The notes: generated from the letters alone by a model not told the origin. Shown: positions 1-46,585, numbered from the stretch's first letter. The stretch is DNA of 46,585 nucleotides from Candidatus Hebobacteria bacterium (GCA_029821495.1 JALGTG010000003.1:1-46585), one strand, 5' to 3'. Numbers and translations are program-made.

Positions 1-1090
1 GTACCAGGGTGCGTCGTAGGTGGGCCCCCAAGGCTCAACGCCGCGGAGGCGGCCGCGGGAGTAGTCGCCATGGCTGGGGCATTCGGCTATCACCTGCTCG
101 GAGTCGAACCAGCGCGCGTGGCCGTCCACGAACCCGATGTTGACACCGCCGAAGTGGCGGGCATAAGGCCGCCGAAGCGCGGGGTCGCGCTTCATGTCCT
201 CGATGGCCCCGCACTGCCGGCTCCAGGGGCAGCTCTCCCAGTCGGCCTGCCAGTCGCCGGGGCCCGCGCACTCGAGGTGGCATAGGTCGGGATAGGCGAG
301 AGTGCCCGTGCAGAAGTCATCTATGATTGCCCCGGCATCCGCACAGATCACGTACCAGGCGGGGTCTGCGAGGAGAGTCTCTGTAGTGGCGTTTGCGGCA
401 TTGCAGTTGGGGGCGATGGATTGTGTGAACATACCGGGGGAGGTGGTGCGGCCCTTGCCGGAGATTGGGGATGCCATCCGGTTCTGAGCTAGGGAGTCGG
501 TGACCTCACCGCCCCAACCGGGGGGCCAGCTCCCGAACTTGACGCAAAGGTGGGGCTGAGAATCCTTGCCCCACTGGCCCTGGTGGTCCTGCAAGTGGGC
601 GAGCCAGTCGGGGGCGGCGTTGATGAAGAAGGCGCCGCTCTGAAGGCGCGCATCGGGGCAGCGCCAGACATCTCTGGTCAACACATATGGATCGAGGATG
701 ACCGGCCAGCGGAGGTAGGAGTTGGCGTGGTAAGGGCGGTGGCAGTGGGATGACCGGCCAGCGGAGGTAGGAGTTGGCGTGGTAAGGGCGGTGGCAGTGG
801 GCCCTCTTCGCGGGGTCCCAGTCGGACTTGGCTCCGCCGCCGGGGTAGGTGTCGAAGTAGGCGAGGGCGGCGGGGCGATGCTCCGTTGGGGGAAAGCTCG
901 AGTCGTGGTCGGCGAGGTACATGCGCACCGCCTGGGCGATGCTGCGGACGTTGGCGAGGCAGACGGCCTGCCGGGCGCGGGCCAGCTGCTGCGCGAAGAC
1001 TGGAAGTAGCAGAGTGGAGAGCAGGCCGACCAGCACGATGGTGACCAGCAGTTCGACAAGCGTGAGGCGAGAGCGCCTTTTCCTGGCCAA
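1..1090 (-). pseudogene. Prepilin-type N-terminal domain protein with a C-terminal H-X9-DG (DUF1559-type) motif. The 3' end runs off the window and the frame is broken by a 52-bp tandem duplication.
   Basis: A TTG start at 1090 gives MARKRRSRLTLVELLVTIVLVGLL, a pilin-like hydrophobic N-terminus with Glu at +5. The ORF-track frame degenerates into Pro/Arg-rich sequence and stops at 506. My hand translation of the frame ending at nt 1 is open from ~780 to 1. It reads HCHRPYHANSYLRWPVILDPYVLTRDVWRCPDARLQSGAFFINAAPDWL...ALRRPYARHFGGVNIGFVDGHARWFDSEQV, i.e. H, nine residues, then DG. The two frames meet exactly at the duplicated 52-mer. Confidence 0.8.
698..801. repeat. Perfect 52-bp direct tandem duplication (698-749 = 750-801) with 2-nt GG microhomology at the junctions
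   Basis: Both copies read atgaccggccagcggaggtaggagttggcgtggtaagggcggtggcagtggg. Identity at period 52 extends from 696 to 801. 52 is not a multiple of 3, so the host pilin-like ORF is frameshifted. Confidence 0.95.
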
Positions 1091-1279
1091 CGCAGATTCC
1101 CCCCGTTCATCCTGCGCTGTCCCAGTGCGAGGTCCTCAGAGCGAATAGACAGCAGGAGTATGGTAGCACGGGGGGGGCGGATGTCAAGGGGCGGAGGGGG
1201 GCGCGCTGTGCGCTCTCGCGCGGGGCCGTGTAGATGGCCGCGAGGTGTCGCCTGACGGCTGCCAGGGCCTGCTTGGGGG

Positions 1280-1308
1280 TTGACAGCGGGTATTGCCGAC
1301 ACTATAAT
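1280..1308 (+). promoter_or_regulatory. Sigma70-type promoter for tRNA-Ala
   Basis: TTGACA (1280-1285), 17-nt spacer, TATAAT (1303-1308). Both hexamers are perfect consensus, and the promoter ends ~17 nt upstream of the tRNA 5' end. Confidence 0.65.
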
Positions 1309-1324
1309 TGGCCAGTCCCTAGGT

Positions 1325-1399
1325 GGGGCTGTGGCGCAGTGGGAGCGCGTTTCCTTGGCATGGAAGAGGTCGCGGGTTCGAATCCCGCCAGCTCCACCA
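1325..1399 (+). tRNA. tRNA-Ala (anticodon GGC), CCA encoded
   Basis: Cloverleaf folded by hand. Acceptor GGGGCTG pairs with CAGCTCC and includes the G3:U70 alanine identity pair. D arm is GCGC-AGTGGGA-GCGC. Anticodon arm is TTTCC-TTGGCAT-GGAAG, giving anticodon GGC. T arm is GCGGG-TTCGAATC-CCGCC, followed by ACCA. Confidence 0.93.
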
Positions 1400-1442
1400 A
1401 CCGCGGTGGTCGGACTTGCGGTTACGTTCGGGGGTTCGAGCG

Positions 1443-1467
1443 AGCACGCCGTTGGGCGTGCTTTTTT
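1443..1467 (+). terminator. Rho-independent terminator after tRNA-Ala
   Basis: Perfect 8-bp stem agcacgcc/ggcgtgct, loop gttg, followed by a run of six T. Confidence 0.8.
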
Positions 1468-1517
1468 GGTTGGGGGATGTTATGTGGTATGTCAGGGTTC
1501 GTGAGATCGGGAGGCTG

Positions 1518-2174
1518 ATGCGGCGGGCGGCTGGGCTGGGTGCGGCCTGTCAAGTGGCGCTGCTGGCGGCGGCGGGGCCGGCCGGGGCGGCAGAGGCTCC
1601 CGCTCCGGCACATGATCTCATTGTGCTGGTGATGGCGCGCTCTCCCCTTCCGACGCAGGTGTTCCTCAGTTACTCGCACGTGGTTGACGAAGGGCGGCTT
1701 CGCGGTGGCATCGCGGAGGTCGGCGAGAGGACGGGGGCGCAGTTGGGCGAGGTGGTGGTGGAACAGGCGCCGCTGAGGAAGAGCTCAGAGGAGCTTGCGA
1801 CGGCTGCTCGGTTCGCGGCGCCGGGGCTGATCAGGGCAGAGACGGGGGGGCTGCCGTTGGGAGCACTGGTCCGGGCGCTGCCCGAGTGGGAGCATATGAG
1901 GGTAGTGTTCGTGGTGGATGAGGGATTCCCGTTTGCGGGGCCGAAGGGGATGGCGGCGGACGGTTACGTGGTGCGATTGGTGGAGCAGGTGGAGGGTTAT
2001 GAATACGATGTGGAAAGAATGAGCGGGACAATGGGTCCGGCCGGGGGAAGCAGGTCTTCGGAGCAGAGATCGGCGCCGGTGGCGCCTGCGGTGCTGATCG
2101 GCGCGGCGCCCGGGCTTCTGCTAGGGTGGTTGCTGGCTGAGCGGCGCCGGGGGGAGACGGAGAAGCGGCGTTGA
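1518..2174 (+). CDS. Hypothetical exported/membrane-anchored protein
   Basis: The ORF-track ORF 1323..2174 overlaps the tRNA, so the start was moved to ATG 1518 (GGAGG just upstream); ATG 1482 is an alternative. The N-terminus MRRAAGLGAACQVALLAAAGPAGAAEA looks like a signal peptide. The C-terminus has a hydrophobic stretch plus a basic tail (VLIGAAPGLLLGWLLAERRRGETEKRR). No family recognised. Confidence 0.5.
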   Translation: MRRAAGLGAACQVALLAAAGPAGAAEAPAPAHDLIVLVMARSPLPTQVFLSYSHVVDEGRLRGGIAEVGERTGAQLGEVVVEQAPLRKSSEELATAARFAAPGLIRAETGGLPLGALVRALPEWEHMRVVFVVDEGFPFAGPKGMAADGYVVRLVEQVEGYEYDVERMSGTMGPAGGSRSSEQRSAPVAPAVLIGAAPGLLLGWLLAERRRGETEKRR

Positions 2175-2240
2175 GGGGGTGTGGGAGGCAAGCGGATGGC
2201 AATCTGTACAAGTCCCTTAACTAGAGGGAGGGGATAGCTG

Positions 2241-3305
2241 ATGGAACTGGAGCAGTTGTGTCGGTTTGCGGTAGACAGCCGGGCATCCGACTTATTCCTC
2301 AAGTCGGGGTGCCCACCGGCGCTGCGGGTGCACGGGAGGATTGTGCCGACGGATCTTCCAGATCTCACTCCGGAGGATACGAAGCGGCTGGCGCAGTCGG
2401 TGGTGTCGGAGGAGCAAATAGCTGCTTTCGAGGAGTACCATGAGCTGGACCTGGCCTTTACGCTTGGGGATGTGGCACGATTCCGGTGCAATGTGTATCT
2501 CCAGCGGGGCTCGTATGCGATGGTGCTGCGTATTGTGCCGCTGGAACTCCAGTCGGTAGAGGAGCTTGGGCTGCCGAAGTCGATCGAGGAGTTGTGCAAG
2601 CCCAAGCAGGGGCTGGTGCTGGTGACAGGTCCGACGGGGTGCGGGAAGTCGACGACGCTGGCGGCGATGTTGGATCTGCTCAACAAGACGCGTCACTGCA
2701 ACATCGTGACGATCGAGGATCCGATCGAGTTCGTGCACGAGGACAATCTTGCGATTGTTAGCCAGCGAGAGGTCGGGATAGATACGGAGTCTTTCTACGA
2801 TGCGATGAAGTATGTGGTCCGGGAGAGCCCGGATGTGATCCTGATCGGGGAGATGCGGGACGCGGAGACGATGCGGGTGGCACTGAGCGCTTCGGAAACG
2901 GGGCACCTGGTGTTCTCGACGGTGCACACGACGAGTGCTTCGGACACGATCGAGCGCATTGTGAGCATTTTCCCGCCGCACGAGAAGAGCCAGATCTGCC
3001 TGCGTCTCTCGACGAGCCTGCTGGGAGTTGTGTCGCAGAAGCTGGTGCCGCGCGCGGACGGGACGGGTCGGGTGCCGGCGGTGGAGGTGATGGTCAACAC
3101 TCCCACAGTGGCGAAGCTGATCGAGGAGGGGCGCGCGTCGCAGATATACTCGGCGATGAACGAGGGAGGGTACTGGGGCATGCAGACGATGAACCAGTCC
3201 CTGTTGAAGTACTGGCGTGCGGGGGTGATCTCGGAGGACGATGCGCTCACGTACGCCGGGAACCTGACCGAGTTGAAGCAGATGCTGCGCCGGGGAGCCG
3301 GCTAG
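2241..3305 (+). CDS. PilT/PilU-family type IV pilus retraction ATPase, paralog 1 (divergent, lacks the AIRNLIRE motif)
   Basis: Walker A GPTGCGKSTT, Asp box IVTIEDPIEF, Walker B PDVILIGEMRD, His box TGHLVFSTVHT. The PilT-signature position reads TVAKLIEE. Confidence 0.9.
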   Translation: MELEQLCRFAVDSRASDLFLKSGCPPALRVHGRIVPTDLPDLTPEDTKRLAQSVVSEEQIAAFEEYHELDLAFTLGDVARFRCNVYLQRGSYAMVLRIVPLELQSVEELGLPKSIEELCKPKQGLVLVTGPTGCGKSTTLAAMLDLLNKTRHCNIVTIEDPIEFVHEDNLAIVSQREVGIDTESFYDAMKYVVRESPDVILIGEMRDAETMRVALSASETGHLVFSTVHTTSASDTIERIVSIFPPHEKSQICLRLSTSLLGVVSQKLVPRADGTGRVPAVEVMVNTPTVAKLIEEGRASQIYSAMNEGGYWGMQTMNQSLLKYWRAGVISEDDALTYAGNLTELKQMLRRGAG

Positions 3306-3383
3306 GTCGCAGTCGGGGCGCTGTCGGGGGAGGGGGTGAGGTCTGGCGTCGCCGGCTCGTCGCCGGGGGGAAGGGAGGCGGCC

Positions 3384-4463
3384 GTGGACCTGAAGACGCT
3401 GCTGTCACTGCTGGTGCAGGTGAAGGGGTCGGATCTGCACCTGTGTGCCGGCGAGCCGCCGGCGATGCGGGTGCAGCGGGTGATTCGGCGGACGAAGTTC
3501 CCGGAGCTGGGCGCGGGGGAGGTTGCCCAGACACTGAAGGAGGTCGCCGGCAACGAGCGGTGGGAGCGATTCGAGCGGGAACGGGAGCTGGACATCGCCT
3601 ATGTGGTACCGGGGATAGGGCGGTTCCGGGTAAACATGTACTGGGACCAGAGCCGGCCGGCAGCGTGCTTCCACCGGATTCCTACCGAGGTCCAGACGGT
3701 TGACGAACTGGGGTTTCCGCCGGTTCTGAAGGAGATTGCGGAGCTTCCGAGGGGTATCGTGCTGGCGACCGGGCCGACGGGGTGCGGGAAGTCGACGACG
3801 CTGGCGGCGATGATAGCCCACATCAACGAGCATCGTCCGGTGCACGTGGTGACGATTGAGGATCCGGTGGAGTTCATCCACCGGCCGAAGATGGCGTCGG
3901 TCACGCAGAGGGAGATCGGGATAGACACCCATTCATTTGCGGAGGCGCTACGGCACGTAATGCGGCAGAACCCGGATGTGATCCTGGTCGGCGAGCTGCG
4001 AGACTTGGAGACGATCCAGCTTGCCATCACCGCTGGGGAGACGGGCCACCTGGTGTTCAGCACACTGCACACGCTGGATGCAGCCCAGACAATCGACCGG
4101 ATGGTGGATGTGTTCGAGCCGTACCGACAGGAGCAGGTGCGGGCGCAGCTGTCGATCACTCTTCAGGCGGTGATCAGCCAAGACCTGCTGCGGCGGGCGG
4201 ACGGGGAGGGCCTAGTGCCATGTCTGGAGGTCATGGTGGCTAGTCCGGGGATACGGAACCTGATCAGGGAGCGGAAGACGCACCAGATTTACAGCCTGAT
4301 TCAGGGGGGAGGGGCTGAGGGGATGCAGACGTTCGACCAGCACTTGCTGCGGCTTCACTCGGAGGGAGTCGTGACGGCCGAGGAGGCGCTGGGAAAGGCG
4401 AGCAATCCGGAGGAATTCCGTCGTCTTGCCAAGATTGGCGGTGGTCGGCAGGAGGCGGCTTAG
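3384..4463 (+). CDS. pilT: PilT-family twitching-motility ATPase, paralog 2
   Basis: GPTGCGKSTT, VVTIEDPVEF, PDVILVGELRD, TGHLVFSTLHT, GIRNLIRERKTHQIY. I prefer GTG 3384 as start (GGGAGG 5 nt upstream; N-terminus VDLKTLLSLLV aligns with the paralogs). The ORF-track start is GTG 3336. Confidence 0.9.
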   Translation: MDLKTLLSLLVQVKGSDLHLCAGEPPAMRVQRVIRRTKFPELGAGEVAQTLKEVAGNERWERFERERELDIAYVVPGIGRFRVNMYWDQSRPAACFHRIPTEVQTVDELGFPPVLKEIAELPRGIVLATGPTGCGKSTTLAAMIAHINEHRPVHVVTIEDPVEFIHRPKMASVTQREIGIDTHSFAEALRHVMRQNPDVILVGELRDLETIQLAITAGETGHLVFSTLHTLDAAQTIDRMVDVFEPYRQEQVRAQLSITLQAVISQDLLRRADGEGLVPCLEVMVASPGIRNLIRERKTHQIYSLIQGGGAEGMQTFDQHLLRLHSEGVVTAEEALGKASNPEEFRRLAKIGGGRQEAA

Positions 4464-4561
4464 CGTGCGGGTAGAATGTGTAGGAGGCGGGGCCAGCGGC
4501 GGCGCCCGTGCGGGCCGGTGCAGAAGCCGCGTTCGAGACAATCCAATGGAGAAGAGGCAGC

Positions 4562-5680
4562 ATGCCGGATCAGTATGCTATCCCACTAGATGATCTGCTG
4601 AAGTTGCTGGTGCAACATGAGGGGTCGGACATGCACCTGCGCGCTCACGAGCCTCCGGTCTTCCGTATACACGGAGACCTGCGCCGCACGAATTTCCCGG
4701 TGCTAACTCCGGAGCAGATCAAGGCCACAGTGTACGAGGTCATGGGGCCGGAGCGCATCGCAAGGTTCGAGCGAGAGCTTGAGTGTGACCTGGCTTATGC
4801 GATTAAGGGGCTGGCTCGGTTTCGAGTAAACGTTTTCAAGCAACAGGACAGTGTTGGGGCAGTGATGCGACTGATTCCCATCCGGGTGCAGAGCATTGAC
4901 GAGTTGGGCCTGCCGCCGGTTCTGAAGGAGATCGCCCTGCTGCCCCGGGGTCTGGTGCTGGTGACTGGGCCGACGGGCTCGGGCAAGTCGACGACGCTGG
5001 CGGCGACGATCAACCACATCAACGAGAACAGGCCGCTCCATATCATCACGATCGAGGACCCGATAGAGTTCATGCACTCGGACAAGGTAGCCGCGGTGAA
5101 TCAGCGCGAGGTGGAGATGGACACCCACAGCTTCGCCGATGCGCTGCGGCATGTGATGCGGCAGAACCCGGACGTGATCCTGGTCGGCGAGATGCGGGAC
5201 AATGAAACGATGCAGCTCGCGATCACGGCGGCGGAGACGGGCCACCTTGTGTTCTCCACGGTGCACACGACGGACGCTGCGCAGACGATCGACCGGATCG
5301 TGGACGTGTTCGAGCCCGAGCGCCAGCAGCAGATTCGGATGCAGCTCGCGGTGACGCTGCAGGCTGTGATCTCGATGACGCTGATGCCGCGGGTTGACCG
5401 GCCGGGCCGGGTGGCGGCGTTCGAGGTGATGATTGCCACTCCGGCCATCAGGAACCTGATTCGGGAGCAGAAAACACACCAGATCTACGGCATGATCCAG
5501 ACCGGTGCCGAGCTGAGCATGCAGACGCTCGACAATCATCTGCTCGAGCTGTACCGGAGCGGCGTCGTGAGCTATGAGATGGCGTTGTCGAAGTCCTCGA
5601 ATCCGAGTGAGTTCTCGGCCCGCGCGGGGGCTGGACAGCGAAGCGAGGAACTCATGGCGGCCGAGCCGGGCGAAGTCTGA
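4562..5680 (+). CDS. pilT: PilT-family twitching-motility ATPase, paralog 3
   Basis: GPTGSGKSTT, IITIEDPIEF, PDVILVGEMRD, TGHLVFSTVHT and an exact AIRNLIRE motif. ATG 4562 is preceded by a purine-rich ggagaagagg stretch. By eye it is roughly two-thirds identical to paralog 2. Confidence 0.9.
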   Translation: MPDQYAIPLDDLLKLLVQHEGSDMHLRAHEPPVFRIHGDLRRTNFPVLTPEQIKATVYEVMGPERIARFERELECDLAYAIKGLARFRVNVFKQQDSVGAVMRLIPIRVQSIDELGLPPVLKEIALLPRGLVLVTGPTGSGKSTTLAATINHINENRPLHIITIEDPIEFMHSDKVAAVNQREVEMDTHSFADALRHVMRQNPDVILVGEMRDNETMQLAITAAETGHLVFSTVHTTDAAQTIDRIVDVFEPERQQQIRMQLAVTLQAVISMTLMPRVDRPGRVAAFEVMIATPAIRNLIREQKTHQIYGMIQTGAELSMQTLDNHLLELYRSGVVSYEMALSKSSNPSEFSARAGAGQRSEELMAAEPGEV

Positions 5681-5697
5681 GATGGAGGAGGCAGCCG

Positions 5698-6792
5698 ATG
5701 TCTAGCGGGGAAGTGCACATCGACGATCTCCTGAAGACGGCGGTGGATCGCGACGCTTCGGACATACACATCAAGGCCGAGAGTCCTCCGCTGCTGCGGA
5801 TCTACGGCGAGTTGATTCCGATGGATCTTCCGGCCCTGAGCGAGGCCGAGGCGAAGCGGCTTTCCTACACTATTCTCGCGCCGGAGGAGCGAGACGCGTT
5901 CGAGCAGGACTGGGAGCTCGATCTCGGGTACGAGATCGAGGGACTCGCGCGCTTCCGGGTCAACGTCTTCGTGCAGCGCGGCATGACGGGCTCCGTCTTC
6001 CGGGTGATCCCACTGCACGTCCAGACCATCGAGGAGCTCGCTCTGCCCAGCGTGTGCACGTACTTCTCGGAGCGCCCGAGGGGGCTCGTGCTGGTTACCG
6101 GGCCGGCGGGGTGCGGCAAATCAACGACGCAGGCCGCGATGATTGACCATGTCAACAAGCACTTCCCCGTCCACGTGGTCACGGTCGAGGACCCGATAGA
6201 GTTTATCCACGATGCCAAGGTGTCGCTGATAAACCAGCGGGAGCTCGGGCGGGACACGAGGAGCTTCGCGAACGCGCTGAAGTATGTGTTGCGCCAGGAC
6301 CCAGACGTGATTCTGGTTGGCGAGATGCGCGATCTGGAGACGGTGCAGCTCGCCATCCGCGCTGCGGAGACGGGCCACCTGGTACTGGGGACGCTGCACA
6401 CTACCGACGCGGTGCAGACGGTGGACCGCGCGATCGACATCTTCCCCACCCACCAGCAGCAGCAGATCCGGATGCAGCTCTCGGTCAACCTGCTGGGAGT
6501 AGTCTCGCAGATCCTCGTGCGGCGTGCTGACGGGCGCGGGCGGGTGGCCGCCTTCGAGACGCTTGTTGCCATATCATCGGTGCGCAACTCGATCCGGGAG
6601 CGGAAGACCCACCAGATCGCCTCCGTGATCCAGACCGGCACTCAGCACGGGATGATGACGCTGGACCAATCGCTCTCCCATCTGGCTCGGTCGGGGGTCA
6701 TCTCCTTCGAGGAGGGGGAGGCGAAGTGCAAGAACAAGCAGGAGTATCGCCAGCTCGTCGAGACCGGCGAGACCGTCACCGCCAAGGCCTGA
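5698..6792 (+). CDS. pilT: PilT-family twitching-motility ATPase, paralog 4
   Basis: GPAGCGKSTT, VVTVEDPIEF, PDVILVGEMRD, TGHLVLGTLHT, SVRNSIRERKTHQI. GGAGGAGG lies upstream of ATG 5698. Confidence 0.9.
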   Translation: MSSGEVHIDDLLKTAVDRDASDIHIKAESPPLLRIYGELIPMDLPALSEAEAKRLSYTILAPEERDAFEQDWELDLGYEIEGLARFRVNVFVQRGMTGSVFRVIPLHVQTIEELALPSVCTYFSERPRGLVLVTGPAGCGKSTTQAAMIDHVNKHFPVHVVTVEDPIEFIHDAKVSLINQRELGRDTRSFANALKYVLRQDPDVILVGEMRDLETVQLAIRAAETGHLVLGTLHTTDAVQTVDRAIDIFPTHQQQQIRMQLSVNLLGVVSQILVRRADGRGRVAAFETLVAISSVRNSIRERKTHQIASVIQTGTQHGMMTLDQSLSHLARSGVISFEEGEAKCKNKQEYRQLVETGETVTAKA

Positions 6793-7181
6793 CCTGCGCA
6801 CGGATTGCACCCCGGCCCCGAGGTAATGCGGACCCCGTCGCAGCCTGGCAGGGCGTGGGGCCCCCCTGGGGCCGCTCTGAGTGGTTTCCCAGCAGTTCTC
6901 GCTAGGCCACGCGATTGCGTTGCCGCGGCACTCTCCGGCGCGGGAGGCGCCATTGTGCGGCCCGGTCGCAAGTGCGGGTGGGCTTGAGGCAGGAGGGTGA
7001 GGGCCAGGGAGAGAACCGAGCACGCGCCCTTGCGTCCGCAGGGGGGAGTTGTCTCGACATCCGCCGGCCGGCGCGGTGTGCCCCGGAGGAGTGGGGAGTG
7101 CGACCGCAGCGCGGCTGATGAGTTTGTGGCCGCGCGGCGGCCGGTGATACGGGAGAGCCGCGAGAGGAGGAACCTGTAGCC

Positions 7182-7514
7182 ATGGCTGCGGTAGCAGAAG
7201 TGAACGATGCAACGTTCGGACAAGAAGTGCTGGAAGCGGAGGAACCTGTGCTGGTAGATTTCTGGGCGCCCGCATGCCCGCCGTGCGTGGCGCTGGCGCC
7301 AGTGCTGGAGAAACTGGCCGGCGAAATGGCCGGTAATGTTAGGTTCGTCAAGGTGAACGCCGCCGAGGCAATGGCGACGGCGGCGAAGTATGGGGTGCAG
7401 GCAGTACCCACGCTGTTCGTGTTCAAGGGCGGGCAGATAGCGGACAGCGTCATCGGATTCCAGCCCGAGGACGAAATCCGCAGGCGGCTCGCCGCTGTTA
7501 CTGAGGAGGGATAG
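7182..7514 (+). CDS. trxA: Thioredoxin (active site CPPC instead of WCGPC)
   Basis: 110 aa with Trx-fold hallmarks: VLVDFWAPACPPCVALAPVLEKLA ... AKYGVQAVPTLFVFKGGQ. Confidence 0.85.
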   Translation: MAAVAEVNDATFGQEVLEAEEPVLVDFWAPACPPCVALAPVLEKLAGEMAGNVRFVKVNAAEAMATAAKYGVQAVPTLFVFKGGQIADSVIGFQPEDEIRRRLAAVTEEG

Positions 7515-7560
7515 CGGGCCGGCTTCTGCGCCGGCCGGCTGTCGAGCGGAGTCGAAGCGA

Positions 7561-8541
7561 GTGATGGCACCTGCCGAGAGGAGCCCCGGGGGGGGGCCAG
7601 GAGACGCGCGCCCCAGCATCTGGGATCTGGTGATCGTGGGTGGCGGCGCCGCTGGCCTCGCCTGCGCCATCTACGCAGGCCGGGCGCGGCTCGACACTCT
7701 CCTGCTCGAGAAGATGCTGCCCGGTGGACAGATCGTCCTGAGCGACATCATCGAGAACTACCCTGGCTTCCCGGATGGCGTCTCGGGGATGGAGCTGGCC
7801 CAGAGGATGCACGAGCAGGTCGGCCGGTTTGGGGCGCGGGTCGAGACGGCGACGGTGGCGGGTATCGAGGTGTCGGAGCGGCCGTTTCAGGTGCGGCTTG
7901 AGGGGAAGGGGCCGGAGGACGCGCCACGCGCCCGCAGCGTGCTTATTGCGACCGGGTGCTCGCCTCGGAAGCTCGGTGTGCCGGGGGAGAGGGAGTTCTT
8001 CGGGAGGGGAGTGTCTTACTGCGCGACGTGTGACGGTCCGCTCTTCTCAGGGAAGCGGCTGCTCGTCGTCGGCGGTGGCAACACGGCGATTGACGAGGCC
8101 CTCTTTCTCGCCAAGATCGCGAGCAAGGTAACGGTGGTGCATCGCAGGGACGAGCTGCGGGCCGACCGGATCCTACAGGAGAGGGCCTTCGCCGACCCGA
8201 AGGTCGAGTTCCTGTGGAGCCATGTCCCGAGTGAGATAGTCGGGGACGATGCCGTGCGCGCGATGCGCGCCAAGCACGTCGTTTCGGGCGAAGAGACGGA
8301 AGTCGAGGTGGCAGGCGTCTTCATCGCGGTGGGGGAGGTTCCACAGACGGGGTTCGTGCCGGAGGCAGTTGCGCGGGACGCAGGGGGATACCTCGTGACC
8401 GACGGCGATTTCCAGGCCTCAGTGCCCGGGGTGTACGTCGCGGGTGACGTGCGGTCGGGAGCCTATCGGCAGATCGCGGTGGCGGCGGGCGAGGGCGTGC
8501 TGGCATACCGCAGCATCCGGCAGTATCTGGAGGAGCGGTAG
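7561..8541 (+). CDS. trxB: Thioredoxin-disulfide reductase
   Basis: FAD motif VIVGGGAAGLACAIYAGRA, redox-active CATCDG, NADPH motif VVGGGNTAIDEALFL, C-terminal GVYVAGDV. The exact start is uncertain (GTG 7561 or ATG 7564). Confidence 0.92.
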   Translation: MMAPAERSPGGGPGDARPSIWDLVIVGGGAAGLACAIYAGRARLDTLLLEKMLPGGQIVLSDIIENYPGFPDGVSGMELAQRMHEQVGRFGARVETATVAGIEVSERPFQVRLEGKGPEDAPRARSVLIATGCSPRKLGVPGEREFFGRGVSYCATCDGPLFSGKRLLVVGGGNTAIDEALFLAKIASKVTVVHRRDELRADRILQERAFADPKVEFLWSHVPSEIVGDDAVRAMRAKHVVSGEETEVEVAGVFIAVGEVPQTGFVPEAVARDAGGYLVTDGDFQASVPGVYVAGDVRSGAYRQIAVAAGEGVLAYRSIRQYLEER

Positions 8542-8585
8542 CGGCCGCGCGCCGGGCCTTGTAGACGCTTCGGCACGGGTGGCGA

Positions 8586-8614
8586 TTGACTGCGCATACG
8601 GGGAGTGGTAGTAT
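8586..8614 (+). promoter_or_regulatory. Sigma70-type promoter upstream of the SPFH/NfeD pair
   Basis: TTGACT (8586-8591), 17-nt spacer, TAGTAT (8609-8614). A 7-bp hairpin (ccccctg...caggggg) lies in the downstream 5' UTR. Confidence 0.5.
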
Positions 8615-8678
8615 GCGGAGGCACACGGCAAAGTCCCCCTGCTAGCAGACGGACCAGCCAGGGGGCAAAGGGGTCACT

Positions 8679-9599
8679 ATGGAACCTGGGACGTCACTGG
8701 CTATTGGGGCCGGCGTAGTCATCTTCGCGCTGATCGTCATTGGGTCGGCCATCCGAATCGTTCCCGAGTATCAGCGGCTTGTCGTGCTCCGCCTCGGCCG
8801 TATCCTGGGCGCGAAGGGGCCGGGGCTGATCATTCTGATTCCGATCGTTGACCGGGGCATCAAGGCAGACCTGCGGGAGATCTACTTCGACGTGGAGCCA
8901 CAGGCGGCGATCACGAAGGACAACGCCTCCATCTCGGTGGACTTCTTCATCTACATGAAGGTCGTCGATCCGATAGCGAGCGTGATCCAGGTGCAGAACT
9001 TCTTTGGGGCTTCCAGAGGGATCGCGATCACAACCCTGCGCGCGGTGGTGGGGGAGATGATGCTCGATGAGGTGCTTGCCAAGCGAGAGGAGATCAACGA
9101 GGCGCTGCGGGTCAAGCTCGACGAGGTGACCAACCGGTGGGGCATCAAAGTGACCACGGTGGAGATCAGGGAGATCGTCCCGGCGCGCGACATCCAGGAG
9201 GCAATGACGCGGCAGATGTCGGCGGAGCGAGAGCGCCGCGCGGTCGTGCTGGAGGCTGAAGGCAAGCGGGAGGCGCAGATCACGGTGGCGGAGGGTGATC
9301 GGCAAGCGACGATTCTTCGGGCAGAGGGTGATAGGCAGGCGGCGATTCTGGAGGCGGAGGGCGGGCGGCAGGCGCAAATGCTGCAGGCGGAGGGTTACGC
9401 GGAGGCCCTGAATCGGATCTTCGCGGCGGCGAAGGGTGTGGACAGCAAGACCATGTCGCTCCAATACCTGGAGACGTTGAAAGACATCGGCAGCGGAGAG
9501 TCCACCAAGTTCGTGATCCCGATGGAGTTCACGCGACTTCTGCAGCCGTTCCTGGGCCACGCCGAACGCTCGATGGGGGATCGCGAGCAGCCCGGCTAG
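8679..9599 (+). CDS. SPFH/Band 7 (stomatin/prohibitin-like) membrane protein
   Basis: N-terminal TM helix, then IVPEYQRLVVLRLGRILGAKGPGLIILIPIVD ... TLRAVVGEMMLDEVLAKREEIN ... WGIKVTTVEIREI, followed by an Ala/Glu/Arg-rich coiled-coil tail. This is typical of QmcA/YbbK-type stomatins. Confidence 0.88.
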   Translation: MEPGTSLAIGAGVVIFALIVIGSAIRIVPEYQRLVVLRLGRILGAKGPGLIILIPIVDRGIKADLREIYFDVEPQAAITKDNASISVDFFIYMKVVDPIASVIQVQNFFGASRGIAITTLRAVVGEMMLDEVLAKREEINEALRVKLDEVTNRWGIKVTTVEIREIVPARDIQEAMTRQMSAERERRAVVLEAEGKREAQITVAEGDRQATILRAEGDRQAAILEAEGGRQAQMLQAEGYAEALNRIFAAAKGVDSKTMSLQYLETLKDIGSGESTKFVIPMEFTRLLQPFLGHAERSMGDREQPG

Positions 9600-9623
9600 G
9601 GCGCGCTCGCGCGGAACGCGAAG

Positions 9624-10997
9624 ATGCGTCATCGCCGGCCGCTGCTGGCTGTCGCCTACGCCGGGGCAGCGGCCGCGCTTTTGTTGTCCCACGGCATCTG
9701 TGTCGCCGGGGCCACGTCGAGGGAGCCAGAGCCAACCCCGATAATCTATCGGGCTCGTGTCCAGGGAGTAATCAACCCGTTCAGCGCGCGATATCTGGAG
9801 CGGGCGATCAGGGAGACGGAGCGGCAGGGCGCGGCGGCTCTGGTGCTGGAGCTGGACACGCCGGGGGGCCTGGATACGGCGATGCGCTCGATGATGAAGG
9901 CGATGCTGAACTCGCACGCGCCCGTGATCGTCTACGTTTCTCCGTCGGGGGCGCGCGCGGCCTCCGCGGGGATGTTCATCACCCTTGCCGCCCATATTGC
10001 CGCGATGGCGCCTGGGACGAATATTGGGGCCGCCCACCCGGTCAGTCTTACGGGCGCTAAGGGAGGCGACGAGACCGTCGGCAAGAAGGTCACAGAGGAT
10101 GCGGCTGCGACGGCGCGGGCGATAGCGGGGCATCGGGAGCGCAACGTGGAGTGGGCGGAGGCGGCTGTGAGGGAGAGCGTCTCCATTACGGAGACAGAGG
10201 CGAAAGAGAAGGGCGTGATCGAGATCATCGCGCGGGACCTGCAGGATCTGCTCGAGCAGGCCGATGGCCGGAAGGTGGATACTCCGGCCGGCGAGACCAT
10301 CCTTCGCTTGAAAGGCGGGCAGGTGAAGGAGGTGCCGATGTCATTCATCGAGAGCCTGCTGCACCTCATCGCGGAGCCGAACATCGCCTACATCCTGCTC
10401 AGCCTTGGCACGATTGGGCTGATGGTGGAGCTTTACCACCCCGGGTCCATCTTCCCGGGTGTGACGGGCGCGATTTGCCTGCTCCTCGGCTTCGCTTCCC
10501 TGGGGACGCTGCCGGTCGGCTGGGCAGGGGTCGGTCTCCTGGTGCTGGCGGTGGCGCTGCTGCTGGCCGAGCTCCATGCTCCGGGCTTTGGCGCGTTCGG
10601 GGTCGGCTCGCTGATCGCGTTCATACTGGGGTCGCTTCTGTTGTTCGTCCCGGTGACGCCAGTCTCGCCGGCGGCGCCGCGGGTGGGAGTGAGCTTGTGG
10701 CTCATAGGCACGATGACGGTGTTGTTCGCAGGCGTGTTCCTGCTAGTGGGGCAACGGGTTTGGTCGGCGCAGCGGCTGGCTATCCGGACCGGCTCGGCGG
10801 CGCTGGTGGGGAAGACGGCCGAGGTGGTGAGCCGGCTCGAGCCCCGAGGTACGGTGCGCATCGGCGGGGAGGCATGGTCGGCCCGCAGCGAAGGCGGAAC
10901 TGTCGAGGCCGGCACATCGGTCCTGGTGGACCGGGTGGATGGGATCGTGCTGGTCGTGCGTCCGGTTGGGGCAGAGGACACGGAGACAGAGCCTTAG
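9624..10997 (+). CDS. NfeD-family membrane-bound ClpP-class serine protease (long form)
   Basis: Signal/TM, then a ClpP-like domain (VLELDTPGGL ... SAGMFITLAAHIAAMAPGTNIGAAHP). Multiple TM helices follow, then a C-terminal OB-like NfeD domain (GKTAEVVSRLEPRGTVRIGGEAWSARSEG). Pairing with the SPFH gene is the classic operon. Confidence 0.85.
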   Translation: MRHRRPLLAVAYAGAAAALLLSHGICVAGATSREPEPTPIIYRARVQGVINPFSARYLERAIRETERQGAAALVLELDTPGGLDTAMRSMMKAMLNSHAPVIVYVSPSGARAASAGMFITLAAHIAAMAPGTNIGAAHPVSLTGAKGGDETVGKKVTEDAAATARAIAGHRERNVEWAEAAVRESVSITETEAKEKGVIEIIARDLQDLLEQADGRKVDTPAGETILRLKGGQVKEVPMSFIESLLHLIAEPNIAYILLSLGTIGLMVELYHPGSIFPGVTGAICLLLGFASLGTLPVGWAGVGLLVLAVALLLAELHAPGFGAFGVGSLIAFILGSLLLFVPVTPVSPAAPRVGVSLWLIGTMTVLFAGVFLLVGQRVWSAQRLAIRTGSAALVGKTAEVVSRLEPRGTVRIGGEAWSARSEGGTVEAGTSVLVDRVDGIVLVVRPVGAEDTETEP

Positions 10998-11023
10998 GGA
11001 ATGGACTGGGCGCGTCTGGGGCC

Positions 11024-11053
11024 TTGCGGGTAGGGTCTCGGCTGTGATAGACT
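11024..11053 (+). promoter_or_regulatory. Candidate promoter for the pheS leader
   Basis: TTGCGG (11024-11029), 18-nt spacer, TGa-TAGACT (extended -10, 11048-11053). Weaker match than the other promoters called here. Confidence 0.35.
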
Positions 11054-11077
11054 GCTGCTAACAGAGTTGGAGGAGGC

Positions 11078-11365
11078 TGAGAAGGGGAGAAGTAGGCGGG
11101 TTAGGTTTCCGGCAGAGAGGAGGCCTCTGAGGCTGGGAGGGCCTTCGGGAGACACCCCGTCGAAGTTCGCCCCGGAGCCGCGCCCTGAAAACTGCTTCAG
11201 GAAGGCCGGGCAGGTTGAGTGAACGTGTTGCGGCCGAAGGTGGCAGGAGGAGTAGGGAGCGCCGGCCGGTCCCCCGTTATCGGGATCAGAGTGGGCCGCC
11301 TCGGTCGGGACTGAGGCGGTCAACGAGGGTGGTACCGCGGGAGTCTACGGCTTTCGTCCCTGGCT
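11078..11365 (+). promoter_or_regulatory. T-box riboswitch leader upstream of pheS (candidate Phe UUC specifier)
   Basis: Exact T-box core GGGTGGTACCGCG at 11327-11339, followed by CTTTCGTCCCT (11351-11361). This is the antiterminator 3' strand as I recall it from the B. subtilis tyrS leader. F-box-like CCGTTA at 11274-11279, AGAGAG at 11114-11119, GA-rich K-turn-like tgagaaggggagaagta at 11078-11094, and GAAG-TTC-G at 11162-11169. It sits directly 5' of an aminoacyl-tRNA synthetase gene. Confidence 0.8.
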
Positions 11366-11428
11366 GTGGGCTTCCTTTCTTTTGGGAAGTCTGGGCGGAA
11401 TGGGTGGCCCTGTGAAACGAGGACCAAG

Positions 11429-12427
11429 ATGGCGGGCCTATCGGTAGAGCGAATCCGTGAGCTGGCAGAGGAGGCGGGAATGGAGATCGCGGGGGCGGGC
11501 TCATGGGATGAGCTGGATAAGGTGCGGGTTGCATACCTGGGACGGGCCGGGAAGCTGACGGCGGTGCTGCGGGGGATCGGGCAGCTTCCCCAGGAGGAGC
11601 GACCCGCGCTGGGGCGCGCGGGGAACGAGGCGCGCAAGGCCGTGGAGGAGGCACTGGCTGAGCGCCGGGACGAGATGGCCGCGCGGGATGTTGCTGCACA
11701 TGCCGCGGAGGCGCTGGACGTCACGCTGCCGGGCCGGGGGGTGGAGGTTGGGCATAGGCATCCGCTGATGATAACCCTCGAGAGGCTGCTCGACATCTTC
11801 GTGGGCCTGGAAATCTTCGTGGGTATGGGATACACGGTGGCGCAGGGACCCGAGGTGGAGTGGTGCACGCTGAACTGGACGGCCCTGAACTACCCGCCGG
11901 ATCACCCGGCGATGGACGAACAGGATAGCTTCTACGTGACAGATGAGATCATGCTCAGGACGCAGACCTCGACGGTGCAGATAAGAGCTATGCGAGCACA
12001 GCACGATGAGTCGTGCCCGGTTAGGTCGCTGGACTGGCGATTCCCGCCGCGAGAGGTGCTCGGACACTGCCAGTGCACGCCGAGGCCGACGCGGGTCGTG
12101 GCGCCCGGGCGGACGTATCGGAGAGAGAGCGTGACGCTGACGCACAGCGATATCTTCCACCAGTTGGAGGGGCTGGTGGTAGACGAGGGAATAACGTTCG
12201 CCGACCTGAAGGGGACACTGACAGCCTTCTTGCGGGCATACCTGGGGGCCGAGACGAAGGTGCGCATCCGGCCCGACTTCTTCCCGTTCACGGAACCGAG
12301 CGCGGATTTCTCGGTGAACTGCGAGCTGTGTCATGGCCGAGGCTGCCGGTTCTGCAAGGAGAGCGGGTGGGTTGAGATCGGCGGGTCGGGGATGGTACAC
12401 CCGAACGTGCTGATTGCCGGGGGATAG
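11429..12427 (+). CDS. pheS: Phenylalanine--tRNA ligase alpha subunit, main frame (terminated prematurely by a frameshift)
   Basis: [16 protein letters not shown]... [13 protein letters not shown] ... [14 protein letters not shown] ... [13 protein letters not shown] ... [11 protein letters not shown] ... [22 protein letters not shown] ... [16 protein letters not shown] ... [19 protein letters not shown] 11429 has a GAGGA SD. The frame stops at TAG 12425-12427, where homologs continue with GIDP. Confidence 0.9.
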
Positions 12428-12552
12428 ACCCGGACCGGGTGAGTGGGCTCGCCTTCGGGTTCGGGGTCGAGCGCATCGCGCAACGCAGATTCGGGATCGA
12501 GCACATTCGCACTCTGTACGAAAATGACATGCGCTTCCTGCGCCAGTTCTAG
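12421..12552 (+). pseudogene. pheS: pheS C-terminal segment in the -1 frame
   Basis: Hand translation from 12421 gives [43 protein letters not shown]. This is the canonical PheS C-terminus. It joins the main frame if the G5 run at 12419-12423 is read as G6. Confidence 0.85.
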
Positions 12553-12553
12553 T

Positions 12554-13357
12554 GTGAAGGATGCCCTGGCCGCGCAGTACGATGGCATCGCGGAGCTGTA
12601 CGACGGCTACCCGGGCAACTACCTGGAGGATGTCCTCTTCTTCGTGGGGGAGGCGAAGGAGATCGGCTCGCCAGTGTTGGAGGTGGGTGTGGGGACGGGA
12701 CGGCTCGCGCTCTGCCTGGCAGCGGCGGGGCTGGATGTCGTGGGCATCGACAGCTCGGCGGCGATGCTCCGGGTGCTGGCGCGGAAGCGCGACGGCATTG
12801 CGGAACTGGCGGGCCGAGTGCGGGCGGTGGCGGCGGACATGCGCGCGTTTGCGCTGCGGAGGCGCTTCGGGATGGCGATCGTGGCGTTCCGGACGTTCCT
12901 CTACATGCTTACACGCTCGGATCAGCGCCGGGCGCTGCGCGCCATCCGGCGGCACCTGCGACCCGGCGGGAGGCTGGTGATGAGCTTCTTCGTCCCCCCG
13001 GGGGAGTTGATTGCCAAGGGCAGGACGGAGCGGGGCGAGATGACGCGCTTTGCGGCGCCGGACGGGGAGGGCGAAGTTGCGGCCTACGACTGGACGGAGT
13101 TCGTGCCGCGTTGGCAGCGTGTGGTTTCGCACATCACCTATGAGTGGTCGGACGGGCGGGGGCGGGAGGCGCGCCGGCTCGACCGTGAGCTTGTGGCGCG
13201 GTACGTGTTCCCGGGGGAGGTTCCGACGCTGCTCGAGAACTGCGGGTACAGGGTGGTGGCGGCCTACGGTGACTTCGACCGGCGGCCGCTTGGGGAGGAA
13301 TCCCGCGAGCAGATCTGGGTCGCGGAACGAGGACATGGACGAGAGCGAGAACTATGA
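12554..13357 (+). CDS. Class I SAM-dependent methyltransferase
   Basis: Motif I VLEVGVGTGRLALCLAAAGLDVVGIDSS, post-I/II AADMRAF, motif III-like LRPGGRLVMSF. GTG 12554 follows the true pheS stop (12550-12552). The ORF-track start 12443 would overlap the pheS C-terminus. The stop overlaps the pheT start (ATGA at 13354-13357). Confidence 0.8.
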   Translation: MKDALAAQYDGIAELYDGYPGNYLEDVLFFVGEAKEIGSPVLEVGVGTGRLALCLAAAGLDVVGIDSSAAMLRVLARKRDGIAELAGRVRAVAADMRAFALRRRFGMAIVAFRTFLYMLTRSDQRRALRAIRRHLRPGGRLVMSFFVPPGELIAKGRTERGEMTRFAAPDGEGEVAAYDWTEFVPRWQRVVSHITYEWSDGRGREARRLDRELVARYVFPGEVPTLLENCGYRVVAAYGDFDRRPLGEESREQIWVAERGHGREREL

Positions 13358-15444
13358 GGCTACCGGTTGACTGGCTGAACGAGTATGTCCCGAACAACCT
13401 ATCGGTCCGCGAGCTTGCGTATGTGCTGACGAACGTGGGACTCGAGGTAGAGGCGATCGAGGGTGCGGCCGGGGGGACCGTGCTCGAGATCAAGGTGACG
13501 CCCAATCGGGGCGATTGTCTGTCGATGCTCGGCGTGGCGCGGGAGCTGGCGATGGCGCTGAAGGTGGAGGCGCGCGATCGCGAGCCGGAAGTGGCCGAGT
13601 CGGGGCCGGCGGCGAGCAGTCTGGTGAGCGTGGTGCTGGACGACCCTGAGCTGTGTCCGCGGTACTCGGCTCGGGTCGTGCGCAAGGTGAAGATCGGTCC
13701 TTCGCCCGAATGGGCGCAGCAGCGTTTGGCGCGCTGCGGACTGCGGCCGATCAACAATGTGGTGGACGCGACTAACCTGGTGATGGTGGAGCTGGGGCAG
13801 CCGCTGCACGCGTTCGACCACAAGCTGGTTAGCTGCCCACCCGGCGAGCAAGTTCCGGAGATCATTGTGCGGCGCGCGGCGTCTGGCGAGCGGCTTGTCA
13901 CGATAGACGATGAGGAGCACGAGCTGACGCGGGACATGCTGGTGATCGCCGACCCGAGGGGGCCGATTGCGCTGGCCGGGATAATGGGTGGCACGTCAAC
14001 GGAGATCCACGGCGGCACGAGCGAAGTGCTGCTGGAATCCGCGCACTTCCATCCGGGGACGATCCGGCGGGGAGCACGGGCGCTGGGTGTGAGCACCGAG
14101 GCGTCTTACCGGTTCGAGAGGACGGTTGACCCCGGCGGGACGATACGAGCTCTGGATCGGGCATGTGAGCTGATCGCTGAGTTCTGCGAAGGCCCCGTAG
14201 AGGTGGCGGCCGGGGTCGTGGACGCCTACCCCAATCCCGTGTGCGAGGCCGAGCTCGCGCTTCGCCCGGAGCGCGCCAATGCTCTGCTGGGGCTCGATTT
14301 GAGTTCCGCGGAGATGGCGGCCGGTCTGCGACGGCTGAAGCTGGAGGTGCAGGAGGGGGAGGTGCTGCGGGTGCGTGTTCCGACCTTTCGTCAGGACCTG
14401 AAGGAGGAGATCGACCTGGTCGAGGAGGTGGCGCGGGCGCACGGTTACGAGCAGATCCCGGAGACACTGCCCGGGGCGAGCACGGGAGTCGGCGGCTTGC
14501 CTGCCGATCTGGCGTTCGAGCGTCAGGTGCGTCACCTGATGCAGGGGATGGGGCTGAGCGAAGCGGTGACGTCGAGCCTGGAGTCGTTGGAGGCGCCAGC
14601 GCGCCTGCGGCTGCCGGAGGCGGACCCGCTGCTTCGTGCGGTGGTGGTGAGCAACGCGAAGACGACTGACCGCTCTCAGCTGCGCACGACGCTGCTCACG
14701 TCTTTGCTCGACGTAGTCGCGGGCAACCGGCGGCGAGGCGTGTCGGACGTGGGCATCTTCGATCTGGGCCGGGTGTATCGGCCGAGGGGAGCAGGAGAGC
14801 TGCCGGAGGAACCTCAGCACGTGGGCATCGCCGGGACCGGGGTTATGACCAGGGCTCGTTGGGCAGTTCCGGAGGGATATGCCGAGTGGGACTTCTATGC
14901 TCTGAAGGGCGCAGTTGAGAACTTGGTGTTGGGAGTCACTCGCGCTTCGGCCGAGTTCGCGCCCGAGTCGCATCCGTCACTGGTAGCGGGACGCGCGGCA
15001 CGCGCGAGTATAGACGGAGAGGAGATCGGCTATCTGGGCGAGGTGCGGGAGGACGTGCGCGGCGGCTACGATCTTCCCGACCCGGTCTTCGTTGCGGAGC
15101 TCGATCTCGACGCGCTGCGCAGACTTGCCAGGGAGGAGCCGCGATACAGGCCGGTGAGCCGTTTCCCGGCGCTGACCCGCGACATCGCCTTCGTGGTCGC
15201 CGCCGACGTGCCCGCAGGGCGGGCAGAGGGCTTGATCAAGCAGAGCGGCGGGGATGATCTCGAATCCGTGTCCCTGTTCGACGCGTACGAAGGGCGGCCG
15301 GTGCCGGAGGGGCACCGCAGTCTGGCATTCTCGCTGACCTTCCGGCGCGCCGATCGGACGCTGGCCGACGAGGAGGTGGCGGCGGCTATGGAGCGGATTC
15401 GGTCGAGTCTGACGGAAGCGCTTGGTGCGCGCCTGCGCGAGTGA
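13354..15444 (+). CDS. pheT: Phenylalanine--tRNA ligase beta subunit (short form, lacks the N-terminal OB-fold tRNA-binding domain)
   Basis: MRLPVDWLNEYV...NVGLEVEAIEG runs straight into LEIKVTPNRGDCLSMLGVARELA. The B3/4 domain is present (CPRYSARVV...SPEWAQQRLARCGLRPINNVVDATNLVMVELGQPLHAFD), as is the B5 region. The C-terminal FDX-ACB-like domain is present (SRFPALTRDIAFVV...SLFDAYEG...SLAFSLTFR). Confidence 0.92.
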   Translation: MRLPVDWLNEYVPNNLSVRELAYVLTNVGLEVEAIEGAAGGTVLEIKVTPNRGDCLSMLGVARELAMALKVEARDREPEVAESGPAASSLVSVVLDDPELCPRYSARVVRKVKIGPSPEWAQQRLARCGLRPINNVVDATNLVMVELGQPLHAFDHKLVSCPPGEQVPEIIVRRAASGERLVTIDDEEHELTRDMLVIADPRGPIALAGIMGGTSTEIHGGTSEVLLESAHFHPGTIRRGARALGVSTEASYRFERTVDPGGTIRALDRACELIAEFCEGPVEVAAGVVDAYPNPVCEAELALRPERANALLGLDLSSAEMAAGLRRLKLEVQEGEVLRVRVPTFRQDLKEEIDLVEEVARAHGYEQIPETLPGASTGVGGLPADLAFERQVRHLMQGMGLSEAVTSSLESLEAPARLRLPEADPLLRAVVVSNAKTTDRSQLRTTLLTSLLDVVAGNRRRGVSDVGIFDLGRVYRPRGAGELPEEPQHVGIAGTGVMTRARWAVPEGYAEWDFYALKGAVENLVLGVTRASAEFAPESHPSLVAGRAARASIDGEEIGYLGEVREDVRGGYDLPDPVFVAELDLDALRRLAREEPRYRPVSRFPALTRDIAFVVAADVPAGRAEGLIKQSGGDDLESVSLFDAYEGRPVPEGHRSLAFSLTFRRADRTLADEEVAAAMERIRSSLTEALGARLRE

Positions 15445-15463
15445 AGGGCGCGCGGAGCCAGCC

Positions 15464-16222
15464 GTGCCGGAGTACGATCCGCAGGTCGACTACTACGAAG
15501 TCCTTCAGGTGCATCCGCGGGCCAGGCTCGCGGTGATCAGGGCGGCTCATCGCGTCATACTGAGGGAGCTGCGCGCCCACCCGGACCTCGGGGGCCGCGA
15601 GGACTTCGCCAAGCTGTTGAACGAGGCCTATCGCGTACTCAGCGATCGGGGGCTGAGGGCGGAGTACGACGGCGCCCGGTTGCTGGCGGCGACTCGCACG
15701 AAGGATCGGGGCGGGGCGGTGCAGGTTGTCCCCTGTCCTCACTGCGGAGAAGCGACCCCGCTGCCGCTCGGGACCGATCTGCGGCGCGCTCAGTGCTCGT
15801 CGTGTGGAGCGGCACTTCACGTCGAGGCCTCTGCGCCCAAGCCGGAATCGAAGGAGCCGAGGGAGAACGTCTTTCGTTTGGGGCGAGACGAGTATGAGCG
15901 CTTGCGCCGGGACAGCCAACTCGACTGCCGACCGGAGCAGGTGTCCGCCGCGGAGACCCTTCGCTGCCGATTCTGCGGGAACGACTGGGTGGCAAAGAGC
16001 GCGGGCAGACCTCTTCGCATCTGCCCGACGTGCGACCGCGGTGGGTGGCACACGTTTCGCGTGCTCAAGTGCCGTGTATGCGGCCACGAGTGGCGCTCAT
16101 CGCGGCTGAGCGGATGGGCGTACCGAGACCATCCACGCTGTCCGAACTGTGCGGCGGCGCGCTGGAACAGCTACTGCGAATCACATCTGCTTTCGTGGCT
16201 CGTGGGGCTGGTGCGGCGCTGA
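15464..16222 (+). CDS. J-domain protein with three CxxC...CxxC zinc-ribbon-like modules
   Basis: J domain YYEVLQVHPRARLAVIRAAHRVILRELRAHPDLGG...LNEAYRVLSD with HPD. Then CPHCG..CSSCG, CRFCG..CPTCD, CRVCG..CPNC. GTG 15464 was chosen as start to avoid overlap with pheT; the ORF-track start is 15422. Confidence 0.7.
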   Translation: MPEYDPQVDYYEVLQVHPRARLAVIRAAHRVILRELRAHPDLGGREDFAKLLNEAYRVLSDRGLRAEYDGARLLAATRTKDRGGAVQVVPCPHCGEATPLPLGTDLRRAQCSSCGAALHVEASAPKPESKEPRENVFRLGRDEYERLRRDSQLDCRPEQVSAAETLRCRFCGNDWVAKSAGRPLRICPTCDRGGWHTFRVLKCRVCGHEWRSSRLSGWAYRDHPRCPNCAAARWNSYCESHLLSWLVGLVRR

Positions 16223-16232
16223 AGGCCCTCGT

Positions 16233-16442
16233 CTAGTCTTCTTCTTCGCTCTCGGACTGCTCGGAGCGGTGCAAGAAGGCGCGGCCGCGCTCGGAGGCGG
16301 CCTCCTTGAGAGTGCGCGCCTTCCGCAGGACGCGGTCGCGAGTCTCTTCGCCAGGGTCTGGAGCGAACAGGAGCCCGAGCGACGCTCCGATCAGCGCTCC
16401 GACGAATACTCCAGCCAGGAAGTCTCCGGTGTTCATACTCAT
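16233..16442 (-). CDS. YtxH-domain small membrane protein
   Basis: MSMNTGDFLAGVFVGALIGASLGLLFAPDPGEETRDRV... matches the YtxH signature (Gly-zipper TM, then APxxGxETR). GGAGGG SD upstream of ATG 16442. The longer ORF-track version (to 16784) is Arg/Pro-rich and was rejected. Confidence 0.75.
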   Translation of the reverse strand: MSMNTGDFLAGVFVGALIGASLGLLFAPDPGEETRDRVLRKARTLKEAASERGRAFLHRSEQSESEEED

Positions 16443-16487
16443 GCTGGTCGGCCCTCCGATGTGTTCGAGGCCTAGCGGCCCATGGGG

Positions 16488-16517
16488 ATTGTAGCCAGGT
16501 CCGGACACCCCCGTCAA
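16488..16517 (-). promoter_or_regulatory. Sigma70-type promoter for ytxH (minus strand)
   Basis: On the minus strand: TTGACG (16517-16512), 18-nt spacer, TACAAT (16493-16488). Confidence 0.5.
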
Positions 16518-16669
16518 GGGATATGGGCAAGGCAGATCCGGATGCTTGCGAGCGCTCTCGGAGGCCCGGGATGCGGCGCTTGCACGTGCGTGGGGCGATT
16601 CCGGCGCCAGGTGGTGGCGCGCCCCGCGACTGGGGGACTGAGGCGTGGGCGCCGCTGGTGGGACGCAGC

Positions 16670-16698
16670 TTGACATGGCCGGGCGCTTGTGATATTTT
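16670..16698 (+). promoter_or_regulatory. Sigma70-type extended -10 promoter facing the hydrogenase operon
   Basis: TTGACA (16670-16675), 17-nt spacer ending in TGa, TATTTT (16693-16698). It lies ~480 nt upstream of the first operon gene. Confidence 0.55.
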
Positions 16699-17181
16699 GA
16701 ACAGAAGGCGGTGCCCGGAACGGAACGTAGGTGCGCCGTCTTTGGACGGCGGCGGCCTCGGGTAGGACGCATGGACCGGCACAAAGTGAGCGCTGGGTCA
16801 GGCGCCCCAGCGCCATCATTCTGTGTTCTCTAAGGCGCCATGCGGTGTCGACGCACGTTCTGTGGCGGATGGGAGGAGGATGGGGGCAGCAAGTTAAGGA
16901 CTTGGCACTCGTGAGAGGGTTGGTCACGAGAGTTTGTGAATACAAGGACAGAGCCCCTGTTGGATGCTCGCGGAGCAACGGGCGGATGCCAGTTGCCTGC
17001 TGGGCGTCGCGTACGTCATTGCTGCTCGGCTGCGCCGACTTCTTTTCCTCCGTGCGCGCACCGCGGAGAGGCCCCTCGTGACGTTCCCGGGTTCGGGGAA
17101 GTACCACCTTGCCGCCTGCACTGGCCTGCCGGCGTGACCCCGGCGCGACGCTCTTGACGGCCGGAGGGAGGATATAGAGCC

Positions 17182-19206
17182 TTGGCTGAACTCGCGACAG
17201 TTTGTCCGTTTTGTGGCTGCGGGTGCGGTCTTTACCTGCACGTTATAGACGACGTAGTGGTCGGCGTCTCGCCGAGCCGGGCGCATCCGATCTCGCAGGG
17301 CCGGTTGTGCGTGAAGGGATGGCATGCACACGAAATGGTGGACAATCCCCAGCGGCTGACCCACCCGCTGGTGCGACGGGGCGATGAACTGGTGGAGGCT
17401 TCTTGGGAGGAGGCCGTTGAGGTCGCGGCCAACGGGCTGAGGAAGGTGGCGGACTCGGCGGGGGCACAGGCCATCGGGGTGTTGGGTTCGGCCCGTTGCA
17501 CCAATGAAGCTAACTACGTCTTGGTGCGTTTCGCGCGCGGAACCTTGGGAACACCGAGCATCGACTGCAGCCAGCGCATACACTCTGTCCCGGAGGTCGC
17601 GCTGAACGCGGGCAATTCCCGCCCGGGTCTGGATACCGGGCAGATTGCGGACCTGGACGAGAGCGATCTCATCCTGCTGGTGGGGAGCGATCCGACGGAG
17701 GAGCATCCGGCGGTCGCGGCGCGGGTCTACCGCGCGCGCCAGCGCGGGGCGCGGGTCATCAGTGTCTCCACGCGGACACACCCGCTGGCAGCGCTGGCTG
17801 ATGTGCATCTCCCGGTGCGCCCGGGTGGGGAGCTGAAGCTGCTGGGGAGCATTCTCCACGTGCTGCTGGTAGAGCAGGGAATGGCGGGGGACGCCGATGT
17901 GTCGGGCCTTCCTGAGCTGCGCGCGAGTGTGGCCGACCTGCCGCCCGAGGAAACACAGGCTGCGACGAGCGTGCCGGCGGAAGCAGTGCGGGAGGCGGCC
18001 CTACTGTATGCCTCCTCGAAGCGTGCGACTGTCGTGTACTCGACGGGGCTGGCGCTCTCGCTCCATGCCAGCGCGGCCGCGCAGAGCCTGGAGAACCTGG
18101 CTGCGCTGGGCGCTTCCGGTGCCGGCCCGAAGGCTACGGTGCTCGGGCTGCTGAGTCGGAACAACCTCCAGGGCTGTCGAGATATGGGAGTGGCGCCCGA
18201 CTTGCTGCCCGGCTACACCGCGCTCGGCGATGATGCAGCCGTTGAGAAACTCGAGCGGGCCTGGCGGTGCGAGCTGAACCGGGAAACCGGCCTCGCGTCC
18301 TGGCAGATGATGGGCAAGGCGCGGGCGATGTACATCATGGGCGATGACATCACGCGTACGATGCCTGGCGCAGGTGTCGCGCGTGAGGCCCTGGCGTCGC
18401 TGGACTTCCTCGTGGTCCAGGATATCTTCATGAGCCCGGCCGCGGCGATGGCGGATGTTGTGCTGCCGGCCGCAGCCTTTGCGGAGCAGGATGGGACCTG
18501 GACCAATCTGGAGCGTCGGGTGCAGAGGATTCATCGTGCGGTGTCGCCGCCCGGGGAGGCGCGGGAGGATTGGCGCATCGTCGCCGGTGTGAGCGGGGCG
18601 ATGGGCAAGCCCATATCATATGAGGACGCGCAGCAGATATTCGAGGAGATCAAGGATCTGCTGCCGGTCTATGCCGGAGTCTTCTACCCGCCGCTGGCGG
18701 TGAACGGCGGCATCCGCTGGCCCACGGCGCAGCCACGTGATGCCGGCGGCGCGCCCGCGGCACGGGAGAAGATCGGAGTGGCAGCGCCTCCTGAGGACGC
18801 CCTGAAGGAATCGGCGGCGGGCGCGGAAACGAGCGACGAGTATCCGCTGTTGATGGCGGCAGATCCCACGCTGCGACCGTGGGATGGCGAGGTCACGGTC
18901 TGTCACACGCTCACGGCGGCGGGCGAGTTCACGGTCATGGATCAGGACTATCCGGACGGAATGCTCTGTCTGAACCCGGAGGACGCGAAGCGCTTCGAGG
19001 TGCGAGGAGGGCGCCCGGCGCGGGTCGTATCGGCGACGGGCGAGGGTCAGATGCAGGTGCGAGTGACAGACGAAGTGCCTCGCGGGATCGCGCTCGTGCC
19101 GTACAATCAGGCCGCTCGGAGCGGGCCGATGGAGGTCTCGAGTCAGCCGGTCAGTGGGCGGCCGGTGCTGGCGCCGACTCCGATCTCGGTCGGTCCGGTG
19201 CAGTGA
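17182..19206 (+). CDS. Molybdopterin oxidoreductase, formate dehydrogenase alpha (FdhF/FdhA)-like, cytoplasmic, without the catalytic Sec/Cys
   Basis: N-terminal 4Fe-4S motif CPFCGCGCGLYL...QGRLCVKGW. MGD-binding regions are present (GSARCTNEANYVLVRFAR, DLILLVGSDPTEEHP, YIMGDD, LDFLVVQDIFMSPAAAMADVVLPAAAFAEQDGTWTN). The C-terminal MopB_CT-like domain is present (LCLNPEDAKRFEVRGGRPARVVSATGEGQMQVRVTD). No Tat signal. TTG start with GGAGGGAGG upstream. Confidence 0.85.
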   Translation: MAELATVCPFCGCGCGLYLHVIDDVVVGVSPSRAHPISQGRLCVKGWHAHEMVDNPQRLTHPLVRRGDELVEASWEEAVEVAANGLRKVADSAGAQAIGVLGSARCTNEANYVLVRFARGTLGTPSIDCSQRIHSVPEVALNAGNSRPGLDTGQIADLDESDLILLVGSDPTEEHPAVAARVYRARQRGARVISVSTRTHPLAALADVHLPVRPGGELKLLGSILHVLLVEQGMAGDADVSGLPELRASVADLPPEETQAATSVPAEAVREAALLYASSKRATVVYSTGLALSLHASAAAQSLENLAALGASGAGPKATVLGLLSRNNLQGCRDMGVAPDLLPGYTALGDDAAVEKLERAWRCELNRETGLASWQMMGKARAMYIMGDDITRTMPGAGVAREALASLDFLVVQDIFMSPAAAMADVVLPAAAFAEQDGTWTNLERRVQRIHRAVSPPGEAREDWRIVAGVSGAMGKPISYEDAQQIFEEIKDLLPVYAGVFYPPLAVNGGIRWPTAQPRDAGGAPAAREKIGVAAPPEDALKESAAGAETSDEYPLLMAADPTLRPWDGEVTVCHTLTAAGEFTVMDQDYPDGMLCLNPEDAKRFEVRGGRPARVVSATGEGQMQVRVTDEVPRGIALVPYNQAARSGPMEVSSQPVSGRPVLAPTPISVGPVQ

Positions 19207-19247
19207 GGGCCGAGGAGAATGGCTTGGGGAGGAACGGAGGAGTGCCG

Positions 19248-20288
19248 ATGACGGCCCGAATGCTGCCAAAGAACCGAATAGAGGAGTTTGTGGGGCGGCT
19301 GCTCGAGCAAGCGGAGGTGGTGGCTCCGCGGCGGGTAGAGGTGGGAGACGTGTTCTACGGCGCAGTTGCCTCTGCGGAGGAGGTGGCATGGGACTACGGA
19401 CATGCGGTGGAGCCGCTCAAGCGGTTCCTGCTGCCGCAGCGGGAGACGATGCTGCGCTATTCGACTGGCGACAAGGTGCGGGTCGAGGCCGAGTTGGATG
19501 AGCAGGAGCGGGTCTTCCTCGGGATACGCTGCTGTGACGTGACGGGGATTGGGGTGCTGGATGCAATGTTCGGCGGCGATACGCCTGATCCGTACTACAT
19601 GAGCCGACGTGAGCGCTCGACTGTCATCGCGCTCACCTGCCTGCAGGCGCCGGATGAGACTTGCTTCTGTGTGTGTTGCGATGCCGGCCCGTTCCTGGCC
19701 AAGGGCTATGACCAGCAGTGGACATCCCTGCCGGAGGGGATGCTGGTGGAGGTCGGTTCCGAACGCGGCGAGGCCCTCGTCCGTTCCAACGACGACCTGT
19801 TCGATGAGGCCTCCGTGGATCAAGTCGCCGCGCGCTACCGCTTGGCGCGAGAGGCGGAGCAGACGTTTGGGGACTTCAAGTCCTACATTGCAGGCGCGAT
19901 GAGCAAGCTCTCCATGAACGAGGTGGATCCAAAGGTGTGGGAGCAAGCCGCGCTGCGGTGTATGGAGTGTGGGGGCTGCACTTATCTATGCCCGACATGC
20001 TCTTGCTTCACGGTGACGGATCGAATGGAGGATTCGAGCGGGGTTCGCGAGCGCCACTGGGACGCCTGTCTATACAGCTGCTACGCCCGCGAGGCCAGTG
20101 GGCACAACCCGCGACCGGAGCGAGAGGATCGGCTGCGGGCCCGGTTCTTCCACAAGATCAGCTATCAGTGGGCCCAGCGCAACGGCCGGCAAGCGTGTGT
20201 GGGCTGCGGCCGCTGCGTGGTGGGCTGCATGGCCTGGGCGCACATGCCGGCGATTACGGAAGGGATTCGGCGAGGTGTGATGACGTGA
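19248..20288 (+). CDS. 4Fe-4S dicluster protein, sulfhydrogenase beta (HydB) / anaerobic sulfite reductase AsrA-like
   Basis: CMECGGCTYLCPTCSCF and CVGCGRCVVGC cluster motifs plus a Cys-rich CFCVCCD segment. Overall layout is as in HydB/AsrA. ATG 19248 with GGAGG 7 nt upstream. The ORF-track N-terminal extension overlaps the previous gene. Confidence 0.7.
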   Translation: MTARMLPKNRIEEFVGRLLEQAEVVAPRRVEVGDVFYGAVASAEEVAWDYGHAVEPLKRFLLPQRETMLRYSTGDKVRVEAELDEQERVFLGIRCCDVTGIGVLDAMFGGDTPDPYYMSRRERSTVIALTCLQAPDETCFCVCCDAGPFLAKGYDQQWTSLPEGMLVEVGSERGEALVRSNDDLFDEASVDQVAARYRLAREAEQTFGDFKSYIAGAMSKLSMNEVDPKVWEQAALRCMECGGCTYLCPTCSCFTVTDRMEDSSGVRERHWDACLYSCYAREASGHNPRPEREDRLRARFFHKISYQWAQRNGRQACVGCGRCVVGCMAWAHMPAITEGIRRGVMT

Positions 20289-21115
20289 ACAACCCGTATC
20301 TGCCGAAACTGGCGACCATCGAGAAGGTGAAGACGGAGACCTACGACACGACCACCTTCACCTTGAGGCTGGACGATCCGGAGGAGCGGAAGGCGTTTCA
20401 GCACCGGCCGGGGCAGTTCGTAGAGCTGTCTGTGTTCGGCGCCGGGGAGGCTCCCTTCTGTATTGCCTCGAGTGGGCATGGGCGAGATACGTTCGACCTC
20501 AGCGTTAGAAAGGTCGGCCACGTTACCGGTGCCCTGCATGAGATGGGCGAAGGCGGCCAGGTGGGGATTCGCGGACCGCTGGGGAACTCGTTCCCCTTCG
20601 AGGAGGTAGCCGGCAAGCACATCCTGTTCGTAGGCGGCGGAATAGGCCTGTTCCCCCTGCGGCCTCAGATACAGGAGGTGTGCCGGGAGGCTGATCGCTT
20701 CGCGGCGATCACGGTTCTCTACGGCGCTCGCACGCCGGAGGATCTCGTCTATCGGGAGGAGCTGGACCGGTGGCAGCAGCAGGAGGGAATGACCTGCCTG
20801 CTGACCGTGGACACTGCGAGCGATGGATGGACCGGGAACGTGGGGGTGGTTGGGACGCTGCTGACCAAGATCGAGATAGACGTCAGCAACGCGGTGGCAT
20901 TCGTCTGCGGGCCGCCAATCATGATTCGGTTCGTGGTGCAGGATCTCTCCAATATGGGATTCGGGGAGAACGCCATAGTAACGACACTTGAGCGCCACAT
21001 GAGGTGTGGCATTGGGAAGTGCAACCACTGCATGATCGGCGACAAGTGGGTGTGCAAGGACGGGCCGGTCTTCACCTACGGGCAAATGAGGGAGATGACG
21101 GAGTTCGAGGAGTGA
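20285..21115 (+). CDS. FAD/NAD(P)-binding 2Fe-2S oxidoreductase, sulfhydrogenase gamma (HydG) / AsrB / PyrK-like
   Basis: Ferredoxin-reductase-type fold: RPGQFVELSV, FCIASS, LFVGGGIGLFPLRP (nucleotide-binding). C-terminal 2Fe-2S motif CGIGKCNHCMIGDKWVCKDGPVF. GTG 20285 overlaps the upstream stop (GTGA). Confidence 0.75.
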   Translation: MNNPYLPKLATIEKVKTETYDTTTFTLRLDDPEERKAFQHRPGQFVELSVFGAGEAPFCIASSGHGRDTFDLSVRKVGHVTGALHEMGEGGQVGIRGPLGNSFPFEEVAGKHILFVGGGIGLFPLRPQIQEVCREADRFAAITVLYGARTPEDLVYREELDRWQQQEGMTCLLTVDTASDGWTGNVGVVGTLLTKIEIDVSNAVAFVCGPPIMIRFVVQDLSNMGFGENAIVTTLERHMRCGIGKCNHCMIGDKWVCKDGPVFTYGQMREMTEFEE

Positions 21116-21621
21116 TTCGCGGGGATTGCGTAGAGAGCGCGCTGGCCGATTGGCTGCAGGGCCCGGCTCTGATTCTGGGCGTCGGTAACCCGCTGCGGGG
21201 CGACGACGCGGTCGGCCCGGAGGTGTGTGCGCGCATGGAATCGCCCAACGCGGTAGACTGCGGCGATGCCCCCGAGCGGTATCTGGGCCTCGCCGCTGAC
21301 GCGGCCGTGGGCAGGGTGCTGATCGTTGACGCCATGGATTTCGGTGGGGAGGCGGGGGAGATCGCGTTCTGCAGAGCTGAGGATCTGGTGGAGAGATTCG
21401 GAACAACTCACGACTCCGGCCTTGCAGTGCTGAGTCGGTATGTCGAAGCTGAGCACGGCAAGCCGGTCGCCGTGCTGGGGATACAGCCCTGTGACACGCG
21501 ATTCGGCGCCGACGTGAGCGCAGCGGCGCTAGCTGCCATCGAGAAGGTCAGCGCCTGGTTACGTAGGATCACTTCGCAGTGGAAGCGGGGGGAAATGGAG
21601 GCAGCATGGAGCCGCTCGTAG
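21112..21621 (+). CDS. hycI: Hydrogenase maturation endopeptidase (HycI type)
   Basis: ILGVGNPLRGDDAVGPEV, RVLIVDAMDFGGEAGEI, TTHDSGL and VLGIQP align along the length of E. coli HycI as I recall it. GTG 21112 overlaps the upstream stop (GTGA). Confidence 0.85.
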   Translation: MIRGDCVESALADWLQGPALILGVGNPLRGDDAVGPEVCARMESPNAVDCGDAPERYLGLAADAAVGRVLIVDAMDFGGEAGEIAFCRAEDLVERFGTTHDSGLAVLSRYVEAEHGKPVAVLGIQPCDTRFGADVSAAALAAIEKVSAWLRRITSQWKRGEMEAAWSRS

Positions 21622-23060
21622 TCACGCTGCTCGTTCTTCCGTTCATTGGTGCTCTGGTATGCGGGGTGCTTCCGCGGGGGGCCAAGCTCGTGGCGGCCTT
21701 GGTGTCCGCGGCGGTCGGCGGGCTGGCCATCGGCGTGGCCTGGGGCGCCTATCCCGGGCACTGGGCGATCCTGTACGGTCGTCTGCCGTGGCTGCCCGGG
21801 AGCCTGGGTGAGACTCCGCTCTTCGGCTTCCTGATCGATCCGCTGAGCAGCTTGATGGTGCTTCTCGTTACAGTGGTCGGCTTCATGGTCGTGCTGTACT
21901 CGGGGGAGTACCTCAGCGCGAAGAACGCCGAACACGCTTACCGGGGCGGGGACAATCGCTACTACTTCTGGCTGCTGTTCTTCCTCGGCTCCATGGTTGG
22001 GCTGGCGTTTTCGCCCAACCTGCTGCAGATGTTCATCTTCTGGGAGATGACCACGCTCTCTTCGTGGGCGCTCATCTCTCACACCCACACCAATGTCGCA
22101 CAGCGGGCCGGCATGAAGGCTCTGGTTCTCACCCATGTTGGGGGGCTGGGCTTTCTGATCGCGCTGTGCCTGCTCTTCGTCTTCGCAGGGGGATTCGGGT
22201 TTGAGTCTCTGGGCCGCTTGGGAGCGGGGATGCGGGGGGCGGCCTTCATCCTCATGCTCGTCGCGGCCTGGGCGAAGTCGGCGCAGGTTCCGTTCCACAC
22301 GTGGCTTCCGGACGCTATGGAGGCGCCGACCCCCATCAGCGCCTATCTGCATGCAGCCGCGATGGTGAAGGCCGGCGTTTATCTGGTGGCTCGCTTGCTG
22401 ACCTCCGCATGGGAGGTGCCGCTATACGCCGCACTTGTGGTGGCGATAATGGCGATCGTGACGATCTTCATGGCCATCGTCAGCTACTTCCGACAGGATG
22501 ACTTGAAGCGATTGCTTGCCTACTCGACAATCGCGCACCTTGGATATGTGCTGGTGGGCTGTGCGCTCGGGGCCTTGGGGTCCCGAGTCGCCACTCAGGG
22601 TGCGATCCTTCACATCCTGTGTCACGGCGTCGCCAAGGGCACGCTCTTCCTCTGCGTCGGGGCGATAGCGTATGGGGCGGGCACTCGCCGGATCAGCCAG
22701 CTCAGTGGCTTGGCGTCGAAGATGCCCCTGGTGGCGACGGCCTTCATCGTGGGCGCGATCGCCGTTACCGGGATGCCGCCCTTCTCTACGTTCTGGAGCA
22801 AGTTCCTGATCTTCAGTGGGGCACTGGAGGTGTCCAACGGCGCTATCGTGCTCGTGTTGCTGGCGGCCGAGAGCGTCATCAGCTTCGCCTGGTTCATGGT
22901 GGTGGCCCAGAAGGTGTTCCTGGGCACCCCGTCGCCAGCCGCCGCCGGCGCGGCGGGGGATCCCCCGCCCGGGATGAGCATGGCGCTGGTGATCGGGGTG
23001 ATTCTGTGCGTTGCGGCCCCGGTTTTCGGCGTGCCGCTAGTGAAGCTAATAACGCCGTGA
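21606..23060 (+). CDS. Antiporter-like (NuoL/M/N family) membrane subunit of group 4 hydrogenase, HyfD/HyfF-like
   Basis: Polytopic. FWEMTTLSSWALI; KSAQVPFHTWLPDAMEAPTPISAYLHAAAMVKAGVYL; RLLAYSTIAHLGYV; LHILCHGVAKGTLFL. ATG 21606 with GGAGG upstream. Confidence 0.85.
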   Translation: MEPLVVTLLVLPFIGALVCGVLPRGAKLVAALVSAAVGGLAIGVAWGAYPGHWAILYGRLPWLPGSLGETPLFGFLIDPLSSLMVLLVTVVGFMVVLYSGEYLSAKNAEHAYRGGDNRYYFWLLFFLGSMVGLAFSPNLLQMFIFWEMTTLSSWALISHTHTNVAQRAGMKALVLTHVGGLGFLIALCLLFVFAGGFGFESLGRLGAGMRGAAFILMLVAAWAKSAQVPFHTWLPDAMEAPTPISAYLHAAAMVKAGVYLVARLLTSAWEVPLYAALVVAIMAIVTIFMAIVSYFRQDDLKRLLAYSTIAHLGYVLVGCALGALGSRVATQGAILHILCHGVAKGTLFLCVGAIAYGAGTRRISQLSGLASKMPLVATAFIVGAIAVTGMPPFSTFWSKFLIFSGALEVSNGAIVLVLLAAESVISFAWFMVVAQKVFLGTPSPAAAGAAGDPPPGMSMALVIGVILCVAAPVFGVPLVKLITP

Positions 23061-23088
23061 GAGGTCGGGGAATGCGAGAGGTGATAGG

Positions 23089-25176
23089 ATGAACCCCGCG
23101 CAGGTAGTCCTCATAGGTTCGGCGATCCTGGTCGTGGGAGCGGCGGCGGCCGCCCTTTCGTCGCGCTGGCGAAGTGCGGTGGGCGCACTGTCGTTCGTGT
23201 TCGCGCTTGCGGCGAGCGTGCTGGTCTTCTCGGCCGGGCTGTCAGTGCTGCTGGCCAACCGGGCGGTGACCACGGGAACGCTGGTTGACCTGCCCATGGT
23301 GGGGGCCTCGCTGACGTTCCGTATCGATCAGCTGAGCGCCCTGTTCCTGCTTGTGATCTCCCTGGTGTTGGCGCTGACCAGCCTCTACTCCATCTCCTAC
23401 ATAACGCGCTACCGCGACCAGCACCTGAGTCGATACTACCCTCTCCTCATGCTCTTCTTCGCCGGCGTCATCGGTGTTGTCTGCATGGCGGACTGGCTGT
23501 TCTTCCTCGTGTTCTGGGAGTTCATGACGATCTGCTCGTACTTCCTGGTCGTCTTCGAGAAGGAGAACCCAGTAAGTCTGCGGGCCGGTCTCAAGTACAT
23601 CATTGTCACCCACGCGGCGACAGCTCTGATGCTGATCGCTATCATTGCCGTGTGGCAGAACGCGCAGCCGCATTCCTTCAGCTTCGCTGCCGCCAAGCAG
23701 GCTGTGGGCGAGCTCGCGGTTGCCAAGCCGGCTCTACTGCATGCGCTGCTCGCGCTCTGGTTTATCGCGTTCAGCACGAAGGCAGGTGTGCTGCCCTTCG
23801 GCGACTGGCTGCCGGACGCCTATCCCGCCGCCCCCAGCTCGGCGGCGGCCGCGTTTGCAGGGACCATGACCAACCTGGGAGTGTACGGCATACTGCGGGT
23901 CTTCCTCGAACTGCTGCCGGTATCCGGGTTCAGCACGGCCTGGGGCATCGTGATCGCCGTCTTCGGCGTGGGCTCCATCTTCGTGGGAACTATCACGGCA
24001 CTCGCCCAGGATGACTCCAAGCGTATCCTGGCTTTCCAGATGATCGGGCAGATGGGCTACGTGCTGCTCGCGATCGGAACCGGGCTCTATCTGTTGCCGG
24101 TGCAGCCCGCGATAGCCATGCTTGCGTTTATGGCGGCGGTCTTCCACGTCATCAACGGTGCGTGCTACAAGCCGCTGCTGTTCTTCAACGCTGGCTCGCT
24201 ACTGCTGCGGACTGGGCAGCGTAACCTGAACCGAATGTCCGGCCTTTGGGCGGTCCTCCCGCTCACCGCGATCACCGCGCTCGTTGCCTCGCTGTCGATT
24301 GCCGGCATGCCCCCGTTCAACGGGTTCGTCAGCAAGTGGTTGATCTACCACGTCACCATTCTCGGCGCGCCTCAGCTCCCGATCTTCGTCCTCTTCGGGA
24401 TCGTGGCGCTCTTCGTCTCGTTGGTGACGCTGGCGGCATTCCTGAAGTTCCTCGGCGCCGCGTTCCTGGGGGAGAACATGCTCCCCGAGGAGCAAGCGAA
24501 GGTAGGCGATGTTCCTCTGGCCATGCAGTTGCCTCAGGTAGTGCTGGCTTGCGTGTGCGTGGGGTTCGGGTTGCTGCCGATGCTTCCATTGACGGGGATT
24601 CACCGCGCGGTGAGCGCGCTGGGGGCGTTGGAGTCGGCGCCGAGTCTGGCCGGCCTAGTGGGCAGCTCTTGGGCCGGGCTGGAGCTCTCGCTGTTCGGGG
24701 AGCAGTCGACGGGTATCTGGCTGCCGGTGGCAGGAATGGTGGCCTTGGTCCTCGCATCGCTGCTTGCCTACGGCTTCTCGCGACTGGGGGCAGCGAAGCG
24801 GCGGAGCGTCGCAGTGTGGCACTGCGGGGCCCTGGTTGATGGCGAGAGGGCGCGCTATCTAGTTGTCGAGCCCAAGACCGAGCCGGCCACCGCTGAGTTC
24901 GAGTCTCGCTATCAGGCGCACGGGCTGTACGGCGCGTTCAAAGAGGCATTCCAGAGCATCTATCCCACCGTGAAGCTGCCGCGCGTGCCCTATCCGCGAA
25001 CGCTGATGAGCGCCTTCGACGCCGACAACTGGCTCTTCCAGCCCATGCTGCGGGCGGGGGATTGGCTGACGCAGCGTTTCAGCCGGACTCACTCGGGCGT
25101 ACCGCAGCAGTATCTGATCTGGCAGCTTGTCGGCCTCGCGGTGGTGTTGGTCGCAATTGCGCTATGGGCGCGCTAG
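23089..25176 (+). CDS. hyfB: Antiporter-like membrane subunit with C-terminal extension, HyfB/HycC-like
   Basis: 695 aa. FWEFMTICSYFLV; KAGVLPFGDWLPDAYPAAPSSAAAAFAGTMTNLGVYG; RILAFQMIGQMGYV. The long C-terminal region is as in HyfB/HycC. Confidence 0.8.
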   Translation: MNPAQVVLIGSAILVVGAAAAALSSRWRSAVGALSFVFALAASVLVFSAGLSVLLANRAVTTGTLVDLPMVGASLTFRIDQLSALFLLVISLVLALTSLYSISYITRYRDQHLSRYYPLLMLFFAGVIGVVCMADWLFFLVFWEFMTICSYFLVVFEKENPVSLRAGLKYIIVTHAATALMLIAIIAVWQNAQPHSFSFAAAKQAVGELAVAKPALLHALLALWFIAFSTKAGVLPFGDWLPDAYPAAPSSAAAAFAGTMTNLGVYGILRVFLELLPVSGFSTAWGIVIAVFGVGSIFVGTITALAQDDSKRILAFQMIGQMGYVLLAIGTGLYLLPVQPAIAMLAFMAAVFHVINGACYKPLLFFNAGSLLLRTGQRNLNRMSGLWAVLPLTAITALVASLSIAGMPPFNGFVSKWLIYHVTILGAPQLPIFVLFGIVALFVSLVTLAAFLKFLGAAFLGENMLPEEQAKVGDVPLAMQLPQVVLACVCVGFGLLPMLPLTGIHRAVSALGALESAPSLAGLVGSSWAGLELSLFGEQSTGIWLPVAGMVALVLASLLAYGFSRLGAAKRRSVAVWHCGALVDGERARYLVVEPKTEPATAEFESRYQAHGLYGAFKEAFQSIYPTVKLPRVPYPRTLMSAFDADNWLFQPMLRAGDWLTQRFSRTHSGVPQQYLIWQLVGLAVVLVAIALWAR

Positions 25177-25201
25177 GGTGAGGGGAAGGGAGACACATGA
25201 T

Positions 25202-26902
25202 ATGACAACAGCAGAGCTGGTCCGAGCACTGCGCCACGATTTCGGGGCGGCCATCCAGAGCGTGGAGGAGCCGGTTTCGGACAAGGTCCGGGTGGCGGTC
25301 ACGCCGGAGTCGGTGGTAGCCGTGGCAAAGTCACTCTACCGCGATTACGGTGCGCGCTTTCTGATCACCGCGGGCATAGACTCCCGGAAAGACCGGGACG
25401 GCTTCGATGTGGACCACATCTTCTCGCTCGACAAAGAGCAGATATTCTTCATCGTGCGGACCACTGTACCCTCCGATGGGCCGCATGTGGCGGCGATCAC
25501 TCCGGAGGTGCCGGCGGCGGCCTGGGCGGAGCGCGAGCTTCAGGACTTGCTGGGCGTGAAGGCCGACGGTCTCCTCGATGGAAGGCGGCTCATCCTTCCC
25601 GACGACTGGCCGGAGGGTGTGCATCCCCTTCGCAAGGACATCAAGTACGGAGACTGGCCGCCGCTGGGGGACGGGACGGGGGAGGCGACCTATCCGTGGA
25701 AGCCCGCGCCTGAGGGGACTTCGACGGTCGTGGTGGGTCCGTTCTTCCCCGTGCTTGAGGAGCCGACGCAGCTTCGGTTGTACGTGGACGGCGAGCGGGT
25801 GATAGACTGCGACTACCGGGGATTCTACAACCACCGCGCGATCGAGAAGATGGGGGACAGCGAGCTAACCTACAACGAGATCCCGTTTGTGGCGGAGAGG
25901 ATCTGTGGAATCTGTGGCTTCATCCACTCGAGCTGCTACTGTGAGGCCGCGGAGGAGGCGCTGGGCATAACCGCGCCGCGCCGCGCCCGGTACATCCGCT
26001 CGCTGATGCTCGAACTGGAGCGCATCCATTCTCACATGCTGTGGACGGGCATCGCGGGCCACATACTTGGCTTCGATACGGTGCTCATGCAGACATGGCG
26101 GATGCGCGAGCCGCTGATGTGGCTGTGCGAGAAGATCTCCGGGAACCGCAAGACCTACGGGATGAACATCATCGGCGGTGTGCGTCGAGACATCTCCAGG
26201 GATCTCTACCCGGAGATACTCTCGGTCGTCGAGAAGATCGAGCAGGAGTGGGCTCAGCTTTACGACGCCGTTCAGGGGGACACGATTCTCAAGGCGCGAC
26301 TGGTGGGAGTCGGGATGCTGCCCGAGGAGACGGCCAAGGCGCTCGCGGCAGTGGGTCCCACCGGCCGCGGCTCCAATCAAGCTATAGACGCGCGCGCAGA
26401 CCATCCGTACGCTGCATACGATGAGGTCCCGGCGAAGGTGATCACTCACCCCGACTGCGACAACTGGGCGCGAGTGGTGGTGCGGCTGGAGGAGACACTG
26501 GAGTCCGTTCGGTGGATCCGGGAGGGGCTGAAGGAGATGCCGGATGGCCCGGTCATGGCGACTGACATCGCGGAGACCGTGCCAGCAGGCCATTGGGGGG
26601 TTTGCACGGTCGAGGCGCCGAGGGGGGAGGCGATCCACTATCTGGTGACGGGGGGCGATAATCGGCCGGATCGCTGGCGGGTGCGAGCTCCGACCTACGC
26701 GAATCTTCAGGCCTTGCCGAGCATGATCAAGGACGAGACTATTGCAGATGTGCCGATTACCCTGGGGAGCATGGACCCCTGCTTTTCCTGCACGGAGCGG
26801 GTGGAGGTTGTGAACATGCGCTCCGGCGAGGCCGAGACACTCACCCATCAGGAGCTGCTGACCCGCTCGCGGGCGGCGACCGAGCGGCTCCGGGGACGCT
26901 GA
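25202..26902 (+). CDS. hycE: [NiFe]-hydrogenase large subunit, group 4 (NuoC-NuoD fusion, HycE/HyfG-like)
   Basis: 566 aa. N-terminal NuoC-like domain. NiFe ligand motif L1 RICGICGFIHS (about 25898-25930). L2 DPCFSCTER (26774-26800), followed by a 33-aa C-terminal extension (VEVVNMRSGEAETLTHQELL...) like the HycI-cleaved tail of HycE. ATG 25202. Confidence 0.92.
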   Translation: MTTAELVRALRHDFGAAIQSVEEPVSDKVRVAVTPESVVAVAKSLYRDYGARFLITAGIDSRKDRDGFDVDHIFSLDKEQIFFIVRTTVPSDGPHVAAITPEVPAAAWAERELQDLLGVKADGLLDGRRLILPDDWPEGVHPLRKDIKYGDWPPLGDGTGEATYPWKPAPEGTSTVVVGPFFPVLEEPTQLRLYVDGERVIDCDYRGFYNHRAIEKMGDSELTYNEIPFVAERICGICGFIHSSCYCEAAEEALGITAPRRARYIRSLMLELERIHSHMLWTGIAGHILGFDTVLMQTWRMREPLMWLCEKISGNRKTYGMNIIGGVRRDISRDLYPEILSVVEKIEQEWAQLYDAVQGDTILKARLVGVGMLPEETAKALAAVGPTGRGSNQAIDARADHPYAAYDEVPAKVITHPDCDNWARVVVRLEETLESVRWIREGLKEMPDGPVMATDIAETVPAGHWGVCTVEAPRGEAIHYLVTGGDNRPDRWRVRAPTYANLQALPSMIKDETIADVPITLGSMDPCFSCTERVEVVNMRSGEAETLTHQELLTRSRAATERLRGR

Positions 26903-26913
26903 GGAGGCAGGCC

Positions 26914-27822
26914 GTGGCGAGAGCGATTCTGGAGATCGTGCTGAGCCTGGTCATACTGATCGGCTTGGCTCCCCTGGCCGAGGGGCTGCTTCGTAAGCTC
27001 AAGGCCATCATCCACTCGCGCCAGGGGCCGCCGATCATCCAGCCCTATCTGGACATTGCCAAGCTGCTGGTGAAGGAGGACCTCGCGCCGACTGAGAGCT
27101 GGATGTGGCGCGTCGCACCGGCGCTGTGCTTGGGGGCGACAATTGTTGTCGCGATGTTGACACCGATCGGCGGGCCGCCGGCCTTCGCCTTTGGGGGGGA
27201 CATCATCGTCTTCATCTACTTCGCCTCCCTGGCCGCGGTGGCGATCATCCTCGGGGCATTCGCCTCCGGGAATCCGTACGCCTATGTCGGCGGGAGCCGC
27301 GAGATGATGATGATGCTCAGCGTAGAGCCCGTGATGACCATTGCTCTCGCGGTGGCAGCCATCAAGGCTCAGACGCTGACCTTCGACGGCCTCATGGCGA
27401 GTCCAGTCACGAGCACTCCCTCCATCTCGATGGTGGTGGCGGGAGTTGCGTTCCTCCTCGCGCTGCAGGCTCAGTTGGGCAAGCTGCCCTTCGACATAGC
27501 GGAGGCGGATCAGGAGATCATGGAGGGCCCGTTCATCGAGCGGAGCGGGCCTGGGTTCGCGCTCTTCCGATGGGCGATGCACGCGCGGTTGATGATCTTC
27601 AGCGCGGTGCTGGTGAGCGTTTTCGTGCCGCTGCCCAACCTAGGCATCCCGGTGCTGAACATGGTGCTGACACTGGCGGTGATGGGGGTCGTGCTGGCGC
27701 TGGTGGGAGTGGTCGATGTAGTCAATCCCAGGCTGCGCATTGACCAATCGATGGCCTACTACGCCCGTGTCGTTGTGTTCGTCTCAGTGCTTGCTCTGGC
27801 GCTGGCGATTGTGGGGCACTGA
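26914..27822 (+). CDS. hycD: NuoH-like membrane subunit (HycD/HyfC-like)
   Basis: 302 aa polytopic. GLLRKLKAIIHSRQGPPIIQPYLDIAKLLVKED; PFDIAEADQEIMEGP (the conserved NuoH/HycD loop). Confidence 0.85.
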   Translation: MARAILEIVLSLVILIGLAPLAEGLLRKLKAIIHSRQGPPIIQPYLDIAKLLVKEDLAPTESWMWRVAPALCLGATIVVAMLTPIGGPPAFAFGGDIIVFIYFASLAAVAIILGAFASGNPYAYVGGSREMMMMLSVEPVMTIALAVAAIKAQTLTFDGLMASPVTSTPSISMVVAGVAFLLALQAQLGKLPFDIAEADQEIMEGPFIERSGPGFALFRWAMHARLMIFSAVLVSVFVPLPNLGIPVLNMVLTLAVMGVVLALVGVVDVVNPRLRIDQSMAYYARVVVFVSVLALALAIVGH

Positions 27823-27837
27823 GAGAGGAAAGAGCCG

Positions 27838-28293
27838 ATGATCATCAGCAAGTTGAAGGAAGCTCTGATCTGCTTCAAGGCGGGCCGAGTAACGCTGCCC
27901 TATCCGTTCGCGCCCCACGATCCCGAGGACGGATTCCACGGGCGGGTCGTCGTGGACGCGGAGAAGTGCGTAGGGTGCGGCGGATGTGCAGAGGTGTGCC
28001 CGCCGCGGTGCATTGAGGTGTCGGATCCAGACCCGGACAGACGCGTGCTGGATTTCCTTCTGGAGCGCTGCACCTACTGCGCGCGCTGCGCGGAGGTGTG
28101 TCCCGAAGAGGCGGTCACGGTGACGAAGGAATACGAGACCGCCACCAATGACCTCAATGACATGCACATGCACATCGAGGTCTTCATGAGCACCTGTCGT
28201 CGGTGCGGACGCTGCTATGAGCCGCCTACGCCGCTCGACCGCTTGATGGTTACGGGATTCCGCCCGCCGACGGGTAAGAGCGAGGAAGCCTGA
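27838..28293 (+). CDS. hycF: 2x[4Fe-4S] ferredoxin-type subunit (NuoI/HycF-like)
   Basis: CVGCGGCAEVCPPRCI and CTYCARCAEVCPEEAV, plus C-terminal CRRCGRC. Confidence 0.85.
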   Translation: MIISKLKEALICFKAGRVTLPYPFAPHDPEDGFHGRVVVDAEKCVGCGGCAEVCPPRCIEVSDPDPDRRVLDFLLERCTYCARCAEVCPEEAVTVTKEYETATNDLNDMHMHIEVFMSTCRRCGRCYEPPTPLDRLMVTGFRPPTGKSEEA

Positions 28294-28955
28294 TGTACAA
28301 CGTGCGGCTGATCGAGACCCTCAGCCTGATAATGATCGTCACCTCCATGGCGGCGGTGGAGAGCCAGAACCTCAAGCGCGCGACCACGGCCTACTGCATC
28401 CAGGCACTGCTGATCTGCGGACTGATCCTCACCTTCGCGGTGGGCAATCCGGCGCTGTACGCGTGGGCGGCCGTCGCCCTTGTGACGAAGGCCGTCATCA
28501 CTCCCTGGCTGCTGCTCCACTACATAGGCAAAACGGGGGAGAAGGAAGTGCGAGCCATCATCGGGTTCGGGCCGTCGGTGCTGCTGGTCTCGGCCGTGTT
28601 GATCGCCTCGTACGGGCTCACTCACCGGTACGTGCACTTCCTGGCGCCGACGGTGCAGGCCACCGAAGGAGCCTTCCGCACAAACCTGGCCGTGAGCATG
28701 ACGGTCTTCGCACTGGGCCTGTATGCCATTCTGTCCAGGCGTGATGCGATCAAGACTGTCATCGGCCTGTGTCTGCTTGAGAACGCGATCCATCTGAGCC
28801 TGGTGAGCCTGGCGCCGGAGCTGCGAGAGACAGCGCTCGTTGGCATTGCCACGGAGGTCGTAATAACGGTGGCGATGCTGCTCTACGTGATCGCGGGGAT
28901 CCGAGAGCAGATCGGCACGACCGACACTTTTGAGATGTCCGAGCTTCACTGGTAG
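28293..28955 (+). CDS. hyfE: HyfE-like (NuoK-related) membrane subunit
   Basis: 220 aa, about seven hydrophobic helices. Size and position match HyfE. The ATG overlaps the upstream TGA (TGATG). Confidence 0.7.
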   Translation: MYNVRLIETLSLIMIVTSMAAVESQNLKRATTAYCIQALLICGLILTFAVGNPALYAWAAVALVTKAVITPWLLLHYIGKTGEKEVRAIIGFGPSVLLVSAVLIASYGLTHRYVHFLAPTVQATEGAFRTNLAVSMTVFALGLYAILSRRDAIKTVIGLCLLENAIHLSLVSLAPELRETALVGIATEVVITVAMLLYVIAGIREQIGTTDTFEMSELHW

Positions 28956-28970
28956 AGGAGGACAAGGGGC

Positions 28971-30527
28971 ATGCCCGAAGTCCCGTCGTTGCTGCCGCTG
29001 GCGATTTGTGTTGTTCCCGCCGTCCTGGCGATACTGGCCTACCCTCTAGCTAGGCTTTCGCGCCCGCTCGGGCCGGTTCTGAATCTGCTGGGCGCTGGCG
29101 CAGCCCTGGTGTTGTCAGTGCTCTTGATGGTCCACGCAGTGCAGGGAAGAGTCCTGGTGAGCCTCTCTCGGGAGCTGCGCGCGGATGCTCTGTCGGCCCT
29201 GCTGGTCCTTGCTATCAGTGGGGTTGCGCTCGCAACGGCGATCTACGCGTTTCCTTACATGCGGCTTCAACCTCTTCTCGACCGTGTCAGCCACGCCGCC
29301 GGGGAGGATGTGACGAGGCGACGGCTGGCGGGCTTCTACGCACTCTCCCTCGCCTTCCTCACCACCATGTTGTGGGCCTGTCTCACCAATAACATCATCA
29401 TGCTATATGTTGCAGTGGAGGCAAGCACCATCGCCTCCGGACTGCTGGTCGCGTTCTACTGGGATCGCCGCTCCCTGGAGGCGGCCTACAAGTACCTCCT
29501 CCTGCTGACGGTGGGTATCGCCTTCGCTCTGTTCGGCTGTGTGCTTCTTTACGCCTCCGCAGCCCCCTACATCTCGGGTGAAGGCGGCGTACGCGGCATG
29601 CTGATCACCGACCTCGCCCAGGTGGCCGTCCATATACGACCTGGGATAGCGCTCCTCATCATCTCCTTCTTCATTGTGGGATTCGGGACGAAGGCCGGCA
29701 TCGCGCCCTTCCATCCGTGGCTGCCGGATGCCCATGCAGAAGCGCCGAGCACGATCAGCGCGCTGCTGTCCGGCGTCATGATAAAGATGGCGATCTACGC
29801 GCTGGCCCGGACACTCTTGATCTTCTTCCCGGTGGCGGCCTATAGCCCGGTCTCGCTCTTCCTGATCGTGCTGGCCGCGTTCACCATGCTGCTGGGTGGC
29901 GTCATGTGCCTGGCCCAGGACGATCTCAAACGAATGCTCGCCTATTCGTCTGTCAGCCAGATTGGGTACATCGTACTGGGCATCGGTTTGGCGGGCGTGG
30001 GCTTTGGGCACTCCGCGGGCTACCTGGGTGGATACGGAGGTCTCTTCCACCTCCTCAACCACGCGCTCTGCAAGGCCACGCTCTTCTTGGCCGTGGGCGC
30101 CATCATCTACTGCATGGCCGGCACTCGGCGCATGAGCGAACTGGGAGGGCTTGCGCGACGCATGCCGGTAACCGCGGTGATGTTCTTCATAGCAGCATTT
30201 GCCATCTCGGGCATGCCGCCGTTCAATGGCTTCTGGAGCAAGCTGACGCTCTACCTGGCCGCGGCAAAGGCGGAACTGTGGTGGGCCCTCGCCATTGCGG
30301 TACTCACCAGTGTGCTTACGCTGATCGCGTTTATCCGAGCCGGATACCTGGTATTCTGGAACGACGGCAACGGGCAAGCGAACGAGATAGAGGTAAGAGA
30401 CGCTCCGCTCGCGATGGCGATTCCGATGGGCATTCTTGCGGCACTGTGTGTGGTGATTGGGCTCTATCCTCAGCTTGTCCATCCCTTGCTGGACCCCGCT
30501 GCTCGCGTGCTAGCGAGTGTGTTCTGA
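28971..30527 (+). CDS. hyfF: Antiporter-like (NuoM/N family) membrane subunit, HyfF-like
   Basis: KAGIAPFHPWLPDAHAEAPSTISALLSGVMIKMAIYAL; RMLAYSSVSQIGYIVLG; FHLLNHALCKATLFL. Confidence 0.85.
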   Translation: MPEVPSLLPLAICVVPAVLAILAYPLARLSRPLGPVLNLLGAGAALVLSVLLMVHAVQGRVLVSLSRELRADALSALLVLAISGVALATAIYAFPYMRLQPLLDRVSHAAGEDVTRRRLAGFYALSLAFLTTMLWACLTNNIIMLYVAVEASTIASGLLVAFYWDRRSLEAAYKYLLLLTVGIAFALFGCVLLYASAAPYISGEGGVRGMLITDLAQVAVHIRPGIALLIISFFIVGFGTKAGIAPFHPWLPDAHAEAPSTISALLSGVMIKMAIYALARTLLIFFPVAAYSPVSLFLIVLAAFTMLLGGVMCLAQDDLKRMLAYSSVSQIGYIVLGIGLAGVGFGHSAGYLGGYGGLFHLLNHALCKATLFLAVGAIIYCMAGTRRMSELGGLARRMPVTAVMFFIAAFAISGMPPFNGFWSKLTLYLAAAKAELWWALAIAVLTSVLTLIAFIRAGYLVFWNDGNGQANEIEVRDAPLAMAIPMGILAALCVVIGLYPQLVHPLLDPAARVLASVF

Positions 30528-30547
30528 TCTAGACTTGGAGGTCGCCG

Positions 30548-31057
30548 ATGGCGATTAAGGACTACCTGACCAAGCTGTTCCCGAAGTCGCTTTGGGTCTA
30601 CCACGTTAATACGGGGGCCTGCAACGGGTGCGACATTGAGGTGATAAACGTGCTGACGCCGTATTACGACGCCGAGCGCTTTGGGATCAAGCTCGTCGGG
30701 TCCCCGCGTCACGCGGATGTGCTTCTCGTTTGCGGCCCGGTGAGCCGTCAGGTCGCGTCTGCAGTTCGGCGCGTGTACGAGGCCACGCCTTCGCCCAAGC
30801 TCGTTTTCGCCATTGGGTCGTGCGCCTGCGGCGGCGGGATATGGCACGATAGCTACAACATCCTGGGCGGCGCGGAATCAGTGCTGCCTGTGGACTACTA
30901 CGTTCCGGGATGCCCGCCCAGGCCCGAGGCCATCCTGTATGGAGTCGCCGTAGCCCTGGGTATTCTCCCGAAGAAGACCGCGCCCGTCGTCGCTCGACAG
31001 AAGTTCCTCGACGTGGTCGAGGCGAACTCCGGCGAGGCAATCTCCCCAGAGGGCTAG
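30548..31057 (+). CDS. hycG: [NiFe]-hydrogenase small subunit, group 4 (NuoB/HycG-like)
   Basis: Proximal-cluster cysteines in GACNGCDIE, GSCACGGGIW and VPGCPPRPEAIL. Confidence 0.9.
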   Translation: MAIKDYLTKLFPKSLWVYHVNTGACNGCDIEVINVLTPYYDAERFGIKLVGSPRHADVLLVCGPVSRQVASAVRRVYEATPSPKLVFAIGSCACGGGIWHDSYNILGGAESVLPVDYYVPGCPPRPEAILYGVAVALGILPKKTAPVVARQKFLDVVEANSGEAISPEG

Positions 31058-31117
31058 GCTTCGGGGCACGGAACACCGCCGGCAGGAACCGGGGCATCTC
31101 CGGTAGAACTACCAAGC

Positions 31118-33571
31118 TTGGCCATGACGGCCTGGGCGAGGAGATGCTTCCTAGTTGGACTCCTGGCGATGGTTCCTCCGCAGATGTTGGGCGCGGCGAG
31201 AGCCGCCGCGCAGACACTGCCCGGGGACAGCTTTGCACTCGGCCCGGTCATCGCCCAATTGCAGCACGGGCCCACCCAGCAAGCGCAGCGCGACGCGCTG
31301 ACCCAGTGCAGCCCCCTGCCCCCCGGCCTTCTCGACTCGCTCGACATTGCTCTGGCCGCGCCGAACGACCCCGCCTATCACGAACTCATCGGTGATCTCC
31401 ACCTGCAGTGGCCGGCCCATTCCCTGGATGCCCTGGCGGCCTGGGCCTACTATCCGGGCCGGTACTTCGATGCCGCTACACGGCCCCAGGATGGTCCCGT
31501 CGTGGCCCTCATCGACACGGGGGTGGACGCCGCGCATCCCGACTTCATCAACCCAGGCGCCTCGAGTGCCGACGTGCACGACGGCGGCCAGCTCCTGTTG
31601 GGAATCGCGCGGACGTTCATCGGCGGCGACCCGGAAGACGAGACCGCTGATGTGACCGACGAGCACGGGCACGGGACGCACCTTGCGGGGCTGATCGGTG
31701 CCGCGACCGACAACGGGACGACGGCGGGTAGCGGCATCGCCGGCATTGGGTATCCTGTGCGTCTGCTTCCGCTTAAGGTCGCAGAAGCGAACGGGGCGGC
31801 CACGCACGCGGACATCGCGCGCGCGATCACTCATGCCGCCAATCAGGGATGCTCGATCATCCTGACAGGATTCTCGGGTCCTACGTGGTCTCAGGCTCTC
31901 CAAGACGCAGTGGACTATGCTTGGCACCGGGGCTGTTTCATCGTGGCTCCCGCGGGCGATACCGGCGCCGCAGAACCAGTCTTCCCCGCCGCGTGCCCTC
32001 ACGTCTTCGGGGTCGCCGCGACAACTGCATCCGGCTCGCGTGCTGACTACTCGAGCAGAGGCGGACACGTCGCGGTCGCGGCTCCCGGTGGCGATGAAGC
32101 CGCCGGCATCTACTCGACCCTGCCCACATATGCGTGCACTCTGAGGCAGGACCTCAGCGGGAACCCGTACGGGTACGCTTTCGGGACCTCCCAGGCGGCC
32201 GCGCACGTCGCCGCGGGGGCTGCCCTCTACGCGGGCATGAACGACGTTCGGCCCAGTACCGGGCGCGAGGGAACAGAGATCTGGCAGGCGCTGCAGCGCA
32301 GCGCGGCCGCGGGGGAGGCGGCCCCGGCTGGGTGGGACCCAGGGCGAGGGTATGGAGCGCTCAGTCTGCCGGCTCTCCTGGCAGGCGCTGCACCGATGGG
32401 TGATGGCCTAGGCAGCATCGTGGGGCGGGTGCTGCTGCGGGGAAGCCCGGCCCTGGGCGCGTCGGTCGCCGCGGTGCCGCAGGAGGGAGGGGCGGCCATC
32501 AGTGTCGCCGCGCAGTGGCCGGCGGGAGCATATCGCATCGCAAACCTGCCTCCTGGGAGCTATCGCGTCACAGCTCAATCTGAAGACTCGTGTGCCGAGC
32601 GAGAGGCGGTCACGGTTCTGGAGGGAGCGGACGCACCGGGCGTGGACTTCCGGCTTAGCGATCCGCCGGCCGATGCCATGCCGGTTTCAGCACAGATCCC
32701 TGCGGCTGCGGTTCGCGGCGAAACGCTGACTCTCTGTCTCACCTTCGCGAACACCGGCGAGTCCACATGGCGGCGTGCGGACGGCTACTGCCTGGCACAA
32801 GCTGCGTGCCAGGCGCCGATAGATCCCGTGCTCAATCGTGTGGAATTGCTGCCGGGCGAGGCAATCGCACCTGGGCATGAGCACTCGTTTCTGCTCTCTC
32901 TCTCCGTCCCGGATGGGTTCGGCTTCTACGAAACTGCGTGGCAGATGTGCCAGGAAGGCGGTGCCGGGCGCTTCGGCGATGCTGTGAGGGCGACCATCAG
33001 CGTGAGTTCCTTCCTGGATGTGCCGGCCGACCACTGGGCCGTATGCGAGATCGAGGCCGCAAAGCAGGCCGATATCGTTCGTGGATATGGCGATCACCTG
33101 TTCCGCCCGGCGTCGCCGGTCGCTCGCGATCAGATGGCCGTCTACATCGCGCGCGCGCTGGCGGAGGGTGACGAGGCAGTGCCGCCCGGGCCGAACGAGC
33201 CTACGTTCGTAGATGTGGGGTTGGACCACTGGGCCTGGCGGTACATCGAGTATGCGCATGAGTGCGAGATCGTGCAGGGCTACGAAGACGGCTCATATCA
33301 TCCGGGCGACCTGCTGGACCGGGCGCAGATGTCGGTGTTCATAGCGCGCGCGCTGGCGGGGGGAGAGAGTGGGCTCAGCGAGTACGTGCCCCCTGAAGCG
33401 CCGACCTTCGCCGACGTGCCTACAGACTCGTGGGCCTACAGGAGTGTAGAGTACCTGGCCGGCGCGGGTGTGGTCTCCGGGTACCCGGACGACCTGTACC
33501 ACCCAAACCGTCCTTGCTCTCGGGACCAGATGGCCGTCTACATTACCCGGGCCTTCAACCTGGACTGCTAG
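31118..33571 (+). CDS. Secreted subtilisin-like (S8) serine protease with a CarboxypepD_reg-like domain, an NBR1-like Ig domain and three C-terminal SLH domains
   Basis: Signal peptide. Catalytic D (VALIDTGVDAAHPDF), H (HGHGTHLAGLIGA) and S (GTSQAAAHVAAGAAL). Three SLH repeats (FLDVPADHWA..., FVDVGLDHWAW..., FADVPTDSWAY...). Start is TTG 31118 or ATG 31124. Confidence 0.88.
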   Translation: MAMTAWARRCFLVGLLAMVPPQMLGAARAAAQTLPGDSFALGPVIAQLQHGPTQQAQRDALTQCSPLPPGLLDSLDIALAAPNDPAYHELIGDLHLQWPAHSLDALAAWAYYPGRYFDAATRPQDGPVVALIDTGVDAAHPDFINPGASSADVHDGGQLLLGIARTFIGGDPEDETADVTDEHGHGTHLAGLIGAATDNGTTAGSGIAGIGYPVRLLPLKVAEANGAATHADIARAITHAANQGCSIILTGFSGPTWSQALQDAVDYAWHRGCFIVAPAGDTGAAEPVFPAACPHVFGVAATTASGSRADYSSRGGHVAVAAPGGDEAAGIYSTLPTYACTLRQDLSGNPYGYAFGTSQAAAHVAAGAALYAGMNDVRPSTGREGTEIWQALQRSAAAGEAAPAGWDPGRGYGALSLPALLAGAAPMGDGLGSIVGRVLLRGSPALGASVAAVPQEGGAAISVAAQWPAGAYRIANLPPGSYRVTAQSEDSCAEREAVTVLEGADAPGVDFRLSDPPADAMPVSAQIPAAAVRGETLTLCLTFANTGESTWRRADGYCLAQAACQAPIDPVLNRVELLPGEAIAPGHEHSFLLSLSVPDGFGFYETAWQMCQEGGAGRFGDAVRATISVSSFLDVPADHWAVCEIEAAKQADIVRGYGDHLFRPASPVARDQMAVYIARALAEGDEAVPPGPNEPTFVDVGLDHWAWRYIEYAHECEIVQGYEDGSYHPGDLLDRAQMSVFIARALAGGESGLSEYVPPEAPTFADVPTDSWAYRSVEYLAGAGVVSGYPDDLYHPNRPCSRDQMAVYITRAFNLDC

Positions 33572-33779
33572 GACTCCTGGCGGTTCGCGGCCGCCAGCGT
33601 CTCGCGGATAGGTGGGCAGTTGGGCGGCGCTACTCGTCCTCGGCCGTGGTGCGCCCCATTCTCTCCTCTCGCAGCTCTCTGGCGCCACTCCCGCCGCTTG
33701 CTTCCCTGGGGCGAGCCCTCGGGCCAGCCTACCTGTCATCTATGTATGATAACTGAGGAATACCGGGCACTGGGCCGCG

Positions 33780-33809
33780 TTGACTGTGCGCCGCGCGGCG
33801 TGCTATGAT
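33780..33809 (+). promoter_or_regulatory. Sigma70-type extended -10 promoter for the Ig/LysM gene
   Basis: TTGACT (33780-33785), 18-nt spacer ending in TGc, TATGAT (33804-33809). Confidence 0.5.
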
Positions 33810-33897
33810 GCGAGTGCTCGCTGGGGACGGATCCGGCGGGTGCCTGGGCGTCCTCGGATCGCCGGGACGCTCGAGATGCAGTATAAGGAGCGCCGCC

Positions 33898-35703
33898 GTG
33901 AAGCGTACTCTGGGTTTGGCCGTTTTGGCTGTCTCGCTGTTCGCCATCCCAGCACTCGCAGCAGTCGACAACGCAGCTCCCGTCATCACCATCACGTGGC
34001 CGCACGAGGGCCTCACCATCGCCACCGACAGGGCCGATGTGCAGGCTGCCTATGAGGCGTCCGAGGATGCCGCGATCCAGCAGGTGAGCTTGGTCCTGGA
34101 CGGCAGGACGGTGGCCCTGCACAGTATTGACCCGCCGGAGCAAAGCGGCGCGGTCTCCTTCGTATGGGTGGCCGCAGAATATGCCGACGGGAGCCACGAT
34201 ATCACGGTCAGGGCCGTGGACACCGCGGGGGAAGTCGCGGAGCAGACGATCTCCGTGCTCCTCACGCGGCGACCTGTGGAGATCAACCGCGGAGTCCGCA
34301 TCCTCTCCCCGGAGCCCGGAACGACCGTCGCCGGCAGGACGCCAATCGAAGTGGTGCCCGATCGGCCGGCTTCCGTGAGGTACGTGATCTTCCTGATTGA
34401 CGACGTCTTCAAGGCGATGACCAACATGCAGCCGTTCACGTACGTATGGGATACAACTCGCTACCTGAACGGGCTGCACGAGCTACAGGTGAAAGCCTAC
34501 CTCGGCAGCGGCGGGGAGGCTCTGTCGCCGCCGGTTCAGGTCAGAGTGGACAACCCAAGCGGGCCCACGTCGATGCGGGAGGCCGCGGCCGGCTCGCGCG
34601 AGCGACCTCGGTCCACCACCGCGCGGGACTGGCCGCCGGCACGCGCGAAGCAGCCGACCGTCCCGCCGCCGATGCGCACACAGAGCCTGACACCTGCTGC
34701 CACTACGATAACGATGGCCGATCCGCAGGTTGGGGCGCCTGGGACGGCGCCGTTTGTCAGCGCGACCGGCGAACTAATGCATCCGCCGTCGCCACTGCGG
34801 GCGGAGCAGAAGGGACGAGTGCAGCCAGTCGAGATCGCGACGCTTCCGGCTGGCGCGGAGGAGGCGGCCCCTTCCGAGATGGCCTCCTCAGGGCCGCCAG
34901 CCGAGCCGACCGTCATCCCCGCGGAGGGCGAGATGCCCGCGGTGAGCTGCCTCGATGCGATGGGAGCGCAGGCCCGCGTCCCCGAGGCGGCGCCGATAGC
35001 AGTGGCGCTTCTACCGGCCCTTCCCGTCGAGGAGCAGGCTCCGGTCGCGCCGGCGGCACGCAGCGTCGCAGTTGGCAGCCAGCGGCCCGCGGCAGCGACG
35101 TCGGCGCCGGCAGTCGAGGCCTCCAGTCCAACGCCCGCCGCCGCTCAGATTGCGATGCTGCCGCCACGTCCCATCGAGCGAATCCCTACCCCGAAGGTGA
35201 CCGCCGCGCCAGCGCCAGCGGAAGTTGTGCATGTCGTTCGGGTCGGCGACTGGCTGTGGGCGATTGCGTCGGAGTACGGCGTCTCACCCAAGGCAATCGC
35301 CCGGGCGAACGGGCTGTCCGACGCCAACATGATCCACCCGGGGCAGCGGCTGATGATTCCGGCTGCGCCCGTCTACTTCGACAATCGCCCGCTCGCCACC
35401 GAGGTCCCGACCACGATTGCTGAGGGGCGGGCGATGGTGGAGTTCCGCCCGGTGATCGAGGAGTCCGGCGGGAGTGTGGTGTGGGAATCCGCCGAGAAGC
35501 GCGCGAGCGCGGTCGCTCGCGGCCACGAGGTCGCGGTGACGATCGGCAGCGACCGAGCGGAGGTCGACGGAGGGTGGACGGCGATGGGTGCGCCCGCGGA
35601 GCTCCGGACGAACCGCGCGGTGGTGCCTCTGCGGTTCCTGGGCGATGCTCTCGACCTAGTGCTGCAGTATGAGGACGGGATCATACACATCGCCAGTTGG
35701 TGA
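33898..35703 (+). CDS. Exported protein: two Ig-like domains, Pro/Ala-rich linker, LysM domain, copper-amine-oxidase-N-like domain
   Basis: GTG 33898 with AAGGAG 7 nt upstream gives signal peptide VKRTLGLAVLAVSLFAIPALA. LysM: VHVVRVGDWLWAIASEYGVSPKAIARANGLSDANMIHPGQRLMIP. C-terminus: NRAVVPLRFLGDALDLVLQYE. The ORF-track start 33805 was rejected (no SD, no signal peptide). Confidence 0.75.
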   Translation: MKRTLGLAVLAVSLFAIPALAAVDNAAPVITITWPHEGLTIATDRADVQAAYEASEDAAIQQVSLVLDGRTVALHSIDPPEQSGAVSFVWVAAEYADGSHDITVRAVDTAGEVAEQTISVLLTRRPVEINRGVRILSPEPGTTVAGRTPIEVVPDRPASVRYVIFLIDDVFKAMTNMQPFTYVWDTTRYLNGLHELQVKAYLGSGGEALSPPVQVRVDNPSGPTSMREAAAGSRERPRSTTARDWPPARAKQPTVPPPMRTQSLTPAATTITMADPQVGAPGTAPFVSATGELMHPPSPLRAEQKGRVQPVEIATLPAGAEEAAPSEMASSGPPAEPTVIPAEGEMPAVSCLDAMGAQARVPEAAPIAVALLPALPVEEQAPVAPAARSVAVGSQRPAAATSAPAVEASSPTPAAAQIAMLPPRPIERIPTPKVTAAPAPAEVVHVVRVGDWLWAIASEYGVSPKAIARANGLSDANMIHPGQRLMIPAAPVYFDNRPLATEVPTTIAEGRAMVEFRPVIEESGGSVVWESAEKRASAVARGHEVAVTIGSDRAEVDGGWTAMGAPAELRTNRAVVPLRFLGDALDLVLQYEDGIIHIASW

Positions 35704-35733
35704 CGGCGGCTGCGAGAAACAGGTGAAGAGCGC

Positions 35734-35769
35734 GAAGCGGCGGGCGAAGGTCCGCCGCTTCTTCTTTGG
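35734..35769 (+). terminator. Rho-independent terminator
   Basis: Perfect 10-bp stem gaagcggcgg/ccgccgcttc, loop gcgaaggt, then ttctttgg. Confidence 0.8.
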
Positions 35770-35863
35770 ATGCCGAGCGCCCGTGGAACATTCCGGACTC
35801 TGAGTTGGTCTAAGGGGTTGAGCGAGGCCGAAGTGCTCCAAGCCAGCCAAGGAGAGTTGCATC

Positions 35864-38800
35864 ATGGGTAAGACGACTGCTCATCTGGTCAAATGGGCGG
35901 CAATCATAGGCGCTGCGGCGGTGCTGTCGGTTTCTCTGGGGGCAGGGCCCACGGCTTCCGAGTCGGAGATCTCACCCCTGCAAACCGTGATCCTGGGACA
36001 GTCCCGTTGGCTGGCCGGCGGCCCTGCATCGCTGCGCGTAGTCGCGACTAACCACGAGACGGGGGAGCCGGTTCCCGGGGCGGTTCACATCGGGCTGACA
36101 CCTACCGACCAGCAGGCAATCGGCAAGATGAGCCTGTACAGCGGCCCGCTGAAGGACGGCACGCTGGACGCGAAGCTCATGGTGCCCAACCTGAATCCGG
36201 GCACGTACGAGCTTTCGGTACGCGTGGTGTCGCGGCTCGGGATAGACGATGTCAAGCGCAGCGTAACCATCGCTCGGGAGACGCGGCTTCTGCTGACGAC
36301 GGACAAGCCGCTGTATCAGCCGGGTCAGACGATACACATACGCGCGCTGGCGCTCGTGCGGCCCTCGATGGGGCCCGCGGCGGGCGCGCCCATCACTCTC
36401 GAGGTTGAGGACTCGAAAGGCAACAAGGTCTTCAAGAAGGCCATCGAGGCATCTGAGTACGGTCTCGTATCGGCGGAGTTCGTGCTGGCCGATGAGATCA
36501 ACATGGGCCGCTACAAGGTGCGCGCGGTGATGGAGGAAGGGAGCGCGGAGCGAAGTGTTGAGGTGAAGCGGTACGTGCTGCCCAAGTTCAAGGTGGACCT
36601 GACGACGGATCGCTCGTACTACCTGCCCGGAGAGACGATGACCGGCAAGGTGCAGTGCGACTACTTCTTCGGGAAGGCGACCTCGCATTCGGATGTTCTC
36701 ATCACCGTTTCCACCTTCGATGTCGGGTTCAACGAAGTTGCGGAGATCAAGGGGAAGACTGACGAGAACGGGACATTCAAGTTCGAGACGGAGCTGCCGA
36801 CGCACTTCGTCGGGCAGCCGCTGGAGCAGGGAAAGGCCTTTGTGAAGCTCGACTGCGAGGTGACCGACAAAGCGGAGCATACGGAGAAGGTCACCGAGAT
36901 GGTGCCGGTGGCGAAGGACCCCGTGATCATCACCGTTGTGCCGGAGTCGGGTGAGATCAAGCCGGGCTTGGACAACGTGCTCTACGTTGTTCTTAGCAGG
37001 CCCGATGGGACACCTGTAAAGGGGAAGATAGATACCTACTTCCTGAGCAAGGGTCTGGAGGGACCTGGTAAGTGGTGGGCCACTTCGCCAGGGATATGTG
37101 AGACCGACGCTGCCGGCATCGCGGAGGTCCGTGTGACTTCCCAGCCCCGCATCATGGAGATAGGGACGCGGGGCTCGCTGAAGTCTATCACACAACGCGA
37201 GACCTTCGCCGGTCTCGATGTCAGCCTTCTTGAGCCAATGCGTACGGAACCGCGCTTCATCGAGCTCCCTGCGCAGCCCACGCCGAGTGGCTCCCTCCTC
37301 CTCCGCGCCTCCCGCGCCCTCGCCAAGGTCGGCGACGCGGTCGAGTTCACAGTCATCTCCACCAAGCAGCGGGGCACGACCTACGTTGACGTGATCCGCG
37401 ACAATCAGACCGTGCTGACTCAGACGGTTGACCTCGAAGGCGGCCGGTCGGAGTTCGAGCTCCCGCTGACGCACGATCTACAGGGGACGCTTCAAGTCCA
37501 CGCCTACCAGATTCTGCCCGACGAGAACATCATCCGCGATACGCGGCTGCTGTACGTGGAGCCTGCCGACGACCTCGTGGTGGAGGTGCGGCCGAACCAG
37601 GAGACCTACCGGCCCGGCGACCCGGCCGAGCTGAGCTTCGCGGTTCGCGACCAGTCCGGGCGCGCCGTGCAGGCTGCGCTCGGGGTGACGATTGTAGACG
37701 AGAGCGTGTTCGCGCTCCAGGAGATGCAGCCGGGGCTGGAGCGCATCTACTTCGCACTGGAGAAGGAGTTGCTGAAGCCGCGGTACGAGATTCACGGCTT
37801 CACGACGGAGGGCGTCGTCACTGGGCGCCTGCCGTTTGCGCCCGGGCAGGCGGAGGCAGGGGAGGCGGCGCGGCAGCGGGCAGCGGCGGTGCTATTTGCA
37901 GCCGCGGAGCAGCGCAATCCGCACACTCTGACTGTGAACACGTACGAGGAACGGCTGCGAGAGGCAATGGAGGCGTGGGTGAAGCAGATCGCGCGGGACG
38001 CGGAGAAGATCGACCGCGCGCTGCGCAGATACTACGAGCGCCACCGGCAGTATCTGAAGGAAGATGCCGACATCTCCGTGCTTGTGGACGAAGGGCTGCT
38101 CAGCCGGAGCGACCTGCGGGATCGGTGGGGTGACCCCTATCGGGTGCGGTGGCACAGGACGCAGTGCTGGCTGGAATCGGCCGGCCCGGACGGCAAATGG
38201 GACACGAAGGACGACATCAGGGGTATCGGCCAGTGGGCGAAGGGCGGCCGGATGCGACTGCTCGCGGAGGGGGTTGCGGTCGCCGGTCGCGCCGGCGGCA
38301 GAGGCGGCGGCATGGGGGGCGCTAGGTTCCGCGCCGCCGACATGAGCGTGGACGAGGCCAAAGCGATGCCGATGGCGGCGCCCGCGTCCGCGGAGCCGGA
38401 AGCGGCCGGACAGCCGCAGGTGCGGCTGCGCCAGTTCTTCCCTGATACCATGTACGTCAATCCGTCAGTGATCACCGACCAGCATGTTCGGGCTACCGTG
38501 ACGGTAGAGATGTCGGACTCGATCACCACCTGGCGGATGCAGGCGCTGGCGTCGTCGCAGCGCGGCCAGCTCGGCAGCTCGACTACAGGGCTGCGAGTGT
38601 TCCAGGATTTCTTCATCGACATAGACCTGCCGGTGGCGCTGACACAGAACGACGAGATCTCCATTCCGATCGCGGTCTACAACTATCTGCCTGAGTCCCA
38701 GACGGTCAAGCTGTCTCTGGAACGCCAGCCCTGGTTCGAGCTGGTCGGGGACGAGGCAGAGAAGTCGCTGGACCTGGCGGCGTCGGATATTCGCGTCGTC

Positions 38801-40519
38801 TACTATCGCATTCGCGCGAAGAAGATCGGCAACAATGCACTGACCGTGTGGGCCAAAGGATCACACCTGAGCGACGCCATCAAGCGACGGATCGAGGTGC
38901 TGCCCGATGGCGAGGAGCGCCGGGACACGTGGAACGACCGGCTCACAGGGACGGTGGCGAAGGAAGTGACGATCCCGAAGGAGGCGATCCCGGACGCGTC
39001 TACGATTCTGGTGAAGATCTACCCGGGGCTCTTCAGCCAGGCCGTCGAGGGGCTCGACTCGATGCTGCGGATGCCGTTCGGCTGCTTCGAGCAGACCAGC
39101 TCGGTGACATATCCGAACGTGCTGGTGATGGACTACATGAAGTCCACGAAGAAGATCACGCCCGAGATTCAGATGAAGGCGGAGCAGTACATCAACGTCG
39201 GCTACCAGCGCCTGCTCTCCTACGAGGTCGAAGGCGGAGGGTTCTCGTGGTTCGGCAATGCGCCGGCCCACAAGGTGCTCACCTCCTACGGGCTGATGCA
39301 ATTCCGCGATATGAGCTGCGTGCACGAGGTGGACGAGAACGTCATCACACGAACCCAGAACTGGCTTGCCGGGCTCCAGCAGAAGGACGGCACGTGGGAG
39401 CGGGATGAGGGGGGCATCGCCGAGGGGATCATCAATCGCCAGACCGACACCCTCAGGGTCACTGCCTATGTCACCTGGGCCCTTGCGGAGTCCGGCCATG
39501 AGGGCCCGGGACTCGAGCGAGCCCTTCAGTACCTCGACGCGCACTGGCACGACGCGGAAGATGCCTATGCCATCGCGGTCATCGCGAACGCCTGCCTCGC
39601 CGCCGAGCCCGACTCGGCCACTGCGGGCTGGGTCGTCGACGCTCTCGCCAGGCTGGCCATTGTCGAGGACGACGTCGCCTACTGGCGAGCCGCAGGGCCG
39701 ACCTTCACCTCTGCCCAAGACGGCTCGGCCGATCTGGAGACAACCGCGCTGGCCACCTATGCGCTGGTGAAGTCCGGCCGGCACGTTGACCTGACGAACA
39801 AGGCCATCACGTATCTGATTCGGTCGAAGGACAGCTTCGGCACGTGGCAGACCACACAGGCGACGGTCTGGTCGCTGAAGGCGCTGCTGCTCTCGCTGCA
39901 GAGGGCGGCCGAGGAGATCGACGCCACCGTCGAGATCGAGGTGAACGGCGAGCGAGCAGGCTCGTTCCGCATCACGGAGGCCGACTATGAGGTCGTTCGG
40001 CAGGTGGACGCGCGCGATTTGGTGAGGGAAGGCAAGAACAACGTGCGGATTGCGCTGGACGGAGAAGGCACCGCTCTCTACCAGATAGTCGCTAAGTACT
40101 ACATGCCATGGAAGATGGTGGAGCCGCCCGCGCAAGAGCTGCTCACGATTGATGTTGAGTACGATCGAACGGAGTTGGCGACCGACGACATCGTGACGGC
40201 CTCGGTTCGGGTGGTGAACAACGCGCCGCGCGACTGCAACATGGTGGTCATAGATCTCGGCCTGCCGCCGGGCTTCGAGGTGATGACGGAAGACTTGCAG
40301 GGGCTGGTGGCGGAGAAGACGATCCAGAAGTACACGGTTGCCGCGCGCCAGATCATCATCTACCTCGACCGCCTGGCCTCTCGCAAGCCGCTGGAGTTCT
40401 CGTACCGTCTGCGGGCGAAGTTCCCGATCAAGGCGGCGACTCCGGCATCCCGAGTATATCGGTATTACAATCCGGAGATCGAGGCAACGGCGCAGCCCAT
40501 CGCGTTGGAGGTACGTTAG
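35864..40519 (+). CDS. Bacterial alpha-2-macroglobulin family protein with intact thioester motif
   Basis: 1551 aa with a signal peptide and MG-domain repeats. Gly/Arg-rich flexible candidate bait segment at about 38260-38425, followed by RQFFPDTMY. Thioester motif GCFEQ (CFEQ at 39083-39094). Alpha/alpha-toroid TED segment (GGFSWFG...DGTWE...DSFGTWQTTQATVWSLKAL). C-terminal receptor-binding-like domain. Confidence 0.88.
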   Translation: MGKTTAHLVKWAAIIGAAAVLSVSLGAGPTASESEISPLQTVILGQSRWLAGGPASLRVVATNHETGEPVPGAVHIGLTPTDQQAIGKMSLYSGPLKDGTLDAKLMVPNLNPGTYELSVRVVSRLGIDDVKRSVTIARETRLLLTTDKPLYQPGQTIHIRALALVRPSMGPAAGAPITLEVEDSKGNKVFKKAIEASEYGLVSAEFVLADEINMGRYKVRAVMEEGSAERSVEVKRYVLPKFKVDLTTDRSYYLPGETMTGKVQCDYFFGKATSHSDVLITVSTFDVGFNEVAEIKGKTDENGTFKFETELPTHFVGQPLEQGKAFVKLDCEVTDKAEHTEKVTEMVPVAKDPVIITVVPESGEIKPGLDNVLYVVLSRPDGTPVKGKIDTYFLSKGLEGPGKWWATSPGICETDAAGIAEVRVTSQPRIMEIGTRGSLKSITQRETFAGLDVSLLEPMRTEPRFIELPAQPTPSGSLLLRASRALAKVGDAVEFTVISTKQRGTTYVDVIRDNQTVLTQTVDLEGGRSEFELPLTHDLQGTLQVHAYQILPDENIIRDTRLLYVEPADDLVVEVRPNQETYRPGDPAELSFAVRDQSGRAVQAALGVTIVDESVFALQEMQPGLERIYFALEKELLKPRYEIHGFTTEGVVTGRLPFAPGQAEAGEAARQRAAAVLFAAAEQRNPHTLTVNTYEERLREAMEAWVKQIARDAEKIDRALRRYYERHRQYLKEDADISVLVDEGLLSRSDLRDRWGDPYRVRWHRTQCWLESAGPDGKWDTKDDIRGIGQWAKGGRMRLLAEGVAVAGRAGGRGGGMGGARFRAADMSVDEAKAMPMAAPASAEPEAAGQPQVRLRQFFPDTMYVNPSVITDQHVRATVTVEMSDSITTWRMQALASSQRGQLGSSTTGLRVFQDFFIDIDLPVALTQNDEISIPIAVYNYLPESQTVKLSLERQPWFELVGDEAEKSLDLAASDIRVVYYRIRAKKIGNNALTVWAKGSHLSDAIKRRIEVLPDGEERRDTWNDRLTGTVAKEVTIPKEAIPDASTILVKIYPGLFSQAVEGLDSMLRMPFGCFEQTSSVTYPNVLVMDYMKSTKKITPEIQMKAEQYINVGYQRLLSYEVEGGGFSWFGNAPAHKVLTSYGLMQFRDMSCVHEVDENVITRTQNWLAGLQQKDGTWERDEGGIAEGIINRQTDTLRVTAYVTWALAESGHEGPGLERALQYLDAHWHDAEDAYAIAVIANACLAAEPDSATAGWVVDALARLAIVEDDVAYWRAAGPTFTSAQDGSADLETTALATYALVKSGRHVDLTNKAITYLIRSKDSFGTWQTTQATVWSLKALLLSLQRAAEEIDATVEIEVNGERAGSFRITEADYEVVRQVDARDLVREGKNNVRIALDGEGTALYQIVAKYYMPWKMVEPPAQELLTIDVEYDRTELATDDIVTASVRVVNNAPRDCNMVVIDLGLPPGFEVMTEDLQGLVAEKTIQKYTVAARQIIIYLDRLASRKPLEFSYRLRAKFPIKAATPASRVYRYYNPEIEATAQPIALEVR

Positions 40520-40545
40520 TGCGGAGTTGCGAGGAGGCAGTAGAT

Positions 40546-41664
40546 ATGACGACACGCATAGTGCATGCTGTGATTGCCGTGCTGGTGCTGTCCGGCCTCT
40601 TGCTCCTGGGCAGCCTGGCGGTGGACGAAAGTGCAGGAGCGGCGGCCGAGACGACGGAGATGCTGGTGCGGCCCCCCTCTCTGTCGGATGCGATCGACGC
40701 CTACGCCTCGCGCCTTCAGGTCGGTCGGCCGCAGCGCTATGCGCACCTGACGATCTTCCCCGTGTTCGCGGACGGCGTGATAGTGCCTCCCGTCGAACTC
40801 GGTCTCGACAAGGCGCTGAAGCAGGGGCTGCTGGAGATCGTCGAGCTCGACCGCGCCGAGGTGAACCGAGTGCGCCTGCGCAGCCGTGCAGACGAGCCCA
40901 TCTTCATTATGGGGGGAGAGATGCTGCTCGGCGCGAAGCAGGACCGGATCGTCGGGCACGATCTGGTGGTGCCGCCTGGAGCAGACCTCGTGGTCCCCGT
41001 GTACTGCGTGGAGCAGGGACGCTGGGTCGCCAAGACAGACACCTTCAGCAGCGCGGGCGCGCTCGTCGCGCCGGAGGTGCGCAAGGCGCGGCAGCAGGCC
41101 GACCAAGGAGCAGTGTGGTCCAGAGTGGCAGAAGAGCAGAGCCGCCTGGGCGCGCAGAGCGAGACAGGGGCATTTCGATCGATTCAAGAGAGCGAACAAG
41201 TGCAGGACAAGCTGCGCCCCTATGTCCGCGCGCTCTCCGACTTCGCGGCCGATCATCCAAGGGCGCGGGGTGCAGTCGCCTGCGTTGGGACAGAGATTAT
41301 CGCCGCCGATCTGTTCGGCTCGCGCTCGCTCTTCCTAACACTGTGGCCCAAGCTGCTGGAGTCGTATGTGATAGACGTGCTGGATCGGCCTGGGCCGGCG
41401 GGTCAGCCGCTAGATGCCGTTCGCATCAAGAAGTGGCTGATCGACATGGGACGGGCCGAGAGGTCCCGCGGGCCAAGCCCGGGCGCAGGGACGCTGTGGG
41501 AGCTCCGCGGCCGCGAGATCATGGGATCCGCCCTGGTGTACGAGGAGGGCGTTGTCCACGTGGAGCTGTTCAGGCGCCGCCACGTTCGGCCGCTCCGGTT
41601 CAACCGCCTTCAGTTCCGTCGGGAGAGACTTGAGGAAGACGAGGAACAGACCATCGTGCGCTAG
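40546..41664 (+). CDS. Membrane-anchored protein resembling DUF6569 / ARPP-1 family (from memory)
   Basis: ATG 40546 with GAGGAGG 8 nt upstream. N-terminal TM helix IVHAVIAVLVLSGLLLLGSL. The core LTIFPVF...LDKALKQGLLEIVELD...VRLRSRADEPIFIMGGEMLLGAKQDRIVGHDLVVPPGADLVVPVYCVEQGRW matches my recollection of the DUF6569 consensus. Confidence 0.55.
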   Translation: MTTRIVHAVIAVLVLSGLLLLGSLAVDESAGAAAETTEMLVRPPSLSDAIDAYASRLQVGRPQRYAHLTIFPVFADGVIVPPVELGLDKALKQGLLEIVELDRAEVNRVRLRSRADEPIFIMGGEMLLGAKQDRIVGHDLVVPPGADLVVPVYCVEQGRWVAKTDTFSSAGALVAPEVRKARQQADQGAVWSRVAEEQSRLGAQSETGAFRSIQESEQVQDKLRPYVRALSDFAADHPRARGAVACVGTEIIAADLFGSRSLFLTLWPKLLESYVIDVLDRPGPAGQPLDAVRIKKWLIDMGRAERSRGPSPGAGTLWELRGREIMGSALVYEEGVVHVELFRRRHVRPLRFNRLQFRRERLEEDEEQTIVR

Positions 41665-41695
41665 TGCGAAGTGAAGGTCCGACTAGACGACATGT

Positions 41696-41730
41696 GGGGC
41701 GGGAGCTTAGCTCCCGCCCCTTCGCTTTCT
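41696..41730 (+). terminator. Rho-independent terminator
   Basis: Perfect 11-bp stem ggggcgggagc/gctcccgcccc, loop tta, then ttcgctttct. Confidence 0.8.
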
Positions 41731-41909
41731 GCAGCGCACTTGAAGGCAGTAGGCGACGGCGCGCGTGCCGGCAGGGCGCAATGGCGTCAGGCGCCATTCC
41801 CATTGATCGCGCAGAGGGCAAACCACCCAGTGCCACTGATCGCGCACGAAAACCACCCGCAGTGCCATTTACCCCCGCGCGCCACAACAAACACCCGCCT
41901 GGACCTCGG

Positions 41910-41937
41910 TTGACCTGCCGCCCGACTGTGGTATAAT
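41910..41937 (+). promoter_or_regulatory. Sigma70-type extended -10 promoter for the dtxR-feoB operon
   Basis: TTGACC (41910-41915), 16-nt spacer ending in TGg, TATAAT (41932-41937). The near-palindrome ttaggcgcgactaa (41939-41952) immediately follows. Confidence 0.6.
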
Positions 41938-41986
41938 CTTAGGCGCGACTAAACATCGAGGTTGGCCGTCCTAAAGGAGGCGCGAG

Positions 41987-42694
41987 ATGCCATCTCCGGT
42001 GGAACTCTCAGACTCCGTAGAGGACTATCTCGAAGCCATTCATCGTCTCAGCGCCACGCCAGAAGGGGTATCGACTACCGCCCTTGCGCGGCAGCTCGAG
42101 GTGACTCCGGCATCCGTGACCGGGATGCTGAGACGCCTGTCGGAGCTGGGACTCATCACCTACCGGCGATATCGAGACATCGCGCTGACACGGTCCGGCC
42201 AGCGGCACGCTCGCGAGGTGATCCGCCGACATCGGCTGGCGGAGAGACTCCTCACGGACGTGTTGGGGGTGCCGCTGGCCGAGGCGCACGATGAGGCGCG
42301 CCGGCTGGAACACGCTGTCTCCCCGGCCCTCGAGGCCAGGATCGCGGAAACCCTGGGCGAACCGAAGGTCTGTCCCCACGGGCATCCACTGGACCCAGCC
42401 GCGGCGGACCGGACGATGAGCCTGGCGGAGGCGCCGCTGAACCGCGCCCTCGTCGTCACGCGCCTCGAGGACGAGTCTCCCGAGGTCATCCGCCACCTCA
42501 CCGAGCGCAAGCTCCTGCCGGGCGCGCGTGTCAGAGTCAAGGCCCGAGAGCCTCTCGACGGTACAGTAATCATGGACGTTGAGGGCGACACTCAGCCGCT
42601 CGGCCCGAAGGTGGCAGCCAGCATAAGGGTCCGCCGCGCTCAGCGAGCGCGGCGCCGGCCGGCGAGGAGGTCAGGCGACCTTGGGCGCGCTTGA
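41987..42694 (+). CDS. DtxR/IdeR/MntR-family metal-dependent transcriptional regulator with C-terminal FeoA/SH3-like domain
   Basis: VEDYLEAIHRL...STTALARQLEVTPASVTGMLRRLSELGLI (wHTH). RRHRLAERLLTDVLGVP...HDEARRLEHAVS...CPHGHP (metal-binding/dimerisation). C-terminal LNRALVVTRL...LLPGARVRVK. Confidence 0.85.
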   Translation: MPSPVELSDSVEDYLEAIHRLSATPEGVSTTALARQLEVTPASVTGMLRRLSELGLITYRRYRDIALTRSGQRHAREVIRRHRLAERLLTDVLGVPLAEAHDEARRLEHAVSPALEARIAETLGEPKVCPHGHPLDPAAADRTMSLAEAPLNRALVVTRLEDESPEVIRHLTERKLLPGARVRVKAREPLDGTVIMDVEGDTQPLGPKVAASIRVRRAQRARRRPARRSGDLGRA

Positions 42695-44711
42695 CTTTGC
42701 CCGCGGACTGCTGGCCCGAGCCCGCGGGTGTCATTGCGACACGTGTCCGCTGGCTGCGCCCTCCAAGAGCCGGAGGCTGGTTCTGTTCGGCTCGCCGAAT
42801 GTGGGCAAGAGCGTCATCTTCAACCAACTCACAGGCGTCTACGCCGTTGTCTCGAACTACCCCGGCACCACAGTTGAGGTGGCACGGGGGGAGGCCCGCA
42901 TCGGCGATGTGCTGTTGGAGATCGTGGACAGCCCGGGCGCGTACTCCTTGGCTCCGCTGTCGGAGGATGAACGCGTGGCTCGGGACCTGCTGGCGGACGA
43001 TCCCCCCGACATGGTCCTCCACGTGATCGACGCAAAGAACTTGCGCCGCGCACTCCCTCTGACCTTCCAGCTCCTGGAGGCCGGCATTCCCGTTGCTGTC
43101 AACCTCAACGTCATAGATGAGGCCGAAAGGGCGGGGCTGAGCGTGGATACCGACAGGCTTTCGGCCGACCTCGGCGTGCCCGTCGTCGCAACGGCCGCCG
43201 TAAGCGGAGTTGGGATGGACGGGCTGCGCGCCCTCGTAGCTGGGGAGATCCCGGTTCCTTCCGACTACCGCGTGGATTATCCAGAGTGGATCGAGTCTGC
43301 GATTGCGGAGATCGCGGAGCTGCTTCGCGGCGATTACGGCCTTGCACCTCGCGCGGTCGCACTGCTGCTGTTGCAGCGAGATCCGGGGACGTGGGAACGC
43401 GTGCGTCGGGCCAACGCTGAGGCCGCGTCGGACATCGAGCGCGTGGTCTCGGATGCGGAGGCGCAGTACAGCCACCCGCTCGCCTACCCCATCGCACTCG
43501 CGCGGCGGCAGGCCGCTGAGGGAGCCGCAAATGGGGCGGTTCGCGGTTCGTCCCGCGCTGTCAAGCCCGGTTTCGGCGAGTCCGTGGGCCGGTTGGCGAT
43601 GCACCCTGTTGCCGGGATGCTGATGCTGGCGGCGGTGCTCTACGTCGGGCTCTACCTGTTTGTGGGGAAGCTGGGCGCCGGCGTTATGGTGGACTTCCTG
43701 GAGCACCAAGTGTTCGCGCGCTACGTGACGCCGGCAAGCACGCACATCGTCGAGCGCTTGCTGCCTTGGCCGACCTGGTCGAAGCTCTTCGTGGGCGAGT
43801 ATGGACTCATCACGCTCGGGCTGCGCTATGCCATTGCCATCGTGCTGCCGTTGGTGGGAGCGTTCTTCCTCACCTTTGCGGTGTTGGAGGACAGCGGCTA
43901 TCTGCCGCGGCTGGCCCTGCTGGTGGACCGGTTTTTCAAGCGCATCGGCCTCTCCGGGCGCGCAGTCATCCCCATCGTGCTCGGTCTGGGCTGCGACACG
44001 ATGGCGACCCTCGTGACGCGCGTTCTGGAGACGCGTCGCGAGCGGGTCATCGCCACCCTTCTGCTGGCGCTGGCGATACCATGTTCGGCCCAGCTCGGCG
44101 TCATCCTCGGGCTTCTGTCCCGACACCCCCTCGGCCTCGCGATATGGGGCGTCGTAATTCTGGGCGTCTTCTTCCTGTCCGGGGCACTGGCGGCCCGTCT
44201 CCTGCCGGGCGAAACGCCCCGCTTCTACCTCGAGATCCCGCCCATGCGTTGGCCCTCTCTGCGCAATGTGGCGACGAAGACCTTCGCACGCCTCCGCTGG
44301 TATGCCGCCGAGGTCATCCCGCTCTTCCTGGTGGCGAGCATCGTCATCTGGATCGGCGAGCTGACCCGTCTCTTCCAACTGGCGCTGACGGTATTGCGTC
44401 CCGCGGTCAACGCGCTGGGGCTTCCCGATGCCGCTGCCGACGCGTTCCTGTTCGGCTTCTTCCGCCGCGACTATGGCGCCGCCCGGATATTCGACCTGGC
44501 GCGACCCTCGGAGGTGATGTCGGGCGTCCCCCTCGTGGTGGCGATGGTCACAATCACACTCTTCGTGCCGTGCATCGCCCAGTTCCTGGTCATGATCCGA
44601 GAGCGAGGCTGGCGCACGGCACTCGCAGTGGCAGGACTGATTCTCCCCTTCGCCTTCGGCGTGGGCTTCCTGCTTAACGTTATCCTGCTGAGTATTGGAG
44701 TGCAGATCTGA
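42681..44711 (+). CDS. feoB: Ferrous iron transporter FeoB
   Basis: G domain: LFGSPNVGKS (G1), GTTVE (G2), DSPG (G3), NLNVID (G4). This is followed by a polytopic permease domain. TTG start as in the ORF track; about 30 aa of N-terminal extension contains CHCDTC. Confidence 0.9.
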   Translation: MGALDFARGLLARARGCHCDTCPLAAPSKSRRLVLFGSPNVGKSVIFNQLTGVYAVVSNYPGTTVEVARGEARIGDVLLEIVDSPGAYSLAPLSEDERVARDLLADDPPDMVLHVIDAKNLRRALPLTFQLLEAGIPVAVNLNVIDEAERAGLSVDTDRLSADLGVPVVATAAVSGVGMDGLRALVAGEIPVPSDYRVDYPEWIESAIAEIAELLRGDYGLAPRAVALLLLQRDPGTWERVRRANAEAASDIERVVSDAEAQYSHPLAYPIALARRQAAEGAANGAVRGSSRAVKPGFGESVGRLAMHPVAGMLMLAAVLYVGLYLFVGKLGAGVMVDFLEHQVFARYVTPASTHIVERLLPWPTWSKLFVGEYGLITLGLRYAIAIVLPLVGAFFLTFAVLEDSGYLPRLALLVDRFFKRIGLSGRAVIPIVLGLGCDTMATLVTRVLETRRERVIATLLLALAIPCSAQLGVILGLLSRHPLGLAIWGVVILGVFFLSGALAARLLPGETPRFYLEIPPMRWPSLRNVATKTFARLRWYAAEVIPLFLVASIVIWIGELTRLFQLALTVLRPAVNALGLPDAAADAFLFGFFRRDYGAARIFDLARPSEVMSGVPLVVAMVTITLFVPCIAQFLVMIRERGWRTALAVAGLILPFAFGVGFLLNVILLSIGVQI

Positions 44712-45454
44712 TGCCTGACAGAAACCTGAGCGAACGCGCCGAGGAGATCCTCGCAGGCATCTGGCAGAGGCGCGAATCAGAGGAGGAACACCCAGCGCCG
44801 GCGGACCGGGCGGGCGAGGCCCCGGAGGAGGCGGTGGGGGAACTCGAGGAGAAGGGCCTGGTGCGTGAGACGTCGGGGCAGCTCTCATTGACCGACGAAG
44901 GCGAGAAAGAGGCGGCTGCAATCGTCCGGCGAGAGAGGCTGGCAGAGCGCCTGCTCGTGGACGTGCTGAACGTTGGTAAGGGGGTGGCGACAGAGACTGC
45001 CTGCAAGTTCGAGCACTTGCTGCGAAGGGGAATCGACGACGAGATCTGCACCCTTCTGGGCCACCCCAAGGTCTGCCCCCACGGCAGCCCCATCCCTCCC
45101 GGCGAGTGCTGTCGGGCCGGCGCGCAAGAGGCGAGCAGGGTCGTGTCTGCGCTGGCCGACCTTCTCCCCGGACAAGAAGGCGTGATAGCCTACATCCGCG
45201 GGCGCCGGAGAGAGACCGTGCAGAGGATGATGGCCCTGGGCGCGGTGCCGGGGACGCCCATAAGGCTGCTGCAGAAGTCGCCCTCGTACGTCTTCCAGAT
45301 CGAACAGAGCCACGTCGCCGTGGATCGAGAGATCGCCCGCGACATCTACGTGCGCCTGAGAGGAAGGAGCACAGTCGCACCGCCCCCTCCCACCTCCTGG
45401 CTCCCCCGGCCGTTCTGGGGCAAGCGCCATCGCCGGGGACGCGGCCGTCGCTGA
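44711..45454 (+). CDS. DtxR-like protein with degenerate N-terminal HTH plus FeoA domain
   Basis: RRERLAERLLVDVL...KFEHLLRRGIDDEICTLLGHPKVCPHGSPIP (DtxR dimerisation/metal domain). FeoA-like LLPGQEGVIAYIRG...RMMALGAVPGTPIRLLQKSPSYVFQIEQSHVAVDREIARDIYV. The N-terminal ~60 aa are acidic and lack a recognisable recognition helix. The ATG overlaps the feoB TGA. Confidence 0.75.
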   Translation: MPDRNLSERAEEILAGIWQRRESEEEHPAPADRAGEAPEEAVGELEEKGLVRETSGQLSLTDEGEKEAAAIVRRERLAERLLVDVLNVGKGVATETACKFEHLLRRGIDDEICTLLGHPKVCPHGSPIPPGECCRAGAQEASRVVSALADLLPGQEGVIAYIRGRRRETVQRMMALGAVPGTPIRLLQKSPSYVFQIEQSHVAVDREIARDIYVRLRGRSTVAPPPPTSWLPRPFWGKRHRRGRGRR

Positions 45455-45475
45455 ACGCCTGTCGCCTGGTTCTGG

Positions 45476-46585
45476 TTACTCCTCGGGTGTCTCGGCCCCC
45501 GCCCCCTCCTCCGTCTCGGCCTTCGCGCCCGCGGCCGGCTTCCTCTCGGCAACTTCAACCTGCATGCTGTCTGTGGCAACGTTGCCGGCCGCGTCGAAGG
45601 CCCTGATCTCGAGAGAGTGGGAGGCGGCCTCTAGGGCCTCTGTGGCAATGGACACATCTGTAACGTAGACACCCGCCAGCGAACTCTCTATCCCACTTAG
45701 CGCCAGCGACGTCCAGTTCCCATCATCAACGCGGTATTCCACGCTCCGAACCGGCGAGAGCGCGTCCCGCGCCCACCCCGAAACCTCGACGCGCCCATCC
45801 TCGGCCACGATCAGTGAACTTCGCAGCAGCCCCACCTCCGGCGCGGTGTTGTCGACCCAGATTGCCGCTGAGACCTTCGCACTCTGGGGCTCGGACGGCG
45901 CGCTGAGCGCATCGCTGGCCGTCACTCTCAGGAGATAGCGCCCGTCTTCCTGCTCCGTCGTGTCCCACTCGTACTTGTCTTCCCGCAGGTTCTGCTTCAG
46001 GTGCTCCCACGTTTCGCCAACGTCGCTCGAGATGGCGACGCCATAGGACAGCGCATCATTGTCGGGATCTCTCCCTTGCCAGGCAACCGTCGCCTTCTTC
46101 GACAGTCTCACTCCGCCTTTCGGGGTCTTCAACGCGCAGGCGGGCCGGCGGTTCTGCGGTCGGTGCGAGATGCGCATCTGCTCAACGACAGGGGTCGTAG
46201 CGGTGTCCTCGGTCGCGAGCCTGAGCTGATACTGTAGATAGCGGGCAGGAGGGCTCGCAATGGCTCTGTCGCTGCCGAGAGCCGTCCAGGGCGTCCAGTG
46301 ATCGTCGGGCAGCGGCGAGTCGCCGGAGCGGGTGGTGACATCCACGCGGGCGCCCTCCGGCATCTTCGCCAGCCAGTCCATGCGGCCCCAGCGAGCAGTT
46401 CGCCCCGCGTCCAACGCCTCGGATTCCAGCTCGCCGGCCGGGGCCCGGCTCGGCCCGACCTTGTAGAGCAAACAGGGGGCGGAGGTCCCGACGTAGAGCG
46501 CACCATCAGCTTGAGCGATAGCCGTGGCGAGCCCGCTCTCCGAGCGGAGGAGGACCTCCGGTGCGCGGTCCGACCCGATGCGAAT
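45476..46585 (-). CDS. Surface/secreted protein with Ig-like (Big/FlgD-Ig-like) repeats; 5' end outside the window
   Basis: My translation shows the frame stays open upstream of the ORF-track start up to the window edge (IRIGSDRAPEVLLRSESGLATAIAQADGALYVGTSAPCLLYKVG...). The C-terminal part has repeated beta-rich modules (VAWQGRDPDNDALSYGVAISSD..., VDNTAPEV..., VEYRVDDGNWTSL...) and an acidic tail. Confidence 0.6.
   Translation of the reverse strand: MRIGSDRAPEVLLRSESGLATAIAQADGALYVGTSAPCLLYKVGPSRAPAGELESEALDAGRTARWGRMDWLAKMPEGARVDVTTRSGDSPLPDDHWTPWTALGSDRAIASPPARYLQYQLRLATEDTATTPVVEQMRISHRPQNRRPACALKTPKGGVRLSKKATVAWQGRDPDNDALSYGVAISSDVGETWEHLKQNLREDKYEWDTTEQEDGRYLLRVTASDALSAPSEPQSAKVSAAIWVDNTAPEVGLLRSSLIVAEDGRVEVSGWARDALSPVRSVEYRVDDGNWTSLALSGIESSLAGVYVTDVSIATEALEAASHSLEIRAFDAAGNVATDSMQVEVAERKPAAGAKAETEEGAGAETPEE

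Follow-up and report, generated by a model that had tools for sequence, protein, structure and literature searches.

A conserved operon joining a Hyf-type [NiFe]-hydrogenase to a sulfhydrogenase-like NAD(P)H module and a degenerate formate dehydrogenase subunit

A 46,585-nt stretch of DNA from Candidatus Hebobacteria bacterium (GCA_029821495.1, JALGTG010000003.1:1-46585; referred to here as the window) carries 12 close-packed genes, all on the plus strand (17182-31057), encoding in this order FdhA-like, HydB-like, HydG-like, HycI, HyfD-like, HyfB-like, [NiFe] large subunit, HycD, HycF, HyfE, HyfF and HycG proteins. The reading that we favour, with a probability of about one half, is that the operon specifies a reversible, ion-translocating NAD(P)H:H+ oxidoreductase in which a relic FdhA is kept as a scaffold. 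The products would form a single membrane complex, with a Hyf-type ion-translocating group 4 [NiFe]-hydrogenase as its core and a sulfhydrogenase-type NAD(P)H diaphorase as its input. The operon is widely conserved, and is of a kind known from computational description.

Organisation of the operon

The 12 co-directional genes and the junctions reported in a first-pass annotation of this DNA were all borne out. The stop codon of the FdhA-like gene (19206) lies 41 nt from the ATG of the HydB-like gene (19248), GTGA start/stop overlaps are found at 20285 and 21112, and the HycI and HyfD-like genes overlap by 16 nt if ATG 21606 is the start of the latter (an alternative GTG is at 21579). At 28293, a TGATG overlaps the HyfE-like start codon with the HycF-like stop codon, and the remaining intergenic gaps are 11-28 nt. 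The junction sequences link the HydB, HydG, HycI and HyfD genes by translational coupling. Given the overlaps and close spacing, and an identical gene order in nine distinct complete loci, the 12 genes are a single unit.

A consensus scan weakly suggests a candidate promoter (TTGACA, 17 nt, TATTTT, with TG; 16670-16698, plus strand) about 480 nt upstream of the FdhA-like gene; the scan returned two sites against 0.1 expected. The candidate lies in 35 nt of sequence sharing 83% identity with the syntenic Armatimonadota locus L011; conservation between the two is otherwise lacking over most of the 960 nt upstream. No Rfam family, and hence no Moco riboswitch, was detected in the upstream region. 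The window contained no Moco genes.

Hydrogenase core and membrane arm

Pfam and NCBIfam domain calls on the products agreed with the subunit assignments made earlier, including a Hyf-like membrane set of three antiporter-like subunits, HycD-, HyfE-, HycF- and HycG-like subunits and a large subunit with fused NuoC and NuoD parts. The large subunit (566 aa, 25202-26902) comprises Complex1_30kDa (PF00329), NiFeSe_Hases (PF00374) and Complex1_49kDa (PF00346) domains. It contains the previously noted Ni-Fe ligand motifs RICGICGFIH and DPCFSCTER, with both CxxC motifs, and a 33-residue cleavable tail of the HycI type after an Arg; these L1/L2 motifs and the tail are invariant in all orthologous loci checked. 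Among solved structures it matched HycE best (7z0s_E, 3.1e-125), followed by MbhL (7.6e-74), and it is 38% identical to both HycE and HyfG. The HycI-type maturation endopeptidase (169 aa, 21112-21621; PF01750) is indeed encoded inside the operon, scores above the cut-off for TIGR00072 (92 bits), and is 36% identical to E. coli HycI. With invariant motifs and tail, its own protease gene and HycE as the best solved relative, the hydrogenase looks competent as judged from sequence.

The HycG/HyfI-type (NuoB-like) small subunit (169 aa, 30548-31057; PF01058, Oxidored_q6) has one [4Fe-4S] motif and is 50% identical to HycG and 47% to HyfI, and the HycF/HyfH-type (NuoI-like) subunit (151 aa, 27838-28293; Fer4 families, NF009053, NF006076) has two and is 34% identical to HyfH. 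The HycD/HyfC-type (NuoH-like) membrane subunit (302 aa, 26914-27822; PF00146, NADHdh) is 38% identical to HyfC. The HyfE-like membrane subunit (220 aa, 28293-28955), which has a NuoK-like C-terminus (PF00420, Oxidored_q2), matches NF008556 ('hydrogenase 4 membrane subunit') and is 27% identical to HyfE.

Proton_antipo_M domains are present in three subunits. The HyfD-like protein (484 aa, 21606-23060) passes the NF005097 model ('hydrogenase 4 subunit D') with 510 bits against a cut-off of 430 bits, and is 43% identical to E. coli HyfD. The long HyfB/NuoL-like protein (695 aa, 23089-25176) gives a full-length match to NF005086 ('hydrogenase 4 subunit B'), scoring 389 bits, which is under the cut-off, and is 29% identical to E. 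coli HyfB. The HyfF-like protein (518 aa, 28971-30527; PF00361) is 36% identical to HyfF. TM5 Glu, TM7 Lys and TM12 Lys are kept in all three, and TM8 Lys in the HyfD- and HyfF-like proteins. The retention of these charged residues suggests pumping machinery that looks intact.

A tblastn search of the whole window with E. coli HycB, HyfA, HycH and HyfJ agreed with the earlier observation that a HycB/HyfA ferredoxin is missing. The best match (E = 0.04) falls within pheS, and matches in the operon were confined to the HycF-like gene.

The soluble NAD(P)H module

The HydB-like (SHI-beta) iron-sulfur subunit (346 aa, 19248-20288; PF17179, Fer4_22) scored 203 bits with the NCBIfam model for ShyB, 200 with HydB and 140 with AsrA, all below cut-off, and matched Pyrococcus furiosus SHI-beta (PDB 9nez_B) at 3.4e-56, with its Cys motifs for three [4Fe-4S] clusters in register. 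The HydG-like (SHI-gamma) subunit (276 aa, 20285-21115), which starts with GTG, combines FAD_binding_6 (PF00970), NAD_binding_1 (PF00175) and DHODB_Fe-S_bind (PF10418) domains and matched SHI-gamma (9nez_C) at 1.6e-51. The original AsrA/HydB-like and AsrB/HydG-like calls hold, the former protein scoring higher on the ShyB and HydB models than on AsrA. As had been proposed, the redox partner is probably NAD(P)(H), since the best solved matches are the beta and gamma subunits of P. furiosus sulfhydrogenase I.

In that soluble group 3b enzyme (9NEZ), the closest solved relative of the module, whose cluster cysteines, FAD/NAD(P) domains and [2Fe-2S] motif align with those of the HydB- and HydG-like proteins, the beta/gamma module feeds a soluble alpha-delta hydrogenase. 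The window has no delta-type small subunit, and so we infer that the module must feed the membrane-bound HycF/HycG/HycE core. Electrons from NAD(P)H, whether NADPH or NADH, would enter at the FAD and [2Fe-2S] centre of the HydG-like subunit, cross three [4Fe-4S] clusters of the HydB-like subunit, presumably docked on HycF, and continue through two [4Fe-4S] clusters of HycF and one of HycG to the Ni-Fe site, where protons would be reduced to H2. Redox chemistry at the membrane interface would in turn power the export of H+ or Na+ through HycD/HyfE and the three antiporter-like subunits, by analogy with Mbh, Ech and complex I, and the overall reaction would be reversible. In anaerobic fermenters or acetogens, such a complex might serve to reoxidise NAD(P)H by forming H2, which at low H2 pressure would yield a little energy. 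With E0' values of -320 and -414 mV, the free energy of H2 formation from NAD(P)H is positive under standard conditions. The small free energy of this step fits oddly with three antiporter-like subunits, which counts against our reading.

Decay of the active site in the FdhA-like subunit

The FdhA-like protein (674 aa, 17182-19206) retains the four-domain sequence of formate dehydrogenases (FDHs), with Molybdop_Fe4S4 (PF04879), Molybdopterin (PF00384) and Molydop_binding (PF01568) domains, and its best solved matches are HDCR FdhF (7qv7_S, 1.4e-117) and E. coli FdhF (1aa6, 2.7e-97). The catalytic Sec/Cys is missing, as first described: relative to E. coli FdhF, Sec140 is replaced by His, His141 by Ser and Arg333 by Leu. 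That the protein oxidises formate through a non-canonical site and feeds the hydrogenase as a true formate hydrogenlyase, with NAD(P)+ as a side acceptor, is very improbable: Sec/Cys140, His141 and Arg333 occur without exception in 70 true FDHs, the TIGR01591 score (474 bits) falls below the 666-bit cut-off, and the scanned ORFs of at least 140 aa in the window included no formate channel gene. FDH alpha subunits are nonetheless its nearest sequence families, and HydDB labels group 4b, the probable class of this hydrogenase, as formate-respiring (PMC5037454).

The FdhF positions 140, 141 and 333 vary freely across 46 FdhA-like orthologues (H/Q/Y/E/D/G/A at 140 and S/C/A/W/Y/F/L at 141). A total of 160 columns are at least 95% conserved in the 70 true FDHs; the FdhA-like protein has lost 79 of these and kept 48. 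Among the lost residues are N176, D202/P203, T579-G580-R581 and K679, and the pattern resembles that of E. coli NuoG. Most molybdopterin-binding motifs, which we take from the FdhF structure to be those in contact with the cofactor, are replaced, several by conserved Asp that should repel its pyrophosphate. The four cysteines of the N-terminal FS0 [4Fe-4S] cluster are kept, as for the N7 cluster of NuoG, and Lys44 beside this cluster is kept here and in most orthologues. Purifying selection still acts on the protein (95 columns reach at least 93% conservation across the clade), with 11 clade-specific conserved residues at the same threshold, including Asp at FdhF 403, 404 and 580. In pairwise comparisons with the more distant loci L004-L006, the FdhA-like protein is less conserved (37-40%) than any other subunit; with L002 and L007, it and HycI are jointly lowest (50-52% versus 53-54%). 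Large-subunit identity in the comparisons with L002 and L004-L007 is 65-77%.

We regard as less likely the suggestion, made in the first-pass annotation, of an unknown substrate for a degenerate molybdoenzyme, because even orthologues differ at the positions that once formed the active site. A related proposal, of an Fe-S network with arms to the Ni-Fe site, an NAD(P)H site and an Fdh-like subunit that turns over a third substrate, thus coupling H2/H+, NADP(H) and that substrate by bifurcation or confurcation, is preferred by the authors of an AlphaFold3 model reported to have three terminal branches (Takano et al., September 2026; PMC13582414). This model counts against our reading; Lys44 and the 11 clade-specific residues do too, since they could mark a new site and not a dead one. 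The retained cluster cysteines and purifying selection also fit a branched network, as do the DPR, TG and His motifs kept in the FdhA-like protein of another locus (L015, Clade B). We consider three-way coupling unlikely, given the variability of positions 140, 141 and 333 even between close orthologues, the replaced pterin motifs and the lack of Moco genes in the window and of a Moco riboswitch upstream; further, no product resembled a known bifurcating flavoprotein (NfnB, HdrA, Etf or HydB/NuoF) in Pfam and NCBIfam searches.

In the NAD(P)H:H+ oxidoreductase that we favour, the FdhA-like subunit would be a relic and not a catalyst, whose ancestor would be the alpha subunit of a soluble NAD(P)-dependent formate dehydrogenase of the FdhA-HydB-HydG type. 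Its formate-oxidising site would be lost, and very probably its molybdopterin cofactor also, leaving a scaffold with one off-pathway or side-branch [4Fe-4S] cluster comparable to N7 of NuoG. A precedent is a formate-dehydrogenase-like protein of Dehalococcoides that has no FDH activity; it is hypothesised to connect a hydrogenase with a reductive dehalogenase (PMC5736913).

Conservation and related loci

The search for the same gene order elsewhere, proposed with the initial description, showed that it recurs in nine distinct complete loci (L002, L004, L005, L006, L007, L012/L013, L019, L020 and L021; L012 and L013 share one identical protein and were counted once) from Armatimonadota, Acidobacteriota and metagenome contigs, with large subunits 57-77% identical to that of the window. 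The order is partial in L001 and L003, where contigs end. L011 comes from a complete Armatimonadota genome, and there the operon stops after HycD, a point that counts against our reading. The FdhA-like/HydB/HydG module is portable, being joined in L015 to a one-antiporter Hyc-type hydrogenase.

Soluble clusters without a hydrogenase share the first three genes (L014 and L016, the latter also in the same order, and an HdrA/MvhD-linked variant in L017). Their FdhA proteins, unlike that of the window, keep Cys140, His141, Arg333 and the pterin motifs; the L014 protein is 38% identical to the FdhA-like subunit, and downstream of its module lie genes for Moco biosynthesis and molybdate transport. 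Such catalytic FdhA proteins beside HydB/HydG, the closest catalytic relatives of the window's subunit, support the relic origin that we propose. FdhA is catalytic in all of the stand-alone modules examined and degenerate in all of the hydrogenase-linked copies examined, which points to functional dependence on the hydrogenase.

This pattern bears on whether the operon might encode two enzymes that are merely co-transcribed: a ferredoxin-dependent, Hyf-type hydrogenase resembling Ech and Mbh, on whose HycF subunit ferredoxin would dock directly, and a soluble enzyme made up of the FdhA-like, HydB and HydG proteins, which might act as an NAD(P)H:ferredoxin or NAD(P)H:polysulfide oxidoreductase. 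In favour of this, Ech and Mbh work without an additional input module, HycB/HyfA is absent, and the modules of L014 and L016 stand free of a hydrogenase. We think such a separation doubtful, in view of the split between catalytic and degenerate FdhA, the coupling that spans HydB to HyfD, the order and adjacency that are invariant across phyla and persist on a different membrane arm in L015, and published AlphaFold3 models that support assembly of these proteins as one complex (PMC13582414).

Classification and comparison with known systems

Placement in group 4f (Ehf-like), as initially suggested, is probably wrong, and the hydrogenase probably belongs to HydDB group 4b, which is reported to be paraphyletic. 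In the study of the metagenome-assembled genomes carrying L004, L005 and L007, whose large subunits are 65-75% identical to that of the window, HydDB found only 4b among such group 4 enzymes of the class concerned (PMC10290634), and Takano et al. place clusters with a Cys/Sec-less Fdh and SHI-beta/gamma in a bacterial group 4b subclade that includes Armatimonadota (PMC13582414).

The combination had been thought uncharacterised. No characterised complex is known to be so composed, but the combination is no longer unreported: it was flagged in 2019, when the group 4 hydrogenase of Saganbacteria RX5A was called 'enigmatic' (Matheus Carnevali et al., 2019; PMC6349859), and described in silico in 2026 (PMC13582414). 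Both reports are computational only. Their clusters share with the window the large and small subunits, HyfE-like, HyfC-like and several antiporter-like subunits, an Fdh-like protein without the Mo ligand, and SHI-beta/gamma (annotated AsrA/AsrB). The Saganbacteria cluster has a CooF that the window lacks, and the bifurcation proposed by Takano et al. differs from the mechanism favoured here.

Fdh2-Mfh2-Mnh2 of Thermococcus onnurineus, a characterised formate-respiring group 4b system probably of the same HydDB subgroup (PMC5037454; 10.64898/2026.02.25.708027), likewise encodes a formate-dehydrogenase-family subunit with the hydrogenase. Its Fdh is catalytic and it has a separate Mrp-type Na+/H+ antiporter module, whereas the window has a degenerate Fdh and a Hyf-type arm, and none of the 12 operon products matched an Mrp E/F/G-type family.

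The group 4a enzymes of E. coli, Hyc (FHL-1, PDB 7Z0S) and Hyf (hydrogenase 4), also have a NuoCD-fused large subunit with a HycI-cleaved tail, and HyfB to HyfI have one-to-one homologues in the window (27-50% identity). The window differs in lacking the HycB/HyfA poly-ferredoxin and HycH/HyfJ, in having a non-catalytic, in-operon relative in place of FdhF and an added NAD(P)H diaphorase, and in its gene order; the large subunit is just 38% identical.

Complex I offers a functional analogy, with a nucleotide-oxidising module on a NuoB/C/D/H/I/K/L/M/N-type core. NuoG, like the FdhA-like subunit, has lost the catalytic and pterin positions and kept four [4Fe-4S] cysteines, but the FdhA-like subunit lacks the N-terminal ferredoxin and hydrogenase-like domains of NuoG. 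The diaphorases are not homologous (PyrK/FNR-type HydG with HydB here, NuoE/F in complex I), and the terminal reaction would be H+/H2 conversion at the Ni-Fe site in place of quinone reduction.

Gene content and conservation of the operon

Twelve co-directional genes, all on the + strand, fill positions 17182-31057 of the window, and the order of their products was read from Pfam and NCBIfam matches. The first gene encodes an FdhA-like protein of the molybdopterin family (674 aa). It is followed by genes for a Fer4_22 protein nearest to sulfhydrogenase beta subunits (HydB-like, 346 aa), a FAD/NAD(P)/[2Fe-2S] protein nearest to sulfhydrogenase gamma subunits (HydG-like, 276 aa), a HycI-type endopeptidase (169 aa), a HyfD-like antiporter-like subunit (484 aa, exceeding the NCBIfam equivalog cut-off), a long HyfB-like antiporter-like subunit (695 aa), a [NiFe] large subunit with fused NuoC and NuoD parts (25202-26902, 566 aa), HycD/HyfC (302 aa), HycF/HyfH (151 aa), HyfE (220 aa), HyfF (518 aa) and HycG/HyfI (169 aa). 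A gap of 41 nt follows the first gene, GTGA start/stop overlaps lie at 20285 and 21112, the HycI gene and the next gene share 16 nt given a start at ATG 21606, a TGATG junction lies at 28293, and the remaining gaps measure 11-28 nt. The gene content and junctions described in the first-pass annotation of this DNA were borne out in full by the family matches and junction sequences, and both Pfam and NCBIfam agreed with its subunit assignments.

The operon products map one-to-one onto E. coli hydrogenase proteins with 27-50% identity. Searching the whole 46.6-kb window by tblastn with E. coli HycB, HyfA, HycH and HyfJ returned no homologue of any of them; the best HycB/HyfA E value in the window was 0.04, at a site outside the operon. 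No HycB/HyfA gene was called at orthologous loci either. The claim that this ferredoxin is missing holds for the window. There were no hyp or molybdenum-cofactor biosynthesis genes among the window ORFs scanned.

We then looked for the same gene order in other genomes and MAGs. When species-representative genomes were scanned with the large subunit, seven loci came up, and all 12 genes were found in unchanged order at every locus long enough to judge (L002, L004, L005, L006 and L007), while L001 and L003 are collinear with the operon up to the contig edges at which they end. The same 12 genes, again in unchanged order, occur on five further contigs picked from a protein search at 57-66% large-subunit identity, namely L012/L013 (which carry one identical protein), L019, L020 and L021. 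Hosts with a name belong to Armatimonadota (some to the class ‘Candidatus Hebobacteria’) and Acidobacteria, apart from one MAG that is labelled Bacillota. Matches to several genes of L006 were fragmented, which we took as probable assembly frameshifts, and residue-level use of this locus was limited to FdhA. Judged by this collinearity, the 12-gene set is a conserved unit and not a chance juxtaposition.

Some features of the relatives vary. L011 (1861-12642 in the complete Armatimonadota genome CP070816.1) has the upstream pheT-DnaJ synteny in common with the window, which makes a related organism the most likely source of the window. The L011 operon stops after the HycD-like gene, with HycF, HyfE, HyfF and HycG missing at that site; the missing genes may sit at another place in this genome, or decay of the operon may be under way. 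A second [NiFe] hydrogenase, group-3-like and with a protease of its own, precedes some of the orthologous operons, and some are followed by a response regulator and a PilS-type 6TM histidine kinase, with HypA in addition at L021. Such neighbours were seen at L012/L013 1-2157, L012 15771-17696, L019 14867-16258 and L021 15949-18212, and none is present in the window.

The hydrogenase core and its class

Group 4 [NiFe]-hydrogenases are recognised in HydDB by an N-terminal ligand motif, C[GS][ILV]C[AGNS]xxH, and a C-terminal one, [DE][PL]Cx[AGST]Cx[DE][RL]. The large subunit, which matches PF00374 and PF00346, carries both, with CGICGFIH inside RICGICGFIH at residue 233 and DPCFSCTER at the C-terminus, followed by a 33-aa tail. 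These motifs are the same or almost the same at all loci checked. The best solved relative is HycE (7Z0S, E = 3.1e-125), with MbhL next, and identity to HycE and to HyfG is 38% each. A complex-I-like core is encoded in the one operon (PF01058, PF00329 and PF00346, PF00146, Fer4 families and three PF00361 proteins). A Glu in TM5 and Lys residues in TM7 and TM12 mark functional proton-translocating subunits in complex I, and these are kept in all three antiporter-like subunits.

Group 4a formate hydrogenlyases (Hyc/Hyf) contain a catalytic FdhF with Sec/Cys, His141 and Arg333 (E. coli FdhF numbering, used throughout), which are absent from the FdhA-like protein, and their HycB/HyfA poly-ferredoxin joins the formate dehydrogenase to HycF, whereas the operon encodes no such protein. 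In group 4b (formate/CO-respiring, Mrp-linked), the T. onnurineus enzyme has a separate Mrp-type antiporter module (MnhE/F/G-like), but none of the 12 operon products matched the Mrp E, F or G families, and the membrane arm maps one-to-one onto HyfB, C, D, E and F. It had been suggested in the first-pass annotation that the enzyme may belong in or near group 4f. Reported clusters of 4f (putative Ehf) are small: D. hafniense has six proteins (ACL22288-93), and Methylocystis has seven group 4f-related genes (ehfA-F), in contrast to 12 genes with three antiporter-like subunits here. In the study of Hebobacteria MAGs from which L004, L005 and L007 derive (large-subunit identity to the window 65-75%), the group 4 enzymes were classed as 4b by HydDB (PMC10290634), and Takano et al. 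place clusters with Cys/Sec-less Fdh and SHI-beta/gamma homologues (SHI, P. furiosus sulfhydrogenase I) in group 4b as well (PMC13582414). The literature on orthologues thus points to 4b, and we have set aside the 4f placement as probably wrong.

The FdhA-like subunit lacks the catalytic residues of formate dehydrogenases

The FdhA-like protein is clearly a relative of formate dehydrogenases by sequence (E = 1.4e-117 against HDCR FdhF and 2.7e-97 against E. coli FdhF). When aligned to FdhF, however, it has His in place of Sec140, as expected from the earlier claim that it lacks the catalytic Sec/Cys, together with Ser for His141 and Leu for Arg333. Selenocysteine read-through was considered and rejected, since the ORF is unbroken and the aligned residue is His, leaving no hidden UGA.

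We extended the comparison to 121 sequences, consisting of database matches, locus orthologues and E. coli FdhF as a reference row. All 70 true formate dehydrogenases (E. coli FdhF and 69 database matches) had Cys-His at 140-141 and Arg at 333, E. coli FdhF itself bearing Sec at 140. In the window clade (n = 46), no residue is conserved at 140, 141 or 333; position 140 is occupied by H, Q, Y, E, D, G or A, and some members, though not the window protein, have Cys at 141. The true enzymes share 160 columns with conservation of 95% or more; the clade has lost 79 of these, and 48 persist in at least 90% of its members. The lost columns include N176, D202-P203, T579-G580-R581 and K679, which we take to be guanine-dinucleotide and pterin-binding motifs from the FdhF structure and the bis-MGD family. 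Conserved aspartates substitute at several of the lost sites (FdhF positions 176, 403, 404 and 580). At the N-terminal [4Fe-4S] site, all four cysteines are invariant. The same pattern is seen for E. coli NuoG in this alignment, with the cysteines of its N7 cluster kept and the rest lost.

The subunit is still under selection, with at least 93% of the window clade agreeing at 95 columns. Its identity to the L004-L006 proteins is 37-40%, compared with 65% for the large subunit, making it the fastest-evolving subunit there; its identity to the L002 and L007 proteins is close to that of HycI (50-52% vs 53-54%). No Moco riboswitch or other Rfam element was found upstream of its gene at gathering thresholds. 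We conclude from the pattern of loss and retention that the FdhA-like subunit is a non-catalytic relic, very probably free of the molybdenum cofactor, whose role would be that of a scaffold bearing a single Fe-S cluster. An FDH-like protein without FDH activity has been hypothesised to act as a connector beside a hydrogenase in Dehalococcoides (PMC5736913).

The soluble module and its proposed origin

The best solved matches of the second and third products are the beta and gamma subunits of SHI, respectively (9nez_B, E = 3.4e-56; 9nez_C, E = 1.6e-51). The cysteine motifs of three [4Fe-4S] clusters align between the HydB-like protein and SHI beta, as does the C-terminal [2Fe-2S] motif between the HydG-like protein and SHI gamma. 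These genes could alternatively encode part of an AsrAB(C) anaerobic sulfite reductase, and the Asr models do match the operon, at 140 bits for TIGR02910 (cut-off 323) and 209 bits for TIGR02911 (cut-off 289). We dropped this reading because both scores fall below cut-off, the beta-like subunit scores lower with the sulfite reductase model than with the sulfhydrogenase models, and no gene for an AsrC-like sirohaem subunit is present in the operon. The HydB/HydG-like assignments of the first-pass annotation therefore stand, neither protein being a HycB/HyfA homologue, and the match to SHI beta and gamma makes NAD(P)(H), which it had named as one possible coupling partner, a likely one.

The FdhA-like protein has its nearest catalytic relatives outside the formate hydrogenlyases. 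At L016 (10001-13828), HydB-like and HydG-like genes come after a fully catalytic FdhA gene, in the order seen in the window, with no hydrogenase nearby. Behind a HydG-FdhA-HydB trio at L014 (9175-13032) lie MobA, molybdate transport and MoeA/MoaA/MoaC genes, and at L017 (8120-16895) the same parts lie amid HdrA/MvhD-like and Wood-Ljungdahl genes; neither has an adjacent hydrogenase. FdhA at these three loci keeps Cys140, His141, Arg333 and the pterin motifs, and such soluble clusters probably represent an uncharacterised type of NAD(P)-dependent formate dehydrogenase. At L015 (10001-19635), a degenerate FdhA-like gene with HydB and HydG precedes a minimal Hyc-type hydrogenase, composed of HycF, a large subunit 53% identical to that of the window, HycG, HycD and one HycC-like antiporter subunit, with HycI not in the cluster. 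In the FdhA-like protein of L015, the pterin-type DPR, TG and His motifs remain and Cys, His and Arg are gone, which looks like an intermediate stage of decay.

Among the loci sampled, stand-alone modules are all catalytic and hydrogenase-linked ones all degenerate. This split suggests that a soluble formate dehydrogenase of the FdhA-HydB-HydG type, presumably dependent on NAD(P), joined group 4 hydrogenases, and that the formate site then decayed, to an extent that differed between lineages. The series from catalytic FdhA in the soluble clusters, through pterin motifs kept at L015, to their loss in the window would offer natural material on how complex I acquired NuoG.

Relation to published clusters

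The first-pass annotation knew of no characterised complex of this combination. That holds for biochemical function, but the combination itself has been reported. A group 4 hydrogenase region of Saganbacteria RX5A, containing an unclassifiable molybdopterin oxidoreductase, cooF, asrA and asrB, was called ‘enigmatic’ by Matheus Carnevali et al. (2019), who left its function open (PMC6349859). More recently, Takano et al. (Front Microbiol, September 2026) gave the typical bacterial 4b cluster as large and small subunits, HyfE-like and HyfC-like proteins, several antiporter subunits, ferredoxins and Fdh; about half of the Fdh proteins in such clusters have no Cys/Sec ligand, and these clusters co-occur with SHI-gamma and SHI-beta homologues (PMC13582414). 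AlphaFold3 models of them gave a three-branched Fe-S network, on which the authors based a proposal that H2, NADP(H) and a third, unidentified substrate are coupled by bifurcation or confurcation (PMC13582414). The window operon shows both marks of this subtype, the missing Mo-ligand Cys/Sec and the co-encoded SHI-beta and SHI-gamma homologues. Its architecture is thus already published, in silico only, and the operon is one further member. What we add is residue-level evidence that the third branch would be a dead end in the window clade, as well as the NuoG parallel and a probable link to soluble catalytic FdhA-HydB-HydG clusters and to the Hyc-type variant.

Genes of this type are currently annotated as ‘formate hydrogenlyase’, ‘formate dehydrogenase’ and ‘anaerobic sulfite reductase’, and wrong inferences on formate and sulfur cycling therefore enter metabolic reconstructions. 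Asr has been reported in 65 of 77 Armatimonadota MAGs (PMC10290634), and operon-type HydB/HydG-like genes may be behind part of that count.

Proposed mechanism and energetics

The operon products show the subunit homologies and intact motifs described here, and from these we infer how the putative complex would assemble, including a HydB-HycF contact, and its direction, coupling ion and nucleotide specificity. Electrons from NAD(P)H would enter at the FAD of the HydG-like subunit, move to its [2Fe-2S] cluster and then through the three HydB-like clusters, two HycF clusters and the HycG cluster to the Ni-Fe site, where H2 would be made in a reversible reaction. As Mbh, Ech and complex I do, the complex would use the reaction to drive ion export, through its HycD/HyfE/HyfB/HyfD/HyfF arm. 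It would then be an ion-pumping NAD(P)H:H+ oxidoreductase, an H2-evolving counterpart of complex I. Its input would have had an origin separate from NuoEFG, being assembled from a diaphorase of the sulfhydrogenase type and from the alpha subunit of a soluble formate dehydrogenase dependent on NAD(P), the latter now a scaffold without cofactor. We regard this reading as tentative and put its probability at roughly 0.4.

At the textbook potentials of -320 mV for NAD(P)H and -414 mV for H+/H2, the transfer of electrons from NAD(P)H to H2 is uphill by ~18 kJ/mol under standard conditions. With ~10 Pa H2, the hydrogen couple lies at ~-296 mV and the reaction becomes slightly exergonic, which makes disposal of NAD(P)H at low H2 a plausible role for the putative complex. 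The small driving force set against three antiporter-like subunits is a weak point of the mechanism.

To our knowledge, characterised group 4 hydrogenases always receive their electrons from ferredoxin, formate or CO, and NAD(P)H:H+ oxidoreductase activity has so far been demonstrated for none of them. If the proposal is true, a membrane-bound, ion-translocating NAD(P)H-to-H2 enzyme would be a new bioenergetic reaction, and at low H2 fermenters and syntrophs could use it to shed NAD(P)H in the form of H2 while gaining a little energy. The reading of hydrogenase genes would change for Armatimonadota, Acidobacteriota and related MAGs, and the complex would offer a present-day parallel to the step from which NuoG is thought to have arisen.

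Flanking regions and other genes of the window

Upstream of the operon, ~960 nt (16223-17181) contain no convincing gene and no Rfam match. A sigma-70-like candidate site (16670-16698) lies there in a short patch conserved with L011; if it is the promoter, the leader would be ~480 nt. Farther upstream is an unrelated flank of pheS, a methyltransferase, pheT and a DnaJ-domain protein, the SAM-methyltransferase gene (12443-13357 (+)) lying between pheS and pheT. Directly 3' of the operon, another unrelated flank (31118-35703 (+)) encodes cell-envelope proteins: one is an S8 subtilase bearing three SLH repeats, the other a Big_7/Big_13/LysM/Cu_amine_oxidN1 protein. The stretch between hycG and the S8 protease gene showed no terminator-like site.

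At gathering thresholds, the only Rfam match in the window was tRNA-Ala(GGC) at 1325-1399 (+), which is overlapped by a probably spurious 283-aa ORF with no family match. Four consecutive genes at 2241-6792 (+) encode T2SSE-family (PilB/PilT-like) secretion ATPases of 354-390 aa each. The segment 35864-41664 (+) encodes a 1551-aa bacterial alpha-2-macroglobulin with the full domain set (MG2, MG3, bait region, A2M, TED and receptor-binding) and then an ARPP-1 domain protein, the start of the second gene overlapping the stop of the first. Finally, the segment 41987-45454 (+) encodes FeoB with genes for DtxR-type repressors fused to FeoA domains on either side.
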